Shown in pieces: positions 1 to 64,000 of a stretch of 64,000 nt of DNA (position 1 is the stretch's first letter; each line of letters begins with the position of its first letter). The notes under the pieces were generated by a model. It was given only the letters and a program-made list of their open reading frames with translations, was not told the origin of the DNA and did not search any database. This stretch comes from an uncultured cyanobacterium (GTDB taxonomy: Bacteria > Cyanobacteriota > Cyanobacteriia > Phormidesmidales > Phormidesmidaceae). Location: positions 992,001-1,056,000 of the forward strand of contig CAWBZI010000006.1 in NCBI GenBank assembly GCA_963793265.1. Reading direction: 5' to 3'. A program made the translations under genes and the position numbers.

Positions 1-989
1 TCTCAACACACCCACCGTTAGAAGTTCGTATCCGACGCTTAGGTGGCGCTTCAGCATCACTGCCAAATACGCAGAAGCCTTCCGTTAGCAGTATCGCTAA
101 CGGTATCAGTGCTCAACAGTCCGCAATTGCTGGGGCCTCAGGATTCGCACCCGATGCTGTAGTTGCCAACATTGGCACGGTAACGCCTGCTCACCTCACG
201 CAGGCCCAGTCTATTTTGAGCCATTTACCAGACGGTCTTTTGCAAGCAGCTAGGACGCAGGCCGGTGCTGTCGCGGTGACTTATGGATTGCTGCTAGATA
301 CAAAAGAGAGTGTGCGATCGCACCAAAAGCAGATTGTTGCCAGTAGCTCAAAAACAGTGCACAGCCTTGTAGAAGACATGGAGTCTCTTTTTGCAGGCGT
401 ACCATCGGCATCGCGTCTCCCGCTGCTAGAGCTTTGCATTCCCAGCTTAAAAACACTCAAACCCGACGTCGCCATTCAGTTTTTTAATCGCGTCAAAGAG
501 CTTGTCAAAGCAGACGGCAAGCTTTCCCTAAGCGAATATGCCCTACAGGCTGTTTTGCAATATCGCTTAGCCCCTCACTTCCGCCCCGAGCCGATACCAG
601 CCGTCAGCTATGCCCATCTCAATGACATTTGGCCCGACTGCTTGGTTCTTATCTCGGCCTTAGCCAAAACAGGCTACACAAAGCCTGCACAAATAGACTA
701 CGCCTTCCGCAACGGCCTCTCTCAGCTACCCGGCGTCGCGAAGCAATCAATACCCACCGTACCCCCTAGCCACACACTGCACGACGTTAGCCTATCGCTG
801 AGTCGGTTACGACAAGCCGTGCCAAAACTCAAGCAGGCCATTGCAGAAGCCTGCGCGCATACTGTGCTGACCGATGGACAAACCACCGATCAAGAATCAG
901 AACTACTGCGGGCAATTTTAATTGCGCTTGGCTGTCCTATTCCACCGTTTCTGAATGCAGTTGCTCAGAACGCTGCGCTAGCAGCTTAG
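1..989 (+). CDS. M48 (HtpX/Ste24-like) metallopeptidase, C-terminal part; 5' end lies outside the window
   Basis: The frame of ORF 216..989 is open back to base 3 and reads STHPPLEVRIRRL, the M48 C-terminal THPP..RI motif, followed by TerB-like segments (ADGKLSLSE; DGQTTDQE). Confidence 0.8.
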   Translation, partial: STHPPLEVRIRRLGGASASLPNTQKPSVSSIANGISAQQSAIAGASGFAPDAVVANIGTVTPAHLTQAQSILSHLPDGLLQAARTQAGAVAVTYGLLLDTKESVRSHQKQIVASSSKTVHSLVEDMESLFAGVPSASRLPLLELCIPSLKTLKPDVAIQFFNRVKELVKADGKLSLSEYALQAVLQYRLAPHFRPEPIPAVSYAHLNDIWPDCLVLISALAKTGYTKPAQIDYAFRNGLSQLPGVAKQSIPTVPPSHTLHDVSLSLSRLRQAVPKLKQAIAEACAHTVLTDGQTTDQESELLRAILIALGCPIPPFLNAVAQNAALAA

Positions 990-1006
990 TCCAGCAAACT
1001 TCGTAA

Positions 1007-1663
1007 TCAATCCGTATTGCGATACTGCCAAAAAAAGCTAGAAACAAAGTTAGTGGTCACATGGGCCACGATGGGTACCAGCAGATTGCCAGTGACCAAA
1101 GCGCTGCCGCCGAGAACAAAGCCAATTGCGATCGCCCACACCGCATAAGGCCACTGCCGCAAACTAGACATATGCAGCACCCCAAAACAGGCACTCGAAA
1201 CAATCAAACCTGTTGCATTAAGCCCGATAGCAGGCAACAACACGCCTCTAAACAACAGCTCCTCACTTAATCCAGGTAGTAGCCCCACCCAGATAGAATC
1301 TGCCAATAGCAAAGGCGATAGAACAAAAGCCAGGTAGTAATCGGCGCTTCGCTGATAAGCAGGCCAAAATCTGTAGATCATCAGGCTCACACTAGATATA
1401 GCAAGCCCCAAGCCTACGCCCATACCAGCACTTTGCCAGCGTAGCGAGATAGAGAAAAGTATAGGCTCAAAAAATAGCCATACGCGCGCGATGAGCAGCA
1501 GTATCACAGCCGTTGCAGCCATAGCTACTAATAGCTGTGATCGACTTAGCAATTCCATCTCTGGGCCTTTCTCCATGCCCTTCTTGACACCTCTTTTTGA
1601 GCTTTTAGACTGAGAGCGGTTGTGTTGCTTAGGAGGCTCTGGACGCTTAGAAAGTCTTGCCAC
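1007..1663 (-). CDS. CPBP (Abi/CAAX protease-like) intramembrane glutamic endopeptidase
   Basis: EELLFRG, FGVLH and AHVTTN motifs; several TM helices. Confidence 0.9.
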   Translation of the reverse strand: MARLSKRPEPPKQHNRSQSKSSKRGVKKGMEKGPEMELLSRSQLLVAMAATAVILLLIARVWLFFEPILFSISLRWQSAGMGVGLGLAISSVSLMIYRFWPAYQRSADYYLAFVLSPLLLADSIWVGLLPGLSEELLFRGVLLPAIGLNATGLIVSSACFGVLHMSSLRQWPYAVWAIAIGFVLGGSALVTGNLLVPIVAHVTTNFVSSFFWQYRNTD

Positions 1664-2409
1664 GCTACTTTCACTTAGCCTCAGCGTTGAACGATGTTCC
1701 CTATTCTATTGGATAAGTTCTACGAGATATGAGAGATAGCTACTGATACAAAGGAAAAAAGAGGCTGAAGGGAACTTTGTCACCCCTAATACCTTCTTAC
1801 TTTACAATTCCTTTACAAAATTTCAAGGAATTAATGTACGTAGATAAAAACAGTGCTCTGTTGTTCTGATTATCAATCAGACCCAGGTAATCCCTACAGG
1901 ACAGGCATTAGCCGATATGTAGGAGATAGCCGCACTTTATGGTTCAAATGTCTATTATTTTGGGGCCGATCGAATTGAATCAATAAATCAAAGTTTATCT
2001 GTATAATTGTTGGCTTAAACGTTCCTGTCGTCTGTTGGTTGACGTGAAAGTTGATACTTTCTTAATGATTTATGCATGCTTCTATGAGGTTTCCAGAACA
2101 GAGCGAACTTGTTAAGAACTTGTCCGTAATCGATCTGGTCTAAGAAGTATAAAAAGTTGGTCAAAGTATATTAGAGGCCGCCTTTCTTACGCAATCTATC
2201 GACCAAAATTGATTCTATAAGCATTAGGAGAAAGCCGCTCATATCAACTTCTTAAGGTGTTATCTCAAAAGAGATTAAGGGAATTCAATAGTTACTCAGA
2301 TGGTCTGATTTTGGAGCGGGATTAACCGCTAGATAGATGCTCAGACGCTGATTTTTAGGGTCTGCCGAATTCTTTAGATTTATTAGCCTGCGGAACTCAA
2401 ACTTAAGAT

Positions 2410-2688
2410 ATGGACAGTTCAACAAATCGAGCTTTACCCGATAGTGACGTTGGGATTTATGAGTGCGAAGTACGCCTCAAATTTCGAATTATAGAGGAAC
2501 AGCTAACGATGACAAATAAAGAACAGTTAGTAGAAACGCTAGTAGACGCATTTGCCTATGGTAGCGATGAGTATTTAGAAGCTTTGGATAGCGATGTCGA
2601 TATTCAGCAGCTTCAGGATGTAGGCGATGCCTCCCCACAGATGCGCAGACAGCTTATTCGCCTGAAGAACTCTAGCCGCTTGGCCTAA
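2410..2688 (+). CDS. Npun_R1517/Asr1734-family small regulator (heterocyst differentiation inhibitor-like)
   Basis: 92 aa; VGIYECEVRLKFRIIEE, GSDEYLE and ASPQMRRQLIRL match the family as recalled. Confidence 0.8.
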   Translation: MDSSTNRALPDSDVGIYECEVRLKFRIIEEQLTMTNKEQLVETLVDAFAYGSDEYLEALDSDVDIQQLQDVGDASPQMRRQLIRLKNSSRLA

Positions 2689-2809
2689 TAGCCTAGACTA
2701 AGAAGCTAAAGCGACCATTGGCTTTTGATAAGCTTTTTGGCGTTGTGCTCTAACTGGTAAGCGTAAATCTATCAAAGGAAGAATAAAAGAAAAAACAGGT
2801 CAACAAGGT

Positions 2810-2839
2810 TTGACACAAAGCGCAAATAGCAGGTATCTT
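2810..2839 (+). promoter_or_regulatory. Sigma70-type promoter of tRNA-Glu
   Basis: TTGACA (2810-2815), 18-nt spacer, TATCTT (2834-2839), 20 nt before the tRNA. Confidence 0.6.
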
Positions 2840-2859
2840 TATAAAGGTTCAAACCACAG

Positions 2860-2932
2860 GCCCCCATCGTCTAGAGGCCTAGGACACCTCCCTTTCACGG
2901 AGGCGACAGGGATTCGAATTCCCTTGGGGGTA
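2860..2932 (+). tRNA. trnE: tRNA-Glu (TTC)
   Basis: GCCCCCA...TGGGGGT acceptor stem, anticodon arm CCTCC-CTTTCAC-GGAGG, T-loop TTCGAAT; CCA not encoded. Confidence 0.97.
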
Positions 2933-2937
2933 TAGCG

Positions 2938-2975
2938 AAAGTCGCGCAGACTGTAGATGTCTGTGCGGCTTTTTT
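2938..2975 (+). terminator. Rho-independent terminator after tRNA-Glu
   Basis: AAAGTCGCGCAGAC/GTCTGTGCGGCTTT hairpin followed by a T run. Confidence 0.75.
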
Positions 2976-3039
2976 GTTGCCTGGCTGCTCAATTGCTGAA
3001 ACACTCTGAGCTTTACCTACTGCTTGAGAAGGCTTACAC

Positions 3040-3079
3040 AAAAGCGGCTCTCACAGTTTGGATCGTGAAAGCCGCTTTT
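3040..3079 (-). terminator. Terminator hairpin downstream of the SRPBCC gene
   Basis: AAAAGCGGCT...AGCCGCTTTT inverted repeat. Confidence 0.65.
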
Positions 3080-3104
3080 AGATTACAAGTTTTAGCGCAG
3101 GTGT

Positions 3105-3674
3105 CTAAGCTATCTCTAAGGTTCTTTGACGAATAGCCAGCAGATTCGTGGTGAGGTTGTGGCAGATATGCCGCTCGATAAGCGCAGCTGGCATTGCTCT
3201 TGGCGGCTTAAGGAATAAATCGTACGAGAGCTGAGTGCTCTGGCCTGCTGCAGTTGGCTCCAACCTCCAGGTACCTTCAAACTGCTTGAAGTCACCCTCT
3301 TTGAGGACGAAGCCTAGCTCGTTTGGAAACTTCTCAGTCATATCTATGACGACACGGGCGCAAAACTTGAATTTTAGAAAGCACTGACTACCGATTTGCT
3401 CTAGGCGGATACGGCCTTCTGAGTTGGGCACAAGCTTGCTAGAAGTCAGGTTTGGCACAAAGTCAGCGAGGCGCTCGTAGTCAGTAAGAACCCGCCACAC
3501 GCTGTCTATGGGCTGAGGGATATCAATAGTTGCAAGAATGCGCCTTTCTCTATCAGAGCGCTTTTCGGTTGAGATCTCGACGTAGGCGTTATCGTTGACA
3601 GGCAGATCGGTTTGTCGTTCACCGGAGGAGACGCGCTCAGTCGATGGGGAGGAATGTAAGGAGTTTTGAGTCAC
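3105..3674 (-). CDS. SRPBCC (polyketide cyclase/START-like) family protein
   Basis: VWRVLTDYERLADFVPNL and GDFKQFEGTW motifs. Confidence 0.88.
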   Translation of the reverse strand: MTQNSLHSSPSTERVSSGERQTDLPVNDNAYVEISTEKRSDRERRILATIDIPQPIDSVWRVLTDYERLADFVPNLTSSKLVPNSEGRIRLEQIGSQCFLKFKFCARVVIDMTEKFPNELGFVLKEGDFKQFEGTWRLEPTAAGQSTQLSYDLFLKPPRAMPAALIERHICHNLTTNLLAIRQRTLEIA

Positions 3675-3971
3675 AGGCGCTCTGGGTTCTTAAATTTCTG
3701 TGTGGTTACTCTTCAGTATTCTCAGCGCAGTAATCAATAGCACTCAGTAATTTAGCGGATTTGCGATCTTTATTCCGCACGGCAGGTCACACAGCAGACC
3801 GGATGCAAGATATAGCTACATACACAATAGCAATATTATTTGTTGAAACGATCAATTTTCAGCGATCTCTTTGCGCCGTAAATCTCTCGGCATAGTAAGT
3901 TTGTATGGGGTAGGCGTGTGAACTGTGGTCGTACCTGCTATAAACATCATTAACAAGATTCTTGCGTAGTA

Positions 3972-5666
3972 GTGGCAATGGTTAAAGCTTCAGCGAATGC
4001 TCATTCCAGCGTTATCGGAACGGTCAAAGGCCCTGGCGAGAATGGGAACCAGTATCTTTTTATTACGGCTGATAACCGCCATGTGAAAATCGGCGAGTTT
4101 GTATATTACGAGGTGTCTGCGCCGGACGGGAATCAGCTACTGCAAATTTTGGGCAAAATTTCAGACCGGCGGTTGAGCGACCACCTGCCCGATCGCATTT
4201 TTGCTGATACCGAGATCAGCCCAGAGGCGATCGCTGCCCTGGTCGGATTTTCTCATCCTAGCCCCGAAATCTACGAAGTCACCGTCGATGTCATCGGCTA
4301 CTTCAACCCAGCTTTAGGATTTATCAACCCTCGCCTCACGCCCAATCCAGGCGCAAAGGTGTCAATTGTTGACGATGAAACGCTGCTACAGGTTGTGAAT
4401 AAAAAGCAGCCCGGTGAAGTGGGCTCAGCGAACGTGGGCTCGCTGCTGCTGAGGCCGAGCGGCGCGGTGCAAGTGGCGCTAGACGTAAAAGAGCTAGTGA
4501 GTACACACATGGCGATTTTAGCGGGCACAGGCTCCGGTAAGAGCTATACCGCTGGTGTGTTGATTGAGGAATTTTTGCAGCCCTATAATCGAGCTGCCGT
4601 GCTGATTTTTGATCCGCATGGAGAGTATGGGACGCTCGCTGAAATGAGAGGACATCCCAAGTTTCAGGGGGATGACGGCTACGCCCCTGACGTAAGAATT
4701 TTGACGCCGGATGATATTACGATTCGGATTTCGTCGCTGGACTACCATGACGTGCTGACGCTGCTGCCGGAGATGAGCGATCGCCAGCAGTCAATTCTCA
4801 ATAAAGCCTTCAGAATTTTGCACCGTCACAAGCGCGGCGAATACCGTTGGAATGTAGATGACTTAATTGCAGCGGTCAATGAAGCTGACACCGCCGAAGA
4901 TGACGAAGGTAATCTGAAAATTGGATCTTCTGCCCCAGCGATTTCTTGGAAGCTAGAGCGATTCGCTAACTCGCCTTACTTTCACCAAACCCATCACCTC
5001 GCGCCGAAAGATCTATTCATGCCAGGCCGAGTGACGGTGCTGCAAATGAATGAAATTAGCCAGGAAGAGCAGCAGGTTATCTGTGCAGCGGTGCTAAGGC
5101 AAAGCTACCTGGCGCGCATCAATACCGAGAAAGACAAAATTACTGAAGGCGATGAGAACTACTTGCCTTACCCGGTTTTCACGCTCGTAGAAGAAGCTCA
5201 TCGATTCGCACCTGCTAAAGAGCCTTCTCGATGTAAGGCCATTTTGCGAACGATCTTAAGTGAGGGGCGAAAGTTTGGTTTGGGTGTAGGGCTAATTACG
5301 CAGCGGCCCGGAAAGCTTGATTCAGACGTGCTCAGCCAGTGTATGAGCCAGTTTCTGATGCGGATTGTTAATCCGGTAGATCAGGAAAGCTTGAAGTATG
5401 GCGTGGAGGCGGCTGGGCGAGATTTGCTAAAAGAGCTGCCAGCGCTGACGAAAGGGCAGGTAATTATTTCGGGGGCCTGTGTGAATACGCCAGTGCTATG
5501 TCAGGTTCGGCAGCGGCTGACGAAGCACGGTGGTGAGACGCTGAATGCACCGACAGAATGGCAAAAGCACTTTCAAAGCCATCGGGTGCGATCACAAGAA
5601 ATTGAGCGAGCGCCCATAGCTGCCAAGTCCGTTGCCAAAACCTTCCAAGGCGTCAGCATCGAATAA
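3972..5666 (+). CDS. HerA/FtsK-superfamily ATPase (DUF87, N-terminal HAS-barrel-like region)
   Basis: Walker A AGTGSGKS, DPHGEY, Walker B VEEAHRF, EGRKFG, ITQRP. Confidence 0.88.
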   Translation: MAMVKASANAHSSVIGTVKGPGENGNQYLFITADNRHVKIGEFVYYEVSAPDGNQLLQILGKISDRRLSDHLPDRIFADTEISPEAIAALVGFSHPSPEIYEVTVDVIGYFNPALGFINPRLTPNPGAKVSIVDDETLLQVVNKKQPGEVGSANVGSLLLRPSGAVQVALDVKELVSTHMAILAGTGSGKSYTAGVLIEEFLQPYNRAAVLIFDPHGEYGTLAEMRGHPKFQGDDGYAPDVRILTPDDITIRISSLDYHDVLTLLPEMSDRQQSILNKAFRILHRHKRGEYRWNVDDLIAAVNEADTAEDDEGNLKIGSSAPAISWKLERFANSPYFHQTHHLAPKDLFMPGRVTVLQMNEISQEEQQVICAAVLRQSYLARINTEKDKITEGDENYLPYPVFTLVEEAHRFAPAKEPSRCKAILRTILSEGRKFGLGVGLITQRPGKLDSDVLSQCMSQFLMRIVNPVDQESLKYGVEAAGRDLLKELPALTKGQVIISGACVNTPVLCQVRQRLTKHGGETLNAPTEWQKHFQSHRVRSQEIERAPIAAKSVAKTFQGVSIE

Positions 5667-5710
5667 GTTCACCGGTAGTTCACTGGTAGTTCACTGGTAG
5701 TTCGCTGGCC
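5667..5710. repeat. 11-bp tandem repeat x4 (GTTCACTGGTA-like)
   Basis: gttcaccggta gttcactggta gttcactggta gttcgctggcc, directly after the HerA stop codon. Confidence 0.85.
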
Positions 5711-5724
5711 GCTGAAAGCTAGCT

Positions 5725-6768
5725 CTATTCCGTCTGCGGTTCAGTTTGGGGTTGAGCCTGAGGCTGATCTTGCAGGGCAGCCGCTTCTTGAAGTGCGGAT
5801 TTGCTGTTGGCCTGGTAGGTAGTGATGCGGTCTTGAGCTATTGCATACTGCTCGCTACCCACTGGAATGTTACTCATTAAATCAGACGCTTTTTGCCATC
5901 TGGCGGCTAAGTCCAACCATTCAGCAGCAGTCGTCACCGTTTGCCCATCAACAGCAGCCTTTTCAGCCACCCGGACGGCTTCAGAAAAAGCATCCGACAC
6001 ATCACCAGAATTACTGCTATCTGGGGGCGTTGGACTGGTATTAGCACTCGCGGGTGGGGGCGTCGTTTGATTGGATTGGCTAGCAGGCGGCGTTGCTGGC
6101 GCACTTGGCGTTGGAGGCGTTGTATCGGCCGAGCGATCGCCGTCTGAGCCAGGCGAATCTGGGGTAGGCGCGTCTGAGCTAGGCGCAATTTCAGTTGAAG
6201 TTATCGTCGGATCAGACGGCTGAACTGGATTGATGTCTTCTCTGAACACCCAGAGCACGGCCAGCAAGAGTGCCGCTAAACTCGCACCGCCAATGAGCTT
6301 GCTAGAGAAGCTGGTTTTAGAAGGCTCAGGTTCTGTGATGTCTTTAAATATGGGGCCAGCGGGCTTTAGATCGCGATCACGAATCCAACGCTGTACAAAG
6401 AAAGGACGCTTGAGCGTAATCACCTCATCCCATAGCAAATTATTTTCAGGGTCGCGGTTGATTTCTTCTAGCCAAAGCAACTGCTCTTCCTTGACGATAC
6501 GGCTGTTGATTTTGACTTTTTTGATGCGCTGCGGGCTGATGGCTTCTAGCTCGCTACGAACGCGATTGACGACCTTTTCCTTCTCAAGCTGCTCAGCCGT
6601 AGCTGCCTCACACAAAAGCTGAAGCATTCCATCAGAAACCACCGCGCGGGTGCGGATACCAATATCAGCTAAGCGCTGATTAAGCACTTGAATAATTGCG
6701 GCTACGCTACCTTGCCGGGCCTGACCAAATGCCTCGGTCGCGGGGTTAACTGTGCTAGCTTCTTTCAT
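5725..6768 (-). CDS. Conserved cyanobacterial hypothetical membrane protein
   Basis: 347 aa; N-terminal ARQGSVAAIIQVLN domain, one TM helix, Pro/Ser/Thr linker, helical C-terminal domain. Confidence 0.8.
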   Translation of the reverse strand: MKEASTVNPATEAFGQARQGSVAAIIQVLNQRLADIGIRTRAVVSDGMLQLLCEAATAEQLEKEKVVNRVRSELEAISPQRIKKVKINSRIVKEEQLLWLEEINRDPENNLLWDEVITLKRPFFVQRWIRDRDLKPAGPIFKDITEPEPSKTSFSSKLIGGASLAALLLAVLWVFREDINPVQPSDPTITSTEIAPSSDAPTPDSPGSDGDRSADTTPPTPSAPATPPASQSNQTTPPPASANTSPTPPDSSNSGDVSDAFSEAVRVAEKAAVDGQTVTTAAEWLDLAARWQKASDLMSNIPVGSEQYAIAQDRITTYQANSKSALQEAAALQDQPQAQPQTEPQTE

Positions 6769-6862
6769 TTAGCTAATGCCCGATCCAAACGTATACGAGA
6801 ATACCTGACATTGGGGCCTATCGTCTTCTTCGGCTGTCCTTTAAGTATCGCAGACCGATCAA

Positions 6863-7573
6863 CTATTGCGGGTCAAGATGCGCGCAGTCGTTGAAGCGAC
6901 GAAGAACCCAAAATTCAGGATTGAAGCGATCGCCCCCAAGCTGCTGCCACTGATTATGATCTTGCGTGCTCGCTAGCCAAAACTCAAACAGGGCAGTGTG
7001 CGGTATGCGAATCTGCCAGGTGCGATCGCAGCCCATCATCACCGATACCAACTGCTGTAAAAACCCCTCGTGAGAAACGGCCCACACCACATCGCCTAGC
7101 TGGTGCTGCTTTAAGACATGTCTGACCCACGATCTAGCTCTGGCTCTAGCTGCGACCAAAGATTCAGCTTGCGGGATAGGCTGCCACGCTAAAGAAGACA
7201 TAAGCTGCGCGCAGATATCGGGATAATTCGCCTGCGCCTGCGACCAAGTTAGCCCCTGAAAGATACCTTGATGAAGCTCTTGTAAAGCTTCAGTCTGCTT
7301 AAGGTGACAACTGTGGCGACCGCCCTCATCATCTCGATCTACTTGATTAAGCTCTACTTGATCTAGTAAAGACTGGGCGGTCTGCGTCGCTCTTAGCAAT
7401 GGACTGCTATAGCAATGTGTCGGCAAACCCTGCTGGCTCAAATATTTACCTAGTCGCGCTGCTTGAGCATAGCCTTCAGTAGACAGCTCAGTAGAACTTT
7501 GACCTTCCATAACACCTTGAACATTGCCGATAGACTGGGCGTGACGGATGAGTAAGATTTTAAGATAGGCCAT
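6863..7573 (-). CDS. Histidine phosphatase (phosphoglycerate mutase) family protein
   Basis: LIRHAQS, SSPLLRA and VSHEG motifs; ATG at 7573 preferred over the upstream TTG. Confidence 0.9.
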   Translation of the reverse strand: MAYLKILLIRHAQSIGNVQGVMEGQSSTELSTEGYAQAARLGKYLSQQGLPTHCYSSPLLRATQTAQSLLDQVELNQVDRDDEGGRHSCHLKQTEALQELHQGIFQGLTWSQAQANYPDICAQLMSSLAWQPIPQAESLVAARARARSWVRHVLKQHQLGDVVWAVSHEGFLQQLVSVMMGCDRTWQIRIPHTALFEFWLASTQDHNQWQQLGGDRFNPEFWVLRRFNDCAHLDPQ

Positions 7574-7637
7574 GGGAAGGACATTGTAACGAAGGGGCAG
7601 CGATCGCAATAACGCACTCGCAGGCTAAACGTTTACA

Positions 7638-8012
7638 ATGACAGCAGCTCAACTATCCACCAAGCCTATGCTGCTAAAATCCACTACCCGCCACGTTTTA
7701 ATCTACGCGGCGACCATTGAAAACAACGAAATCGTGCCGAGCGAAAACCAGCTCACCTTAGATGTTGATCCAGAAAACGAGTTTACCTGGAGCGATGAAG
7801 CGCTGCAAAAGGTGTACCGAGAGTTTGACCGCTTGGTAGACGATTATGACTCAGAGGCCCTAACAGACTATAATTTGCGACGTATTGGCTCTGATCTAGA
7901 GCATTTTGTCCGTGCCCTGCTACAGTCGGGAGATATTAGCTACAACCTGGAGAGCCGTGTGCTGAACTACAGCATGGGTCTACCGCGCGTTGTTGAAGGG
8001 GCATCTTCTTAG
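7638..8012 (+). CDS. ndhM: NAD(P)H-quinone oxidoreductase subunit M
   Basis: LKSTTRHV...LTLDVDPENEF.W...YNLRRIGSDLE...NYSMGLP. Confidence 0.95.
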   Translation: MTAAQLSTKPMLLKSTTRHVLIYAATIENNEIVPSENQLTLDVDPENEFTWSDEALQKVYREFDRLVDDYDSEALTDYNLRRIGSDLEHFVRALLQSGDISYNLESRVLNYSMGLPRVVEGASS

Positions 8013-8061
8013 CTAAGCATCCACCTCTTGGCCTCTACTTAAGCTAGGGTCTATTTCCTCC

Positions 8062-10557
8062 GTGATTAACTGCCCCAATCCCAGTTGCAAAGCGGCCAAT
8101 CCTGAAGGCAACGATACCTGTCAGGTTTGTCAGTCGGCAATCCCCCATCGCTACCTATGGGGGGTGGGAAATCTGGTGGCAACGCTCGAGCCTGGTGCAC
8201 TGCTTAATCAGCGCTATTTACTGAAGCGCGATCGCACCTTTCTAGATACTCAGCCCGGATTAGTTCCCGAATCTCTCATAGAGATGCCTGAGTTTTTACT
8301 TCCCTATCTACACCTATCAGCCTATCCATTGCATATGCCGCGTCCGTATGCGGTGATACAAACGCCTGAGAGAGACTACGTGCTGCTGCTAGAGTCCAGC
8401 GCCTTAGCCACAGCAGTGAATGGCGACGAGGTGCCCGCTCAGCTCCCCCAACTTTCAGCTCGTTGGGCCGATGCGCCGCCGCTACGGCAGCTAAGCTGGC
8501 TGTGGCAAATTGCGTATTTATGGGACGCCTTTCAAGCCGAGCAGGCTGCTTCGACACTTCTAGAGAATTCCTTACTGCGCGTAGACGGATCGATATTGCG
8601 ACTGGGTGAGCTGTCATCACCATCTACTGGCGAGCAAGCAGTGCGGGCAATCACTCAGGTAACCGCTAAGCAGCCGACGCTGCTCGATCTAAGCCGTAGC
8701 TGGCAACCGCTCGTGGGAAGCGCGCATCAAGCAATAAGAGTATTTTTAGACCGGGTATGTGAGCAGCTAGACCGGCGACAGATGAACGCTGAACAGCTTA
8801 CAGAGCTTCTGAGCCAGGCAATTTCGATGTGTGCTCAGGGGCAGTCAGTCAGCTACGACTTGGCCGTTTATACTGACCAGGGGCCGACTCGAAAGCGAAA
8901 TGAAGACGCCTGCTATCCCGCCAGCGGCACTGCTCAAACGTTGACAAGCGAGCAAACCAAAACGAACTCTCAGCTACTCATCGTGTGCGATGGTATTGGC
9001 GGACATCAAGGGGGGGACGTGGCATCTAAGCTGGCGATCGCTACCATAGAATCCAGGCTGCAACCGCTGCTATCGGCTGATTCGCTTGAGCTAACCGCTA
9101 CTGAAATAACGCTGGCTATCGAAGCGGCGATTTGCGCAGCTAATGATGAAATTTCGGCTCAGAACGATCAGGCGCAGCGGCAGGCGCGCGATCGCATGGG
9201 CACGACGCTGGTGCTGGCATTAGTTAAGGGTGCGGACGTATACATTGGGCATTTGGGAGATAGCCGGGCCTACCGGATAAGTCAGCGCAACTGTCAGCAG
9301 GTCACTTTAGACGATGATGTCGCCTGTCGGCAGGTCAGGCTCGGTGGCGGTCTATATCGTGAAGTGCTCACGCATCCTGGCTCAGGGTCGTTAATCCAAG
9401 CGCTGGGGATGAGTTCTTCGCAAACGTTGAGGCCGACGGTGCAGCGGTTTGTGCTGGACGAAAACTGTGTGTTTTTGCTGTGTTCGGATGGGTTGAGTGA
9501 TAGCGATCGCGTCGAACAGTTTTGGCAGCAGGTGCTGCGACCTCTCGTCTTAGAAGACAGAACAATCGGGCAATCAACAGCAGAAGTCGGTCAGCGCCTT
9601 GTGAACCTGGCAAATAAATACAACGGTCACGATAATGTCACAGTTGGCCTGCTAACGGCACAAGTTATTAGAGCGTCGGAGCGACGAGTGCCAAGAGATT
9701 TATCAAGTTTGAGCGCGGGTGATACAGTTGCCCCTAGCCGAGCAGCTAGAGGGGCCACCAGGATAGTGAGCCTGCCGCAAGTTGACACTACGGTGAATAG
9801 GTCAACTTCTCAGCCCTCTGCAGATGAAGTGCCCGGCGAGAGCGCAGGTGGCTTAACAACCAGTACATCGGCCTCGACTAGCCTGGGCAAACCCGCCACA
9901 AAGACTTCAGAGTCGTCTGGTAAAAGAGATATTAAAAAGATAGGCGCTGTTGTTGCCCTGCTAGCGGCTTTAGCAGGCGGGCTGTACTTCCTATTTCCGG
10001 GGCTGACCTATCGGTTTACGGCTGATTCGAGAGAAGAGGGCAGTTCCTCTACGGCAGTGACAGCACCCGCAGAACCTTTGGAAGCGACTGAAAATGGGGG
10101 CGTGGGACGACCGCCTGCCGATATTCAATTAGGCGCTTACCTCCGCGTACTACCTAACCTATCGAACCGCACAGAGGCAAACGGTCAGTACGAACCGCTC
10201 AGGCTCTATCCCAATCCCCAAATCGACGACAAGGAGCTGGCCGTTACGATGCCATCTGGCAGCATCGCGCAAGTCGTTGAGCAGGCAACAGAAGGAAATA
10301 CGCAGTGGGTGCGACTCACACTATGTTCTATTCCTTCAGGCGCGTCGCTGGCTGACGTTCCTGCTGAGACAGACGCGCTGCCGCTAGACCAAGAAAGCTC
10401 GCCTACAGGTCTGAGCGATCCAGAAGCACTCAGTGCCGATCAGCCCCTTCCTTTGGATGCAGGGAAAAAGGCTTGGGCTGTGAAATCGTCAATTGCCAGT
10501 GCCTCGGAAAATATTAAAGATTTGCAGCCCACCCAGCGCGGAAGCTGTGGAAGCTGA
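8062..10557 (+). CDS. Membrane-anchored PP2C Ser/Thr phosphatase (PrpJ-like) with N-terminal 4-Cys zinc ribbon
   Basis: CPNPSC..CQVC; PP2C motifs RKRNED, CDGIGGH, GDSR, CSDG, HDNVT; one TM helix (VVALLAALAGGLYFLF). Confidence 0.88.
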   Translation: MINCPNPSCKAANPEGNDTCQVCQSAIPHRYLWGVGNLVATLEPGALLNQRYLLKRDRTFLDTQPGLVPESLIEMPEFLLPYLHLSAYPLHMPRPYAVIQTPERDYVLLLESSALATAVNGDEVPAQLPQLSARWADAPPLRQLSWLWQIAYLWDAFQAEQAASTLLENSLLRVDGSILRLGELSSPSTGEQAVRAITQVTAKQPTLLDLSRSWQPLVGSAHQAIRVFLDRVCEQLDRRQMNAEQLTELLSQAISMCAQGQSVSYDLAVYTDQGPTRKRNEDACYPASGTAQTLTSEQTKTNSQLLIVCDGIGGHQGGDVASKLAIATIESRLQPLLSADSLELTATEITLAIEAAICAANDEISAQNDQAQRQARDRMGTTLVLALVKGADVYIGHLGDSRAYRISQRNCQQVTLDDDVACRQVRLGGGLYREVLTHPGSGSLIQALGMSSSQTLRPTVQRFVLDENCVFLLCSDGLSDSDRVEQFWQQVLRPLVLEDRTIGQSTAEVGQRLVNLANKYNGHDNVTVGLLTAQVIRASERRVPRDLSSLSAGDTVAPSRAARGATRIVSLPQVDTTVNRSTSQPSADEVPGESAGGLTTSTSASTSLGKPATKTSESSGKRDIKKIGAVVALLAALAGGLYFLFPGLTYRFTADSREEGSSSTAVTAPAEPLEATENGGVGRPPADIQLGAYLRVLPNLSNRTEANGQYEPLRLYPNPQIDDKELAVTMPSGSIAQVVEQATEGNTQWVRLTLCSIPSGASLADVPAETDALPLDQESSPTGLSDPEALSADQPLPLDAGKKAWAVKSSIASASENIKDLQPTQRGSCGS

Positions 10558-10569
10558 GAGGAGTGCTGC

Positions 10570-12219
10570 GTGATGTCTGAAAAGGATTCTCTGTGCCTGT
10601 GGCTGGCAATCGATAGGCTGCAAATGCAGCGCGATCACTTTGCGATGTGGATAGTGCGCGCCCCCCATCCGGGCGGGCATGTTCATTACGATCGAGAGTG
10701 GAGCCCGGAGCTAGCGCAGGCGTGGCAAAGCTGGCAGTCTATTTTTTCGCTGCGCGGACTGCCGCAGGTGCCGCATATTCCCTCAGCTTACGTGCCCCAG
10801 TTTGTGCTCGAAGACGTGGCTGAGATGCCAGATGATCCTGTCACCGGGCAGCCTGCAAGCTATAGCAGCCGGTATATGCAGCATTTGGGTGTGAGCTTAT
10901 GGCAGTGGCTATTTGAGGGGCCAATTGAGAGTAGTTTTGAGCGATCGCAGGGTATTGCCATCGGCCAAAACCAACCGCTGCGGCTGCGGCTAGACATTCG
11001 AGATCCTGAGCTGATTGCGCTGCCCTGGGAGATTATGCAGCCGCAGCCAGGTAGCCGGGCGCTGTCTTTGAACCGCAAAATTTTGCTGAGCCGCACCAGC
11101 AACACAGTCGATCCGTTGGAGATAACGGGGCTAGACAATGCGCTGAAGATTTTGCTGGTTATCGGAGAAGATAGTCCAGGGCAAGACGCCCAGCAGGATG
11201 AAGCAGATACTAATGGCGATGACGATGTAATGCTACGGCTCAGTGAGGAGGCCGTACTGCTCAAAAAAATCCTAGAGCAAAGCAGCGATTTGAGTATGCG
11301 ACCTACGGCTAGACGAACCGTAGACGTGCTGCTTCAGCCGAGCGCTGCCGAATTGAGCCGTGTGTTAGAGAAAGGCAGCTATAACGTCTTCTTTTATTCG
11401 GGGCACGGCGTACCAGGGCCAGACGGCGGGCTGTTGTTTTTATCTGATGCTGCCTTAAGTGGCACAGAGTTAGCTCAGGTGCTTGTGCGCGCGAAGGTGA
11501 AGCTGGCCGTATTTAACACCTGCTGGGGCGCGCAGCCGGAGCAAAGTCAGCAGCAGGCGCTTCCTCGTAGCAGCCTGGCAGAGGTGCTGCTATATCACGG
11601 GCTACCGGCGGTGGTGGCAATGCGTGACTCAATAGCTGATGAAGAGGCGATTAGCTTTATTCAGGTGTTTGCCCAAACGCTGGCAGAGCGGAAGCCGGTG
11701 GATGAGGCAGTTGCGATCGCCCGCCAACATCTCCTCACCCTCTACCACTTCAACCAGCCTGCCTGGACGCTGCCTGTGCTGTACATGCACCCGGACTACA
11801 GCGGCACCATTTTACTGAACGAAGAAACCACGCAAATTAACGAACACAGCGACTTTCGCCCCAGGCGGCAGCAGGCCATGTTGCGAGATGCCACTGATAT
11901 TCGCCAAATGTGGCCTATCTACAGCGACGTGATGAGAATTGGCCGCAAACCCGACGACAATGACCTAGTGATTTCTGATCCGTGGGTGTCGAGCAGCCAT
12001 GCCGAAATCTTTCACAGGCGCATCACGGCGCAGAGTCCGGGAGATGGTCTAGAAACCGCTTATTTTTTGCGGGATAATTCTCGATACGGCACGTTTTACC
12101 TCCAAGGCAACGACTGGCGAGAAGTTCACCGTCAGGAGATTACGCTACATTCAGGTACACAAATTCGCTTTGGCAGTAAGTCGGACGGGCGACTGCTAGA
12201 GTTTGTAGTAGAAAACTAG
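10570..12219 (+). CDS. CHAT (caspase/HetF-like) domain protein with C-terminal FHA domain
   Basis: LPWE, YSGHG and FNTCWG (His/Cys dyad), W.LPVLY; FHA motifs IGR...VSSSHA...SRYGT. Confidence 0.87.
   Translation: MMSEKDSLCLWLAIDRLQMQRDHFAMWIVRAPHPGGHVHYDREWSPELAQAWQSWQSIFSLRGLPQVPHIPSAYVPQFVLEDVAEMPDDPVTGQPASYSSRYMQHLGVSLWQWLFEGPIESSFERSQGIAIGQNQPLRLRLDIRDPELIALPWEIMQPQPGSRALSLNRKILLSRTSNTVDPLEITGLDNALKILLVIGEDSPGQDAQQDEADTNGDDDVMLRLSEEAVLLKKILEQSSDLSMRPTARRTVDVLLQPSAAELSRVLEKGSYNVFFYSGHGVPGPDGGLLFLSDAALSGTELAQVLVRAKVKLAVFNTCWGAQPEQSQQQALPRSSLAEVLLYHGLPAVVAMRDSIADEEAISFIQVFAQTLAERKPVDEAVAIARQHLLTLYHFNQPAWTLPVLYMHPDYSGTILLNEETTQINEHSDFRPRRQQAMLRDATDIRQMWPIYSDVMRIGRKPDDNDLVISDPWVSSSHAEIFHRRITAQSPGDGLETAYFLRDNSRYGTFYLQGNDWREVHRQEITLHSGTQIRFGSKSDGRLLEFVVEN
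11713..11720. repeat. HIP1 octamer GCGATCGC (representative copy; many more across the window)
   Basis: Other copies at, e.g., 13120, 17400, 19325, 22769, 22784, 29100, 29136, 33609, 47756. Confidence 0.95.
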
Positions 12220-12346
12220 GTAATAACACTGAACTTTGCCTCAAATGAAGGAAAATTGTTTAGCTTTGCGGAACGGTTGAACGCGCCTCTGTATCCCTTT
12301 TCTGTCACACTTTATAATTTCTGCTAGCACAGATAAACGCACCGCT

Positions 12347-12958
12347 ATGGCTAATCAATCATTCAGCTCTGAGGATAAAGACAGCAAAAACAATGGCCTG
12401 CCTGCGGCTCAAGCTGAGCTGTTGCAGGCTGTTTTAGAAACTGAGGGCTACCCCTGGCTAGCAGATGAAACATCGGTGACATATTCAAAGGAGATAGAAA
12501 ACGCTGGGCTTGCGTTAGAAATTTCTGAAGATGAAGCGGCTCAAGGTTGGCAAGGACTCTCTACACAGCTCAATCAAATGTGGGGTGATCGCACTGCTGA
12601 GGACTCTCTGACAGATCAGCTCGTCGTGAAGTTCGCTGAAAGCCTGCCGAGCGAAGTAATCACGCGCATCGGTGAGAATGCTCAGCGGATCGCCAGTGAG
12701 GCCAAGTCGTCGGGCCAAAGCATGTTGGATCAGATGGTTGCTTGTGTGCAGGATGTAATGACGCAGATGGCCGATGATGACCTGCGCGTGATGGGTAGAC
12801 CGATGGCGATGGCGATGCGCGGCAATAGTGCAGATGAGTTTGTGACGGCAACGATTCAGTCGATACGCACGGCTGAGTGGGAGGCGCTATCACCGATTGA
12901 GCAAGCGCGGCTAAGTTTAGCAGCAGCGCGATATGCCCTTTCACAGGTCGAAGGCTAA
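12347..12958 (+). CDS. Conserved cyanobacterial hypothetical protein
   Basis: 203-aa acidic helical ORF ending WEALSPIEQARLSLAAARYAL; same strand as the PP2C and CHAT genes. Confidence 0.75.
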   Translation: MANQSFSSEDKDSKNNGLPAAQAELLQAVLETEGYPWLADETSVTYSKEIENAGLALEISEDEAAQGWQGLSTQLNQMWGDRTAEDSLTDQLVVKFAESLPSEVITRIGENAQRIASEAKSSGQSMLDQMVACVQDVMTQMADDDLRVMGRPMAMAMRGNSADEFVTATIQSIRTAEWEALSPIEQARLSLAAARYALSQVEG

Positions 12959-12965
12959 AGCAGAA

Positions 12966-13313
12966 TTATTTGCCTTCAGGCTGGAATAGCTGATTGACCA
13001 CGAGCGCTCCAAGTCGGTTAATAAACGGGCAGGTGAGGCCGATGCTGAAGCCTGCTTTAAAGATAAGCTGATTGATTTCCGAGGTGGGTTTAGCAGGATT
13101 GTAGAGGGCGATGAGGAAGGCGATCGCCCCAAAAATCAGCGCAAAAATAACGGCATACAAGACCACAGATGTCACCGCCCGCTCCCACCCTTGCCACGTA
13201 TCCTCAACCCATCGACTCAGCACGGCATTGATACAGGCCGTAGCAGTGCCACTGGCAAATCCGACACAAATTGCGAGCAGAACAGTTTGATCAACGGGCG
13301 TGAGGTAGTTCAT
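12966..13313 (-). CDS. Hypothetical membrane protein
   Basis: 115 aa, about 3 hydrophobic segments; 4-nt overlap with the upstream TPR gene. Confidence 0.7.
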   Translation of the reverse strand: MNYLTPVDQTVLLAICVGFASGTATACINAVLSRWVEDTWQGWERAVTSVVLYAVIFALIFGAIAFLIALYNPAKPTSEINQLIFKAGFSIGLTCPFINRLGALVVNQLFQPEGK

Positions 13314-14611
13314 GAGTTGGGCTGCGTGAGCGATTCTATTTGCTCAATGAAATAATCCTGGCGAAGATCAAGCTGATCGGCAATCACGAGCGCTCGTTCA
13401 AACGCCTTGAGCGCTTCAAAATCATTGCCTTGCTGACGCTGAAGCAACCCAATGCTGTTGTATGCATTCATCACGCCATAGCTGTTGTAAGCCTGCTGCT
13501 CTACAGGCACCAGCAGATTGTAAGCCCCTAGCGCTTCATCAGTAAGGGCAAGGCTTTCGTAAAGCGCACCCAAATCTATAAGCACTTGAGCCGAAAAGCT
13601 GAACTGATCGAACCTTTGGGCGGCGCTGTAGGCTGAGCGATAGTAGGCGATCGCATTGTCAGGCTGGTTGAGTCTGCGGTAGTTTTGAGCGATCGCAAGC
13701 AGCAGTCCCGGCAGCTTCTCTTCGTCACCCTGCCCCTGGTACAGCAAAAGCAAATCCGTCTGTGCGCGGGTCGCATTGGCAAATGAGTCTGCCTGCTGAT
13801 AGCTATAAACTAAACGCTCTAAGTAATCTATTTCCTGAGCCTGATCGCCGTTTGCTCTGGCCGTTTGCAATAGCGCTAAATAAATATCAGCCGCATCGGC
13901 AAATTGAAACCAGGCCAAGTGGAGTTCGGCTAGCGATCGCCGCTGCGGAGTAGGGTCAACCCCTTGCTGGCCAGCAAGCTCAATAAGCTGGCTGTAGACT
14001 TCTACGGTCGAATCAATGTCTCTAAGCGTAGAGAAGGTTTGAGCGATCGCATTTAGCACGACTAAATCCGACTCAGCATCACCGCTAACCAGCAGCCGGG
14101 CTGGTGCCGACTCATCAGGCGGAATTTCAGCAAACTCTTCCGTCTCAGGCTCTAAACCTAACGTCGCCTGTACCGTCTCCCAAATTTCACGCATTCGTAA
14201 GGTCAGCAGTTGCACATCGACCGCGCGCTGATTTTGCCAGGCCAGCGTGGCCGTTCGACTAATCGCATTAAACTCCTCAACCGGGCCGAATATCCGACGC
14301 AGCCGTAGCTCTCGTCGAAATAGCTCAAAGGCCCGATCGACGTTGCCTAGAGCTAGCTGTTGCTGTGCGGCCTGATTCAGTTGTTCTACGCCTGTAGCGA
14401 CTGCGCTTAGCTCTAGCGGGCTGAGGGGCCTATCAACGGTGAGTTCAGGCAGCAGCGGATCGCGAGGTGCGGCGGTGAGGGGGTCAGCAAGAAAGTTTTG
14501 TCGGAGCTGAGGGCTGACCTGTTGGGCGGTCGCTTTAGCAGAGAGAAGACTACCCAGTATTGTTAGGGCGATCGCTGGGTAAAAAACAGCTTGACGTAAC
14601 AGTGAATACAC
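13310..14611 (-). CDS. Secreted tetratricopeptide-repeat protein
   Basis: Signal peptide; repeated TPR-like helices (AIAYY, LGALYE, IGLLQ..G....AL..FERAL). Confidence 0.8.
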   Translation of the reverse strand: MYSLLRQAVFYPAIALTILGSLLSAKATAQQVSPQLRQNFLADPLTAAPRDPLLPELTVDRPLSPLELSAVATGVEQLNQAAQQQLALGNVDRAFELFRRELRLRRIFGPVEEFNAISRTATLAWQNQRAVDVQLLTLRMREIWETVQATLGLEPETEEFAEIPPDESAPARLLVSGDAESDLVVLNAIAQTFSTLRDIDSTVEVYSQLIELAGQQGVDPTPQRRSLAELHLAWFQFADAADIYLALLQTARANGDQAQEIDYLERLVYSYQQADSFANATRAQTDLLLLYQGQGDEEKLPGLLLAIAQNYRRLNQPDNAIAYYRSAYSAAQRFDQFSFSAQVLIDLGALYESLALTDEALGAYNLLVPVEQQAYNSYGVMNAYNSIGLLQRQQGNDFEALKAFERALVIADQLDLRQDYFIEQIESLTQPNS

Positions 14612-14725
14612 AGTTGTTTGCAGAACTTTATGTTCGACGGGCTGGGGGCGAAGCGTAGGCTGAAATTGCGGTAGGCTTGTGACCTGAATAGCAGATCACC
14701 CACCATAGCAAACGCCCACCTCAGT

Positions 14726-15685
14726 ATGTCTTCTAACGTTGCCACTCGTACCGTTCGGATCGGTTCTCGCAAAAGTCAGCTCGCCCTCGTGCAAACCCAC
14801 TGGGTTCAAGCTGAGCTGAGCAAGGCGTATCCCGACATCACCTTTGAAGTCAATACGATGGAGACAAAGGGCGACAAGGTGCTAGACGTGGCGCTCTCAA
14901 AAATCGGTGATAAGGGTCTGTTCACCCAAGAACTCGAAGACGACATGCTCAGTGGCGACATCGATTTTGCGGTGCACTCACTCAAAGATTTGCCCACAAA
15001 TTTGCCCGAAGGGTTGCGGTTGGGCTGTGTCACCAAGCGCGAAGATCCGGCGGACGCTATGGTCGTGCACGAAAAGCACAAGGACAAACAGCTCGATACG
15101 CTGCCTGAAGGGGCAGTGATTGGCACCTCTTCGCTCAGACGCTTAGCACAGCTACGCCACCATTTTCCTCACTTCAAGTTCAAAGATATTCGCGGCAATG
15201 TGAACACCCGGCTGCGCAAGCTAGATGAGGGTGAGTATGACGCGATTGTTTTGGCAGCAGCCGGACTGAATCGGTTGGATATGAGCGATCGCATCCACCA
15301 GCTTCTACCCCCCGAAATTTCACTACATGCCGTTGGGCAAGGGGCTTTGGGCATCGAATGTCGTCAGGGAGACGATGACATCCTCGGATTGCTCAAGGTA
15401 CTAGAGCATGAGCCCACCGCGCAGCGCTGCTATGCCGAAAGAGCCTTTTTGCGCGAATTAGAAGGGGGCTGTCAGGTCCCTATTGGCGTGAATACTATTA
15501 TTGAAGGCGATACGCTGACCCTGAAGGGGATTGTGGCTAGCTTGGACGGGCAGCGCTTAATTTCGGATACGGTGACGGGCGCGCCGGTAGATGCTGAGCA
15601 CATGGGTACTGAGCTGGCGAAACGGCTGCGTGACCAAGGTGCGCAGGAAATTTTGGATGAGATTAATGCGCAGAATCGGTCTTAG
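14726..15685 (+). CDS. hemC: Hydroxymethylbilane synthase (porphobilinogen deaminase)
   Basis: [36 protein letters not shown]. Confidence 0.98.
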
Positions 15686-15822
15686 GTCTGTCTGTGGGGG
15701 TTGGGGTGATCGCTCATAAAGCGCACTTCTGATAGATGTTTGAAAGTCGGCTTTTCGTTAAAAATAGGAAACTATTCAATCAAAAAGTTCGTTTAAGCGC
15801 TTTTGAAAAGCCCAAGCATCCT

Positions 15823-16248
15823 ATGAGAATTACGCCCAACGTTTCCTATCGCGGCATTGAGAAGACCGACGCTTTGGAAAGTCTGATCAATGAAAAAATT
15901 GAAAAGCTAGAGAAGTTTTATCACCAGATTAGTAGCTGTCGGATTGCCTTAGAAAAAGTGCACGATCATCCTGAGAGTGGTTCGCCCTACCGAGTTCGCC
16001 TCGATATTACTGTGCCTGAGAGCCGCGAAGTTGTAGTTGATAAAAGCCCTGATAACGGCGTGCAGTATGCATCTTTAGAAACCGTCATTCGAGATGCCTT
16101 TGACGTTGCAAATAGACAGCTTAAAGAGCTAAACGAACAGCAGCACAACCACATGAAAACGCATGTTCCGGGCCAGCGCGAAATTGTGCTAGATGACCTA
16201 CCGGCTGGCGAAGTGCCTGCCCCCCCGGCTGACGTGACGGCAAGCTAA
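15823..16248 (+). CDS. HPF/RaiA-family ribosome-associated protein
   Basis: Sigma-54 modulation/S30EA-like pattern (KIEKLEKF...CRIALE...YRVRLDITVP...IRDAFD); ATG at 15823 preferred. Confidence 0.82.
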   Translation: MRITPNVSYRGIEKTDALESLINEKIEKLEKFYHQISSCRIALEKVHDHPESGSPYRVRLDITVPESREVVVDKSPDNGVQYASLETVIRDAFDVANRQLKELNEQQHNHMKTHVPGQREIVLDDLPAGEVPAPPADVTAS

Positions 16249-16275
16249 CGCGGCGAAGACAATCCATAATTTGCG

Positions 16276-16309
16276 AAAAGACGGCTAGTTAGATCAAGCC
16301 GTCTTTTTT
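16276..16309 (+). terminator. Rho-independent terminator
   Basis: AAAAGACGGCT...AGCCGTCTTTTTT. Confidence 0.75.
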
Positions 16310-16468
16310 GTGCGCTATATTCTGTCGTCATTCCTCTGACGTTTTGTCAAGACACCTGATCAGCGCGCTGCTGAGCGTCAGGAAGATTGCAAAAGTCTTA
16401 TCTAGAGACATTCCAAATCACTATAAACTTGAACTTATTAAAAATAAGATTGTTAGATAGGTCGTGAT

Positions 16469-17890
16469 ATGCGAATTTTATTTGTGGCCGCCGAAGCCGC
16501 GCCACTGGCTAAAGTTGGTGGCATGGGTGATGTGGTGGGCAGCCTGCCTGCCGTTTTAAGGGCGATGGGCCATGACGTGCGCGTATTCATGCCCTACTAC
16601 AACATCATGGGCGATAAGCTAGAACCGCCCGGCAAGCCTATATGGTGGGGCCAAGCCATGTTCAACTCGTTTGCTGTGTACGAAAGCAGGCTTCCGGGTA
16701 CGGACGTGCCGCTGTATCTATTCGGCCATCCTTGCTTTGATAACGGCATCATCTACGGCGGCGATGATGAGAGCTGGCGATTTACCTTTTTCGCCAATGG
16801 CGCAGCCGAGTTCGCCTGGAACTACTGGAAGCCCAATATCATCCACTGTCATGACTGGCACACTGGAATGCTGCCGGTTTGGAATCATGAAATCTCAGAT
16901 GTTGGCACGGTTTTCACAATTCACAACCTAGCCTATCAAGGCCCCTGGCGTTGGGAGCTAGAGCGCATTGCGTGGTGTCCTTGGTTTATGCAGGGCCACA
17001 ACACAATGGCCGCAGCATTGCAGTATGCAGATCAGGTCAATACGGTATCGCCAACCTATGCCGACCAGATTAAAACACCAGAATACGGTGAGGAACTAGA
17101 GGGTTTGCTGTCCTTTATTAGCGGCAAGCTGAGCGGCATTGTTAATGGCATCGATACAAAGTCTTTTGACCCAGCAACGGATACCAAAATTGAGCATAAC
17201 TACACGGCAAAGACGCTAGATAAGCGGTCAAAGAATAAGGCCGTTGTGCAAAAGGAAATGGGCTTAACTGAGAATCCAGATGGATTTTTGATTGGGCTGG
17301 TGAGTCGGCTGGTGGAGCAAAAGGGCATCGATCTGATTTTGCAGACGATGGATCGGTATTTGGCCTATTCGGATGCGCAGTTTGTGATTTTGGGGACGGG
17401 CGATCGCGTCTATGAAAACCAGCTTTGGGAACTTGCCGCCCGCTACCCAGGTAGAGCCAGCGCCTACATCATGTACAGCGACAGCCTCGCCCGCAAAATC
17501 TATGCAGGCTGCGATGCCTTCCTCATGCCCTCCCGCTTCGAGCCCTGCGGCATCAGCCAAATGGTCGCGATGCGTTACGGCTGCGTACCCATCGTTCGCC
17601 GCACAGGTGGCCTCGTTGATACCGTCAGCCATAACGACCCTGAGAACAAAGCCGGTACAGGCTACTGCTTCGACCGCTACGAGCCTTTAGACCTATTTAC
17701 CTCAATGGTCAGAGCGTCTGAGGCATATCGCTTTAAGCCTCAGTGGGAGGCGCTGCAAAGACGAGCCATGGGTGAAGACGTGGGCTGGGAGAAGTCAGCA
17801 GTAGAGTACGTCAAGCTGTATAGCAAAGTCATGAACATACCCGCAGAAGATCAGCTACCCGTGCAGTACGGCGGCACGGTTGAGATTTAG
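16469..17890 (+). CDS. glgA: Glycogen synthase
   Basis: KVGGMGDV, HCHDWH, TIHNLAYQG, SRLVEQKG, PSRFEPCG, TGGLVD. Confidence 0.97.
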   Translation: MRILFVAAEAAPLAKVGGMGDVVGSLPAVLRAMGHDVRVFMPYYNIMGDKLEPPGKPIWWGQAMFNSFAVYESRLPGTDVPLYLFGHPCFDNGIIYGGDDESWRFTFFANGAAEFAWNYWKPNIIHCHDWHTGMLPVWNHEISDVGTVFTIHNLAYQGPWRWELERIAWCPWFMQGHNTMAAALQYADQVNTVSPTYADQIKTPEYGEELEGLLSFISGKLSGIVNGIDTKSFDPATDTKIEHNYTAKTLDKRSKNKAVVQKEMGLTENPDGFLIGLVSRLVEQKGIDLILQTMDRYLAYSDAQFVILGTGDRVYENQLWELAARYPGRASAYIMYSDSLARKIYAGCDAFLMPSRFEPCGISQMVAMRYGCVPIVRRTGGLVDTVSHNDPENKAGTGYCFDRYEPLDLFTSMVRASEAYRFKPQWEALQRRAMGEDVGWEKSAVEYVKLYSKVMNIPAEDQLPVQYGGTVEI

Positions 17891-17914
17891 AGTCTCTAGC
17901 AGTTTCATTCAATC

Positions 17915-17950
17915 AAAAAGCCCTCGTCCAGCTAATGAACGAGGGCTTCT
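17915..17950. terminator. Probably bidirectional terminator between glgA and tRNA-Asp
   Basis: AAAAAGCCCTCGT...ACGAGGGCTTCT hairpin between convergent genes. Confidence 0.7.
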
Positions 17951-17982
17951 TATATGCGACCTTAAGTTGTGAATAACTTAAA

Positions 17983-18056
17983 CGGGCCCGACGAGATTCG
18001 AACTCGCAACTTCCGCCGTGACAGGGCGGTGCTCTAACCAATTGAACTACGGGCCC
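17983..18056 (-). tRNA. trnD: tRNA-Asp (GTC)
   Basis: Reverse complement GGGCCCGTAGTTCAATTGGTTAGAGCACCGCCCTGTCACGGCGG...GTTCGAATC...CGGGCCCG. Confidence 0.97.
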
Positions 18057-18103
18057 TTGCTTAGTAGAGGTCGCAGTTCTGCTCCCTTCTCAAGGCGATC
18101 TCT

Positions 18104-18132
18104 ATTGTGCGGATATGAGGACGCTTTGTCAA
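18104..18132 (-). promoter_or_regulatory. Sigma70-type promoter of tRNA-Asp
   Basis: Minus strand: TTGACA, 17-nt spacer, CACAAT. Confidence 0.6.
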
Positions 18133-18249
18133 ACATTTTTAGGTGAAAATGTTTTGGATGGTCATAACAGTCTGAGATAGGAGAAGCGATCGCCAAAGCG
18201 ATGCTGAAGTTTTTGAACTTGCTGTAGGAAGAGGTGTAAAGAGGAATAG

Positions 18250-18507
18250 CTAGCGAACCTCTAGCCTATTAAGGCAGCGCATCAAGTTTTCTAAGGTCGC
18301 TGGGTACGAGAGGCTTTCACTCAACAACTGAATTTGATCTTCGCTTAATGATTGAACTTGCCTGTGAACGTCAGCAGGTAAGGTTCCGATACTCTTAGTC
18401 AACATACCTAGCATTAGTCTTGCAGCACCTTCCTGGCGACCTTCCTGGCGACCTTCCTGGCGACCTATTTCAATGCCTTCTTGCGTCCAGCTCGTGATGA
18501 TTTCCAC
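18250..18507 (-). CDS. Predicted nested in-frame small protein (RpnS-like antitoxin, 85 aa)
   Basis: Internal AAGGGAGG SD 5 nt upstream of the in-frame GTG at 18507. Confidence 0.55.
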   Translation of the reverse strand: MEIITSWTQEGIEIGRQEGRQEGRQEGAARLMLGMLTKSIGTLPADVHRQVQSLSEDQIQLLSESLSYPATLENLMRCLNRLEVR

Positions 18508-19194
18508 TGCCGCCTCCCTTGTTTCTTGAGTTTCTATTTGAGCTATCTCAATATTAAACGCTGTTTTCTCTTCGGGCGTAAGCTGCAAGTAAGTATCAAC
18601 AAAGCCAGAGATTAGCTGCACTCTAGCAGGATCTAACTTTAGTGTTACAAGCAAACGTAGGCACTCGGCTTTCACCTTAGGTCGATCTTTTACATTGATG
18701 TTCATTTTGGCCATAAGCGCTGAGGCTACAGGGTTCTGCTTCGTCAGAAAGTCACGCCAATTTAGCTGATTGAGCTGAATAACCCGGTAGTTAAAGCTTA
18801 AGACAGAGAAATCGGGAAAGTCGATTTTGAACTGGTTAGGCGCAGGCAGCTTTGGTTTGTCGTAGGAAAAGATCACGATGGGGTAAACCGGATAGTGATG
18901 TTTTTCGTAAAGGCGGGCGAAGTAGCGGAACATGCGCTGGCCAAAAGCAGCTTTTGAGGAGGACTGATTCTCAATGTGGATAAGGAAGAATGAAGGATTC
19001 CCGCGAAACTGAACTTGAGCGAGTAAATCGGTTTCATACTTGTCGCCTACGGTGACATCGGTAAAGATTTCTTTATCTAAAAACGTGATTGACCCAGGCT
19101 CAAGATAGCTGACAACTTCTGGTAGAAACAGCTCTAGAAATTCTACGAAGAAAGTAGAGAGCAGTTCTTTGAACAATCGGTCATGGTCAATCAT
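18250..19194 (-). CDS. Rpn/YhgA-like PD-(D/E)XK nuclease family protein with DUF4351-type C-terminus
   Basis: HDRLFKELL, DLL...HIENQS, RMFRY, TSW..EG...(EGRQ)n. Confidence 0.85.
   Translation of the reverse strand: MIDHDRLFKELLSTFFVEFLELFLPEVVSYLEPGSITFLDKEIFTDVTVGDKYETDLLAQVQFRGNPSFFLIHIENQSSSKAAFGQRMFRYFARLYEKHHYPVYPIVIFSYDKPKLPAPNQFKIDFPDFSVLSFNYRVIQLNQLNWRDFLTKQNPVASALMAKMNINVKDRPKVKAECLRLLVTLKLDPARVQLISGFVDTYLQLTPEEKTAFNIEIAQIETQETREAAVEIITSWTQEGIEIGRQEGRQEGRQEGAARLMLGMLTKSIGTLPADVHRQVQSLSEDQIQLLSESLSYPATLENLMRCLNRLEVR
18427..18466. repeat. 12-bp coding tandem repeat x3 (RQEG)
   Basis: accttcctggcg three times. Confidence 0.9.
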
Positions 19195-19222
19195 TTTTAA
19201 TCGATGGGTTCTCTATTTCTTT

Positions 19223-20776
19223 TCAATCCCAAAATTCTTGAGCAAAGTTGACTAGCCAGTCTTTGACTCGGTAGGTGGCCTGACAGTCGTCTTCGTTGTA
19301 GCGGAGGATGGTGTTGAGATAGGTGCGATCGCCCGTCCTCAACCAGTCGTCATACCAGCAAATCGACTGCGCCCCGTTCGCGTCTTCATCACGCCACTCA
19401 AACCCCATCCACCGAGCCAAATGCTTCAGCGCATAGCTCTCTACCGGCAGCGCCACCGCATCCACAACGCGCTTATGAATGTCTACAAAGCGATCTAGCA
19501 AAACCTCTATATCGACACTGCCATTGCCGTACAGCTCAGCGAGTCTACGAACTGTTTGAGCTTCATAAGGGCAAAAGTGATAGATCGGAGCGTCTGGGTA
19601 GCTATCGACCAGTGCTAAAAACTCAAACCAGGCTGTTTCTTCAGCGTCAGGTGATTCTGCGACTAGGGCGTGGAAGGTTTCTTCTTTAGTTTCGTTGTTG
19701 ACGACTAAAACGCCGTGAAGATAGATCAGATCTTTGTCTGGGGCCGCTTCGATATCGAAGTAAAGTTCAATATCCGTGGTTGGAACTTGCTGTGGGGTGA
19801 GTAGGAACTTGCCGTTGTGAAGACGTGCGATCGCCTCTCCTGTCCACTGCGCCTGCGCCTGAAAGATCATCTTCTCCGTCACTGGCTGTTCCACATCTAG
19901 CTCATTGGCTAAATGAGTTGGCTGAGCCTGCGCCAACGCCTCAACGGTCGTTAGACCCATGGATACCAGCGTGGGATAGCGCGTTTTAGTCACGCCCGGT
20001 AATAGTGAAAGGTGACTTTGTTCTTTGGCAACCTGATAGCAATGGCTCAGCCAAGGGCACATATCGCAGCGGCTACGAGAGATAAACACCTCTGGCGACT
20101 CAGGTTGCCTCATCATGCCGTCTCGAACATCTAAGCAGTCGTCTAAAGCCTCTTGAAGCTTAGGAACGTAACGCTCCAGATTAACGGCATACTCTCGTTC
20201 TTTCAAAAGCAGCCCGGCCATATCAGGCCATACGCCCTGTGTTTCTGCCAGCACGTAAGCGCCAAAAGCCGAAACAAGCTGATACTCGGGCTTTGGCTTT
20301 TTGCCCATTTTGACGTTGTAAGGCACGTAGTACCAATCGCCCAGCCAAGACTCACCTTTACACTTCACCAGCACATCGGGCTCAGTGCGGTACAAAACAT
20401 CCCCCGGCCCCTGTGCGATCAGTACGCCACGATGGATAGACGCTACGCCTTCAGCCATCATCCTATAGGTCGCTTTAGCACCCGCTTCCCAATCGTATCG
20501 GTCAAAGACAGGACGCTCTAAAGGCTCAAACTGAGTCAGCATGGCGGCTCGATGATCAGCGCTATCTTCGCGGAGCTTTACAAAATAATCGCTGGGCGGA
20601 TCTTTCAGAGCAGCATCCCCATAGCTGTCAAGATATACGCGACGACGACAGCGATGGTAGTTAAAAAGCATGTGGTCGGTAAACCACGCTGGGCCAGATT
20701 CATTATCGTGGTGAAACTGCGGCAGACTGCCTTCGAGCTGCAAATTATCGCGCTGCGCAGTTGACAAACTGACCAA
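19223..20776 (-). CDS. TM0106-family RecB-like putative nuclease with RNase H-like C-terminal domain
   Basis: RCRRR, PDVL..VK, CDMCPW...C, YFDIE, YALK, YNEDDC. Confidence 0.88.
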   Translation of the reverse strand: MVSLSTAQRDNLQLEGSLPQFHHDNESGPAWFTDHMLFNYHRCRRRVYLDSYGDAALKDPPSDYFVKLREDSADHRAAMLTQFEPLERPVFDRYDWEAGAKATYRMMAEGVASIHRGVLIAQGPGDVLYRTEPDVLVKCKGESWLGDWYYVPYNVKMGKKPKPEYQLVSAFGAYVLAETQGVWPDMAGLLLKEREYAVNLERYVPKLQEALDDCLDVRDGMMRQPESPEVFISRSRCDMCPWLSHCYQVAKEQSHLSLLPGVTKTRYPTLVSMGLTTVEALAQAQPTHLANELDVEQPVTEKMIFQAQAQWTGEAIARLHNGKFLLTPQQVPTTDIELYFDIEAAPDKDLIYLHGVLVVNNETKEETFHALVAESPDAEETAWFEFLALVDSYPDAPIYHFCPYEAQTVRRLAELYGNGSVDIEVLLDRFVDIHKRVVDAVALPVESYALKHLARWMGFEWRDEDANGAQSICWYDDWLRTGDRTYLNTILRYNEDDCQATYRVKDWLVNFAQEFWD

Positions 20777-20817
20777 AACCAGAAACTACTTTGATAGCGT
20801 AGCGTACTGAGGCGCTT

Positions 20818-21051
20818 TTAAGCACTAGCTACAACTCTAGGCTGCTGAGCAGATTCGCCGTCTTCAGCACAGTCCGCCAGGTAAATCTCAATCGTCTCTT
20901 CAAGGCTATTTTGAAGTTCATTCACTGTACGACCATAGGCACTTATCACATGGCTTTCGATGTTAACTACGCGCGCGCGTAGTAGATCGGCTTCGCGATC
21001 AATCTCAACATCAGCTACGTAACCCTTATACTCAATTTGGTTGGTCGCCAT
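20818..21051 (-). CDS. HicB-family antitoxin-like protein (short, no adjacent HicA)
   Basis: YKGY.A.VE.D......GRTVNEL....EETIE.YL.DC pattern. Confidence 0.75.
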   Translation of the reverse strand: MATNQIEYKGYVADVEIDREADLLRARVVNIESHVISAYGRTVNELQNSLEETIEIYLADCAEDGESAQQPRVVASA

Positions 21052-21118
21052 CTTCAGTAACCCCTGCGCTATAACAATCTTCTCATGCCTACTTATGAGC
21101 GCGTTATGACTCAGATTC

Positions 21119-22276
21119 CTATCGAGCTAACAGCCCACCACTCAAACGCTTCAGCGCTTTTTGCACCATATCAGCATACTTCAGCTCGCCTGTAAAAATC
21201 TTACCCATCGCTCGCGTAGCTGAAGGCTGATTCAAGATTGCCTTATAGCTCAAGTGAGGCGCGGTATAAAAGGCTTTTGCCAACCTTGCAGCTAGCCGCA
21301 TTTCACTTCCTAGCTCAGTTGCGACAACATGTGTATAGTTTGCCAGCGCCTTAGCATTTCCATTTAACGACCGATCAATCGCTTCAGCCGCCTTTACGCC
21401 CGTAAAGATCGAGGGCCGAATGCCCTCCGCTGTAAATGGATCAACTACGCAAGCGGCCTCTCCAACGAGCAGTGCATTCTGCGCATGTAGCCGCTGATCG
21501 CCATCCCACAAGCAAACAGGATGACCGTGCTTTTGCTCTGCTGCGCCATCAACACCAAAGGCTGCTGCATAGTCCACCATGGGCTCAACTAAGTCTCTTC
21601 CTTTGCGCTGGTTTGTACAAAAAGCGCCGCTGCCGATTGAATAGCCATCGCGCTTAGGAAAATTCCAGACGTAGCCGTTTTTTAATAGGCCAAATTCAAA
21701 GTGGACAATATGTCCGTCTTCGACCGCCATCTTTGGCTCAATCTCGATGGCCCCGGCAGTGCTTGTCTTTCGCTCTGCAAAGCCCAGCCACTTTGCGACC
21801 GGGCCACGTCCGCCGTCTGCTGCGATTAAGTATTTGCCTTCAAAAGTTTCATTCTCGCTGGTGCTTACCTGCCAGCGATCGCTCACAAACTCAATACCCG
21901 TCGCCTTAGTCTCGTCGCGCAAGACCGCGCCTTTCTGCTGAGCCTGCTGCACAATGTAATGATCAAATTCGTTACGCCGCACCATCCAAATATCAGTGCC
22001 CAAGTCAGCTTCTATCACCTCGCCTAGCTTCCAGGTGTAGCGAGCCCGCGTGACCTTTTGAGAAATCACGGGCTCAAAGCTGAAGTCGAACCACTGCGCA
22101 ATTTCGGGAGAAACGCCGCCGCCGCAGGGCTTGTACCTGGGTAGCGAGGCTTTTTCTAGCAGCAGGACGGTGTGGCCTTGCTTACTTAGATGATAGGCAG
22201 CGCTCGCGCCCGCAGGCCCCGCGCCTACGATAATGCAGTCGTATAGTGGCATGTCCCAAGGCTCTTGATAGTCCAT
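21119..22276 (-). CDS. Geranylgeranyl reductase-family FAD oxidoreductase
   Basis: GAGPAG, RYKPCGGG, AADG, GYVWNFPK, DPFTAEGI. Confidence 0.9.
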   Translation of the reverse strand: MDYQEPWDMPLYDCIIVGAGPAGASAAYHLSKQGHTVLLLEKASLPRYKPCGGGVSPEIAQWFDFSFEPVISQKVTRARYTWKLGEVIEADLGTDIWMVRRNEFDHYIVQQAQQKGAVLRDETKATGIEFVSDRWQVSTSENETFEGKYLIAADGGRGPVAKWLGFAERKTSTAGAIEIEPKMAVEDGHIVHFEFGLLKNGYVWNFPKRDGYSIGSGAFCTNQRKGRDLVEPMVDYAAAFGVDGAAEQKHGHPVCLWDGDQRLHAQNALLVGEAACVVDPFTAEGIRPSIFTGVKAAEAIDRSLNGNAKALANYTHVVATELGSEMRLAARLAKAFYTAPHLSYKAILNQPSATRAMGKIFTGELKYADMVQKALKRLSGGLLAR

Positions 22277-22305
22277 ATCAAGTTTACCCGGTACGCGATC
22301 GCTCC

Positions 22306-22887
22306 CTACTGACAGGCCAGCACTATCCGACTGACTGATTCTGCGACAACATCTAAGTTCAGCGCGCAGCTACCCATCGAAGGCGCAGCATAGATCGCTC
22401 GCTGACTACCGCCTGATGGCACTAAAGCAGTGAAGCCTAGCGTGTCGAATACAAGATCGATAGAGTCGCCAGGACACACGCCAGAGGGCGTACAGAACTT
22501 AGGGGAGGTGGCGATAATGTCCCAGACCATTCCGCCTGAGAGGGCGACAGAAATACCGCCGTAATAGAGTATTTCATCTATGTAGGAAGTGGGGCTAATT
22601 TCTCGACTTTTTGGGGGCCCTAGCAGGCTATAGACTTCGGATTCGGTGGTGTTGAGGGTGAGTCCTGAGAGGTTGAGTTCGCCTGCGTAGACGGTACCTT
22701 TTGTGAAAGATTTAGTGAGGGCAGGTTTGCTGGTGGTGAGGTCGGGGAGGAGGGGTGTGGGATCTAGGGCGATCGCAGGAAGTGCGATCGCCATTGCGCT
22801 AACGACGGCACAGAAAAACGGATTCGTTAGCTGACGGCAGACTGTAGATGCAGATGCGGACATGACGCTTGCCTTATGTAGATGCAA
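22306..22887 (-). CDS. Hypothetical secreted protein
   Basis: Signal-peptide-like segment; LGPP and TPSGVCPGDS motifs; start uncertain (22863 possible). Confidence 0.65.
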   Translation of the reverse strand: MHLHKASVMSASASTVCRQLTNPFFCAVVSAMAIALPAIALDPTPLLPDLTTSKPALTKSFTKGTVYAGELNLSGLTLNTTESEVYSLLGPPKSREISPTSYIDEILYYGGISVALSGGMVWDIIATSPKFCTPSGVCPGDSIDLVFDTLGFTALVPSGGSQRAIYAAPSMGSCALNLDVVAESVSRIVLACQ

Positions 22888-22991
22888 TTTATGTCTTTAT
22901 TAATCATCTACGCAACTATACGTAGAAGCTCAACAAATAGTGGTATCTTATCGAACATTGACGTCGCAAAAATGGATTAGTTTCTGATGTT

Positions 22992-23007
22992 TGTGATCTA
23001 GATCATT
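22992..23007. promoter_or_regulatory. Candidate CRP (SyCRP1)-type binding site
   Basis: TGTGATCTAGATCATT, a 14/16 match to TGTGATCTAGATCACA. Confidence 0.45.
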
Positions 23008-23120
23008 GCAATAAGTTAAAACCAATTAATCAGCTCCGCCAATGAAGATTACTGGATTTTAGTGGATGCCGTTCACAATCGGGTTGAGGGGTAACGCTTC
23101 TATTTACAACTATCAACAAC

Positions 23121-23154
23121 AAAGCCCCCGCTGAAATCAATCAGCAGGGGCTTT
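23121..23154 (-). terminator. Terminator of tkt
   Basis: AAAGCCCC.GCTGA...TCAGCAGGGGCTTT hairpin. Confidence 0.75.
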
Positions 23155-23198
23155 ATTAGTCTAGACTTCGCTTGTGCTAAACCGTCTTACAAACTGTC

Positions 23199-25199
23199 TT
23201 ATAGGGCCTTCGCACGAGACACAACGTTATCGATGGTGTAGCCGAACTTCTCCATCACCACGCCACCCGGAGCCGAAGCACCAAAGGTATCTACGGCAAT
23301 CATGTCGCCTTCATCACCGAAGTACTTAGCCCAGCCGAAGCTGCTCATGGCTTCTACAACCAGGCGCTTCTTGACAGCTTTAGGCAGCACAGACTCTTTG
23401 TAAGCAGCGTCTTGCTCTTCGTATAGCTTCCAGCAAGGCATCGACACCACGCGAACTTTTTTGCCTTCGCCACGTAGCTTTTCAGCCGCGTCTTCGCAGA
23501 GCTGAACTTCGCTACCTGTACCGATCAAGATAATCTCAGGCGTACCGTCCGAATCGGACATGACGTAAGCGCCTTTGGCAACAGCATCAATAGATGAGCC
23601 GGGAAGGTTGCGCAGTCCTTGGCGTGAGAAGCACATCAGCGTAGGCGCTTTGCGCTTGTTCACAGCAATTTTGTACGCACCCGAGGTTTCGTTGCCATCA
23701 GCAGGGCGGATGACGTAAAGATTAGGGATAGCGCGCAAAGAAGCGACCGTTTCTACAGGCTGATGTGTGGGGCCGTCTTCACCGAGGCCGATGGAGTCGT
23801 GCGTCATGACGTAGATGACACCGGCTTCGGAAAGAGCAGAAAGGCGAATTGCGCCGCGCATGTAGTCGGTGAAGACGAGGAATGTTGCGCAGTAAGGAAT
23901 AAGGCCGCTGTTGTGCAGGGCGATGCCGTTACAGATTGCGCCCATGCCGTGCTCACGAACGCCGAAGTGAATGTTCCGATTCTCGTAAGCGCCTTTTTGA
24001 TAGTCGCCAGAGATTTTTAGCTCGGTGAGGTTAGAGTGCGTCAAATCAGCAGAGCCACCAATGAGTTCTGGCAAAACAGGAGCTAGGGCATTGAGCGTAA
24101 CTTCAGAGTTCTTACGAGTCGCCAGCGCCTTGTCGTCAGGGGTGTAAGTAGGCAGGGCATCTTCCCAACCGTCGGGTAGCTTGCCAGAGATGAACCGCTC
24201 GAATTCTTTAGCTTCTTCAGCGTACTTAGTGCGGTAGGTGGCCAGCGTTTTGTCCCACTCAGCTTCAGAGCTAGCGCCTTTGTCGATGGCCTGACGGTAG
24301 CGGCTAAGCGCATCTTCAGGGATCTCGAAGAAGTCGTACTTCCAGTCAAGGTTTTCGCGCGTGGCAATGGTTTCTTCGTCGCCTAACATTGCGCCGTGAA
24401 TGCCGCCTGTGCCCGCTCGGTTTGGAGAGCCGTAACCAATCGTCGTGGTCACTTTGATCATGGTCGGCTTGTCGGTGACTTTTTTGGCTTCAGCGATCGC
24501 CTTCTCAATCGCATCCAAATCACTATTGCCATCTTCTACATGCAAAACATGCCAGCCATACGCCTCAAAGCGCTTGCTCACATCTTCAGTAAAGGCAATA
24601 TCAGTAGAGCCATCAATGGAAATATGGTTGTCGTCGTATAGCGCAATCAGCTTACCGAGGCCCAAGTGACCGGCCAAAGAGCAAGCCTCGCCCGAAATAC
24701 CCTCCATATTACAGCCGTCGCCCATGATGGTGTAGGTGTAGTGGTCTACAACTGTGCAGTCAGGCTTGTTGAACTTAGCGGCCAAATGCGCCTCAGCCAT
24801 CGCCAGGCCAACTGCGTTACAAATGCCCTGCCCCAAGGGGCCAGTGGTGACTTCAACACCGGGCGTTTCAAAGTTCTCAGGGTGCCCAGGCGTCGTAGAG
24901 CCCCACTGTCTGAACTGTTTGATATCGTCAATGCTTACGCTGTCGTAGCCCGTGAGATACAGCATGGCGTACTGCAACATGCAGCCGTGACCTGCTGAAA
25001 GCACGAATCTGTCGCGGTTAAACCACTGAGGATTTTTGGGGTTGTGGCGAATGAATTTGTCCCACAGTACAAAAGACATGGGAGCCGCGCCCATGGGTAG
25101 GCCAGGGTGGCCCGACTTAGATTTGTTTACAGCGTCAATTGCCAAAAATCTAATGGAATTTATGCACAGCGTTTCAAGTGATTGAGTTGCGACAGCCAT
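23199..25199 (-). CDS. tkt: Transketolase
   Basis: [41 protein letters not shown]. Confidence 0.98.
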
Positions 25200-25643
25200 A
25201 GCCTTTCTTTTGTAAGGGGACAGTTTTTAGAAGCATTAAAGGTAGAGTGCGATCGCTCTACCTTATTTGAAAGCTCATTGAAAAGTGTTAGTTCAGAAGC
25301 ATCAGTTGGGAGCCATGCTCTCACTTCAACATGAGCATAAAAGTAGGATGAGGTGAGAACTAGCGGTGAGTCAAACGGCAAAGCTTAAGTTAGGTCATTA
25401 TACCTACGAATTTGTAACATCCACGACTGTTTGCAGCAGCTTTGTTTGATACCAGCTTAGCGGTCAGCGATGATACAGACAACGAAAAAGTCAGTGCGCT
25501 AAAAGTACCGAAATCTAGTCATTAAGGGCGCTCAAGCTATGGTAGCAACCAACTTTTCAGCCTTCAAGCACAGATTAAAATGTCTTGAAAACTTGATTTA
25601 TTCGCTAGATTGCTCTGATTGAACGGCTCTATGCTAAATCGCA

Positions 25644-26894
25644 CTACTTATACTTTCTGAAGGCCAGCGTGACGTTGTGTCCGCCAAAACCAAACGAGTT
25701 AGAAAGCGCGACATCTACTAGCTGATCTCGGCTTTTATGCGCCACGTAGTCCAGATCGCAGGCCGGATCGGGATTGACTAGATTAATCGTCGGCGGAACC
25801 TTGCCGTTAGCAACCGCCATTGCCGCTGCAACACCTTCAATACCGCCCGAACCGCCGAGCAAATGTCCCGTCATGCTTTTAGTAGAGCTAACCGTGATTT
25901 TGTAAGCATGATCGCCAAGTACCGTTTTGATAGCCGCCGTCTCGTTAGGGTCGTTTACAGGGGTGCTAGTGCCATGAGCATTTACATAGCTCACGTCAGT
26001 GGGCGATAGTCCACCGTCTTTGAGTGCCATCCGAATGGCCCGAGTCGCACCTTCACCTTCAGGGGCAATGCCAGTCATGTGGTAGGCATCGCAGCTCATG
26101 CCGTAGCCCACTATTTCGGCGTAAATACGTGCGCCTCTACTCAGCGCATGCTCCAGCTCTTCTAAAATTAAGATGCCGCAGCCTTCGCCTAAAACGAAGC
26201 CATCGCGGTCTTTATCAAACGGGCGGCTAGCGTGATCGGGGTCATCGTTGCGAGTAGACATGGCCCGCATCGCGGAGAAGCCACCGAAGGTTAAAGGCGT
26301 GACGGCAGACTCGCTACCGCCACAGATCATCGCTTGAGCGTAGCCGTTTTGAACCAGTCGAAAAGCGTCACCAATAGCGTTAGAGCCTGCCGCACAGGCG
26401 GTCACCGGGCAAGAGTTTGGCCCTTTCGCGCCGACTTGAATAGCGGTAAGGCCAGCAGCCATATTCGCAATCATCATCGGAATCATGAAGGGGCTACAGC
26501 GGCTAGGGCCTCGGTTGAGGTAAATTTCCTGCTGGTCTTCCATGACTTTGATGCCGCCGACGCCCGTGCCGATCATGACGCCAATTTGTTCGGCGTTAAG
26601 GTCGGTGATTTCGAGCTTGGCGTCGGCTAAAGCCATTTTACTGGTGGCGATCGCAAAGTGCGCAAACCGAGCCGAGCGCTTAACGTCTTTACGATCCATA
26701 AAGTCAAGCGGGTCAAACCCTTTGACTTCGCCCGCAATTTGGCTACCGTGCTGTGAAGCATCAAAAGCAGTAATAGGGCCAATACCGCTTTTGCCGGTCA
26801 TAAGCCCCTGCCAGTAAGCCTCCAGGGTATTACCAATCGGCGTTATCGCGCCTAACCCAGTAATGACAACACGCTTTTTCTCTAAATTAGACAT
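25644..26894 (-). CDS. fabF: Beta-ketoacyl-ACP synthase II
   Basis: TACAAG, NAHGTST, KSMTGH, SNSFGFGG; ATG at 26894. Confidence 0.97.
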   Translation of the reverse strand: MSNLEKKRVVITGLGAITPIGNTLEAYWQGLMTGKSGIGPITAFDASQHGSQIAGEVKGFDPLDFMDRKDVKRSARFAHFAIATSKMALADAKLEITDLNAEQIGVMIGTGVGGIKVMEDQQEIYLNRGPSRCSPFMIPMMIANMAAGLTAIQVGAKGPNSCPVTACAAGSNAIGDAFRLVQNGYAQAMICGGSESAVTPLTFGGFSAMRAMSTRNDDPDHASRPFDKDRDGFVLGEGCGILILEELEHALSRGARIYAEIVGYGMSCDAYHMTGIAPEGEGATRAIRMALKDGGLSPTDVSYVNAHGTSTPVNDPNETAAIKTVLGDHAYKITVSSTKSMTGHLLGGSGGIEGVAAAMAVANGKVPPTINLVNPDPACDLDYVAHKSRDQLVDVALSNSFGFGGHNVTLAFRKYK

Positions 26895-27092
26895 AGTTCT
26901 AAAGGGCAACGGGGGCTATGGCTTGCCGCCAAAGATTGTGATTGAAGCCATAGGATCAAATTTTAATTGAGCCATTGGCCACTGACACCTAACTTAGGCA
27001 AGTGTTGTGGCCTTGGATGTACTTACCTTTAACATCTAAATAGACCCCCTTAACTGTGGCCGCAGCAGCAAGGGTCTAATCACGATGCAGCG

Positions 27093-27332
27093 CTAAGCAG
27101 CTTTCGACTTGATGAAATCGACGGCTGCTTGCACGGTGCTAATGCTTTCAGCCGACTCGTCGGGGATTTCAATATCAAATTCTTCTTCTAGGGCCATCAC
27201 TAGCTCAACGGTATCGAGAGAGTCAGCGCCTAAGTCATTAGCGAAGTTAGCCTCTGGCTTTACTTCAGCTTCGTCTACACCCAACTGTTCAGAAACAATT
27301 TTCTGAACCTTTCCTAAAATGTCGTCACTCAT
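27093..27332 (-). CDS. acpP: Acyl carrier protein
   Basis: [23 protein letters not shown] at 27332. Confidence 0.97.
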
Positions 27333-27684
27333 TACTGTACTTACCTTCCAACAGCGGCAAAAAGCGCAAAAAAATAAACCCAACTTGGAATGTAAGGTGT
27401 AGCGATCGCCACGCTTACAAATCTCCAAATTTAGGTTTCATCATCTTATAGGAAAGCGTGACCCCTCGAAATTTTCTCGTCATCCTGCCGGGTTTGCAGA
27501 GCGCTGCCAAAAGAGAGTAGAGCCTCAGCAAGTATTACATTCCATAAATTTTTACCTATGAAAGTGTCGGATCACCTGTCACCACGGGATAAACTGCGGT
27601 GTGGGTTAGAGTCGCTGAAGGCATCTTAAACAAGCCTGCGCCTCCTCATAGCCTGCAAGAGAGGACTAGCGACACCAAGGCTAG

Positions 27685-27966
<282 letters not shown>

Positions 27967-28080
27967 GCTATCTGTTGAACAAGATTTAAAGGCTGAAGCG
28001 CTGAGTGCCCTAGCAAACGTTTTCTTGTGATGAGGGAAATGTAATAGGCCATTAGTGAGCTTCTTGCTTTTCAAGACTAG

Positions 28081-28130
28081 AAAATCCCTCGTTGAAGTCT
28101 GTGTAGTGACAGATATCAGCGGGGGATTTT
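28081..28130. terminator. Hairpin between convergent psaC and DUF2442 genes
   Basis: AAAATCCCTCGTTGA...TCAGCGGGGGATTTT. Confidence 0.65.
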
Positions 28131-28170
28131 GATTTAAATAAAAATACTTCGGCTAAAGGGGTTTCTCGTT

Positions 28171-28485
28171 TTAACTGGCCGTTGCCATAAGTCCTTTCAT
28201 CCAAGCCTCACGGCCATAGACGCCCGATAGCAGGTCGGCAACTTTAAAGGCTTGATCTAGCTCATCCCATAAAATGTACTGCCCGCCACCATAGACCTCG
28301 ACAGTAGATAGTTGCTGATCTGAAACGTCTACAAGCGGCACCCAACCATCTTGTGACAACTTAACCATCTCTAGCAAACGAACTGGCCAGGCATGTCGAG
28401 AGCCATCATTTAGAGTCACAATCACTTCTCTGGCATCGGCTTTGTAGATAACACTCTTCGCTAGTTTTAAGGCTTCGTTATTCAT
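28171..28485 (-). CDS. DUF2442-like protein (putative antitoxin)
   Basis: VTLNDG....P...VEV.GGG..I.WDELD...V..LL pattern; the 81-codon upstream extension crosses a repeat element. Confidence 0.7.
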   Translation of the reverse strand: MNNEALKLAKSVIYKADAREVIVTLNDGSRHAWPVRLLEMVKLSQDGWVPLVDVSDQQLSTVEVYGGGQYILWDELDQAFKVADLLSGVYGREAWMKGLMATAS

Positions 28486-28529
28486 AGAATTGCTCAGCGT
28501 TGTCTTTTGTTTGAGTGAGTAGAGGCGCG

Positions 28530-28711
28530 TAGTCAAACTAAGGATGAAACATCGCTCACTGCATTGCCCCCCAGCCCCCACTTTGGGGGAGCACCGCTGA
28601 TCCAGAACGTTTTGTTCTCCTAAGCAGTATCGGTTCAGCACGTCTTGCCTCAGAGCCCCAAAGTGGGGACGGGGGCAATGCAGTGAGCTTCGTCTACTTT
28701 CAGTTTGATTA
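28530..28711. mobile_element. MITE-like / REP-like element with long imperfect terminal inverted repeats
   Basis: GCTCACTGCATTGCCCCC (from 28554) pairs perfectly with GGGGGCAATGCAGTGAGC (to 28688); CCCCACTTTGGGG pairs with CCCCAAAGTGGGG; outer TAGTCAAACT pairs with AGTTTGATTA. Confidence 0.7.
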
Positions 28712-28783
28712 GGCCGACCGACCGACATCTACTAACTTTGTAACCTTACAAGGCTCTATCGACTTCGCAAGCGAGATTTCGCA

Positions 28784-29692
28784 TTATCTAGCAGCAGAGA
28801 CTTTTTTAACTGCCAGCAGGCTTCCGACCAAGCCAATGCTAACGCCCAATCCGCCCAAAGCAGTTGGCAGCAGAATCCACTGTTGCGGCGTGAGCTGTAG
28901 GCCATTTACTAAGAATTCGATGAAGGCGGGTTGCTGACTTGCCGATAGCGATTTTAGACCTTTTTGGACTGCGAGCAAAAGCCCCCAGGAGCCGCCTGCG
29001 CCGACAATACCAAACGTGCAGCCTTGCAGTAGAAAGGGTAGATAGATCCAGCTACGGGTGGCACCGACAAGCTGCATTACCTCGATTTCATGACGGCGGG
29101 CGATCGCAATCAACCGTATCGTAGTCGTCACCACCGCGATCGCTGTCATACTCAACAGACCCACCACCGTCGAACTCACCCACCGCAGCCCCGTATTCAA
29201 GTCGCGTAGCTGCTGAATGACCTCGCTCACGTAGAGCACATCATTCACCCCATCCATATTCTTCAAAAGGTTCGCAAGCTGAGGAACCTGCTGAGCATCT
29301 CGCGCTTTTACCTTCAGCTCATCAACCAGCGGGTTGCCTTTGAGCTGCGCTGAAGCATTAGACACATCAGAAAGTCCTAAGTCTTCAGTAAGCTGCGCCC
29401 AAGCCTGCTCTTTACTCACCGCTTCCACGTCTACTACGCCCGGCAATCTTCTCACCTGAGAAGTCAAAGAGCCCGCATCTACGCCGCTGTCTAAATAAGT
29501 AGAGATCACGAGCTGCGAGCCAAACTGATTGAGCAGCCCTTCTATCTGCCAGCTTGCCTGCAAGCTAACGCCGAATAGAAACAGCAGTACGGTCATGGTG
29601 CTCATCGCGGCCCAGTTCATCCAGCCGCCGCGCCGCAGACCTCGTAGGGTTTCGTTGAGCAGGTAGTCGGTTTTGGTGAGCGATCGCAACAT
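28784..29692 (-). CDS. ftsX: Cell division permease-like protein FtsX
   Basis: 4-TM layout; TIRLIAIARRHEIEVMQLVGAT..WI.LPF.LQG. Confidence 0.92.
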   Translation of the reverse strand: MLRSLTKTDYLLNETLRGLRRGGWMNWAAMSTMTVLLFLFGVSLQASWQIEGLLNQFGSQLVISTYLDSGVDAGSLTSQVRRLPGVVDVEAVSKEQAWAQLTEDLGLSDVSNASAQLKGNPLVDELKVKARDAQQVPQLANLLKNMDGVNDVLYVSEVIQQLRDLNTGLRWVSSTVVGLLSMTAIAVVTTTIRLIAIARRHEIEVMQLVGATRSWIYLPFLLQGCTFGIVGAGGSWGLLLAVQKGLKSLSASQQPAFIEFLVNGLQLTPQQWILLPTALGGLGVSIGLVGSLLAVKKVSAAR

Positions 29693-29920
29693 GGGGCTTA
29701 CCTTACGTCTTAAGTCGTGGAGGGAGAATCAAGATAGGCTTCCCTTCTTCGTACCTTCTATCAACTGAATTTGATTAGGTAAAAGCAATTCGCAACGAAT
29801 TTCGCCGCACGTATCTCGAAGTGAGTGTGAGTTGTTACAATAAAAGTGTTCCACAAAACGTTTAACCACTGGTTTACCTCCTTACAAATCGAAGGGCGTT
29901 TTGACCTCATTTTTAGAATC

Positions 29921-30484
29921 ATGGCCGCAGTCATCGACGTTGAAAAAAAGAAGCTTAAAAACCCACCGCTCACCATTTCTTACCTGGGCAATCGTGGGCT
30001 AAGAACGCCCTCTAAGCGCGTCACTAAAATAGATGATGAGCTGCGATCGCTCGTACGAAAAATGCTGCAAACCATGTACAGCGAAGACGGCATTGGCTTA
30101 GCAGCACCTCAAGTTGGCGTCAACAAGCAGCTATTAGTCATAGACGCCGATCCTGAAAACGAAGACGCACCGCCGCTCGTGCTGGTTAATCCTAAAATCA
30201 CTCGCTACAGCAAAGAGATGGCAAAGGGGCAAGAAGGCTGCTTGAGCATTCCAGGCGTTTACTTAGACGTAATTAGACCGGCAGCGGTAGAAGTGAGCTT
30301 CAAAGATGAAAACGGTAAGCCGCGTAAGATGCAGGCCGATGACCTAGTAGCGCGCGTCATTCAGCACGAGATGGATCACTTAGACGGCGTACTGTTTGTT
30401 GATCGGGTGGAAAATTCTATTGCGCTCAATCAAGAGCTGAAGAAGAACGGCTTTGAGGTTAAGCACGTTCAAAAGGTGAAGTAA
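29921..30484 (+). CDS. def: Peptide deformylase
   Basis: GIGLAAPQ, EGCLS, QHEMDHL; ATG at 29921. Confidence 0.97.
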   Translation: MAAVIDVEKKKLKNPPLTISYLGNRGLRTPSKRVTKIDDELRSLVRKMLQTMYSEDGIGLAAPQVGVNKQLLVIDADPENEDAPPLVLVNPKITRYSKEMAKGQEGCLSIPGVYLDVIRPAAVEVSFKDENGKPRKMQADDLVARVIQHEMDHLDGVLFVDRVENSIALNQELKKNGFEVKHVQKVK

Positions 30485-30583
30485 AGCGCTTTCTACAGGT
30501 CGCTTTTAGCGCTTTCTTTAGGGAGGCGATCTCCGTTAGATTGAAAGAAGACTGAATAAATAAGTTCTTAGTAGGAAACGGTT

Positions 30584-30781
30584 GTGACTCCAAAAAGTGG
30601 TGCGTATTTAGGGATAGCTTGTTTGGCTGCGATCGCCGCAGTCGGTTCCATATTTGAGCTATCTTCTGGCGATCCGAATTGGGGTCAGGGGCCAACGATT
30701 GCAACGCTAGCGCTATGTGCACCAGCAGTTGTGATTGCCTTTGTAGCAGCGGTAAAAGATGCCCGCGCCAACATGGAATGA
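30584..30781 (+). CDS. Small conserved cyanobacterial membrane protein
   Basis: 65 aa, two TM helices around GSIFELSSG.P..G. Confidence 0.75.
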   Translation: MTPKSGAYLGIACLAAIAAVGSIFELSSGDPNWGQGPTIATLALCAPAVVIAFVAAVKDARANME

Positions 30782-30802
30782 TGACGCGGGAGAGCCTTGG
30801 CT

Positions 30803-31252
30803 TTATTCGTACAGCCAGGGCTTCATAGCAGGCTCCCAGCTACAGAGTTCACTCTCATCAAACCACAGCTTAATTTCACTTTGCGCAGTTTCAGGCGCAT
30901 CGGAGCCGTGGATAATGTTGCGGCCAATTGTAATGCCGTAGTCGCCGCGAATGGTGCCGGGCTCAGCGTCTAAAGGATTGGTTGCGCCAATGATTTTACG
31001 CGCAGAGGCAATCACGCCCTCGCCTTCCCACACCATGGCCACTACAGGCGCAGAAATAATGTAGTCCACGAGTCCCTTAAAGAAAGGACGCTCTTTGTGC
31101 ACTGCGTAGTGCGCTTCGGCTAGCTCGCGAGAAACGGCCATTTGCTTGAGGCCGACTAGCGTGAAGCCTTTGGCCTCAAACTTACCGATAATGTTGCTTA
31201 CCAAGCCGCGCTGCACGCCGTCAGGCTTGATCATGATAAAACTCTTTTCCAA
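30803..31252 (-). CDS. ndk: Nucleoside-diphosphate kinase
   Basis: [25 protein letters not shown] start. Confidence 0.97.
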
Positions 31253-31392
31253 TTGACAAGTGCTCCTTAAAAAGCCGATGAGTCGTTACGAAATTTAAGA
31301 CAGATGCGTCTAAAACCTTTCCTATGCTCAGCAACCAAGGTCAGTTTGTAAAGCGGTTTTTAGAAAACACTTTCATATTTAGCGAAATCTCA

Positions 31393-32109
31393 TCAGCCGC
31401 GTACTGCCGTCACGTCTATCGTGATCGTGCCATTACTCGAATCAGATTTGCTTGGCTGTGAGCTAGCTTTGGGCTCTGGCAACCTAATAACGGGTTTATC
31501 GGTAGGCTCTGGGTTTGAAACAGTTCTCTGCGCCACTGATTTCGCCGTTAGATCTTCAGACTGTGAAAGCTGTCGTAGCGTTCTGATTTGCTTGGCGTTT
31601 GACCAAGCCGCATGAGCCTGTTGCGCCTGGGCTCGCTCTGCTTGGGCTCTCCTTACGTGCATCTGCTCTGCATAGGCCCAAGCGGCTTCTGCTTGAGTGG
31701 CTTGCGGGTGATGCACAGAGGCTAAATTAAACACGTAGATGATGTCGCCTTGAGGCGTGGTTTCAAAAAAGGCCGAGAATGCCTGCGCCTGCGTGTTCAA
31801 GTAGGCTTGAGCTGCCGTACCGTTCATTTGAGTTCGCATTGCAAAATCTAAAACGCTGATGCGGCCCTGCTGCTGCTGAAGGAGCTGATAAAACTTGGCG
31901 TTGATTCGAGCCTGCTGCTTTTGTCTGTGCTGCTTTTGCTTGCGGTTTTGCTGCCATAGGTAATAGCTGCCTGCTGCTAAGCCAGCGATCGCAAACACTG
32001 GCAGCAAAAGCCTCAACAGCAGCACAACCACTAAAGCCAGCAACCCTACGCCTAAAACCAAGCGGCCTTTAATTTCAAGATCCGAACGAGATGGCATCTT
32101 ACCCTTCAA
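31393..32109 (-). CDS. Hypothetical membrane protein
   Basis: N-terminal TM region, then FYQLLQQQQGRISVLDFA...G.IIY.F winged-helix-like segment. Confidence 0.7.
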   Translation of the reverse strand: MKGKMPSRSDLEIKGRLVLGVGLLALVVVLLLRLLLPVFAIAGLAAGSYYLWQQNRKQKQHRQKQQARINAKFYQLLQQQQGRISVLDFAMRTQMNGTAAQAYLNTQAQAFSAFFETTPQGDIIYVFNLASVHHPQATQAEAAWAYAEQMHVRRAQAERAQAQQAHAAWSNAKQIRTLRQLSQSEDLTAKSVAQRTVSNPEPTDKPVIRLPEPKASSQPSKSDSSNGTITIDVTAVRG

Positions 32110-32210
32110 CTATGCTTCATAGCGTCGTTAATTTGAGCTTCTCAAAAGCTCCCCTGTACTCTAGTGGTAAGGGTGAAAATTGGCTACTCATTCGCTACTT
32201 TATTTCTGTT

Positions 32211-32567
32211 TTATTTAAAAGGATCTTCGGCAATCGGATCGCCTGCGAATATTTGATAGGCCGCGATCGCAATCCGTTCCAAATCTTCATCTAACAGCGG
32301 CGGCCAGGGCACCCGAGCCGCCCGCCCCGACTCAAACAAATTACGGCTTTCGTAAGCCACCAAAAACAGCGCGTGAGCTAGCTTGCGATCTAGCATTGGC
32401 GAGGCTCTAACGGTATCGTGAACGACCTTAAGCGCCAGCAAAATTGAGGTGACCTGTCCGGGCACAGGCGGCTGTCCCATCCGTAGCCGACCTAGAAACG
32501 TGCTGTCGGTTTCGTGTTCAGGAAGGGTCTGATTGGCGAGTACGTGACAAGCCGCTTTAAAGTCCAT
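32211..32567 (-). CDS. Conserved cyanobacterial hypothetical protein
   Basis: 118 aa; FL.RL..G.PPVPGQVTSILLALK and WPPLL.EDL.RI motifs. Confidence 0.75.
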   Translation of the reverse strand: MDFKAACHVLANQTLPEHETDSTFLGRLRMGQPPVPGQVTSILLALKVVHDTVRASPMLDRKLAHALFLVAYESRNLFESGRAARVPWPPLLDEDLERIAIAAYQIFAGDPIAEDPFK

Positions 32568-32925
32568 TCAATCGAGCGCTCAATTTCAATCGTTTTATTC
32601 AAAACGCCTGCTGCTGGCGTTGTCATTGAAGATCAACTAAAAAACACGAATAAGAATTGCCGAAAAAATATCAAGCAAGCAAGGCCCAATATAAAGAGAA
32701 ACTGATGTAACGATAGTTGCCCGGCAGGGGCACTCTTTAGCTATCTAATCAAAACCTGTTGAAGTAATTTAGGCAAGTTTTACAGAGAATTCATCCTTAC
32801 GCGAGTGGCTTAGCAAGAAATCAAGTCAGACTGGTATAACCCCGCACGACTTTACTTCAGCACTGCCGTGATGACTTCTTTTCGACTCGTCGGATGATTC
32901 ATTATGTGGCCCTTTCTTTTACCCT

Positions 32926-34173
32926 ATGACCTCCTCTCTTTCGTCAGCCCTTCCGCCAGTCCAGAAAGCTCACTCATCAAAGGCTGAAGTCGTTCCATTT
33001 GTCGATCTTTCCTGGCAGCACCGCCCCATTCAGACCGATATTTTAGCCGTGGTAGAGCGGGTAATGGCCAAAGGTGATTACGTGCTAGGCAAAGACGTGG
33101 CTGAGTTTGAGGTGGCGTTTGCTCAGGCTTGTCAAACGGTTGAAGGGGTAGGCGTTGGCTGCGGTACGGATGCGATCGCATTGGGCCTACGCGCCTGTGG
33201 TATCTGTGATGGCGATGAGGTGATCTTACCAGCCAATACCTTTGTCGCCACGCTAATCGGCATTGTTAGAGCCGGGGCCGTTCCCGTTTTTGTAGACTGC
33301 GACCCTGACACTGCGCTGATAGATCTAGAGGCCGCGGCTGAAGCGATTACGCCTAGAACTCGGGCGATCGTGCCAGTGCACTTATATGGTCAGATGGTGT
33401 CACCTTCGGGGCTAAAGGCGATCGCTCAGCAGCACGACCTGATTATTTTAGAAGACGCTGCCCAAGCGCACTTAGCTGAGCGAGAGGGCTGTAAAGCCGG
33501 TTCAGTGGGGATGGCGGCAGCGTTTAGCTTCTATCCCAGTAAGAACTTGGGCGCTTTGGGCGATGGGGGAATGCTGGTGACTGGGCAGCCCGTGGTGGCG
33601 CAAACGGTGCGATCGCTCCGCAACTACGGGGCCACACGCAAATACTTCCACACCGACCCAGGCGGCACGAACAGTCGGCTCGACACCATCCAAGCTGGCG
33701 TACTCGCGCTCAAGCTGCCGCACTTACCCGAGTGGAACCTGGAGCGCAACCGACTCGCCGCCTACTACGATCAAGCGCTTGCGCCATTAGCTAATGACGG
33801 GCTACTGCCGATCAAAAACGTCAGCGGGAAGGGCCACGTCTATCATCTATACGTTGTGCGCGTTACGAACGAATGCCCAGTAGATCGCACTCGTTTGCAG
33901 CTAGAACTCAGCAGTCAAGATATTCAGACCGGCATTCACTACCCTATTCCCTGTCATCTACAGCCCGCCTTCAAGCCGCTTGGGCATAGAGCCGGTGACT
34001 TTCCCCATTCAGAGGCGCTAAGCCAGGAAATTTTATCGCTGCCTATGTATCCTGGACTAAAAACAGAGCAGATTGATCGCGTCGTCGCTGAGATTAAGGC
34101 AGCTATAGCGACAGCGAAGGGTCAAAGTCAGGAGACTGAGAACCCTCCTTTAGTTGCCGGGGAATCTATTTAG
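32926..34173 (+). CDS. DegT/DnrJ/EryC1/StrS-family PLP aminotransferase (nucleotide-sugar)
   Basis: PVHLYG, EDAAQAH, SFYPSKNLGALGDGG, NSRLD. Confidence 0.93.
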   Translation: MTSSLSSALPPVQKAHSSKAEVVPFVDLSWQHRPIQTDILAVVERVMAKGDYVLGKDVAEFEVAFAQACQTVEGVGVGCGTDAIALGLRACGICDGDEVILPANTFVATLIGIVRAGAVPVFVDCDPDTALIDLEAAAEAITPRTRAIVPVHLYGQMVSPSGLKAIAQQHDLIILEDAAQAHLAEREGCKAGSVGMAAAFSFYPSKNLGALGDGGMLVTGQPVVAQTVRSLRNYGATRKYFHTDPGGTNSRLDTIQAGVLALKLPHLPEWNLERNRLAAYYDQALAPLANDGLLPIKNVSGKGHVYHLYVVRVTNECPVDRTRLQLELSSQDIQTGIHYPIPCHLQPAFKPLGHRAGDFPHSEALSQEILSLPMYPGLKTEQIDRVVAEIKAAIATAKGQSQETENPPLVAGESI

Positions 34174-34247
34174 GTCTGCGTATTCGTAATAGATAAAGGT
34201 GTGATAGTTACCTTTATCGCTGATGTTTCTGATTTAAGAGTCTTGCC

Positions 34248-35225
34248 ATGCTAGCTTCAAAACCAAAAGCATCTCTACCACTAGAGGGCGTCATTATTGG
34301 CCTAATCGGCGTTTTATACGCCCCGCTGCTGTGGCATTGGGTAGATGGCTGGCTCAACAAGTCGATTAGCATTCAGCATGAATACTTCAGCCACGGGCTA
34401 CTGGGGATTCCGTTTGCGGCGTGTTTGGTTTGGGAGAGGCGATCGCAATGGCAGGCCCTACCGTCCAGAACCCACTGGCTTGCCTTTCCGCTACTCATTG
34501 GAGCCGCCGCCTTTTATAGCATCCGGCTGCTCGACTTCATGAACCTATCGCTGCCGCTGGTATTGGCCGGGCTACTGCTAGCGCTAAGAGGAGCCAAAGG
34601 CTTTCGGCTCTGTCTATTTCCTTGGGTATTAGTGCTGCTCTCTACACCCACCCAGCTTCCCTACCTGATCGAGCCTTACATACTGCCGCTACAGTCATTT
34701 ATCGCCTCAGTGGCCGGGTTTATCCTGCTGCAATTCGACGTAAACGTGTACGTAGACGGCATCTATTTATTCGTAAACGACCAGCTCGTAGAAGTCGCGC
34801 CCCACTGTGCGGGCCTCAAAATGCTGTTCACTAGCCTATACATGGGCCTAATTTTGGCCTACTGGACAGGACTCTACCAGTCCAAACTTAGAACCGGGCT
34901 CTTCTTTGTCGGCATCATCGGCGTCAGCGTCACTGGCAATATCATTCGCAACACGGTGCTCACCTTTTTCCACGGCGCGCAAATGGACGCCGCGTTTGAC
35001 TGGCTGCACGAAAGCTGGGGCGGCGACCTTTATTCAGCCGCCATGTTAGGAATGCTGATTGTGCTCATTCGGCTGTTAGAAAGCTACGCGCCCATGACCC
35101 TACAGCTCTCCGGCGCAGGGAATAGCCCCAACGACAGTTCTACCGGCAACACAGGCAAGCCCAGTGGCCCAAAGCCCAATAAGCCGCAAGCCCCTCCTCA
35201 GCCACCTAGACGAGATTACTTTTAG
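34248..35225 (+). CDS. Cyanoexosortase B
   Basis: EYFSHG, catalytic Cys in VAPHCAGL, NIIR, WLHE; multi-TM. Confidence 0.9.
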   Translation: MLASKPKASLPLEGVIIGLIGVLYAPLLWHWVDGWLNKSISIQHEYFSHGLLGIPFAACLVWERRSQWQALPSRTHWLAFPLLIGAAAFYSIRLLDFMNLSLPLVLAGLLLALRGAKGFRLCLFPWVLVLLSTPTQLPYLIEPYILPLQSFIASVAGFILLQFDVNVYVDGIYLFVNDQLVEVAPHCAGLKMLFTSLYMGLILAYWTGLYQSKLRTGLFFVGIIGVSVTGNIIRNTVLTFFHGAQMDAAFDWLHESWGGDLYSAAMLGMLIVLIRLLESYAPMTLQLSGAGNSPNDSSTGNTGKPSGPKPNKPQAPPQPPRRDYF

Positions 35226-35234
35226 CAGCGAGTT

Positions 35235-36047
35235 TTGATTGTGCCTTCCTCTACCGTTTCCAGCAAATCAACCCCATCTTCCTCTAAAAGAACCGTCGTA
35301 CAGCTTGCGGTGGTGGCCTTGCTAGCATTGTTTGTCGCGGTCGGCGCGCTGCCGCAATACTTCGGCGGCTGGCCTTGGGCAACCCCGCTTAAGCTTCCAG
35401 CGGCCAGCCGAACAGCACTTCAGGCCATCCCCGACCAGGGTCTTGAGCTACCGGGCTGGAGAAATGACGACCAGAGCAAAATTAAAATTAGTGGGCACAA
35501 CTGGTCAGTTCAGCAAATATCAAGCGCAGCGGCAACTAGCGGCAGCACCCTCACGCCTGCTTTTTTGTTACTGCGACCTCAAACCTATGGCCCCGATCAG
35601 CCCGAAGTAGAATGGCTTGATATTGAAGGATCGCAGCGTTGGGATACGGATTCGCATCAAAAGCTAACCTTTAGTGTTCCTGCAATGCCTTCCGTAAAGA
35701 ATTCTGCTCAAAACGCCACCGAAACCAAAACTGTCCGGATTAGTAGTGATTTCTTCCGTGCATGGAGTAAGGAGCAAACCTACGCAGTTTTACAGTGGTA
35801 CGCTTGGCCTACAGGTGGCAGTGCTTCTCCGGCCCGCTGGTTCTGGGCCGATCAAAAGACGCAGTGGAACAGCCGTCAGCGAATGCCTTGGGTAGCCATC
35901 AGCCTTTGGCTGCCAATCTCGCCGCTAGGCGATATTTCGCCTCATGAAAACATGGCCTTATCTTTGGGTAAGACCATCCAAAAATCGCTTTTAGAGTCTG
36001 TTTTTGTAGGCGATCACGAAGAGGTTAGCCCCGAAAAGCCAGGTTAG
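35235..36047 (+). CDS. Cyanoexosortase B system-associated protein
   Basis: Directly follows the exosortase; QPEVEW, QTYAVLQWYAW, WFWADQ. Confidence 0.85.
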   Translation: MIVPSSTVSSKSTPSSSKRTVVQLAVVALLALFVAVGALPQYFGGWPWATPLKLPAASRTALQAIPDQGLELPGWRNDDQSKIKISGHNWSVQQISSAAATSGSTLTPAFLLLRPQTYGPDQPEVEWLDIEGSQRWDTDSHQKLTFSVPAMPSVKNSAQNATETKTVRISSDFFRAWSKEQTYAVLQWYAWPTGGSASPARWFWADQKTQWNSRQRMPWVAISLWLPISPLGDISPHENMALSLGKTIQKSLLESVFVGDHEEVSPEKPG

Positions 36048-36427
36048 TACGTAGCACTACTTACCGTTTGCGTCAGCTTTATTCGATTGAGTTGTTGGCT
36101 CCGTAAAAGCACAATTGCCATCACTTATGTTGAGTTGCTATGAGGCTAGAAGAAGATTCCTTGTGTTCCTTTTTTAACACTGTATTTTCCGTGGGTTCGT
36201 AGGATAAAGTGGCGATATATCTGAGAATTTACTGACTGAGAATTTACTGAGCAATCCTCTCTATCGCACCGCAGCCAAAGGTTTAGATTGGCAGACCTCT
36301 TAACAAACTTTACTATTGTCTATTAACTGATAGCTTTACCCAACGTTTAGTACGCGCCCCAACCACGGTCACTGATATATATCAATCACTGACGCCTATC
36401 AATCACTGACACATATCAAATAGGGTT

Positions 36428-37801
36428 ATGAATAACGGTTTACAACGCTCAAATAGTTCGTCTCAGCTAGCAACGGCTGCTGTGGTGCAGGCGACTCGCC
36501 GCTCGTCTCGGTGGTTAGCTGGCACGCTGTACGTTATGGGCGTGGGGATTGCAGGCGCAGTTGGCGCAGAGTTAGTGAGCGATCGCACTGCATTCGCCCA
36601 AGACACCGAAGCACTACCAACCCTTTCGGCCCCTGAAACGAACGGTTCAGACACGCTAGACGCACCGCCACCAGTTGTCTCACCGGACATGCTGCCGGTT
36701 GATCGCAACGACACCTTCAACGATGATTCAGACGGCGCAGAGTTCTTCACGCCAACAATTCCTCAGCCTGTCACTCCCACATTGCCTAGAGGCTTGAGCG
36801 CGCCAGGTACACCGGTCAACCCTTCAGACCTATCAGAAAGCTTTGACGGCTATTATCTTGGCCCTGGCGATTCTATTTTCGTCAGCGTGCAGCGCTACCC
36901 CGAACTCAGCTTTCAGGCCACGCTAGACCTCCGCGGCAATATTGTGCTTCCTATCGAAGGCGCAATTTCACTAGAAGGGCTCACGCTAGAGCAGGCCAGA
37001 GCCGAAATTCGTCAGCGCTATGACCGCTACGTCACCTTTACCCCAGGCAACGACCGCGAAGTTTCACTTACCCTGGTCGCTCAGCGCGGCGTAGAAGTAA
37101 CCGTGCTGGGCGCAGTTCAAAGGCCCGGCTTTTATCCACTGGGCAACCCTACCGTCGCCACCGCACTCCTCACCGCAGGCGGCGCTACTCGTACCTCTGA
37201 TTTGCGCACCATTCAAATTCAAAGACGCATTCCCCAAGGTGGCGGCTTTGTAGAAGCTCGTGTCAACGTCGATCTTTTCACGCCGCTTAAAGAAGGCTCT
37301 CCCCTACCAGACGTTCGACTCGAAGACGGCGACGTGATGATAGTGCCTGAGCTAGACCCCAGCGAAATTAGTAACTACGACCGCTACCTGGTCGCTCGCT
37401 CTACCCTTGCCCAACCCATCATCAACATCCGCTTTCTCAACTATGCAGGCGGACGCGGCGGACTGGGTACGCTCAACCTGAATAACGGAAGTACATTTCT
37501 TGATGCAATATCTTTGCTAGGCGTTAATGCCGACGCCGCTAACCTCAGAGACGTTGCCATCATCCGCTACGATCCTGAGACGGGCCGAGCTGTCACCGTC
37601 AGCATCGACGCCAAAATGGCCATCAGAGGAGACATTACCCAAAACCCCATCCTCGAAGATAGCGATGTCATCGTGGTAGGTCGCAACCTGATTGGCCGAC
37701 TCTCGTTTGCCCTGAGCACGGTTACCCGTCCCTTCCGCGACGTGCTTGGGTTCACCAACTTCTTCAACAACTTCTTAGACGACAACAACAATTTGTTCTA
37801 G
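36428..37801 (+). CDS. Polysaccharide export protein (Wza-like, SLBB repeats)
   Basis: Y.LGPGD, G.I.LP..G.I...GLT, V.VLGAVQRPG, L.DGD. Confidence 0.9.
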   Translation: MNNGLQRSNSSSQLATAAVVQATRRSSRWLAGTLYVMGVGIAGAVGAELVSDRTAFAQDTEALPTLSAPETNGSDTLDAPPPVVSPDMLPVDRNDTFNDDSDGAEFFTPTIPQPVTPTLPRGLSAPGTPVNPSDLSESFDGYYLGPGDSIFVSVQRYPELSFQATLDLRGNIVLPIEGAISLEGLTLEQARAEIRQRYDRYVTFTPGNDREVSLTLVAQRGVEVTVLGAVQRPGFYPLGNPTVATALLTAGGATRTSDLRTIQIQRRIPQGGGFVEARVNVDLFTPLKEGSPLPDVRLEDGDVMIVPELDPSEISNYDRYLVARSTLAQPIINIRFLNYAGGRGGLGTLNLNNGSTFLDAISLLGVNADAANLRDVAIIRYDPETGRAVTVSIDAKMAIRGDITQNPILEDSDVIVVGRNLIGRLSFALSTVTRPFRDVLGFTNFFNNFLDDNNNLF

Positions 37802-37904
37802 ACCGCCAGCGACGCTAGCTCACGCTCGTTAAGCCCACACCTACAAGCTTTCATTGCGCCCCCTCACACGTTATTCGCTTTAGTAAACTCCCCAAAGTAG
37901 AACC

Positions 37905-40115
37905 ATGGCATCCCCATTTATCAAACGCTACCTGCTTGCGCTGAACCGCTATAAGTGGCCGGGTTTGTTCACCTTTCTCTCTATTTTGGGGGCCTCTAGC
38001 ATCGTCGCCTTCCAGCCCGATCCGCCTGAAGAATATTTCTCAGAGGCCAGGCTAGTCGATAACTCGCCTCTTGTCGCATTCACAGCGACAGGCACTCAGG
38101 TGCAAAATCAAGGTATCGGCATTATTGACGAAGAACTGCTGCTCTCTGAAATTTTGCTCAACGAGGTATCGAGTCAGCTCAGAACGCGCGGCATTATCTT
38201 AACGCCTGAAGAACTCAGAGAAAACACCCGAATTGCAGTGGAAGCCGCAGGCCCACCAGATACGCCAGAGTCGCTGAATCGCAGAGTGACCGTACGCTAC
38301 GCCGGGCCAGACCGCGAAGAGGCTACAACGGTGATGAACCTGATGGTTCAGGCCATGATTGAGCTAAGTCAGCTTACTAACACACAAAGGCTGAGAGATA
38401 TTTCAAATGAACTCAATAAGCGTCTGCCTGAGATTGAAGCTGAACTACGAGAAGCAGAAAGGGATCTAGAAAGATACGATCGTCAAGAAGGCCCGGCAAT
38501 TCAGGCATCAATTGACGGCAGTTTGCTAGGTGCAATTACCGGTAGTCAGCAGCAGTTTCGGTCAAACCAGATCACGCTTGCTGGAATTGAGGCACAGATG
38601 CAAAGCATTCAGTCTCAGCTCGGACTCACGCCGTCTCAAGCCTACGCATCTTCTGCATTGAGCGCCGATCCGCTGATTGCCCAACTGCGGGCTCAAATTT
38701 CTGAGACAGAAACCCAGCAGGCTTTGCTCGCAACCCGTGGGATTAAACCCGATCATCCCAATCGCGTCGCCGTTCGAGAAAATCTGGCCGCGTTTAGTGC
38801 GCTGCTAGAACAGCGCGCAAGCGAGGTGCTCAGCGGTGATGGGGTGGCTCAGCCCATCTCAGGGCAGGTGCGCCGTGATAGCAGTTTAGATCCAGCGCGG
38901 GCGGCACTGGCCAACCAGCTAGTGGCTTTAGATACGCAAAGAGATGCTTTAATATCGCAGCAAAATGTTATTCAACAATCAGCCGCCGATCTTCAGCAGC
39001 AATATTCGCAGCTACCGAACAAGCAGCTAGAGCGCAACCGTTTGGCACAGCAAACGGCCCTACGCCGAGCGCTATATGACAGCTTACAGGCCAGACTGGT
39101 AGATGCAGAAGCTGCCCAAGCTGAAACAGTGAGTAGTTTGACAGTGGCTAATGCACCTGCAACGTACCTTAATGAGCAGGAGCGCCCCCCTGCGGCTTTA
39201 ATTTTGTTAGCAGGTGGCCTTACCGGCTTAATCGTCGGCGGCGGTGTCGTTTATCTGCTCGATATGCTCGACGGCACGGTGCGTACGGCTGAAGAACTCG
39301 AAGGGCTATTGCAGGCTCAAGAGGTGCCGATGCTCGGTATTATTCCGGCGATGAAGACGCGATCTTCGCGGGCGGTGCCAGTGCTTGTGCAGCCAGATTC
39401 GGCCTATCACGCTAGCTACGAGCGGTTCTTGAGCCGGTTGCGACTGGTGGGCACTGAGGAGAGTTCGATTGGGCCTCGGATGATTGTACTCACCAGTACC
39501 CGGTCACAAGAAGGGAAGAGTGTGAGTGCTTATAATTTGGCGATCGCCTCAGCCAGAGCAGGCCGCCGCACACTACTTATCGAAGCCGATCTCAGATCAA
39601 GCTCAAAATCCGAAATTCTGGGGCTTATGGCCGACTCACAGGCAGTCATGGAGCCTTTGCGCTACTACAGCGGCCAAATTGGCCAGAACGTACAAATGGT
39701 TTCTCAGGTAGAAAACCTGTATGTGTGTCCATCGCCGGGGCCTCAGCGCCAGCCAGCCGCCATTATCGAATCAAGTGAAATGCAGCGGTTCCTTAAGGAC
39801 GCGCGCACTCGCTTTGACATGGTGATTTTAGATACGCCTTCGCTCACGCGCTGCGATGACGCGCTGCTGCTCGAAGAACAAACGGACGGCATTGTATTAG
39901 TCACTCGCCCTGGCGTTACAGAAAAAGCAGTACTCGATACAGCCATCGAGGAACTAGAGCTAAGCGATGATGTACGTCTGCTTGGCGCGATTGTGAATGC
40001 AGCTCGTATCGGCGCGCAAGACCTATCGCTAGACAATGAAGTGAACGAAGAACCGATTGAGCTAGCGCGTGAGCCTGAGTTTAGCGGCACGTCTTCTGGC
40101 CGGATTGACTTCTAG
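37905..40115 (+). CDS. Polysaccharide co-polymerase / BY-kinase-like protein (Wzc/GumC)
   Basis: Two TM helices flanking a coiled coil; TS....EGKS, LIEADLR, ILDTP. Confidence 0.9.
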   Translation: MASPFIKRYLLALNRYKWPGLFTFLSILGASSIVAFQPDPPEEYFSEARLVDNSPLVAFTATGTQVQNQGIGIIDEELLLSEILLNEVSSQLRTRGIILTPEELRENTRIAVEAAGPPDTPESLNRRVTVRYAGPDREEATTVMNLMVQAMIELSQLTNTQRLRDISNELNKRLPEIEAELREAERDLERYDRQEGPAIQASIDGSLLGAITGSQQQFRSNQITLAGIEAQMQSIQSQLGLTPSQAYASSALSADPLIAQLRAQISETETQQALLATRGIKPDHPNRVAVRENLAAFSALLEQRASEVLSGDGVAQPISGQVRRDSSLDPARAALANQLVALDTQRDALISQQNVIQQSAADLQQQYSQLPNKQLERNRLAQQTALRRALYDSLQARLVDAEAAQAETVSSLTVANAPATYLNEQERPPAALILLAGGLTGLIVGGGVVYLLDMLDGTVRTAEELEGLLQAQEVPMLGIIPAMKTRSSRAVPVLVQPDSAYHASYERFLSRLRLVGTEESSIGPRMIVLTSTRSQEGKSVSAYNLAIASARAGRRTLLIEADLRSSSKSEILGLMADSQAVMEPLRYYSGQIGQNVQMVSQVENLYVCPSPGPQRQPAAIIESSEMQRFLKDARTRFDMVILDTPSLTRCDDALLLEEQTDGIVLVTRPGVTEKAVLDTAIEELELSDDVRLLGAIVNAARIGAQDLSLDNEVNEEPIELAREPEFSGTSSGRIDF

Positions 40116-40167
40116 AAGCCAGACTTCTAATAATCGGGCCGCCAAAAGCCAGACTTCTAATAATCGG
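40116..40167. repeat. 22-bp direct repeat x2
   Basis: AAGCCAGACTTCTAATAATCGG at 40116 and 40146. Confidence 0.85.
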
Positions 40168-40248
40168 ACGCGATCGTCGTAGGATAGGAAATGTAGCAAA
40201 AGCTATAGAATATCTGCGGCGAATCGCACGAATTAGAATCATCAACCC

Positions 40249-40578
40249 ATGACAACTTACTACTACGTAGCGGCCAGTCAGCGTTTTTTGCTAGACGAAG
40301 AGCCGCTAGATGAAGTGCTCGACGAGCGCCATCGTCACTACAAGTCTCAAGAAAAAGAGATTGATTTTTGGCTGGTCAAACAGCCTGCATTTTTACGTGC
40401 CCCTGAGCTAGCTGACGTTAAGGCGAAGTGCCCTCAGCCTGCGGCGGCGGTTATCTCTACCGATAAAACCTTCATCACCTGGCTCAAACTGCGGCTAGAG
40501 TATGTAGCGATCGGTCAGTTTGAAGCACCTTCCGATGCCATTCCAGACCCCTTAGCCTCATTAGAAACCGTCGCTTAA
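40249..40578 (+). CDS. ycf54: MgPME cyclase accessory protein Ycf54
   Basis: YYYVAASQRFLL.EEPL.EVL.ER...DFWLV.QPAFL...FITWLKLRLEYV. Confidence 0.93.
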   Translation: MTTYYYVAASQRFLLDEEPLDEVLDERHRHYKSQEKEIDFWLVKQPAFLRAPELADVKAKCPQPAAAVISTDKTFITWLKLRLEYVAIGQFEAPSDAIPDPLASLETVA

Positions 40579-40599
40579 AAAAAGTCTCCTGGAAAAGCT

Positions 40600-41301
40600 A
40601 TGTCATTTCTCAACCCTTTTTTTCGTACCCTGTCGCTCAAACCTCGACTTTTACTAGCCGGATTTAGCCTGGCAGCGATCGCCCCAATAGTCACAGCGAT
40701 GCCTGCTGTTGCTCAATCGCGTTTGCCCGCCTGCCCGCCGCCGATAAATCAAGAGTACTTACTGCTTGTCAGAGGCGAAACCGAGGCAGATCGTGAGCAG
40801 ATTGCTGCGGTTTTACCGGCTGATAACACGGTGCTGGTGTGTGAATATCTCAACGAAACGCTGGTGAGAGCAGGCGGCTTTGAAAGCTTAGAGACAGTTA
40901 ACGCCTGGGCCACCTACATGACCACGGTTGAAGGGTTTGAGAGCTTTGTTTCTAGACCTTCAGCAACGCAAACCGCTGCTAGACCTGCTGCTAGCTCTGG
41001 CAGTTCAACCGGTCAAGTCGGCACACCGACTGCCGACTATCAGCCGCGCCGATTAGCCCCAGGCTACGCAGTGCTGGTGGACTATGGCATTCGCCCCGAG
41101 GTCGCCGTAACGGTCGAGCAGATTGTACGGCCTGTAGGACTGGCAGTTTACCGGCAAAGATCTTACTTACTCGCTGACTACACGAGCGATGCAGCCAGCG
41201 CCGCTATTACGTTAGAAAGGCTTAGCGACGCGCAGCTCAGAGCCATTTTGGTAGATGCGCAGCAGGTGGTGCAAATGGCTCCAGAAATCGCGGCATTCTA
41301 G
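40600..41301 (+). CDS. Hypothetical secreted protein
   Basis: Signal peptide ending AVA-Q; C.PP...EYLLLV and YAVLVDY motifs. Confidence 0.72.
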   Translation: MSFLNPFFRTLSLKPRLLLAGFSLAAIAPIVTAMPAVAQSRLPACPPPINQEYLLLVRGETEADREQIAAVLPADNTVLVCEYLNETLVRAGGFESLETVNAWATYMTTVEGFESFVSRPSATQTAARPAASSGSSTGQVGTPTADYQPRRLAPGYAVLVDYGIRPEVAVTVEQIVRPVGLAVYRQRSYLLADYTSDAASAAITLERLSDAQLRAILVDAQQVVQMAPEIAAF

Positions 41302-41314
41302 GGCATATTTTTTG

Positions 41315-41770
41315 CTAGGCGGTAGGCGCAGATAGCCAGGCGATCATTACGCCCAGCGCAGAGCCCACAATGACCTGAACGGGGGTATGCCCTAGTAGTT
41401 CTTTGAGCCGGTCTTGATTGAATTCGGCATGTTCCTGAAACAGCTCGTCCAGGATTTGGTTGAGGACTTTGGCCTGTTTGCCAGCGGCCTGACGAACGCC
41501 CGCAGCGTCGTACATGACGATGACGGCGAATACGGAGGTGACTGCAAAAGCGGGCGTATTCCAGCCGATAGTTTGGCCGACGCCACAGGCTAAGGCGGTG
41601 ACCAAAGCTGAGTGGGCACTAGGCATACCGCCAGTTTCGACAAGTACTCGGGGGTTGATAGAGCGGTGCTGAGCGAACTCAAAGACAAGCTTTAGCGCTT
41701 GAGCGGCGATGCAGGCAACAAGGGCTACCCACAGCACATGATTATCGAAGATTTGGTTGAAGTCCTGCAT
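41315..41770 (-). CDS. Divergent PAP2 (DUF212) family protein
   Basis: GGMPSAHSA, VMYDAAGVR, LKELLGHTP; ATG at 41770. Confidence 0.92.
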   Translation of the reverse strand: MQDFNQIFDNHVLWVALVACIAAQALKLVFEFAQHRSINPRVLVETGGMPSAHSALVTALACGVGQTIGWNTPAFAVTSVFAVIVMYDAAGVRQAAGKQAKVLNQILDELFQEHAEFNQDRLKELLGHTPVQVIVGSALGVMIAWLSAPTA

Positions 41771-41882
41771 GGGTGAGTGATACGGGCCAGTAGTATAGGC
41801 CACGGACAAGTTAAGTTGGGCGAGCTGATCTGAACTGAATTGAGACTGTAGAGATGAGACTGTAGAGATAAGAGAAGAGAGC

Positions 41883-42794
41883 TTAGTGGGTGCGGGCGGT
41901 GATGTATTGAGCGATCGCAATCAAAGGCCGCGCTTTCTCACCGAAGCTATCTAGCTCAGCAATGGCCTCCGCAATTAATTGATCAGCCTTACGTCTCGAT
42001 ACCTCTAAACCCCAAAGGCTTGGATAGGTCGCCTTCTTTGCCACCAAATCTTTACCGGCAGATTTGCCCAGCTCTTCAGACGTTGCGGTGATATCTAAAA
42101 CATCATCCACAATTTGAAAGGCCAAACCAATACGCTGAGCGTAGCGCCTCAACTGCTCGACAGTAGAGTGCTCAGCGCCAGCTAAGAAGGCCGCAGATGT
42201 CACCGAAACCTCTAGCAGCGCGGCGGTTTTGTGCATATGAATAAACGTCAGCGTGCTCTCGTCAATCGTCTTCCCCTCAGAGTCCAAATCGACAATTTGT
42301 CCGCCCACTAAGCCTGCTGCGCCAACTGCCTTACCGAGAGCCGCTACCACTTTAAGGATTTGATTCGGGTCTGCGCCTTCGGTTTGCATCGCAATATGCT
42401 CAAAGGCGTAGGCGAGCAGCCCATCTCCTGCCAATACGGCCACGTCTTCGCCATAGACTTTGTGATTAGTGAGCTTGCCCCGGCGATAGTCGTCGTCATC
42501 CATCGCAGGCAAGTCGTCATGAATTAGCGACATCGTATGCACCATCTCTAGTGCGCAGGCCGTCGGCATCGCCGTTGCGATAGGAGCCTCTAACATTTCG
42601 CAGGTTGCCAGGCACAAAATAGGCCGCAGCCTTTTGCCGCCAGCCATCAGCGAGTAGCGCATCGCTTCATAAATTTGCTCTGGGTACACCACCAGCAGCG
42701 CTTTGTCTAAGGCAGCTTCAACCTGAGCGGCCCGTTCAACGAGATAGCTTTTAAGGTCAAAAGCAGTCGGGCTATCGATGTTAGTGGTCACCAT
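41883..42794 (-). CDS. crtE: Geranylgeranyl diphosphate synthase
   Basis: [28 protein letters not shown]. Confidence 0.94.
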
Positions 42795-42845
42795 GGGAGG
42801 GCAAAAGGGGGGCAAGGAAAAGAACAAAAGGCAAAGAGGCAAACG

Positions 42846-43754
42846 CTACGACGTAGACGAAACAGAGGCAGACGATATGTTCATCCGGTTGCAGTAGCTC
42901 ACAATTGTATTCTCTAACAGCATGGCCACCGTCATCGGCCCGATTCCACCGGGCACGGGCGTAATCGCACTCGCAACCGGTTCAACTGAGGCAAAATCGA
43001 CATCGCCAACCAGCCGTGACTTACCTGTATCTGGGCCTGTATCTGGGTTTGTAATGCGGTTGATACCGACATCAATGACGGTGGCATTGGGTTTGACCAT
43101 GGGGCCATCAATCAAATTAGGAATACCAACGGCTGCTACTAGAATATCGGCTGAGCGAGTCAATTCAGATAAGTTTTGCGATTTTGAATGGGCCATCGTG
43201 GGGGTTGCATTGGCAGCGAGCAGCATCAGTCCGATGGGCTTGCCCACTAAAATGCTGCGACCTAATACGACCGCAGTTTTACCTGCTAGCGGAATGTCGT
43301 AAAAGTTGAGCAGCCGCATGATGCCTGCTGGCGTGCAGCTTCGCAGGCCAGGCTCTCCTCTAACCAACCGGCCTAAGTTAATCGGATGGAGCCCGTCTAC
43401 GTCTTTATCTGGATCGATCAGGTTGAGTAGCGCAGTGGAGTCTAGGTGATCGGGTAGCGGTAGCTGGACTAGAATGCCATCGACTAAAGGATTTTGATTT
43501 AACGCTAAGATTTCTGTGGCGATCGCATCCTGGCTGCTTTCTTTGGGCAAGTTTTTACCGAGTGAGGCAATGCCCACGCGATCACAAGCCCTTTCCTTAT
43601 TGCGCACATAGGCGGCGCTAGCAGGATTATCACCGACCATCAGCACGGCTAATCCTGGCGGACGACCGCAGCGCTGGGTCCAGTTTTTTACACTGGCTAA
43701 GCGGTCGGCTTGAATCTGTTGTGCGAGAGCTTTCCCGTCTAGGAGCTGAGCCAT
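42846..43754 (-). CDS. folD: Methylenetetrahydrofolate dehydrogenase/cyclohydrolase
   Basis: [34 protein letters not shown]. Confidence 0.96.
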
Positions 43755-43935
43755 AATGGTAAAATGTGCCACTGGCCAACGAGGCCATTTAAGAGAAATA
43801 ACAAGGACGAGTACGATTTAATCGAAGCGTTGCCGCTAAAGCACTGAAACCAGATTACCAAAGCAGCGTAGGATTTTTTTGAAATGCCTTTTGAAATGCC
43901 TTCTAAAATACCTGCGTTTGTCATTAATAACTACT

Positions 43936-44415
43936 ATGATCCATTCTTCTTTTGACGCTTCATATCATTACTTATCTGGCATATCTATCAAACCCTCTAG
44001 ATTGTTAAGCGCTGCGCTACTGCCTTTTGCACTCGCAGGCTGCACCCTGTCTGAAGTTAGCTCAGAGATAAGCACTGAGACTGTCTCACAGCCAGCAATT
44101 TCGGTGCGCCTGCCCTCCATTCGACTGGCTAATCGCTCGACTGTCAGCATTGATTCTTTGACGGCTGAGCAAACGGACAAAACGGTCGCGATCGCAGGCA
44201 CCGTCGATCAGCGCGCTGCCGTCTTAGAGGGCTGGCTATACAAAGTGAGCGACGACAGCGGCAGTCTGTGGGTGCTCAGCGATGAATCTACGCCAGAAGT
44301 CGGTGAAGCGGTGACCATTGAAGGGGTTGTGCGCTACGAGGAGATTGTGGTGGGCGAAATCGACGCGGGCGACGTTTACCTACAAGAGCAGTCTTACGAA
44401 CCGAGCGGTGAATAG
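43936..44415 (+). CDS. OB-fold putative lipoprotein
   Basis: Lipobox LAGC; V.I.G.V...Y.V.D.SG.LWV OB-fold pattern; start uncertain. Confidence 0.65.
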   Translation: MIHSSFDASYHYLSGISIKPSRLLSAALLPFALAGCTLSEVSSEISTETVSQPAISVRLPSIRLANRSTVSIDSLTAEQTDKTVAIAGTVDQRAAVLEGWLYKVSDDSGSLWVLSDESTPEVGEAVTIEGVVRYEEIVVGEIDAGDVYLQEQSYEPSGE

Positions 44416-44420
44416 CGACC

Positions 44421-45035
44421 ATGCCGACCTATCAAGAGCACGCCATCACCCTTGCGAGCTTTAAGCAAATTGATCGCGAAGTGAGCACTCATAGTTTTAC
44501 CAAAGATGAATACGCCGTGGTGCGCCGCGTCCTTCACACCACCGCCGACTTTGAATTTCAGCAGCTTCTTCAGTTCAGCCAGCAGCCTTTTTTAGCCGCC
44601 AGGCAAGCCTTCACACAGCATCAGCCCGTTGTCACCGATGTTTCGATGGTGGCCGCAGGCATTGGCGGCGTGATGGCTAAAACTTGGGACTCACCGATTG
44701 AGGTGGCCGTGAAGCGGGTGAAAACTTGCCCACCGACCCAGACTCGCAGTGCACTAGGGATGGAGATGTGCGCTCAGGCATATCCAAACGCTATTTTCGC
44801 GATTGGCAATGCGCCTACGGCACTGATTGCGCTGTGTGAAGGCATTGAACGCGGTGAATATAGTCCTGCGCTCGTGATTGGCGCGCCAGTGGGTTTTATT
44901 AACGTGGTGGAGTCTAAGCAGGCGCTGGCGAAACTATCGGTGCCGTATATTTTGGTGGCTGGGCGCAAAGGTGGATCTGCGGTGGCCGCTGCGATTTTGA
45001 ATGCGCTGGCGATCGCAACCTGGGAGCAATCGTGA
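44421..45035 (+). CDS. cobH: Precorrin-8X / cobalt-precorrin-8 methylmutase
   Basis: RVLHTTAD, TRSA, IGNAPTAL, PVGF, GRKGGS. Confidence 0.94.
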   Translation: MPTYQEHAITLASFKQIDREVSTHSFTKDEYAVVRRVLHTTADFEFQQLLQFSQQPFLAARQAFTQHQPVVTDVSMVAAGIGGVMAKTWDSPIEVAVKRVKTCPPTQTRSALGMEMCAQAYPNAIFAIGNAPTALIALCEGIERGEYSPALVIGAPVGFINVVESKQALAKLSVPYILVAGRKGGSAVAAAILNALAIATWEQS

Positions 45036-46345
45036 CTGAGCCTGTGGCCGAGCCTGTGACCAAACCAGTTGTGCAAGTCATCGGCATCGGATTGGCAGGC
45101 CCAAAAAGCCTGTCCGCGCAGACGTTGGCGTTAGTCAATTCCGCAACGCTTTTAGTCGGAGGAAAGCGTCATCTAGTCGCTTTCAAGCATTTAAAAAAAA
45201 CGGTAGAATCATGGCCCTTAGGCGATTTCACTCGGGTATTTGCTGACTTGAAGTCGCGTCTTCAAGCTCATCCTGATACAAAGGCAGTCATCTTAGCCTC
45301 CGGCGATCCTTTATTCTTTGGCATCGGTCGCCTGCTACTGGAAGCCTTTCCCGCTGAGCAACTGACCTTTCACCCGCAAGTTAGTTCTATACAGCTAGCC
45401 TTCAGCCGTCTGAAGCTGCCCTGGCAAGATGCCACGCTTCTGAGCGTCCACGGACGCAGCGAAAAGCTACTAATTGAAGCGGTCAAACGAGGCGATTCAA
45501 AAATTGCGGTACTCACAGACGGCATACTGACGCCACAGGCGATCGCGACTCTCATCACAGCTCTCGACTTCCCTGTTCACTACCGCCTGTGGGTCTGTGA
45601 AAATTTAGGAAACGACGACGAGCGCGTGAGTGCACACTGGCCTAGCGAACTACAAGGCCAAACGTTTGCCTCTCTGAATGTTGTTATTCTAGTGCGTCAG
45701 GAATTAGAACCTCAGAACGAAGCGATTACTCGCCCTGAATCCAACGAGCTACCGCTGATCGGACTACCTGATGCGGCATTTAAGGGATTTGCGGATCGCC
45801 CTACGCTCATCACCAAGCGAGAAATCCGTCTGCTCATCCTTGGCGCACTCTCACCGCTAGATGGCGAAACCTTTTGGGATATTGGCGCGGGCACTGGCTC
45901 TGTGAGTATAGAGCTAAGCCGGTTATGCCCAAACGCTCAGCTGTATGCGATTGAGAAAACGGCGATGGGCGCAGCGTTGATTCGACAGAATGCGGAAAGG
46001 TTGGCGATCGCACCCATCCAAACCATCCAAACCCAAGCACCTGAGGCCCTAGCAGACTTACCTAGTGCAGATCGCGTGTTTATCGGTGGCAGCAGCGGGC
46101 AGCTTACGGCTATTCTCGATTTTTTGCATCGCCTAGTCGTTAGGCCGAAAAGGATTGTTTTAGCGATCGCCACCGTAGAGCACCTATCGCAGGTCATTAC
46201 CTGGGCCAAGCAGTCGACAATCGCAAATCACTGGCACTACCAGCTCACTCAAATCAACATTTCACGTTCTGTCCCTGTCGGCCCGCTCACCAGGCTGTTG
46301 CCCCTAAATCCAATTACGTTAGTGACACTATCTCTCTATAGTTAA
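45032..46345 (+). CDS. cbiE: Bifunctional precorrin-6Y C5,15-methyltransferase (CbiE-CbiT / CobL)
   Basis: ASGDPLFFGIG, SVHGR, ITKREIR, WDIGAGTGSV, FIGG. Confidence 0.92.
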   Translation: MTEPVAEPVTKPVVQVIGIGLAGPKSLSAQTLALVNSATLLVGGKRHLVAFKHLKKTVESWPLGDFTRVFADLKSRLQAHPDTKAVILASGDPLFFGIGRLLLEAFPAEQLTFHPQVSSIQLAFSRLKLPWQDATLLSVHGRSEKLLIEAVKRGDSKIAVLTDGILTPQAIATLITALDFPVHYRLWVCENLGNDDERVSAHWPSELQGQTFASLNVVILVRQELEPQNEAITRPESNELPLIGLPDAAFKGFADRPTLITKREIRLLILGALSPLDGETFWDIGAGTGSVSIELSRLCPNAQLYAIEKTAMGAALIRQNAERLAIAPIQTIQTQAPEALADLPSADRVFIGGSSGQLTAILDFLHRLVVRPKRIVLAIATVEHLSQVITWAKQSTIANHWHYQLTQINISRSVPVGPLTRLLPLNPITLVTLSLYS

Positions 46346-46401
46346 TAAAACATAAAAGCAAGGTATAAACGGCGCAATTTAACTACTTTTGCCTCGCTGC
46401 T

Positions 46402-46788
46402 TTATTCTGATTCTTCAGGGCGATCGCTATCAAGCTGCACCAAGCGAATATGCTTGTAGCCCAGCTTAATTTCAAACTCATCACCGGGCTTAAGGCCCAT
46501 TTCTTGAGTATAGGTAGAGCCGATTACGATTTGCCCGTTTTTGTGAACGCTAACGCGATAAGTCGGCTCTCTTCCTCTCCCATCTTTCGATCCTTCAGGA
46601 CTCAAAGAAATACCCCGAGCTTCTAGCAGCGCATCATAAAAATCAGCAAGGTTAGCTCTAATCTGATTTTCTTTAGTCAGCGTGTAGTAGCCACAAGCTT
46701 GCGCCCGCTCTCGTTTAGATAGATGGGCCAGCTCATCAAACTTTTGAAGGAGCGCTTTTCCTTTTAGCGGCGCGATTTTATCAGCCAT
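46402..46788 (-). CDS. Cyanobacterial AbrB-like transcriptional regulator (cyAbrB)
   Basis: L.GKALL...ACGYY...FYDALLEA...YRVSVHKNGQIVIG..YT...GDEFEIKLG.KHI; ATG at 46788. Confidence 0.92.
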   Translation of the reverse strand: MADKIAPLKGKALLQKFDELAHLSKRERAQACGYYTLTKENQIRANLADFYDALLEARGISLSPEGSKDGRGREPTYRVSVHKNGQIVIGSTYTQEMGLKPGDEFEIKLGYKHIRLVQLDSDRPEESE

Positions 46789-47427
46789 AGCCCTCGAACA
46801 TCTAACTTTTGAAAGTTTGCATAAAGTCTTACGCCAATAAAGGCCAGTTAAAGACCAGTACGAGCCTATAAAGCAATTACATATAAGCATAAAAGCTGGC
46901 AATGACGAAAACATCAACTCATAAAAAATTAAAACTGTATAACGTCAAAATTTAACGGCACAGCTCATTCGTTAAGGTTGCATTCTCTATCAAATACACA
47001 TTAGCTCAAACGATTGTATAGCTTGAGTGCACTAATAGCTTGGTTTTTTAATTCATGGTTGCAGCTAAGCTACGTCATCGTTAGCAAAATAGCTTCAAAG
47101 CAACGTGCAATAAGACTTTAAGTATCTTCAGGTTGCGTCCTTAGATTGTAGCTACCAGCCTATTAGTTTGGCCATTTGTTATAGAAAGTATGCTAAACAC
47201 CAGCACTTCTATCTATCACACATTCGATTACATTGAGCCTTATCAATCGTTGATCTCTTAACGCGGCTTCTTAATGCGATAGAAACGATTAAAACACCAT
47301 CCGAATCGTTGAATCTTCGAGCTTTCGGCAAATCTCTTCAATCCCTTCAATAGTGCAGAGGAGAAGATACCCAGTAATATAACCAGTAATATAAATAGAC
47401 ACAAAAGCAGACGCACCCTTATTTGCC

Positions 47428-47634
47428 ATGACTTCTAACTCATCGCCCGATTTGCCTAACTCAGCACCACTAGAGACACCTATAGCGACCGAGCCAGCAG
47501 CCGAGCCAAGCTTCGGCTGGACTCGGTATGCAGAGCAAATTAACGGTCGATTCGCCATGATCGGGTTTGTCGCGCTGCTGGTACTGCAGCTAGTAACGCG
47601 CCAGGACTTCTTTACGTGGATAGGTCTACCCTAG
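47428..47634 (+). CDS. hli: High-light-inducible protein (HLIP/SCP)
   Basis: FGW..YAEQINGRFAMIGF chlorophyll a/b-binding helix. Confidence 0.93.
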   Translation: MTSNSSPDLPNSAPLETPIATEPAAEPSFGWTRYAEQINGRFAMIGFVALLVLQLVTRQDFFTWIGLP

Positions 47635-47690
47635 ACGAGGCCAAAGGTATGTGTCCTGACTGCGTTCGTAGTCAAAATTCATAGTCAAAC

Positions 47691-47731
47691 AAAAAGAGCA
47701 AGCCATACCCAAAGGTCAACTTGCTCTTTTT
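47691..47731. terminator. Bidirectional terminator between hli and apcC
   Basis: AAAAAGAGCAAG...CTTGCTCTTTTT. Confidence 0.75.
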
Positions 47732-47742
47732 CGATTAAAATT

Positions 47743-47776
47743 TTTGAGCTGTAAGGCGATCGCCTTACAGCTCAAA
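47743..47776. repeat. Perfect 34-bp palindrome centred on HIP1
   Basis: TTTGAGCTGTAAGGCGA|TCGCCTTACAGCTCAAA. Confidence 0.92.
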
Positions 47777-47823
47777 CAATAGAACTCACATGGTCTAACC
47801 TAGCCTAGACCTAACAAAGCTTG

Positions 47824-48027
47824 CTATGCCAAACCTGTGTTTGCGCCCTGACGCCCTGTTGCTAGCTCTACTTTCATAATAGTGCCGCCCATTTTTTGAA
47901 TGCGCTGCTGCTCTTTAAACCAGTTCTCGTAAGGAACAAGCTTAGTGAAATAAGTATTTTGCAACTCGCGCTGAGTCCGAATCCTGGTTTGACTAGGAAC
48001 GCAAGCAGTGACTCGAAACATTCGCAT
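47824..48027 (-). CDS. apcC: Phycobilisome core linker LC7.8
   Basis: MRMFRVTACVPSQTRIRTQRELQNTYFTKLVPY. Confidence 0.97.
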   Translation of the reverse strand: MRMFRVTACVPSQTRIRTQRELQNTYFTKLVPYENWFKEQQRIQKMGGTIMKVELATGRQGANTGLA

Positions 48028-48521
48028 GACAAGGGCCTCTTAGGTATCTAAAACAGTTCTGAAAGTGGTCTGAAAGTAGTGTCTGAAAACTTGGGCAATA
48101 CTTTTGTCGTTCGCACTAATTTCTCTCTTGTGCCTTCTCTATTAGCTCTACTTAGCAGGTGCTCAAGACCTATGCATCACTGCGCATCAGCATGACGTAG
48201 CTTAGTCTCTCAGCAGAGCCGATGGCAAAAAGAGTAGCGAAAAACGAGGGAATAGTCGAAAACGAGAACTATCTAGAAGTCTGTAAAATCAATGCTAACG
48301 AACCGAAGCCTCTCAGTTAACAAGAAAGTTTTCACGCTTTCTCCTGCTAAGCCTTCAATTTTCTAACACTCATCCCAGACTTCTAGAGAGAGTTTGGTTT
48401 CACTGCAAGCAGCAAATCCGGAGGTTTCTAGCCAGGGGCTAGAGGAGCTTCAGAAATTCGTTAACTGAACAACAGCTATCGAATCATCAGCTAAATCTGA
48501 CTGACAAATCTAGCGAATCGC

Positions 48522-49007
48522 CTAGCTAAGACCAGAACAGATGAAGTCGAAGTAAACGCCCATTTCTTTGCCAGCATCAGCGCCAACAAGACTAGCCGTG
48601 ACTTCTTTCATTGCTTGGATGGCCTGAACGGTTGCACCGACAGGGACGCCCAAGGAGTTGTAAGTCTCTTTCAAACCGTTGAGCACGCGCTCATCAAGGA
48701 TGGAAGGATCGCCAGCGAGCATGGCGTAGGTGGAGTAGCGCAAGTAGTAGTCCAAGTCACGAATGCAGGCTGCATAGCGACGAGTGGTGTACATGTTGCC
48801 GCCGGGGCGAGTGATGTCAGAGTACAGCAGTGACTTAGCAACAGCTTCTTTAACGATTTCAGCAGCATTAGCGCTGATAGACGTTGCCGCACGAACGCGA
48901 AGTTCGCCAGTCTGGAAATAAGCTTTGAGCTTATCCATAGAAGACGAGTCAAGGTACTTACCCTGTACGTCTGATGCATTAATTACAGCAGTAATTGCGT
49001 CTTGCAT
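48522..49007 (-). CDS. apcB: Allophycocyanin beta subunit
   Basis: [20 protein letters not shown]...[18 protein letters not shown]. Confidence 0.98.
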
Positions 49008-49080
49008 TAGGTTTGCTTCCTTTAATGTGGACTTAGATGAAAAGAATTAGACAAGAACAAAAGTAAGGCTCAGGTGAGGC

Positions 49081-49566
49081 TTACTGGAGGCCGCCAACAA
49101 CGTAGTCAAAGTAAGAAGCAGCTTCAGCAGCTTCATCACCAGACATCATGCCGGTTGCAACGTTCTTCATACAGCGAATCGAATCAGCCATTGCTGGGAT
49201 GGACGTACCGAGAGAGTTGTACATCTCGCGCGCACCAACCAAGCCGATTTCTTCGATGGGTGTAACATCGCCAGCGACTACGCCGTAAGTAATCAGGCGT
49301 AGGTAGTAGTCCATGTCGCGCAGGCAAGTCGCCGTCATTTCTTCGCCGTAAGCGTTGCCGCCAGGAGAAACAACGTCAGGGCGCTTTTGGAACAACTGGT
49401 CGCCAGCCGTTTTGACGATGCGCTCGCGTGACTCAGTAAGTACCTGAGCGATGCGAACACGACGCTCACCAGAGGTTACAAAACCTTTGATGCGATCTAA
49501 TTCACCGGGGCTGAGGTAGCGGGCCTCAGCGTCAGCATTCACGATGGACTTCGTGACTATACTCAT
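49081..49566 (-). CDS. apcA: Allophycocyanin alpha subunit
   Basis: [23 protein letters not shown]...TATCLRD. Confidence 0.98.
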
Positions 49567-50044
49567 TTGTGGATTCCTCCGAAAGAATAAACCAGATGAG
49601 TTTCACTGGCTCTGTAGAAAACAGACAAATAACTTAAGCTTTGTCAAGGCAGCTAGGCTTCGTTAAGGTGACTTGCCTGTTGGGTTAAGGCAACAGCAAA
49701 CGCAAATGCTCTTTGGCTAAGGCGGTTAAAACTTTAGGCTTTTGTATGGTTAAGCAAACAAGAGTTTTCAGTTTCGCGGCTTTGGGCTTCAAGCGATCGC
49801 GCTCAGTGCAAAGGTCTTACCCTTGTTTAATCTCAGCTACCTTCTCGTAAACATTTTCCGGTATTACGCCGTCCTTCTTAGAGGTTTAGCAATATTTCGT
49901 AATAAAGATCCTCAGATTTGCTATTCAGCCTGTTATCTACGAACAGATCAAATGATCTGAATTTGTTACAAAACGAAAAAACGTGGCAACACAAAAGGGC
50001 GCACGGCAAATCGGTGCACCCCTTCAATCATTTAAAACACGCGG

Positions 50045-52759
<2,715 letters not shown>

Positions 52760-53106
52760 TCAAAGACTCCCTATATAAGAATTAGGTCGTTAAAAGCTGT
52801 TAGTCTTTTGGACTGATTTGATCTTCAGAGTAAAACGATTTGGAAGGGCCTTTGCCGGATTGTTAAGAACCGTATTGTTTGAAGCCGCTGCCATCGGGTT
52901 TATTCTGCGTTCTCTTTTAAGTGATCCTTTTGCCTTCCTGATCATAGAAGACAGACGAACTCTCTGAGAGAAGAGATAAGTTTTGTAAACATTGTTTTCC
53001 TTGTGTTTCACCTAAAGCAACGTTGCGAGGGATGCTAGAAAGAGAAACTTTCCTCTATATATCTGTAGCGCCACATTCATAGACTTTTGAAATAGACACT
53101 TGAAAA

Positions 53107-54243
53107 ATGAGCGATGACCCAACAGGCCAGCAGAACAGCCAGAACGTAGCCAAGGTAAGTTCAGCCGTTGCCAAACTTTACGATACCTACCCTTTCCCAC
53201 CAGAGCCGCTGCTAGACGAAGCGCCACCCGGCTACAACTGGCGCTGGCACTGGCCAAGCGCCTATAGCTTTTGCTCGGGTCGTAAGCCTCAGACTAATCA
53301 GGTGCGTATTTTAGATGCGGGCTGCGGTACGGGCGTGGGTACGGAATATTTGGTGCATTTGAACCCTGAAGCAGAAGTAGTGGGGATGGATTTGAGCGCG
53401 GGGGCGATCGCTGTTGCTACAGAGCGCTGCCAGCGGTCAGGAGCCGATCGCGTCACCTTCCACAACCTCAGTATTTACGATGTCGAGCAAATTCCTGGCG
53501 AATTCGACATGATCAACTGTGTGGGCGTGCTGCACCACATGCCTGACCCCATTCGCGGGATTAAGGCGCTGGCGTCAAAGCTAAAGCCAGGCGGCATTCT
53601 CCATATATTTGTATATGCAGAGTTGGGAAGGTTTGAAATTCAGTTGACTCAAGAGGCGATCGCACTCCTCCAGGGCGACCAGCGCGGCGACTACAAAGAC
53701 GGCGTTCAGGTAGGCCGTACGCTCTTTGCCTCACTGCCCGAACAGAACCGGCTGCGAAAGCGAGAAGAGACGCGCTGGGCACTTGAGAACCATCGCGACG
53801 AATGCTTTGCCGACATGTATGTGCACCCGCAGGAGATTGACTACAACGTTAAAACGCTCTTTAACCTAATTGATTCATCTGGGCTTGATTTTGTGGGATT
53901 TTCTAATCCGCAGTACTGGGATTTGTCCCGGTTGATTAGCAGTGCGCCTGAGTTGATGGCAAGAGCTAAAGGGTTGGGGGAGCGCGATCGCTATCGCCTG
54001 ACCGAACTGCTCGATCCTGAAGTGACCCACTACGAATTTTTCCTTAGCCGCCCGCCGCTAGAGAAAACAGACTGGACAGATAGCGAGGCTCTAGCAAACG
54101 CCATCCCTGAGCGTCACGCCTGTATGGAAGGCTGGCCAAGCCGCAGCTTCTTCAACTTTGACTATCAGGTGATTTCGATTACCGAAACAGAGTTCAAGTT
54201 TTTAGAGCTATGCGAGCCAGGGCAGACAAAAGTCTGTAAGTGA
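53107..54243 (+). CDS. cpcM: Class I SAM methyltransferase, probably phycobiliprotein Asn N-methyltransferase; C-terminus apparently frameshifted (probable true end 54343)
   Basis: LY.TYPFPPEPLLDE, LDAGCGTG, GVLHH, DMYVHPQE; position between apcE and atp1 matches cpcM as recalled. Confidence 0.75.
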   Translation: MSDDPTGQQNSQNVAKVSSAVAKLYDTYPFPPEPLLDEAPPGYNWRWHWPSAYSFCSGRKPQTNQVRILDAGCGTGVGTEYLVHLNPEAEVVGMDLSAGAIAVATERCQRSGADRVTFHNLSIYDVEQIPGEFDMINCVGVLHHMPDPIRGIKALASKLKPGGILHIFVYAELGRFEIQLTQEAIALLQGDQRGDYKDGVQVGRTLFASLPEQNRLRKREETRWALENHRDECFADMYVHPQEIDYNVKTLFNLIDSSGLDFVGFSNPQYWDLSRLISSAPELMARAKGLGERDRYRLTELLDPEVTHYEFFLSRPPLEKTDWTDSEALANAIPERHACMEGWPSRSFFNFDYQVISITETEFKFLELCEPGQTKVCK

Positions 54244-54452
54244 ACTGCTTTCAGAGCTTGAGCTAGCCTCACATGACGGGCTAGAAATAGTGCGGCAGCT
54301 TCAAAGGCGTCAGCTCATTTTGTTAGCTCCATCACAAAAATAATCGGGATTCTGTGAGCAAAACTTTTTCTTAAGTATTGTTGCCGTGATATGATCTGCC
54401 TTGGTTTGACACAGTTAACGCTGGTTCAAAACCGGCTAGTCTTACGACTGGT

Positions 54453-55070
54453 TTGACACCTGGTTTCGCACGCCGCCCGTGCAAATATGCCGCTGTGACT
54501 TCTGCAAGAAAATCGATTGGGACGATTCAGCTATTTCAAGACGATGGCGCGATCGCCGAGCAGCTAGCTTCAACGGCCAGCTCAGCAGGCAGTTCACGCA
54601 CAGGTAATGCAGCCGAGCATGACGAGGCCGTTCAAGAGTTGGAGCAAGTGCAGGAAGGGCCGCCTTTACTGCAACGCCCCCCTTCTGAAACCTCCATGCA
54701 AGACTACTATCAGCTACAGCTTGACTTGCTCAGGCTGACCGTTATCTTCGGCGCAATTGTTTTTCCCTGCGTGTGGTGGGCTTACTCACCCAATACAGCC
54801 CTCAACTATTTGCTCGGTGCTAGCACTGGCGTTGTTTACTTGAGAATGTTGGCAAGAAGCGTCGGCAAAATTGGTCGCCAAGCACCCAAGTCCAGTAGCG
54901 GCAGGCTTGCCATACTAATCGGCGTTTTAGTCGTTGCAACCCAGTGGGAACAGCTTTCAGTACTGCCTGTATTTTTAGGATTCTTGACCTATAAAGCAGC
55001 CTTAATTGCCTTCGTGCTGTGGACTGCTGTGCTACCGCCTAAGGAAACATCAACAAGCAACACCCAATAA
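54453..55070 (+). CDS. atp1: ATP synthase protein I (Atp1); start uncertain (GTG 54495 or ATG 54696)
   Basis: YYQLQ..L, NYLLGA..GVVYLRMLA..V, LPVFLGFLTYKAA; first gene of the atp operon. Confidence 0.85.
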   Translation: MTPGFARRPCKYAAVTSARKSIGTIQLFQDDGAIAEQLASTASSAGSSRTGNAAEHDEAVQELEQVQEGPPLLQRPPSETSMQDYYQLQLDLLRLTVIFGAIVFPCVWWAYSPNTALNYLLGASTGVVYLRMLARSVGKIGRQAPKSSSGRLAILIGVLVVATQWEQLSVLPVFLGFLTYKAALIAFVLWTAVLPPKETSTSNTQ

Positions 55071-55149
55071 GACCGCGTGAGTTTTTAGCTTTAGCTCTAA
55101 CGCGAATACGTAAAAGAAATTTAGACAGAAAGAAGAGAATTAAACGGCG

Positions 55150-55893
55150 ATGCTAAACACTTTGCAACTCACCAGCCATTTGCTGGGGTCTTCACTTCTA
55201 GCCAAACTAGAAGTGGGTCAGCACTACTACTGGCACATTGGCGGCTTGAAGCTTCACGGCCAAGTCTTTCTGGTTTCATGGTTTGTGTCTGCGCTGCTGA
55301 TTGGCGTAGCATTCCTCGCCACTCGCAAAGTCGAGCGCATTCCTTCTGGCCTCCAGAACTTTATGGAGTACGCCTTGGACTTCATTCGCGATTTGGCCAA
55401 AGACCAGATTGGCGAAAAAGAGTATCGCCCCTGGGTGCCCTTTGTCGGCACGCTCTTCCTATTCATCTTTGTTTCTAACTGGTCAGGCGCACTTATCCCC
55501 TGGAAGCTCATCCACATTCCAGGCGGCGAGCTAGCAGCCCCCACTAACGACATCAATACAACGGTTGCACTGGCGCTGTTGACCTCACTAGCCTACTTTT
55601 ATGCAGGCTTCCGCAAGCGCGGCCTGGGCTACTTTGCAAAGTACATCGAGCCTACGCCAATTTTGCTCCCTATCAACATCCTAGAAGACTTCACCAAGCC
55701 ACTTTCGCTCAGCTTCCGACTTTTCGGTAACATCCTGGCAGACGAGCTGGTAGTCGCGGTACTTGTGCTTCTCGTGCCTCTATTCGTACCTCTACCTGTA
55801 ATGGTTCTGGGTCTATTTACGAGCGCAATTCAGGCTTTGATTTTTGCGACGCTAGCGGCTGCATACATTGGTGAGGCCATGGAAGGGCATTAG
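55150..55893 (+). CDS. atpB: ATP synthase F0 subunit a
   Basis: [30 protein letters not shown]. Confidence 0.97.
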
Positions 55894-55985
55894 ACAAGGA
55901 ACTGCCCGGATTTCCGTAGGGGCATAGCACTGCTAAGCCCCTACAGTTTGAACCACACCACCTGAGAGATAGAGACTCTCATTAA

Positions 55986-56309
<324 letters not shown>

Positions 56310-56471
56310 ATTTCTTTAGTTAAGCGAGGTTTTGAAGCGTTCGGCACAAGCTGCTCTCTTCAAGTCCTCTCTTTTATGTGAGAAAGTTTGAGACTTCGTT
56401 TTTAAGCTTTCTCTTTTTTGAGAATTTTAAGAGATGGGCTGTTTAACGATCAGCGAGATTGAGAGAAGACC

Positions 56472-56960
56472 ATGTGGACGGGACTGACATTACTAGCTGT
56501 TGAGGCTGTTGAAGCGACTGAAGAAGCGGGCGGGTTATTTGACCTGGACGCGACTCTTCCTTTAATGGCAATTCAGTTTTTGATTTTGATGGCTGTGCTT
56601 AACGCCATTTTTTATAAGCCTTTGGGTGCAGCTATCGACGAGCGCGATGCCTACGTACGACAGGCTAAAGGAAATGCGCAGGAGCGCTTGGCTAAAGCTG
56701 AAAAGCTAGCGGCTGAGTACGAACAGTCTTTAGCAGATACGCGCCGGAGTGCTCGCAGTGTGATTGAGAAGGCCCAGGCCGAAGCTCAGCAGATTGCTTC
56801 AGCGAATCAGGCACAGGCTCAGCAAGAGGCGACGGCTCAAAGAGAGTCGGTGCAAAAGGAATTAGACGAGCAGAAAGCAACGGCCCTTGGTCAGTTGGAG
56901 AAGCAAGTCGATTCGTTGAGCGATCAGATTTTGAATAAGCTGTTGGGTTCAGCAGCGTAG
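56472..56960 (+). CDS. atpF2: ATP synthase F0 subunit b'
   Basis: [17 protein letters not shown]...FYKPL; operon position. Confidence 0.95.
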
Positions 56961-57021
56961 CGGTCAAAGCAAGCAGCAAGACCGAAAAAAGACCAGAGAC
57001 GAAGCAGTATAGGTATCGAAA

Positions 57022-57546
57022 GTGTTAACGGAAGCGGTGGGGCTGCTGGCCTCTGAAACGAAAGGGTTTGGGTTGAATTTCGACATCCTCGAAACCAATC
57101 TCATCAACCTAGTCATTATTATTGGCGTCCTTTTCTACTTTGGCCGGGGCTTTTTGGGTGACAAACTCAAAGACCGTCGCGAGGCGATTGAGAAGGCAAT
57201 TACAGACGCAGAGGCTAGGCAGAAGAAAGCTTCTGCGGGCCTAGCTGAGCAGCAGCAAAAGCTGCAAATGGCTAAGAAAGAAGCTGAACGCATCAAGGCA
57301 GAAGCGCAGAAAAACGCTGAAAGCGCACGTGAGGCTGTGATGGCTCAGTCTGCTAAAGACATTGAAAGGCTGAAGGCGTCGGCGGCTCAAGATCTTTCTT
57401 CTCAGCAGGAAAAGGTTATGCAGGATTTGCGCAAGCGGGTTTCGGCAATGGCCCTGGATAAGGTGCGATCGCGTCTTCCTGAAGCGCTAAATGACGGTGT
57501 ACAGACCAAGCTCGTTGACCAAAGCATTTCCCAGTTAGGAGCCTAA
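57022..57546 (+). CDS. atpF: ATP synthase F0 subunit b
   Basis: FGLNFDILETNLINL. Confidence 0.95.
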   Translation: MLTEAVGLLASETKGFGLNFDILETNLINLVIIIGVLFYFGRGFLGDKLKDRREAIEKAITDAEARQKKASAGLAEQQQKLQMAKKEAERIKAEAQKNAESAREAVMAQSAKDIERLKASAAQDLSSQQEKVMQDLRKRVSAMALDKVRSRLPEALNDGVQTKLVDQSISQLGA

Positions 57547-57551
57547 CCCTT

Positions 57552-58100
57552 ATGAGTATTGCAACTTCCGAGGTTTCTGCACCCTACGCGCAGGCGCTGC
57601 TTTCTATCGCCCAGTCAAAAGATTCTGTGGACGAGCTGAGCCAAACCGCAGGCGAGCTGCTGAATCTTTTGAAAGAGTCAGACGAACTCTCTGCATTTCT
57701 TGCCAATCCCATCACTGATAAGGACGCTAAAAAAGGCGTCCTGAATAAGGTGTTGGGAGAGGGCGCTAACGTGCAGATGAAGAACTTTCTGATGCTGCTA
57801 GTAGACAAAGGTCGCATCTATTTGGTGATGCCCATCCTGCAAGAGTTTCAGTCGAGAGTCCGCGAGCTAAAGCAAACGGTCTTAGCTGAAGTGATATCAG
57901 CCGTTGAGCTGACAGATGAGCAGAAAGATACGGTGCGTCAGAAAGTGCAGCAGATGACAGAGGCCAAATCAGTTGAGCTAGAAACTCGAATTGACCCCGA
58001 ACTCATCGGCGGCGTGATCATTCAAATTGGCTCGCAGGTATTAGATGCCAGCATACGCGGCCAGCTTCGCCGCATCAGTTTGCAGCTAGGTGCGTCTTAA
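57552..58100 (+). CDS. atpH: ATP synthase F1 delta subunit
   Basis: PYAQAL, FL.LLVDKGRI, DPELIGG...DASIRGQL. Confidence 0.96.
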   Translation: MSIATSEVSAPYAQALLSIAQSKDSVDELSQTAGELLNLLKESDELSAFLANPITDKDAKKGVLNKVLGEGANVQMKNFLMLLVDKGRIYLVMPILQEFQSRVRELKQTVLAEVISAVELTDEQKDTVRQKVQQMTEAKSVELETRIDPELIGGVIIQIGSQVLDASIRGQLRRISLQLGAS

Positions 58101-58202
58101 TTACGTCATTAGCGCACGTCATCAGACAAAACGCTAGCGCCTCAGACGAACCCCACCCCAGTTTTAAGTACACAATCGGTAGTTATTAGAGCGATTCCTA
58201 AT

Positions 58203-59717
58203 ATGGTAAGCATCAAACCGGACGAAATTAGCAGCATTATTCAGCAGCAGATAGAAGAGTACGACCAGAGCGTAAAAGCCGATAGCGTCGGGACTGTTCT
58301 ACAAATTGGTGACGGGATTGCCCGCATCTATGGCCTCGATAACACCATGGCCGGTGAGCTGCTCGAGTTTGAAGACGGCACTGCGGGCATTGCCCTCAAT
58401 CTTGAAGAGGATAACGTTGGCGCGGTACTGATGGGTACTGGCCGCAAAATTCAGGAAGGCAGCACGGTAAAATCTACCGGCAAAATTGCCTCTGTTCCTG
58501 TGGGCGATGCGATGCTTGGCCGCGTGGTCAATACGCTCGGTGAGCCAATCGATGGTAAAGGCGATATCAACACGAGCGAGTCTCGCCTGATTGAGTCTCC
58601 TGCCCCTGGCATTATTGGCCGTAAGTCAGTTTATGAGCCTTTGCAGACGGGGATTACTGCGATTGACGCGATGATTCCTGTTGGTCGTGGTCAGCGTGAG
58701 CTGATTATTGGTGACAGGCAGACGGGTAAGACTGCGATCGCTATCGACACCATTCTTAACCAGGCAGACCAGGACGTAGTTTGCGTCTATGTCGCCATCG
58801 GTCAAAAAGCCTCTTCTGTAGCTCAAGTTATCGGTGTACTCGAAGAGCGCGGCGCAATGGACTACACCGTTGTGGTTGCTGCAAACGCAAACGACCCTGC
58901 GGCGTTGCAGTACCTAGCTCCTTATACAGGTGCTTCGATCGCTGAGTACTTCATGTACAAAGGCAAAGCCACTTTGATCATCTACGATGACTTGACCAAG
59001 CAGGCTCAGGCTTATCGTCAAATGTCGCTACTGCTCAAGCGTCCACCCGGTCGTGAAGCATATCCTGGCGACGTGTTCTATCTCCACTCACGTTTGCTAG
59101 AGCGCGCTGCTAAGCTCAGTCCTGAACTTGGCGAAGGCAGCATGACGGCACTGCCAATTATCGAAACCCAAGCGGGTGACGTATCGGCATACATTCCAAC
59201 CAACGTAATTTCGATTACTGACGGTCAAATCTTCCTATCTTCTGACCTGTTCAACTCCGGCTTGCGCCCTGCAATTAACGCGGGTATTTCGGTGTCCCGA
59301 GTCGGATCGGCTGCGCAGACTAAGGCAATCAAAAAAGTTGCCGGTAAAGTGAAGCTTGAGCTAGCTCAGTTTGACGAGCTGCAAGCCTTTGCCCAGTTTG
59401 CCTCTGACCTTGATCCGGCGACTCAGGCCCAGCTTGCTCGCGGTCAACGCTTGCGTGAAATCTTGAAGCAAAAGCAGTATTCTCCTCGCTCTTTGCCTGA
59501 GCAGGTAGCCGTTATCTACGCGGGTATTAACGGTAAGCTCGACGAGATTCCGGTTGAGAAAGTCGCTGACTATGTTGAAGAGCTAATTGGCTATATCAAC
59601 ACCAGCAAGAAGGCTTTTGTGGATGAAATCATGAGCACTAAGAAGCTGACTGACGACGCAATTAAGCTGTTGGAAGAAGCCATTAGCGAAAGCAAGCAAG
59701 CATTCTTGGCAGCGTAG
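58203..59717 (+). CDS. atpA: ATP synthase F1 alpha subunit
   Basis: [30 protein letters not shown]. Confidence 0.99.
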
Positions 59718-59781
59718 GGAGACGCGAATAAGGCCGTTAGTTCAGTTTTTTCTGGATTAGCGGCCTAAAGTAATAACGATT

Positions 59782-60735
59782 ATGGCTAATTTAAAACTGA
59801 TTCGCGATCGCATTAAGTCGGTCAAAAACACGCGCAAAATCACCGAAGCAATGCGTCTGGTGGCCGCTGCGAAAGTGCGCCGCGCCCAGGCTCAGGTAAA
59901 CGCAACTCGACCCTTTGCCGACAGACTAGCTCAGGTGCTATACGGTTTACAGAGCAGGTTGAAGTTTGAAGACACGTCTGATTTGCCTTTGTTGCAGCAG
60001 CGTGAGGCTGAGAAAGTTGCCTTATTGGTAATTTCGGGTGATCGCGGTCTGTGCGGTGGCTACAACTCTAACGTCATTCGCCGCGCTGAAAACCGTGCCA
60101 AAGAGCTAACTAAAGAAGGCATTGAGTACACCTATGTGCTGGTAGGCCGCAAGGCTATTCAATACTTCGAGCGTCGTGAAGCGCCTATCTCTGCCAAGTA
60201 CACTGGCCTAGAGCAAATCCCGACCTCTGAAGAAGCTGCGGGTATTTCTGACGAACTGCTCACCCTGTTCCTCTCAGAAACCGTAGACCGCGTAGAGCTG
60301 GTTTACACCAAGTTTCTTTCTTTGGTCAGCAACAAGCCCGTCACTCAAACGCTTTTGCCACTAGACCCACAGGGTTTAGAAGCTCAAGATGACGAGATTT
60401 TCCGACTTACCAGCCGTGACGGACGCCTCGCCGTGGAGCGTTCAGACGCGCCTGATGCTGAAATGAGCGAATTTCCGAAGGACATGCTTTTTGAGCAAAA
60501 CCCTTCTCAAATTTTGGACGCGCTACTGCCCCTGTATCTCAATAATCAAATTTTGAGAGCCATGCAGGAATCAGCAGCAAGCGAGCTAGCCTCACGAATG
60601 ACGGCGATGAACAGCGCCAGTGAGAACGCAAAGGAACTGATGAAGTCTTTAACGCTTTCTTACAACAAAGCTCGCCAAGCCGCGATTACTCAGGAAATCC
60701 TGGAAGTTGTGGGTGGTGCGGCCGCGTTAGGCTAA
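59782..60735 (+). CDS. atpG: ATP synthase F1 gamma subunit (atpC in cyanobacterial naming)
   Basis: [35 protein letters not shown]. Confidence 0.98.
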
Positions 60736-60758
60736 CCAACTTTCATAGTTCGACGACT

Positions 60759-60784
60759 AAGCAGGGTTTCGACCCTGCTTTTTT
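60759..60784 (+). terminator. Terminator of the atp operon
   Basis: AAGCAGGGT-TTCG-ACCCTGCTTTTTT. Confidence 0.85.
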
Positions 60785-60967
60785 ATTGCTAAATCGCAGA
60801 ACCCTTTGCGCGATACCTTTAGAGCACCGGGCTTCAATCTTCAGAAGTACCACGAGCGAAAGCACGATGACGACTGGGAAATTCGTGTAAGTGGTAACTG
60901 GAGAATGCTTTTTAGATGGAACGGGGCCGACATCTCTGAGGTTGAATACACTGATAAAACCCACTAA
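60785..60967 (+). pseudogene. higB: N-terminally truncated HigB/RelE-family toxin
   Basis: Unlisted frame reads ...LRDTFRAPGFNLQKYHERKHDDDWEIRVSGNWRMLFRWNGADISEVEYTDKTH*, ending 21 nt before higA; in-frame stop at 60758. Confidence 0.72.
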
Positions 60968-60988
60968 CGACTACCTAATACAAAAATT

Positions 60989-61294
60989 ATGACTGATAGC
61001 TCTGAACTTATTAGTGCCGCTGAGATCATTGCTGAAGACTATATGGAACCGCTTGGTCTTAGTGGTGCTGCTTTAGCAAAGCGGATTGGCGTAGCGCCGA
61101 GTACTATTAACCGTATGCTCAGCGGTTCTAGCAGTCTTACTGCTGAGCTGGCAGTCAAAATTTGTGCTGTTATCGGCGGCAGTCCTGCCGTTTTGATGCG
61201 TATCGAAGCTGCGTACCGTTTAGCTTTAGCAGAGGCGAGTGTAGATTTGACTAAGTTGGAACGTATTGAATCTCGTGAGCAATTAACTGCCTAG
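60989..61294 (+). CDS. higA: HigA-family addiction module antitoxin (HTH-XRE)
   Basis: EIIAEDYMEPLGLS..ALAKRIGV..STINR...LTAELAVKI. Confidence 0.85.
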   Translation: MTDSSELISAAEIIAEDYMEPLGLSGAALAKRIGVAPSTINRMLSGSSSLTAELAVKICAVIGGSPAVLMRIEAAYRLALAEASVDLTKLERIESREQLTA

Positions 61295-61304
61295 TTTTTC
61301 TATA

Positions 61305-61805
61305 TCAATCATATGTTTGGCACCTTTTCACGAGTTGCACATTCGCGATATGGCGATCGCAATCCAAATCCATTTTCACCGCTACAGCCTTCACCTGCTC
61401 AACATAGCTTTGTGGAAAATCTAGCTTCTCGCACCCTACAACGACCAAATCTCTATACCAAGAAAACGGCACTAAAGCGTCGTCAATGTGCGTAGCTGCT
61501 GCGATATAAGTAATACTTTTGCCAAATCCATCAACGTCTATCAGGGCTCTGTCGTATCCAGAACCCGCGCCTTCATGCCGATCGAGTAAGGTCATCTCGG
61601 CTAATGGAATATTATAGACGGCAACGTAGATGCGATCGCCTTTCCGGCGAACAATATTGCATTTACCCGAAAAATCCGTGTAGCCGCGCTTATGAAAACG
61701 CAATGACATATCATTGATCATCGCCGTGCCCAAAAGCCGAGCTGTCGGCGTCCTTTGCTGCATACGAACCGGATGAAGATTAGAGCCATAGGCGGCATAA
61801 AGCAT
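61305..61805 (-). CDS. Gamma-glutamylcyclotransferase family protein
   Basis: YAAYGSNL and LDRHEG...Y motifs; ATG at 61805. Confidence 0.85.
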   Translation of the reverse strand: MLYAAYGSNLHPVRMQQRTPTARLLGTAMINDMSLRFHKRGYTDFSGKCNIVRRKGDRIYVAVYNIPLAEMTLLDRHEGAGSGYDRALIDVDGFGKSITYIAAATHIDDALVPFSWYRDLVVVGCEKLDFPQSYVEQVKAVAVKMDLDCDRHIANVQLVKRCQTYD

Positions 61806-61824
61806 AATCGTCAGAGGTAGAAGA

Positions 61825-63294
61825 ATGAGAGACTTCAGTAGGAAGCTGGTTGCATTATCAACGCTAGGTTTGGTTTGGGGCTGTGCGGAGCCGCTGACTA
61901 GAGAACTATCAGCTCCCAATAAGTTAGATGCCAGCACTCAGAAAGCTGTAGAACCGCCACCTTTTGATGGCAATAGCTTAACGGTTCCACTAAGCCTACC
62001 GGCTGAGTTTACGGGTAAGGGGGGTCTGATTGCAGCGGATGTCACTGGCTCTGGTCAGATGGAAATTGTCATTACGCAGCCTAACTATATTGCGGCTTAT
62101 AGCCCAGTAGATGGGAAGCTATGGGAACAAACGGTCAACATTTGGCTAAGCGATAATGCTAACGGTGAAGGGTTACCAGGGCCTAACGGGCCAGGCATTC
62201 AGGCAGGCGATATCGATAATGACGGGGTTGTCGAAATTCTTTATATCACGCCAGAAAACAAACTCGAAGTTTTATCAGGCAAGTCAGGTGAGCTGAAGTA
62301 TCAGGTGGAATTGCCAAGGGTTGATTCAGCTTTTGGCCGCTGGGAACAGGCCGTGATTGCTAGTTTTTCGGGCGCAGGCGATCGCGATCTGTTACTTCAG
62401 GCGAGCCAAGCGACCGATAGAGAAGATTATTTTCGCGACAATATTCAGGCCGCATTTAAGATAGAAGATCTGTTATCGACAGGGGCAGCTACTGATGCTA
62501 TGTGGCGAAACAACAGCTTTGTTTCGCTCGCTCACGGCGCAGCTAAAGTGGCTGATATTAATGGTGACGGTAGAGATGAAGTGATAGGAGCAACCATTCT
62601 AGGCGCGGACGGGCGAGAGCGGCACCGAGTTGATATTGAAAATACGGCCTATCCTCATATTGATTCGATTGCGATAGGAGATATCGTGCCTGATAGAGCT
62701 GGGCTAGAAGTGGTGATTCCTGAAGAGAACCGCAACAAGCGCATTTTTTTGTTTGATGAGAAGGAGACAATCTGGGTATCGCTGCACCGTCAAACCTCGC
62801 CTGATGACGATGGCGATAAGGTGGCTATTGGAGATTTTGACCCTGAGAGTCCTGGGTTAGAAATGTGGTTTAGAGGAAATGACTCCGCGCACTTTACAGT
62901 GCTTGATGCTGAGGGCGAAGTGATTGCAGACTATGCTTTTAGCGATCGCAAACCTGAAAACTGGACAGAGAAGGGGTTTGAAATTATCCACCGGATTCGC
63001 TGGAGCGGCGAGGCAAAAGACTATATTGCGGCTAAAGAGCGCCACGAAGCAGGCGATATTGGCATATTTGATGCCATCACAGGCGATATTGTTGTCCAAC
63101 TGCCCGCCCGCGCACAGCGTTTGTATGTGGCAGATATTTTAGGAGACTGGCGCGAGGAGATTGTTGTTTTAGAAAACAATCAAATGAGAATATACGAAAA
63201 TACTCAGCCCAATCCGAATCCCGATCGTCCTCGCTTATGGGAACAGGCACACTACCGTCGTCAAAAAATGACTTGGGATTACTACAGTCCTTAG
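61825..63294 (+). CDS. FG-GAP/beta-propeller lipoprotein, distantly PL11 (rhamnogalacturonan lyase)-like
   Basis: Lipobox-like VWGC; DxxxDG repeats (DIDNDG, DINGDG); PGLEMW; ADILGDWREE. Confidence 0.7.
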   Translation: MRDFSRKLVALSTLGLVWGCAEPLTRELSAPNKLDASTQKAVEPPPFDGNSLTVPLSLPAEFTGKGGLIAADVTGSGQMEIVITQPNYIAAYSPVDGKLWEQTVNIWLSDNANGEGLPGPNGPGIQAGDIDNDGVVEILYITPENKLEVLSGKSGELKYQVELPRVDSAFGRWEQAVIASFSGAGDRDLLLQASQATDREDYFRDNIQAAFKIEDLLSTGAATDAMWRNNSFVSLAHGAAKVADINGDGRDEVIGATILGADGRERHRVDIENTAYPHIDSIAIGDIVPDRAGLEVVIPEENRNKRIFLFDEKETIWVSLHRQTSPDDDGDKVAIGDFDPESPGLEMWFRGNDSAHFTVLDAEGEVIADYAFSDRKPENWTEKGFEIIHRIRWSGEAKDYIAAKERHEAGDIGIFDAITGDIVVQLPARAQRLYVADILGDWREEIVVLENNQMRIYENTQPNPNPDRPRLWEQAHYRRQKMTWDYYSP

Positions 63295-63315
63295 TTTTGC
63301 AAGCCAGCCTGAAAG

Positions 63316-64000
63316 TTAGTCGAGAAATGAGCTATCGGTGCTTTTATCTTGTAAAACGCTGTAGATATCGATTTCTAATGAGATTTGGTAGATGTCGCGT
63401 TTAGACAGATCTGTGCGCTGAGCGAGCTGCCGACTTGCCTCGGAACGAGAGAGTCCTTGGGCTATTAAGTTTTGAAGTTCAGTGACGATTTCGGCTTCAG
63501 TTAAAGGCGTTTGCGTTTGGGGAGTAGGAGCGACCACAACTGTAAATTCCCCTTTAGGCACCACCTTCTCATAGTGCACCAGCGCTTCTGCTATCGTCCC
63601 ACGCCAAAACTCCTCATACCGCTTAGTCAGCTCCCTTGCTAGTGCTACCGGGCGATCGTCTCCCAAAACTTCGCCTAAATCAGTGAGCGTTTTGACAATT
63701 CGATGTGGGCTCTCGTAAAGAATAGCGGTACGAGGTTCTGCTTTAAGCGCCTCTATTTGAGCCTTGCGAGCTTTGCCTTTTACCGGCAAGAAGCCTTCAA
63801 AAACAAAGCGATCACTCGGTAATCCCGCTGCTGCGATCGCCGCAATCACCGCCGTTGGCCCAGGAATAGGAACCACCGTGACATTGGCCTCAATGCAGGC
63901 GCAGACCAGTTCGTAGCCAGGATCAGAAATGCCAGGCATTCCCGCATCGGTGACTAGCGCGATCGCTTCCCCTCGTATTAACCGCGCAATAAGCTGCGGG
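63316..64000 (-). CDS. rsmI: 16S rRNA (cytidine1402-2'-O)-methyltransferase, 5' end outside the window
   Basis: Frame open to the window edge: IALVTDAGMPGISDPG, FEGFLP, YESPHR, ARELTK. Confidence 0.95.
   Translation of the reverse strand, partial: PQLIARLIRGEAIALVTDAGMPGISDPGYELVCACIEANVTVVPIPGPTAVIAAIAAAGLPSDRFVFEGFLPVKGKARKAQIEALKAEPRTAILYESPHRIVKTLTDLGEVLGDDRPVALARELTKRYEEFWRGTIAEALVHYEKVVPKGEFTVVVAPTPQTQTPLTEAEIVTELQNLIAQGLSRSEASRQLAQRTDLSKRDIYQISLEIDIYSVLQDKSTDSSFLD

What the first reader, a model, noticed from the sequence alone, without database searches (positions are those of the whole stretch)
11681..33660. G/C strand skew flips at HIP1 octamers, independent of gene orientation
Seen: around many GCGATCGC sites the + strand is G(T)-rich just 5' of the site and C(A)-rich just 3' of it. 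Hand counts: site 11713 (+ gene) has 15G:5C in 11681-11712 and 2G:21C in 11721-11760. Site 19325 (- gene) has 12G:1C in the 24 nt before and 3G:11C in the 24 nt after. Site 13120 (- gene) has 19G:2C in 13081-13119 and 4G:9C in 13128-13160. The same look appears at 17400, 22769, 29100, 33609 and near 53404, 53984 and 58736. It occurs inside unrelated genes on both strands, so neither transcription direction nor replichore explains it. Known: HIP1 is methylated, its function is unresolved, and a methylation-directed repair role has been proposed. Inference: this may be the mutational footprint of repeated strand-specific processing starting at HIP1, such as nicking and 5'->3' resection that exposes the strand lying 5' of the site to C->T/A->G damage. 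The sites were picked by eye, so selection bias is possible.
Basis: partly seen in the sequence, partly recalled or inferred. Interest (0 to 1): 0.75.

Follow-up and report, generated by a model that had tools for sequence, protein, structure and literature searches.

The report
Polar G/C skew anchored at HIP1
In this cyanobacterium almost every copy of the abundant palindrome GCGATCGC (HIP1) sits where the DNA switches from G-rich to C-rich, a footprint that builds up after a site is born and suggests a one-directional DNA repair or recombination step starts at HIP1.

Summary
All hand counts are exact. Of 6,888 HIP1 sites, 86.7% show the G-to-C flip against 46% of random positions; in the window it is 65 of 72. 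At fourfold-degenerate sites the + strand GC skew is about ±0.6 next to the site, ±0.4 at 21-50 nt and ±0.2 at 76-100 nt, whatever the gene strand, frame or contig. HIP1 is the outlier among 142 palindromic octamers.

New here:
- The skew tracks site presence between orthologues.
- It grows with site age and is absent at newly gained sites.
- Its strength is lineage-dependent: strong in this genus, about 0 in one HIP1-rich genome.
- Polarised substitutions show no hypermutation and no C>T asymmetry, only excess N>G on the strand running into HIP1.

Best reading: a polar DNA process starts at HIP1. The enzyme is not identified. Earlier notes of this scan reported the same flip on other DNA. I found no description in print.

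The parts
11681..11760 (.). HIP1 at 11713-11720 inside a + strand ORF (10570-12219), with a G-rich 5' flank and a C-rich 3' flank
   Evidence: 15G:5C before, 2G:21C after; S=+29; ORF strand
13081..13160 (.). HIP1 at 13120-13127 inside a - strand ORF (12966-13313), same flip on the + strand
   Evidence: 19G:2C before, 4G:9C after; S=+24; ORF strand
19301..19356 (.). HIP1 at 19325-19332 inside a - strand ORF (19223-20776), same flip
   Evidence: 12G:1C before, 3G:11C after; S=+24; ORF strand
17400..17407 (.).
   Evidence: S=+14; ORF strand
22769..22776 (.).
   Evidence: S=+22
29100..29107 (.).
   Evidence: S=+10
33609..33616 (.).
   Evidence: S=+24
53404..53991 (.). Two HIP1 sites (53404, 53984) in one + ORF (53107-54243), plus a third at 53656
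   Evidence: S=+15 and +20
58734..58741 (.).
   Evidence: S=+13
1..64000 (.). All 72 HIP1 sites of the window; between neighbours the + strand skew runs as a sawtooth, C-rich after one site and G-rich before the next
   Evidence: 72 sites against 1.87 expected; 65 of 72 with S>0; profile by distance to the nearest site

Best explanation
HIP1 sites anchor a strand-polar DNA process. Over evolutionary time it makes the strand running 5'->3' into the site G-rich and the strand running 5'->3' away from it C-rich.

Shown here: the effect is caused by the site, acts on DNA rather than on protein or mRNA, accumulates slowly after a site is born, and fades after the site decays. It is carried by an excess of N>G substitutions (A>G, T>G, C>G) on the strand running into the site, at the expense of their complements, without raising the total substitution rate.

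Inferred: the most likely mechanism is a nick or break at HIP1 followed by 5'->3' removal and resynthesis of the strand leading away. The strand running into the site then serves as template, so mismatches in a flank are resolved, or created, in a strand-biased way. Tract lengths would be roughly 100 nt with a tail to about 1 kb. This adds polarity to Elhai's proposal of HIP1-directed mismatch repair. How active the process is differs between lineages.
For: - Specificity: HIP1 has D=+0.154 (4-fold +0.389) against 141 control palindromic octamers with mean -0.003, sd 0.021.
- Synonymous sites carry it. 4-fold skew is about +0.59/-0.61 at 1-10 nt, +0.41/-0.44 at 21-30, +0.21/-0.26 at 76-100, with a tail to about 800 nt. 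G rises from 0.27 to 0.455 and C falls from 0.265 to 0.117, with A and T nearly unchanged.
- Codon positions 1 and 2 shift less, yet amino-acid usage shifts 10-40%.
- DNA-level symmetry: within + genes alone, left and right magnitudes mirror each other at all distances. The result is the same in - genes, all 3 frames and 7 of 7 contigs.
- Causality from orthologues (G000 4-fold D at 11-30 nt): conserved sites 0.61, G000-only sites 0.375, positions where only G004 has the site 0.08.
- Causality from site age: sites in 3 of 3 close genomes 0.58±0.04 (n=226), in 2 of 3 0.30±0.07 (n=67), in 1 of 3 -0.10±0.10 (n=37).
- Ongoing polarity: A>G/T>C is 1.77±0.26 at 1-15 nt, falling to 1.00±0.06 at 401-800 nt, with A>G+T>C constant at 0.20-0.23. 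T>G/A>C is 1.52 and C>G/G>C is 1.94 at 1-30 nt.
- The rate matrix implies a positive equilibrium skew (+0.27, bootstrap 0.12-0.41).
- Literature context: HIP1 raises transformation and recombination efficiency in a methylation-dependent way (abstract of 10.1101/2024.09.10.611283). Resected flanks of human meiotic break hotspots show the same polarity, with A>G and C>G among the asymmetric types (passages of PMC7615360).
Against: - The substitution rates measured in the three terminal branches imply only about half the observed skew (+0.27 against 0.59-0.65 at 1-30 nt; +0.19 against 0.37-0.39 at 31-100 nt). Those branches show net erosion (G>A 265 against A>G 126 near sites).
- No nicking enzyme was identified. 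MutH is absent in 5 of 5 genomes and Vsr in 5 of 5. MutS and MutL are present whether or not the genome has skew.
- The conserved orphan C5 methyltransferase correlates only imperfectly with skew.
- Strictly intergenic DNA shows 3-4 times less skew than 4-fold sites. I can only attribute this to constraint and faster turnover: 25 of 43 intergenic HIP1 sites against 159 of 441 genic ones lie in DNA not alignable across the trio.
- Abundant HIP1 without skew in G017 shows that the site alone is not sufficient.
- Composition and interspecies substitutions cannot separate mutation bias from fixation bias.
Confidence: 0.55

Rival explanations
1. Polar biased gene conversion. Recombination between genome copies, or with transforming DNA, starts at HIP1 and forms heteroduplex of fixed strand polarity in each flank. 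Mismatch correction there favours G on the strand running into the site. This is a fixation bias, not a mutation bias.
For: - The base shift looks like a linear field: log-odds about +0.6 for G and -0.7 for C relative to A/T (computed).
- There is no rise in total substitution rate.
- Terminal branches show an excess of changes away from the favoured state, as expected if a fixation bias opposes mutation.
- HIP1 is reported to act in a Chi-like way in transformation (abstract).
Against: A fixation bias should lower G>A as much as it raises A>G on the favoured strand. Observed G>A is 0.100 near against 0.093 far, and C>T/G>A is about 1. The asymmetry is confined to gains of G. No recombination data were available.
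Confidence: 0.25
2. Natural selection keeps the 3'-ending strands next to HIP1 G-rich because that helps a HIP1 function, for example loading of recombinase on the tails left after a break at HIP1.
For: The strands that would become 3' tails after a break at HIP1 are the G-rich ones (polarity). The reported preference of RecA for GT-rich DNA is recalled, not checked here.
Against: It needs effective selection on each of hundreds of thousands of synonymous sites: 42.7% of the 830,198 4-fold sites lie within 200 nt of a HIP1. The effect reaches out to several hundred nt. New sites carry no skew and acquire it only slowly. The T component is weak. HIP1-rich G017 manages without it.
Confidence: 0.07
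3. Cytosine (and adenine) deamination of the strand exposed as single-stranded DNA after resection from HIP1. This is the chemistry the first reader proposed.
For: The polarity fits, and an A>G excess on the 5'-flank strand is seen.
Against: C>T/G>A is 0.96 at 1-30 nt and shows no distance trend. T does not increase where C is lost. T>G and C>G asymmetries are not deamination products. There is no hypermutation.
Confidence: 0.05
4. The skew is not caused by HIP1. Either HIP1 arises where a G-rich stretch meets a C-rich one, or the pattern comes from coding context, an extended palindrome (hairpin), or assembly error near a methylated motif.
For: The left half of HIP1 is slightly G-skewed and the right half C-skewed, so such junctions could seed near-HIP1 words (sequence logic only).
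Against: - Newly gained sites have no flank skew.
- Orthologous positions coding the same protein without the site have none.
- Mirror complementarity is at or below expectation: 0.2558 against 0.2559 at k=11-30.
- The pattern recurs in four independently assembled genomes of the genus and is concentrated at 4-fold sites of intact ORFs.
Confidence: 0.03

Closest known systems
HIP1 (GCGATCGC) and Elhai's proposed GmeC-directed mismatch repair (Life 2015, PMC4390886; passages read)
   Same: Same motif and same hyper-abundance. The model also has a nick at methylated HIP1 followed by degradation and resynthesis of one strand, with an effect range of about 1 kb.
   Different: The paper reports only 1-2 nt extensions such as GGCGATCGCC. 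It has no flank skew and no polarity. Here the footprint is polar, spans 100-800 nt, and varies in strength between lineages. The extension is rare in this genus (0.04-0.07 of sites).
Methyl-directed mismatch repair of E. coli (Dam/MutH/MutS/MutL)
   Same: A short methylated palindrome containing GATC acts as strand-entry site. The effect depends on distance over hundreds of nt. MutS and MutL are present.
   Different: No MutH homologue was found. E. coli excision works in both directions (recalled knowledge) and is not known to leave a flank skew. The footprint here implies one direction only.
Strand-asymmetric mutagenesis around human meiotic double-strand-break hotspots (Hinch et al. 2023, PMC7615360; passages read)
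   Same: Asymmetry flips at the site. C>N and A>N changes, including A>G and C>G, fall on the strand left single-stranded by 5'->3' resection, which is the same polarity as here.
   Different: There it is hypermutation over about 2 kb in a eukaryote and includes deamination-type C>T. Here there is no rate increase, no C>T asymmetry, and a shorter range.
Replication-associated GC skew (sign change at origin and terminus)
   Same: G>C on one strand with a sign change at a defined point, and a weaker T>A component.
   Different: That operates at megabase scale with two switch points per replicon. Here there are 6,888 switch points with an amplitude of ±0.6 at 4-fold sites. Regional skew (±0.13) merely adds an offset.
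Very-short-patch repair (Vsr) at 5-methylcytosine sites
   Same: Nick 5' of a deaminated m5C, then polar 5'->3' resynthesis by Pol I (recalled knowledge). C5 methyltransferases are present in this genus.
   Different: No Vsr homologue. The excess of the m5C-decay variant GTGATCGC is specific to G000 and not shared by G004, which has the same skew. Patches would need to be far longer and far more frequent than deamination allows.

Membership tests
HIP1 (highly iterated palindrome 1) | Exact octamer GCGATCGC, many-fold over-represented | tested here: met
   72 in the window against 1.87 expected; 6,888 in 5.68 Mb against 307 for the reversed word
HIP1 (highly iterated palindrome 1) | Occurs in genes on both strands and between genes | tested here: met
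   3,241 in + ORFs, 3,178 in - ORFs, 459 intergenic, 9 at ORF edges (my own ORF calls)
Methyl-directed MMR (Dam/MutH type) | MutH-family nicking endonuclease | tested here: not met
   PF02976 found in 0 of 5 genomes; the E. coli control was found
Methyl-directed MMR (Dam/MutH type) | MutS and MutL present | tested here: met
   PF00488 and PF08676 found in 5 of 5 genomes, including the skew-negative G017
Methyl-directed MMR (Dam/MutH type) | Nick on the unmethylated strand at a hemimethylated site | not testable with these tools
   Needs methylome and nick mapping
Elhai's GmeC-directed repair model | CGATCG-specific C5 methyltransferase present | tested here: inconclusive
   An orphan C5 MTase is conserved in the genus (72% identity between G000 and G004; also G009 and G001), but its specificity was not tested. 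It is absent from G021, which has intermediate skew, and present in weak-skew G034.
Elhai's GmeC-directed repair model | A GmeC-specific nicking enzyme | not tested
   No candidate identified. The neighbours of the MTase are unrelated genes (subtilase, PIN; hydrolase, PALP).
Very-short-patch repair | Vsr endonuclease | tested here: not met
   PF03852 found in 0 of 5 genomes; controls were found
Break-associated strand-asymmetric mutagenesis (meiotic hotspot type) | Substitution asymmetry that flips sign at the site | tested here: met
   A>G/T>C 1.77, T>G/A>C 1.52 and C>G/G>C 1.94 near sites, about 1.0-1.1 far away
Break-associated strand-asymmetric mutagenesis (meiotic hotspot type) | Raised mutation rate in the flanks | tested here: not met
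   4-fold substitutions per branch: 0.140, 0.138, 0.139, 0.144 and 0.134 from 1-30 nt out to >400 nt
Replication-associated GC skew | Sign follows the replichore | tested here: not met
   The flip is present in both the lowest and the highest quartiles of regional skew

The most novel reading that the evidence does not exclude
HIP1 is the entry site of a previously unrecognised, MutH-independent, one-directional excision-resynthesis (or break-resection) pathway of cyanobacteria. Its polarity, tract length (about 100 nt, with a tail to about 1 kb) and activity in each lineage are written into the genome as a sawtooth of synonymous G/C skew. The pathway is strong enough to shift amino-acid usage next to each of thousands of sites. 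The amplitude of the skew then becomes a comparative readout that can be used to find the enzyme by phylogenetic profiling.
Probability: 0.3. Interest if true: 0.9.

Novelty: new variant of a known kind. Interest (0 to 1): 0.85.

Why it matters
HIP1 has been known for about thirty years without an agreed function; papers read here still call it elusive. A polar footprint that depends on the site and grows with its age is direct genomic evidence that some DNA transaction starts at HIP1 and runs one way along each strand.

It turns the open question into concrete tests: map nicks or ends at HIP1, measure the strand-resolved mutation spectrum against signed distance, and correlate skew amplitude with gene content across genomes.

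It also shows that a short motif can structure synonymous composition over 43% of the fourfold sites of a genome and shift protein composition. That matters for codon-usage, selection and skew analyses in cyanobacteria.

Tried and rejected
- **Coding or gene-strand explanation:** rejected. Sense-strand skew is only +0.039, and the flip is identical in + and - genes and in all frames.
- **mRNA-level cause:** unlikely, because upstream and downstream magnitudes mirror each other within one gene orientation.
- **Extended palindrome or hairpin:** rejected.
- **Replichore effect:** rejected.
- **Control octamers:** the sort was spoiled by empty values and redone. The runner-up, ATCGCGAT, overlaps a HIP1 in 160 of 298 cases.
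- **HIP1 intrinsic property:** rejected. G017 has D(11-30)=0.008 with 1,048 sites.
- **Polarised SNPs with the window's own genome:** not possible, because same-genus relatives are only 70-85% identical to it. I used the G004/G007/G009 trio (about 90% identical) instead.
- **m5C lead:** C5 MTases are present in the genus and absent from G017 and G020. However, the orthologue is missing in G021 and present in weak-skew G034, and the GTGATCGC excess is not shared by G004. Not supported as the cause.
- **Vsr and MutH:** absent. **MutS and MutL:** uninformative.
- **Oriented sites:** left and right flanks of a site are not anticorrelated (r=0.15 against 0.32 at random positions).
- **Depletion of complementary bases at -1/+1** (ratios 0.64-0.81): -1 and +1 are 9 nt apart and so share a codon position, so this is probably a coding-phase effect rather than avoidance of longer palindromes.
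- **Not done:** no structure, complex or read-mapping job was run, and no supplementary files were consulted.

Full report
**1.

The window has 72 HIP1 sites against 1.87 expected. The genome (G000: 5.68 Mb, 7 contigs, GC 0.507) has 6,888.

An unselected profile over 6,887 sites gives the following + strand GC skew (5' flank / 3' flank):

| Distance (nt) | GC skew |
|---|---|
| 1-10 | +0.32 / -0.32 |
| 11-20 | +0.18 / -0.19 |
| 41-60 | +0.11 / -0.12 |
| 81-100 | +0.06 / -0.08 |

The T/A component is small, about +0.04/-0.06.

Per site, S=(G-C)left50-(G-C)right50 is positive in 86.7% of 6,888 sites, against 46.1% of 20,664 random positions. S is at least 10 in 50.3% against 8.8%, and at most -10 in 0.8% against 8.9%. 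In the window 65 of 72 sites are positive, 4 negative and 3 zero. In the finding interval 27 of 30 are positive and none negative.

Because HIP1 is a palindrome and the two strands are statistically equivalent, the antisymmetry is a single statement: on either strand, DNA 5' of HIP1 is G-rich.

**2. Controls**

I called genes with a simple ORF and codon-score method: 4,762 ORFs covering 87% of the genome. Starts are the longest possible, and the caller was not validated against an annotation. Overall sense-strand skew is only +0.039.

At fourfold-degenerate sites the skew is much larger than at all positions and is the same in + and - genes. At 11-20 nt it is +0.444/-0.471 in + genes and +0.461/-0.482 in - genes. 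It is also the same in all three frames and on 7 of 7 contigs. Regional skew (±0.13) only adds an offset.

With each position assigned to its nearest HIP1, the 4-fold skew is:

| Distance (nt) | 4-fold GC skew |
|---|---|
| 1-10 | about +0.59 / -0.61 |
| 11-20 | +0.46 / -0.49 |
| 21-30 | +0.41 / -0.44 |
| 31-50 | +0.34 / -0.40 |
| 76-100 | +0.21 / -0.26 |
| 101-150 | +0.14 / -0.20 |

A tail reaches about 800 nt.

The change is a G<->C swap. On the 5' side G goes from 0.27 to 0.455 and C from 0.265 to 0.117, while A and T barely move. Codon positions 1 and 2 shift less. Even so, amino-acid usage in the 14 codons upstream versus downstream differs: Met 1.41, Val 1.33, Glu 1.30, Gly 1.19; Thr 0.75, Asn 0.79, Ile 0.80, Pro 0.81.

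Among 142 palindromic octamers with at least 30 copies, HIP1 has D=+0.154 (4-fold +0.389). The 141 others have mean -0.003 and sd 0.021. The runner-up, ATCGCGAT (0.094), overlaps a HIP1 in 160 of 298 cases.

Of the 24 one-mismatch variants, only GTGATCGC and GCGATCAC keep the skew.

Strictly intergenic DNA has the same sign but is 3-4 times weaker.

**3. It is not a general property of HIP1**

D(11-30 nt, all positions) in samples of 65-400 kb:

| Group | Genome: D |
|---|---|
| This genus | G004 0.179, G007 0.213, G001 0.150 (G000 about 0.17) |
| Same family, other genera | G021 0.104, G047 0.033 |
| Other families | G028 0.140 (short range), G020 0.069, G014 0.048, G034 0.045, G037 0.043, G017 0.008 |

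The genus values also have long range. G017 has 1,048 sites in its 400 kb sample. G022 had only 18 sites and is not counted. The sign is the same wherever a signal exists.

**4. The skew follows the site**

*G004 against G000* (218 alignment blocks, 253 kb, 73% identity). There were 183 conserved HIP1 sites, 118 G004-only, 86 G000-only, and 21 dropped for gaps. G000 4-fold D at 11-30 nt:

| Class | D |
|---|---|
| Conserved sites | 0.61 |
| G000-only sites | 0.375 |
| Positions where only G004 has the site | 0.08 |

Within the last class, the 21 one-mismatch orthologues keep 0.44, and those with two or more mismatches have about 0. G004 DNA at orthologues of G000-only sites has D=0.025 (all positions).

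*The close trio G004/G007/G009* (about 90% identical; 236,241 three-way aligned positions). 4-fold D by distance bin:

| HIP1 present in | n | 1-10 | 11-30 | 31-60 | 61-100 | 101-150 |
|---|---|---|---|---|---|---|
| All three genomes | 226 | 0.63 | 0.58 | 0.38 | 0.28 | 0.20 |
| Two of three | 67 | 0.48 | 0.30 | 0.27 | 0.15 | 0.12 |
| One only (mostly recent gains) | 37 | 0.24±0.14 | -0.10±0.10 | 0.09 | 0.00 | 0.065 |

So the skew does not precede the site. It accumulates after birth and decays after loss.

Conserved sites in G000 and G004 still carry 0.6-0.7 while sites lost in one lineage carry about 0.1, and the two genomes are only 73% identical overall. I infer the process has stayed active in both lineages; I did not measure 4-fold identity between them directly.

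**5. What kind of process**

Substitutions were polarised by majority rule on the three terminal branches at 30,552 fourfold sites. Bases are expressed on the strand on which the position lies 5' of its nearest three-way-conserved HIP1.

- **Total rate is flat:** 0.140 (1-30 nt), 0.138, 0.139, 0.144 and 0.134 (>400 nt). There is no hypermutation.
- **The asymmetry is in gains of G** at 1-30 nt: A>G/T>C 1.67, T>G/A>C 1.52, C>G/G>C 1.94. By contrast C>T/G>A is 0.96. Far from sites all ratios are 1.04-1.14.
- **More data confirm the gradient.** With 45,052 transition-synonymous third positions, A>G/T>C falls from 1.77±0.26 (1-15 nt) through 1.38, 1.32, 1.18, 1.17, 1.33 and 1.21 to 1.00±0.06 (401-800 nt).
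- **The sum is conserved.** A>G+T>C stays at 0.20-0.23: A>G is 0.139 against 0.10, and T>C is 0.078 against 0.10. This is a redistribution between strands.
- **C>T/G>A has no distance trend**.

This excludes cytosine deamination of an exposed strand as the driver. It fits a process in which the strand running into HIP1 acts as the template, or winning strand, in its flank.

The same polarity is produced by 5'->3' removal of the strand leading away from a nick or break at the site. It is also the polarity of asymmetric mutations (including A>G and C>G) in resected flanks of human meiotic break hotspots, although there it comes with hypermutation (passages of PMC7615360).

Ideas for the source of the base bias are inference from recalled knowledge, not tested here. 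They include insertion of C during resynthesis, and strand-biased fixing of the commonest replication mispairs.

**6. What does not fit**

- The measured rates imply an equilibrium skew of +0.27 (bootstrap 0.12-0.41) at 1-30 nt against 0.59-0.65 observed. At 31-100 nt it is +0.19 against 0.37-0.39.
- The terminal branches show net erosion, against a general background excess of GC>AT changes of 1.16-1.36 fold.
- The shortfall of about one half is also seen far from sites (0.07 against 0.13). It may therefore be a property of the method or of this clade's general disequilibrium, but I cannot show that. A fixation bias or differential survival of sites may add to the mutational asymmetry.
- The weaker intergenic signal is only partly explained by faster turnover (25 of 43 intergenic against 159 of 441 genic HIP1 sites not alignable in the trio).

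**7. Enzymes**

- Vsr and MutH were found in 0 of 5 genomes.
- MutS and MutL were found in 5 of 5, including G017.
- C5 methyltransferase genes occur in G000 (8 matches), G004 (1) and G007 (4), but not in G017 or G020.
- One orphan C5 methyltransferase is conserved in the genus: 72% identity between G000 and G004, with unrelated neighbours, and also present in G009 and G001. However, it is missing in G021 and present at 59% identity in weak-skew G034.
- The excess of the m5C-decay variant is specific to G000 (ts/HIP1 0.111 against 0.041 in G004).
- No determinant of the lineage differences was found.

**8. Literature**

Searches for 'highly iterated palindrome'+'skew' (4 papers, none relevant), 'HIP1'+'GCGATCGC' (18 papers) and 'HIP1'+'cyanobacteri'+'strand asymmetr' (0 papers) found no description of a flank skew.

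What I read:
- Passages of Elhai 2015 (PMC4390886). It reports 1-2 nt extensions and proposes GmeC-directed mismatch repair with a MutH analogue.
- Passages of Xu et al. 2018 (PMC5861425). The word 'skew' does not occur.
- Passages of the 2026 GBE paper (PMC13756078). 'Skew' is used only for sampling.
- Outline and abstract of Kamoku and Nielsen 2024.

The library holds only open-licence papers and preprints, and I consulted no supplements, so a prior description elsewhere cannot be excluded.

Earlier notes of this scan report the same flip on two other pieces of this genome and on four other genomes. I re-derived the phenomenon independently. What I added is the lineage contrast, the orthologue and age tests, and the polarised spectrum.

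**9. Verdict**

This is a real, strong, HIP1-specific, site-caused polar footprint. It is apparently undescribed in print. The mechanism is narrowed but not identified.

Noticed in passing
G000 whole genome (for example window 1-64000): GTGATCGC and GCGATCAC, the C>T products at the cytosine that a CGATCG C5 methylase would modify, are by far the commonest one-mismatch HIP1 variants in G000 (766, 0.111 per HIP1; transition/transversion ratio 3.55). This is not so in same-genus G004 (0.041; 1.21) or in other genomes.
   Followed up: partly
G000:C1:1596714-1597613, C4:631059-632138, C6:511604-512638, C6:501121-502155, C5:279-1346, C1:809848-811017, C4:93034-94084: G000 gives eight C5-cytosine methyltransferase matches (PF00145) at seven loci, against one in G004. 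One locus (C1:809848-811017) has in-frame TGA and TAG stops, and the C4:93034-94084 locus accounts for two of the matches.
   Followed up: no
G004/G007/G009 trio, 4-fold sites far from HIP1: There is a general excess of GC>AT over AT>GC substitutions on the terminal branches (1.16-fold beyond 400 nt, up to 1.36-fold near HIP1). Fourfold GC content is therefore above the equilibrium implied by current rates (0.545 against 0.507).
   Followed up: partly
G000 genome, positions -1 and +1 of HIP1: Complementary base pairs at -1/+1 are depleted (observed/expected 0.64-0.81), and GGCGATCGCC makes up only 0.04-0.07 of HIP1 in this genus against 0.10-0.51 elsewhere. This is probably a codon-phase effect, since the two positions are 9 nt apart, but it was not resolved.
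   Followed up: partly
G017 and G020 (400 kb samples): In these genomes, which have no or weak skew, variants at HIP1 positions 1/8 (CGATCG kept, outer G/C lost) are very common (632 per 1,051 HIP1 and 697 per 398 HIP1). In this genus they are rare (733 per 6,888).
   Followed up: no
G000 one-mismatch variants at positions 1 or 8: When only one end of HIP1 is mutated, the flank next to the intact half seems to keep a partial 4-fold skew (about 0.1-0.18), while the flank next to the mutated end loses it. Samples are small (n about 90-170 per variant).
   Followed up: no
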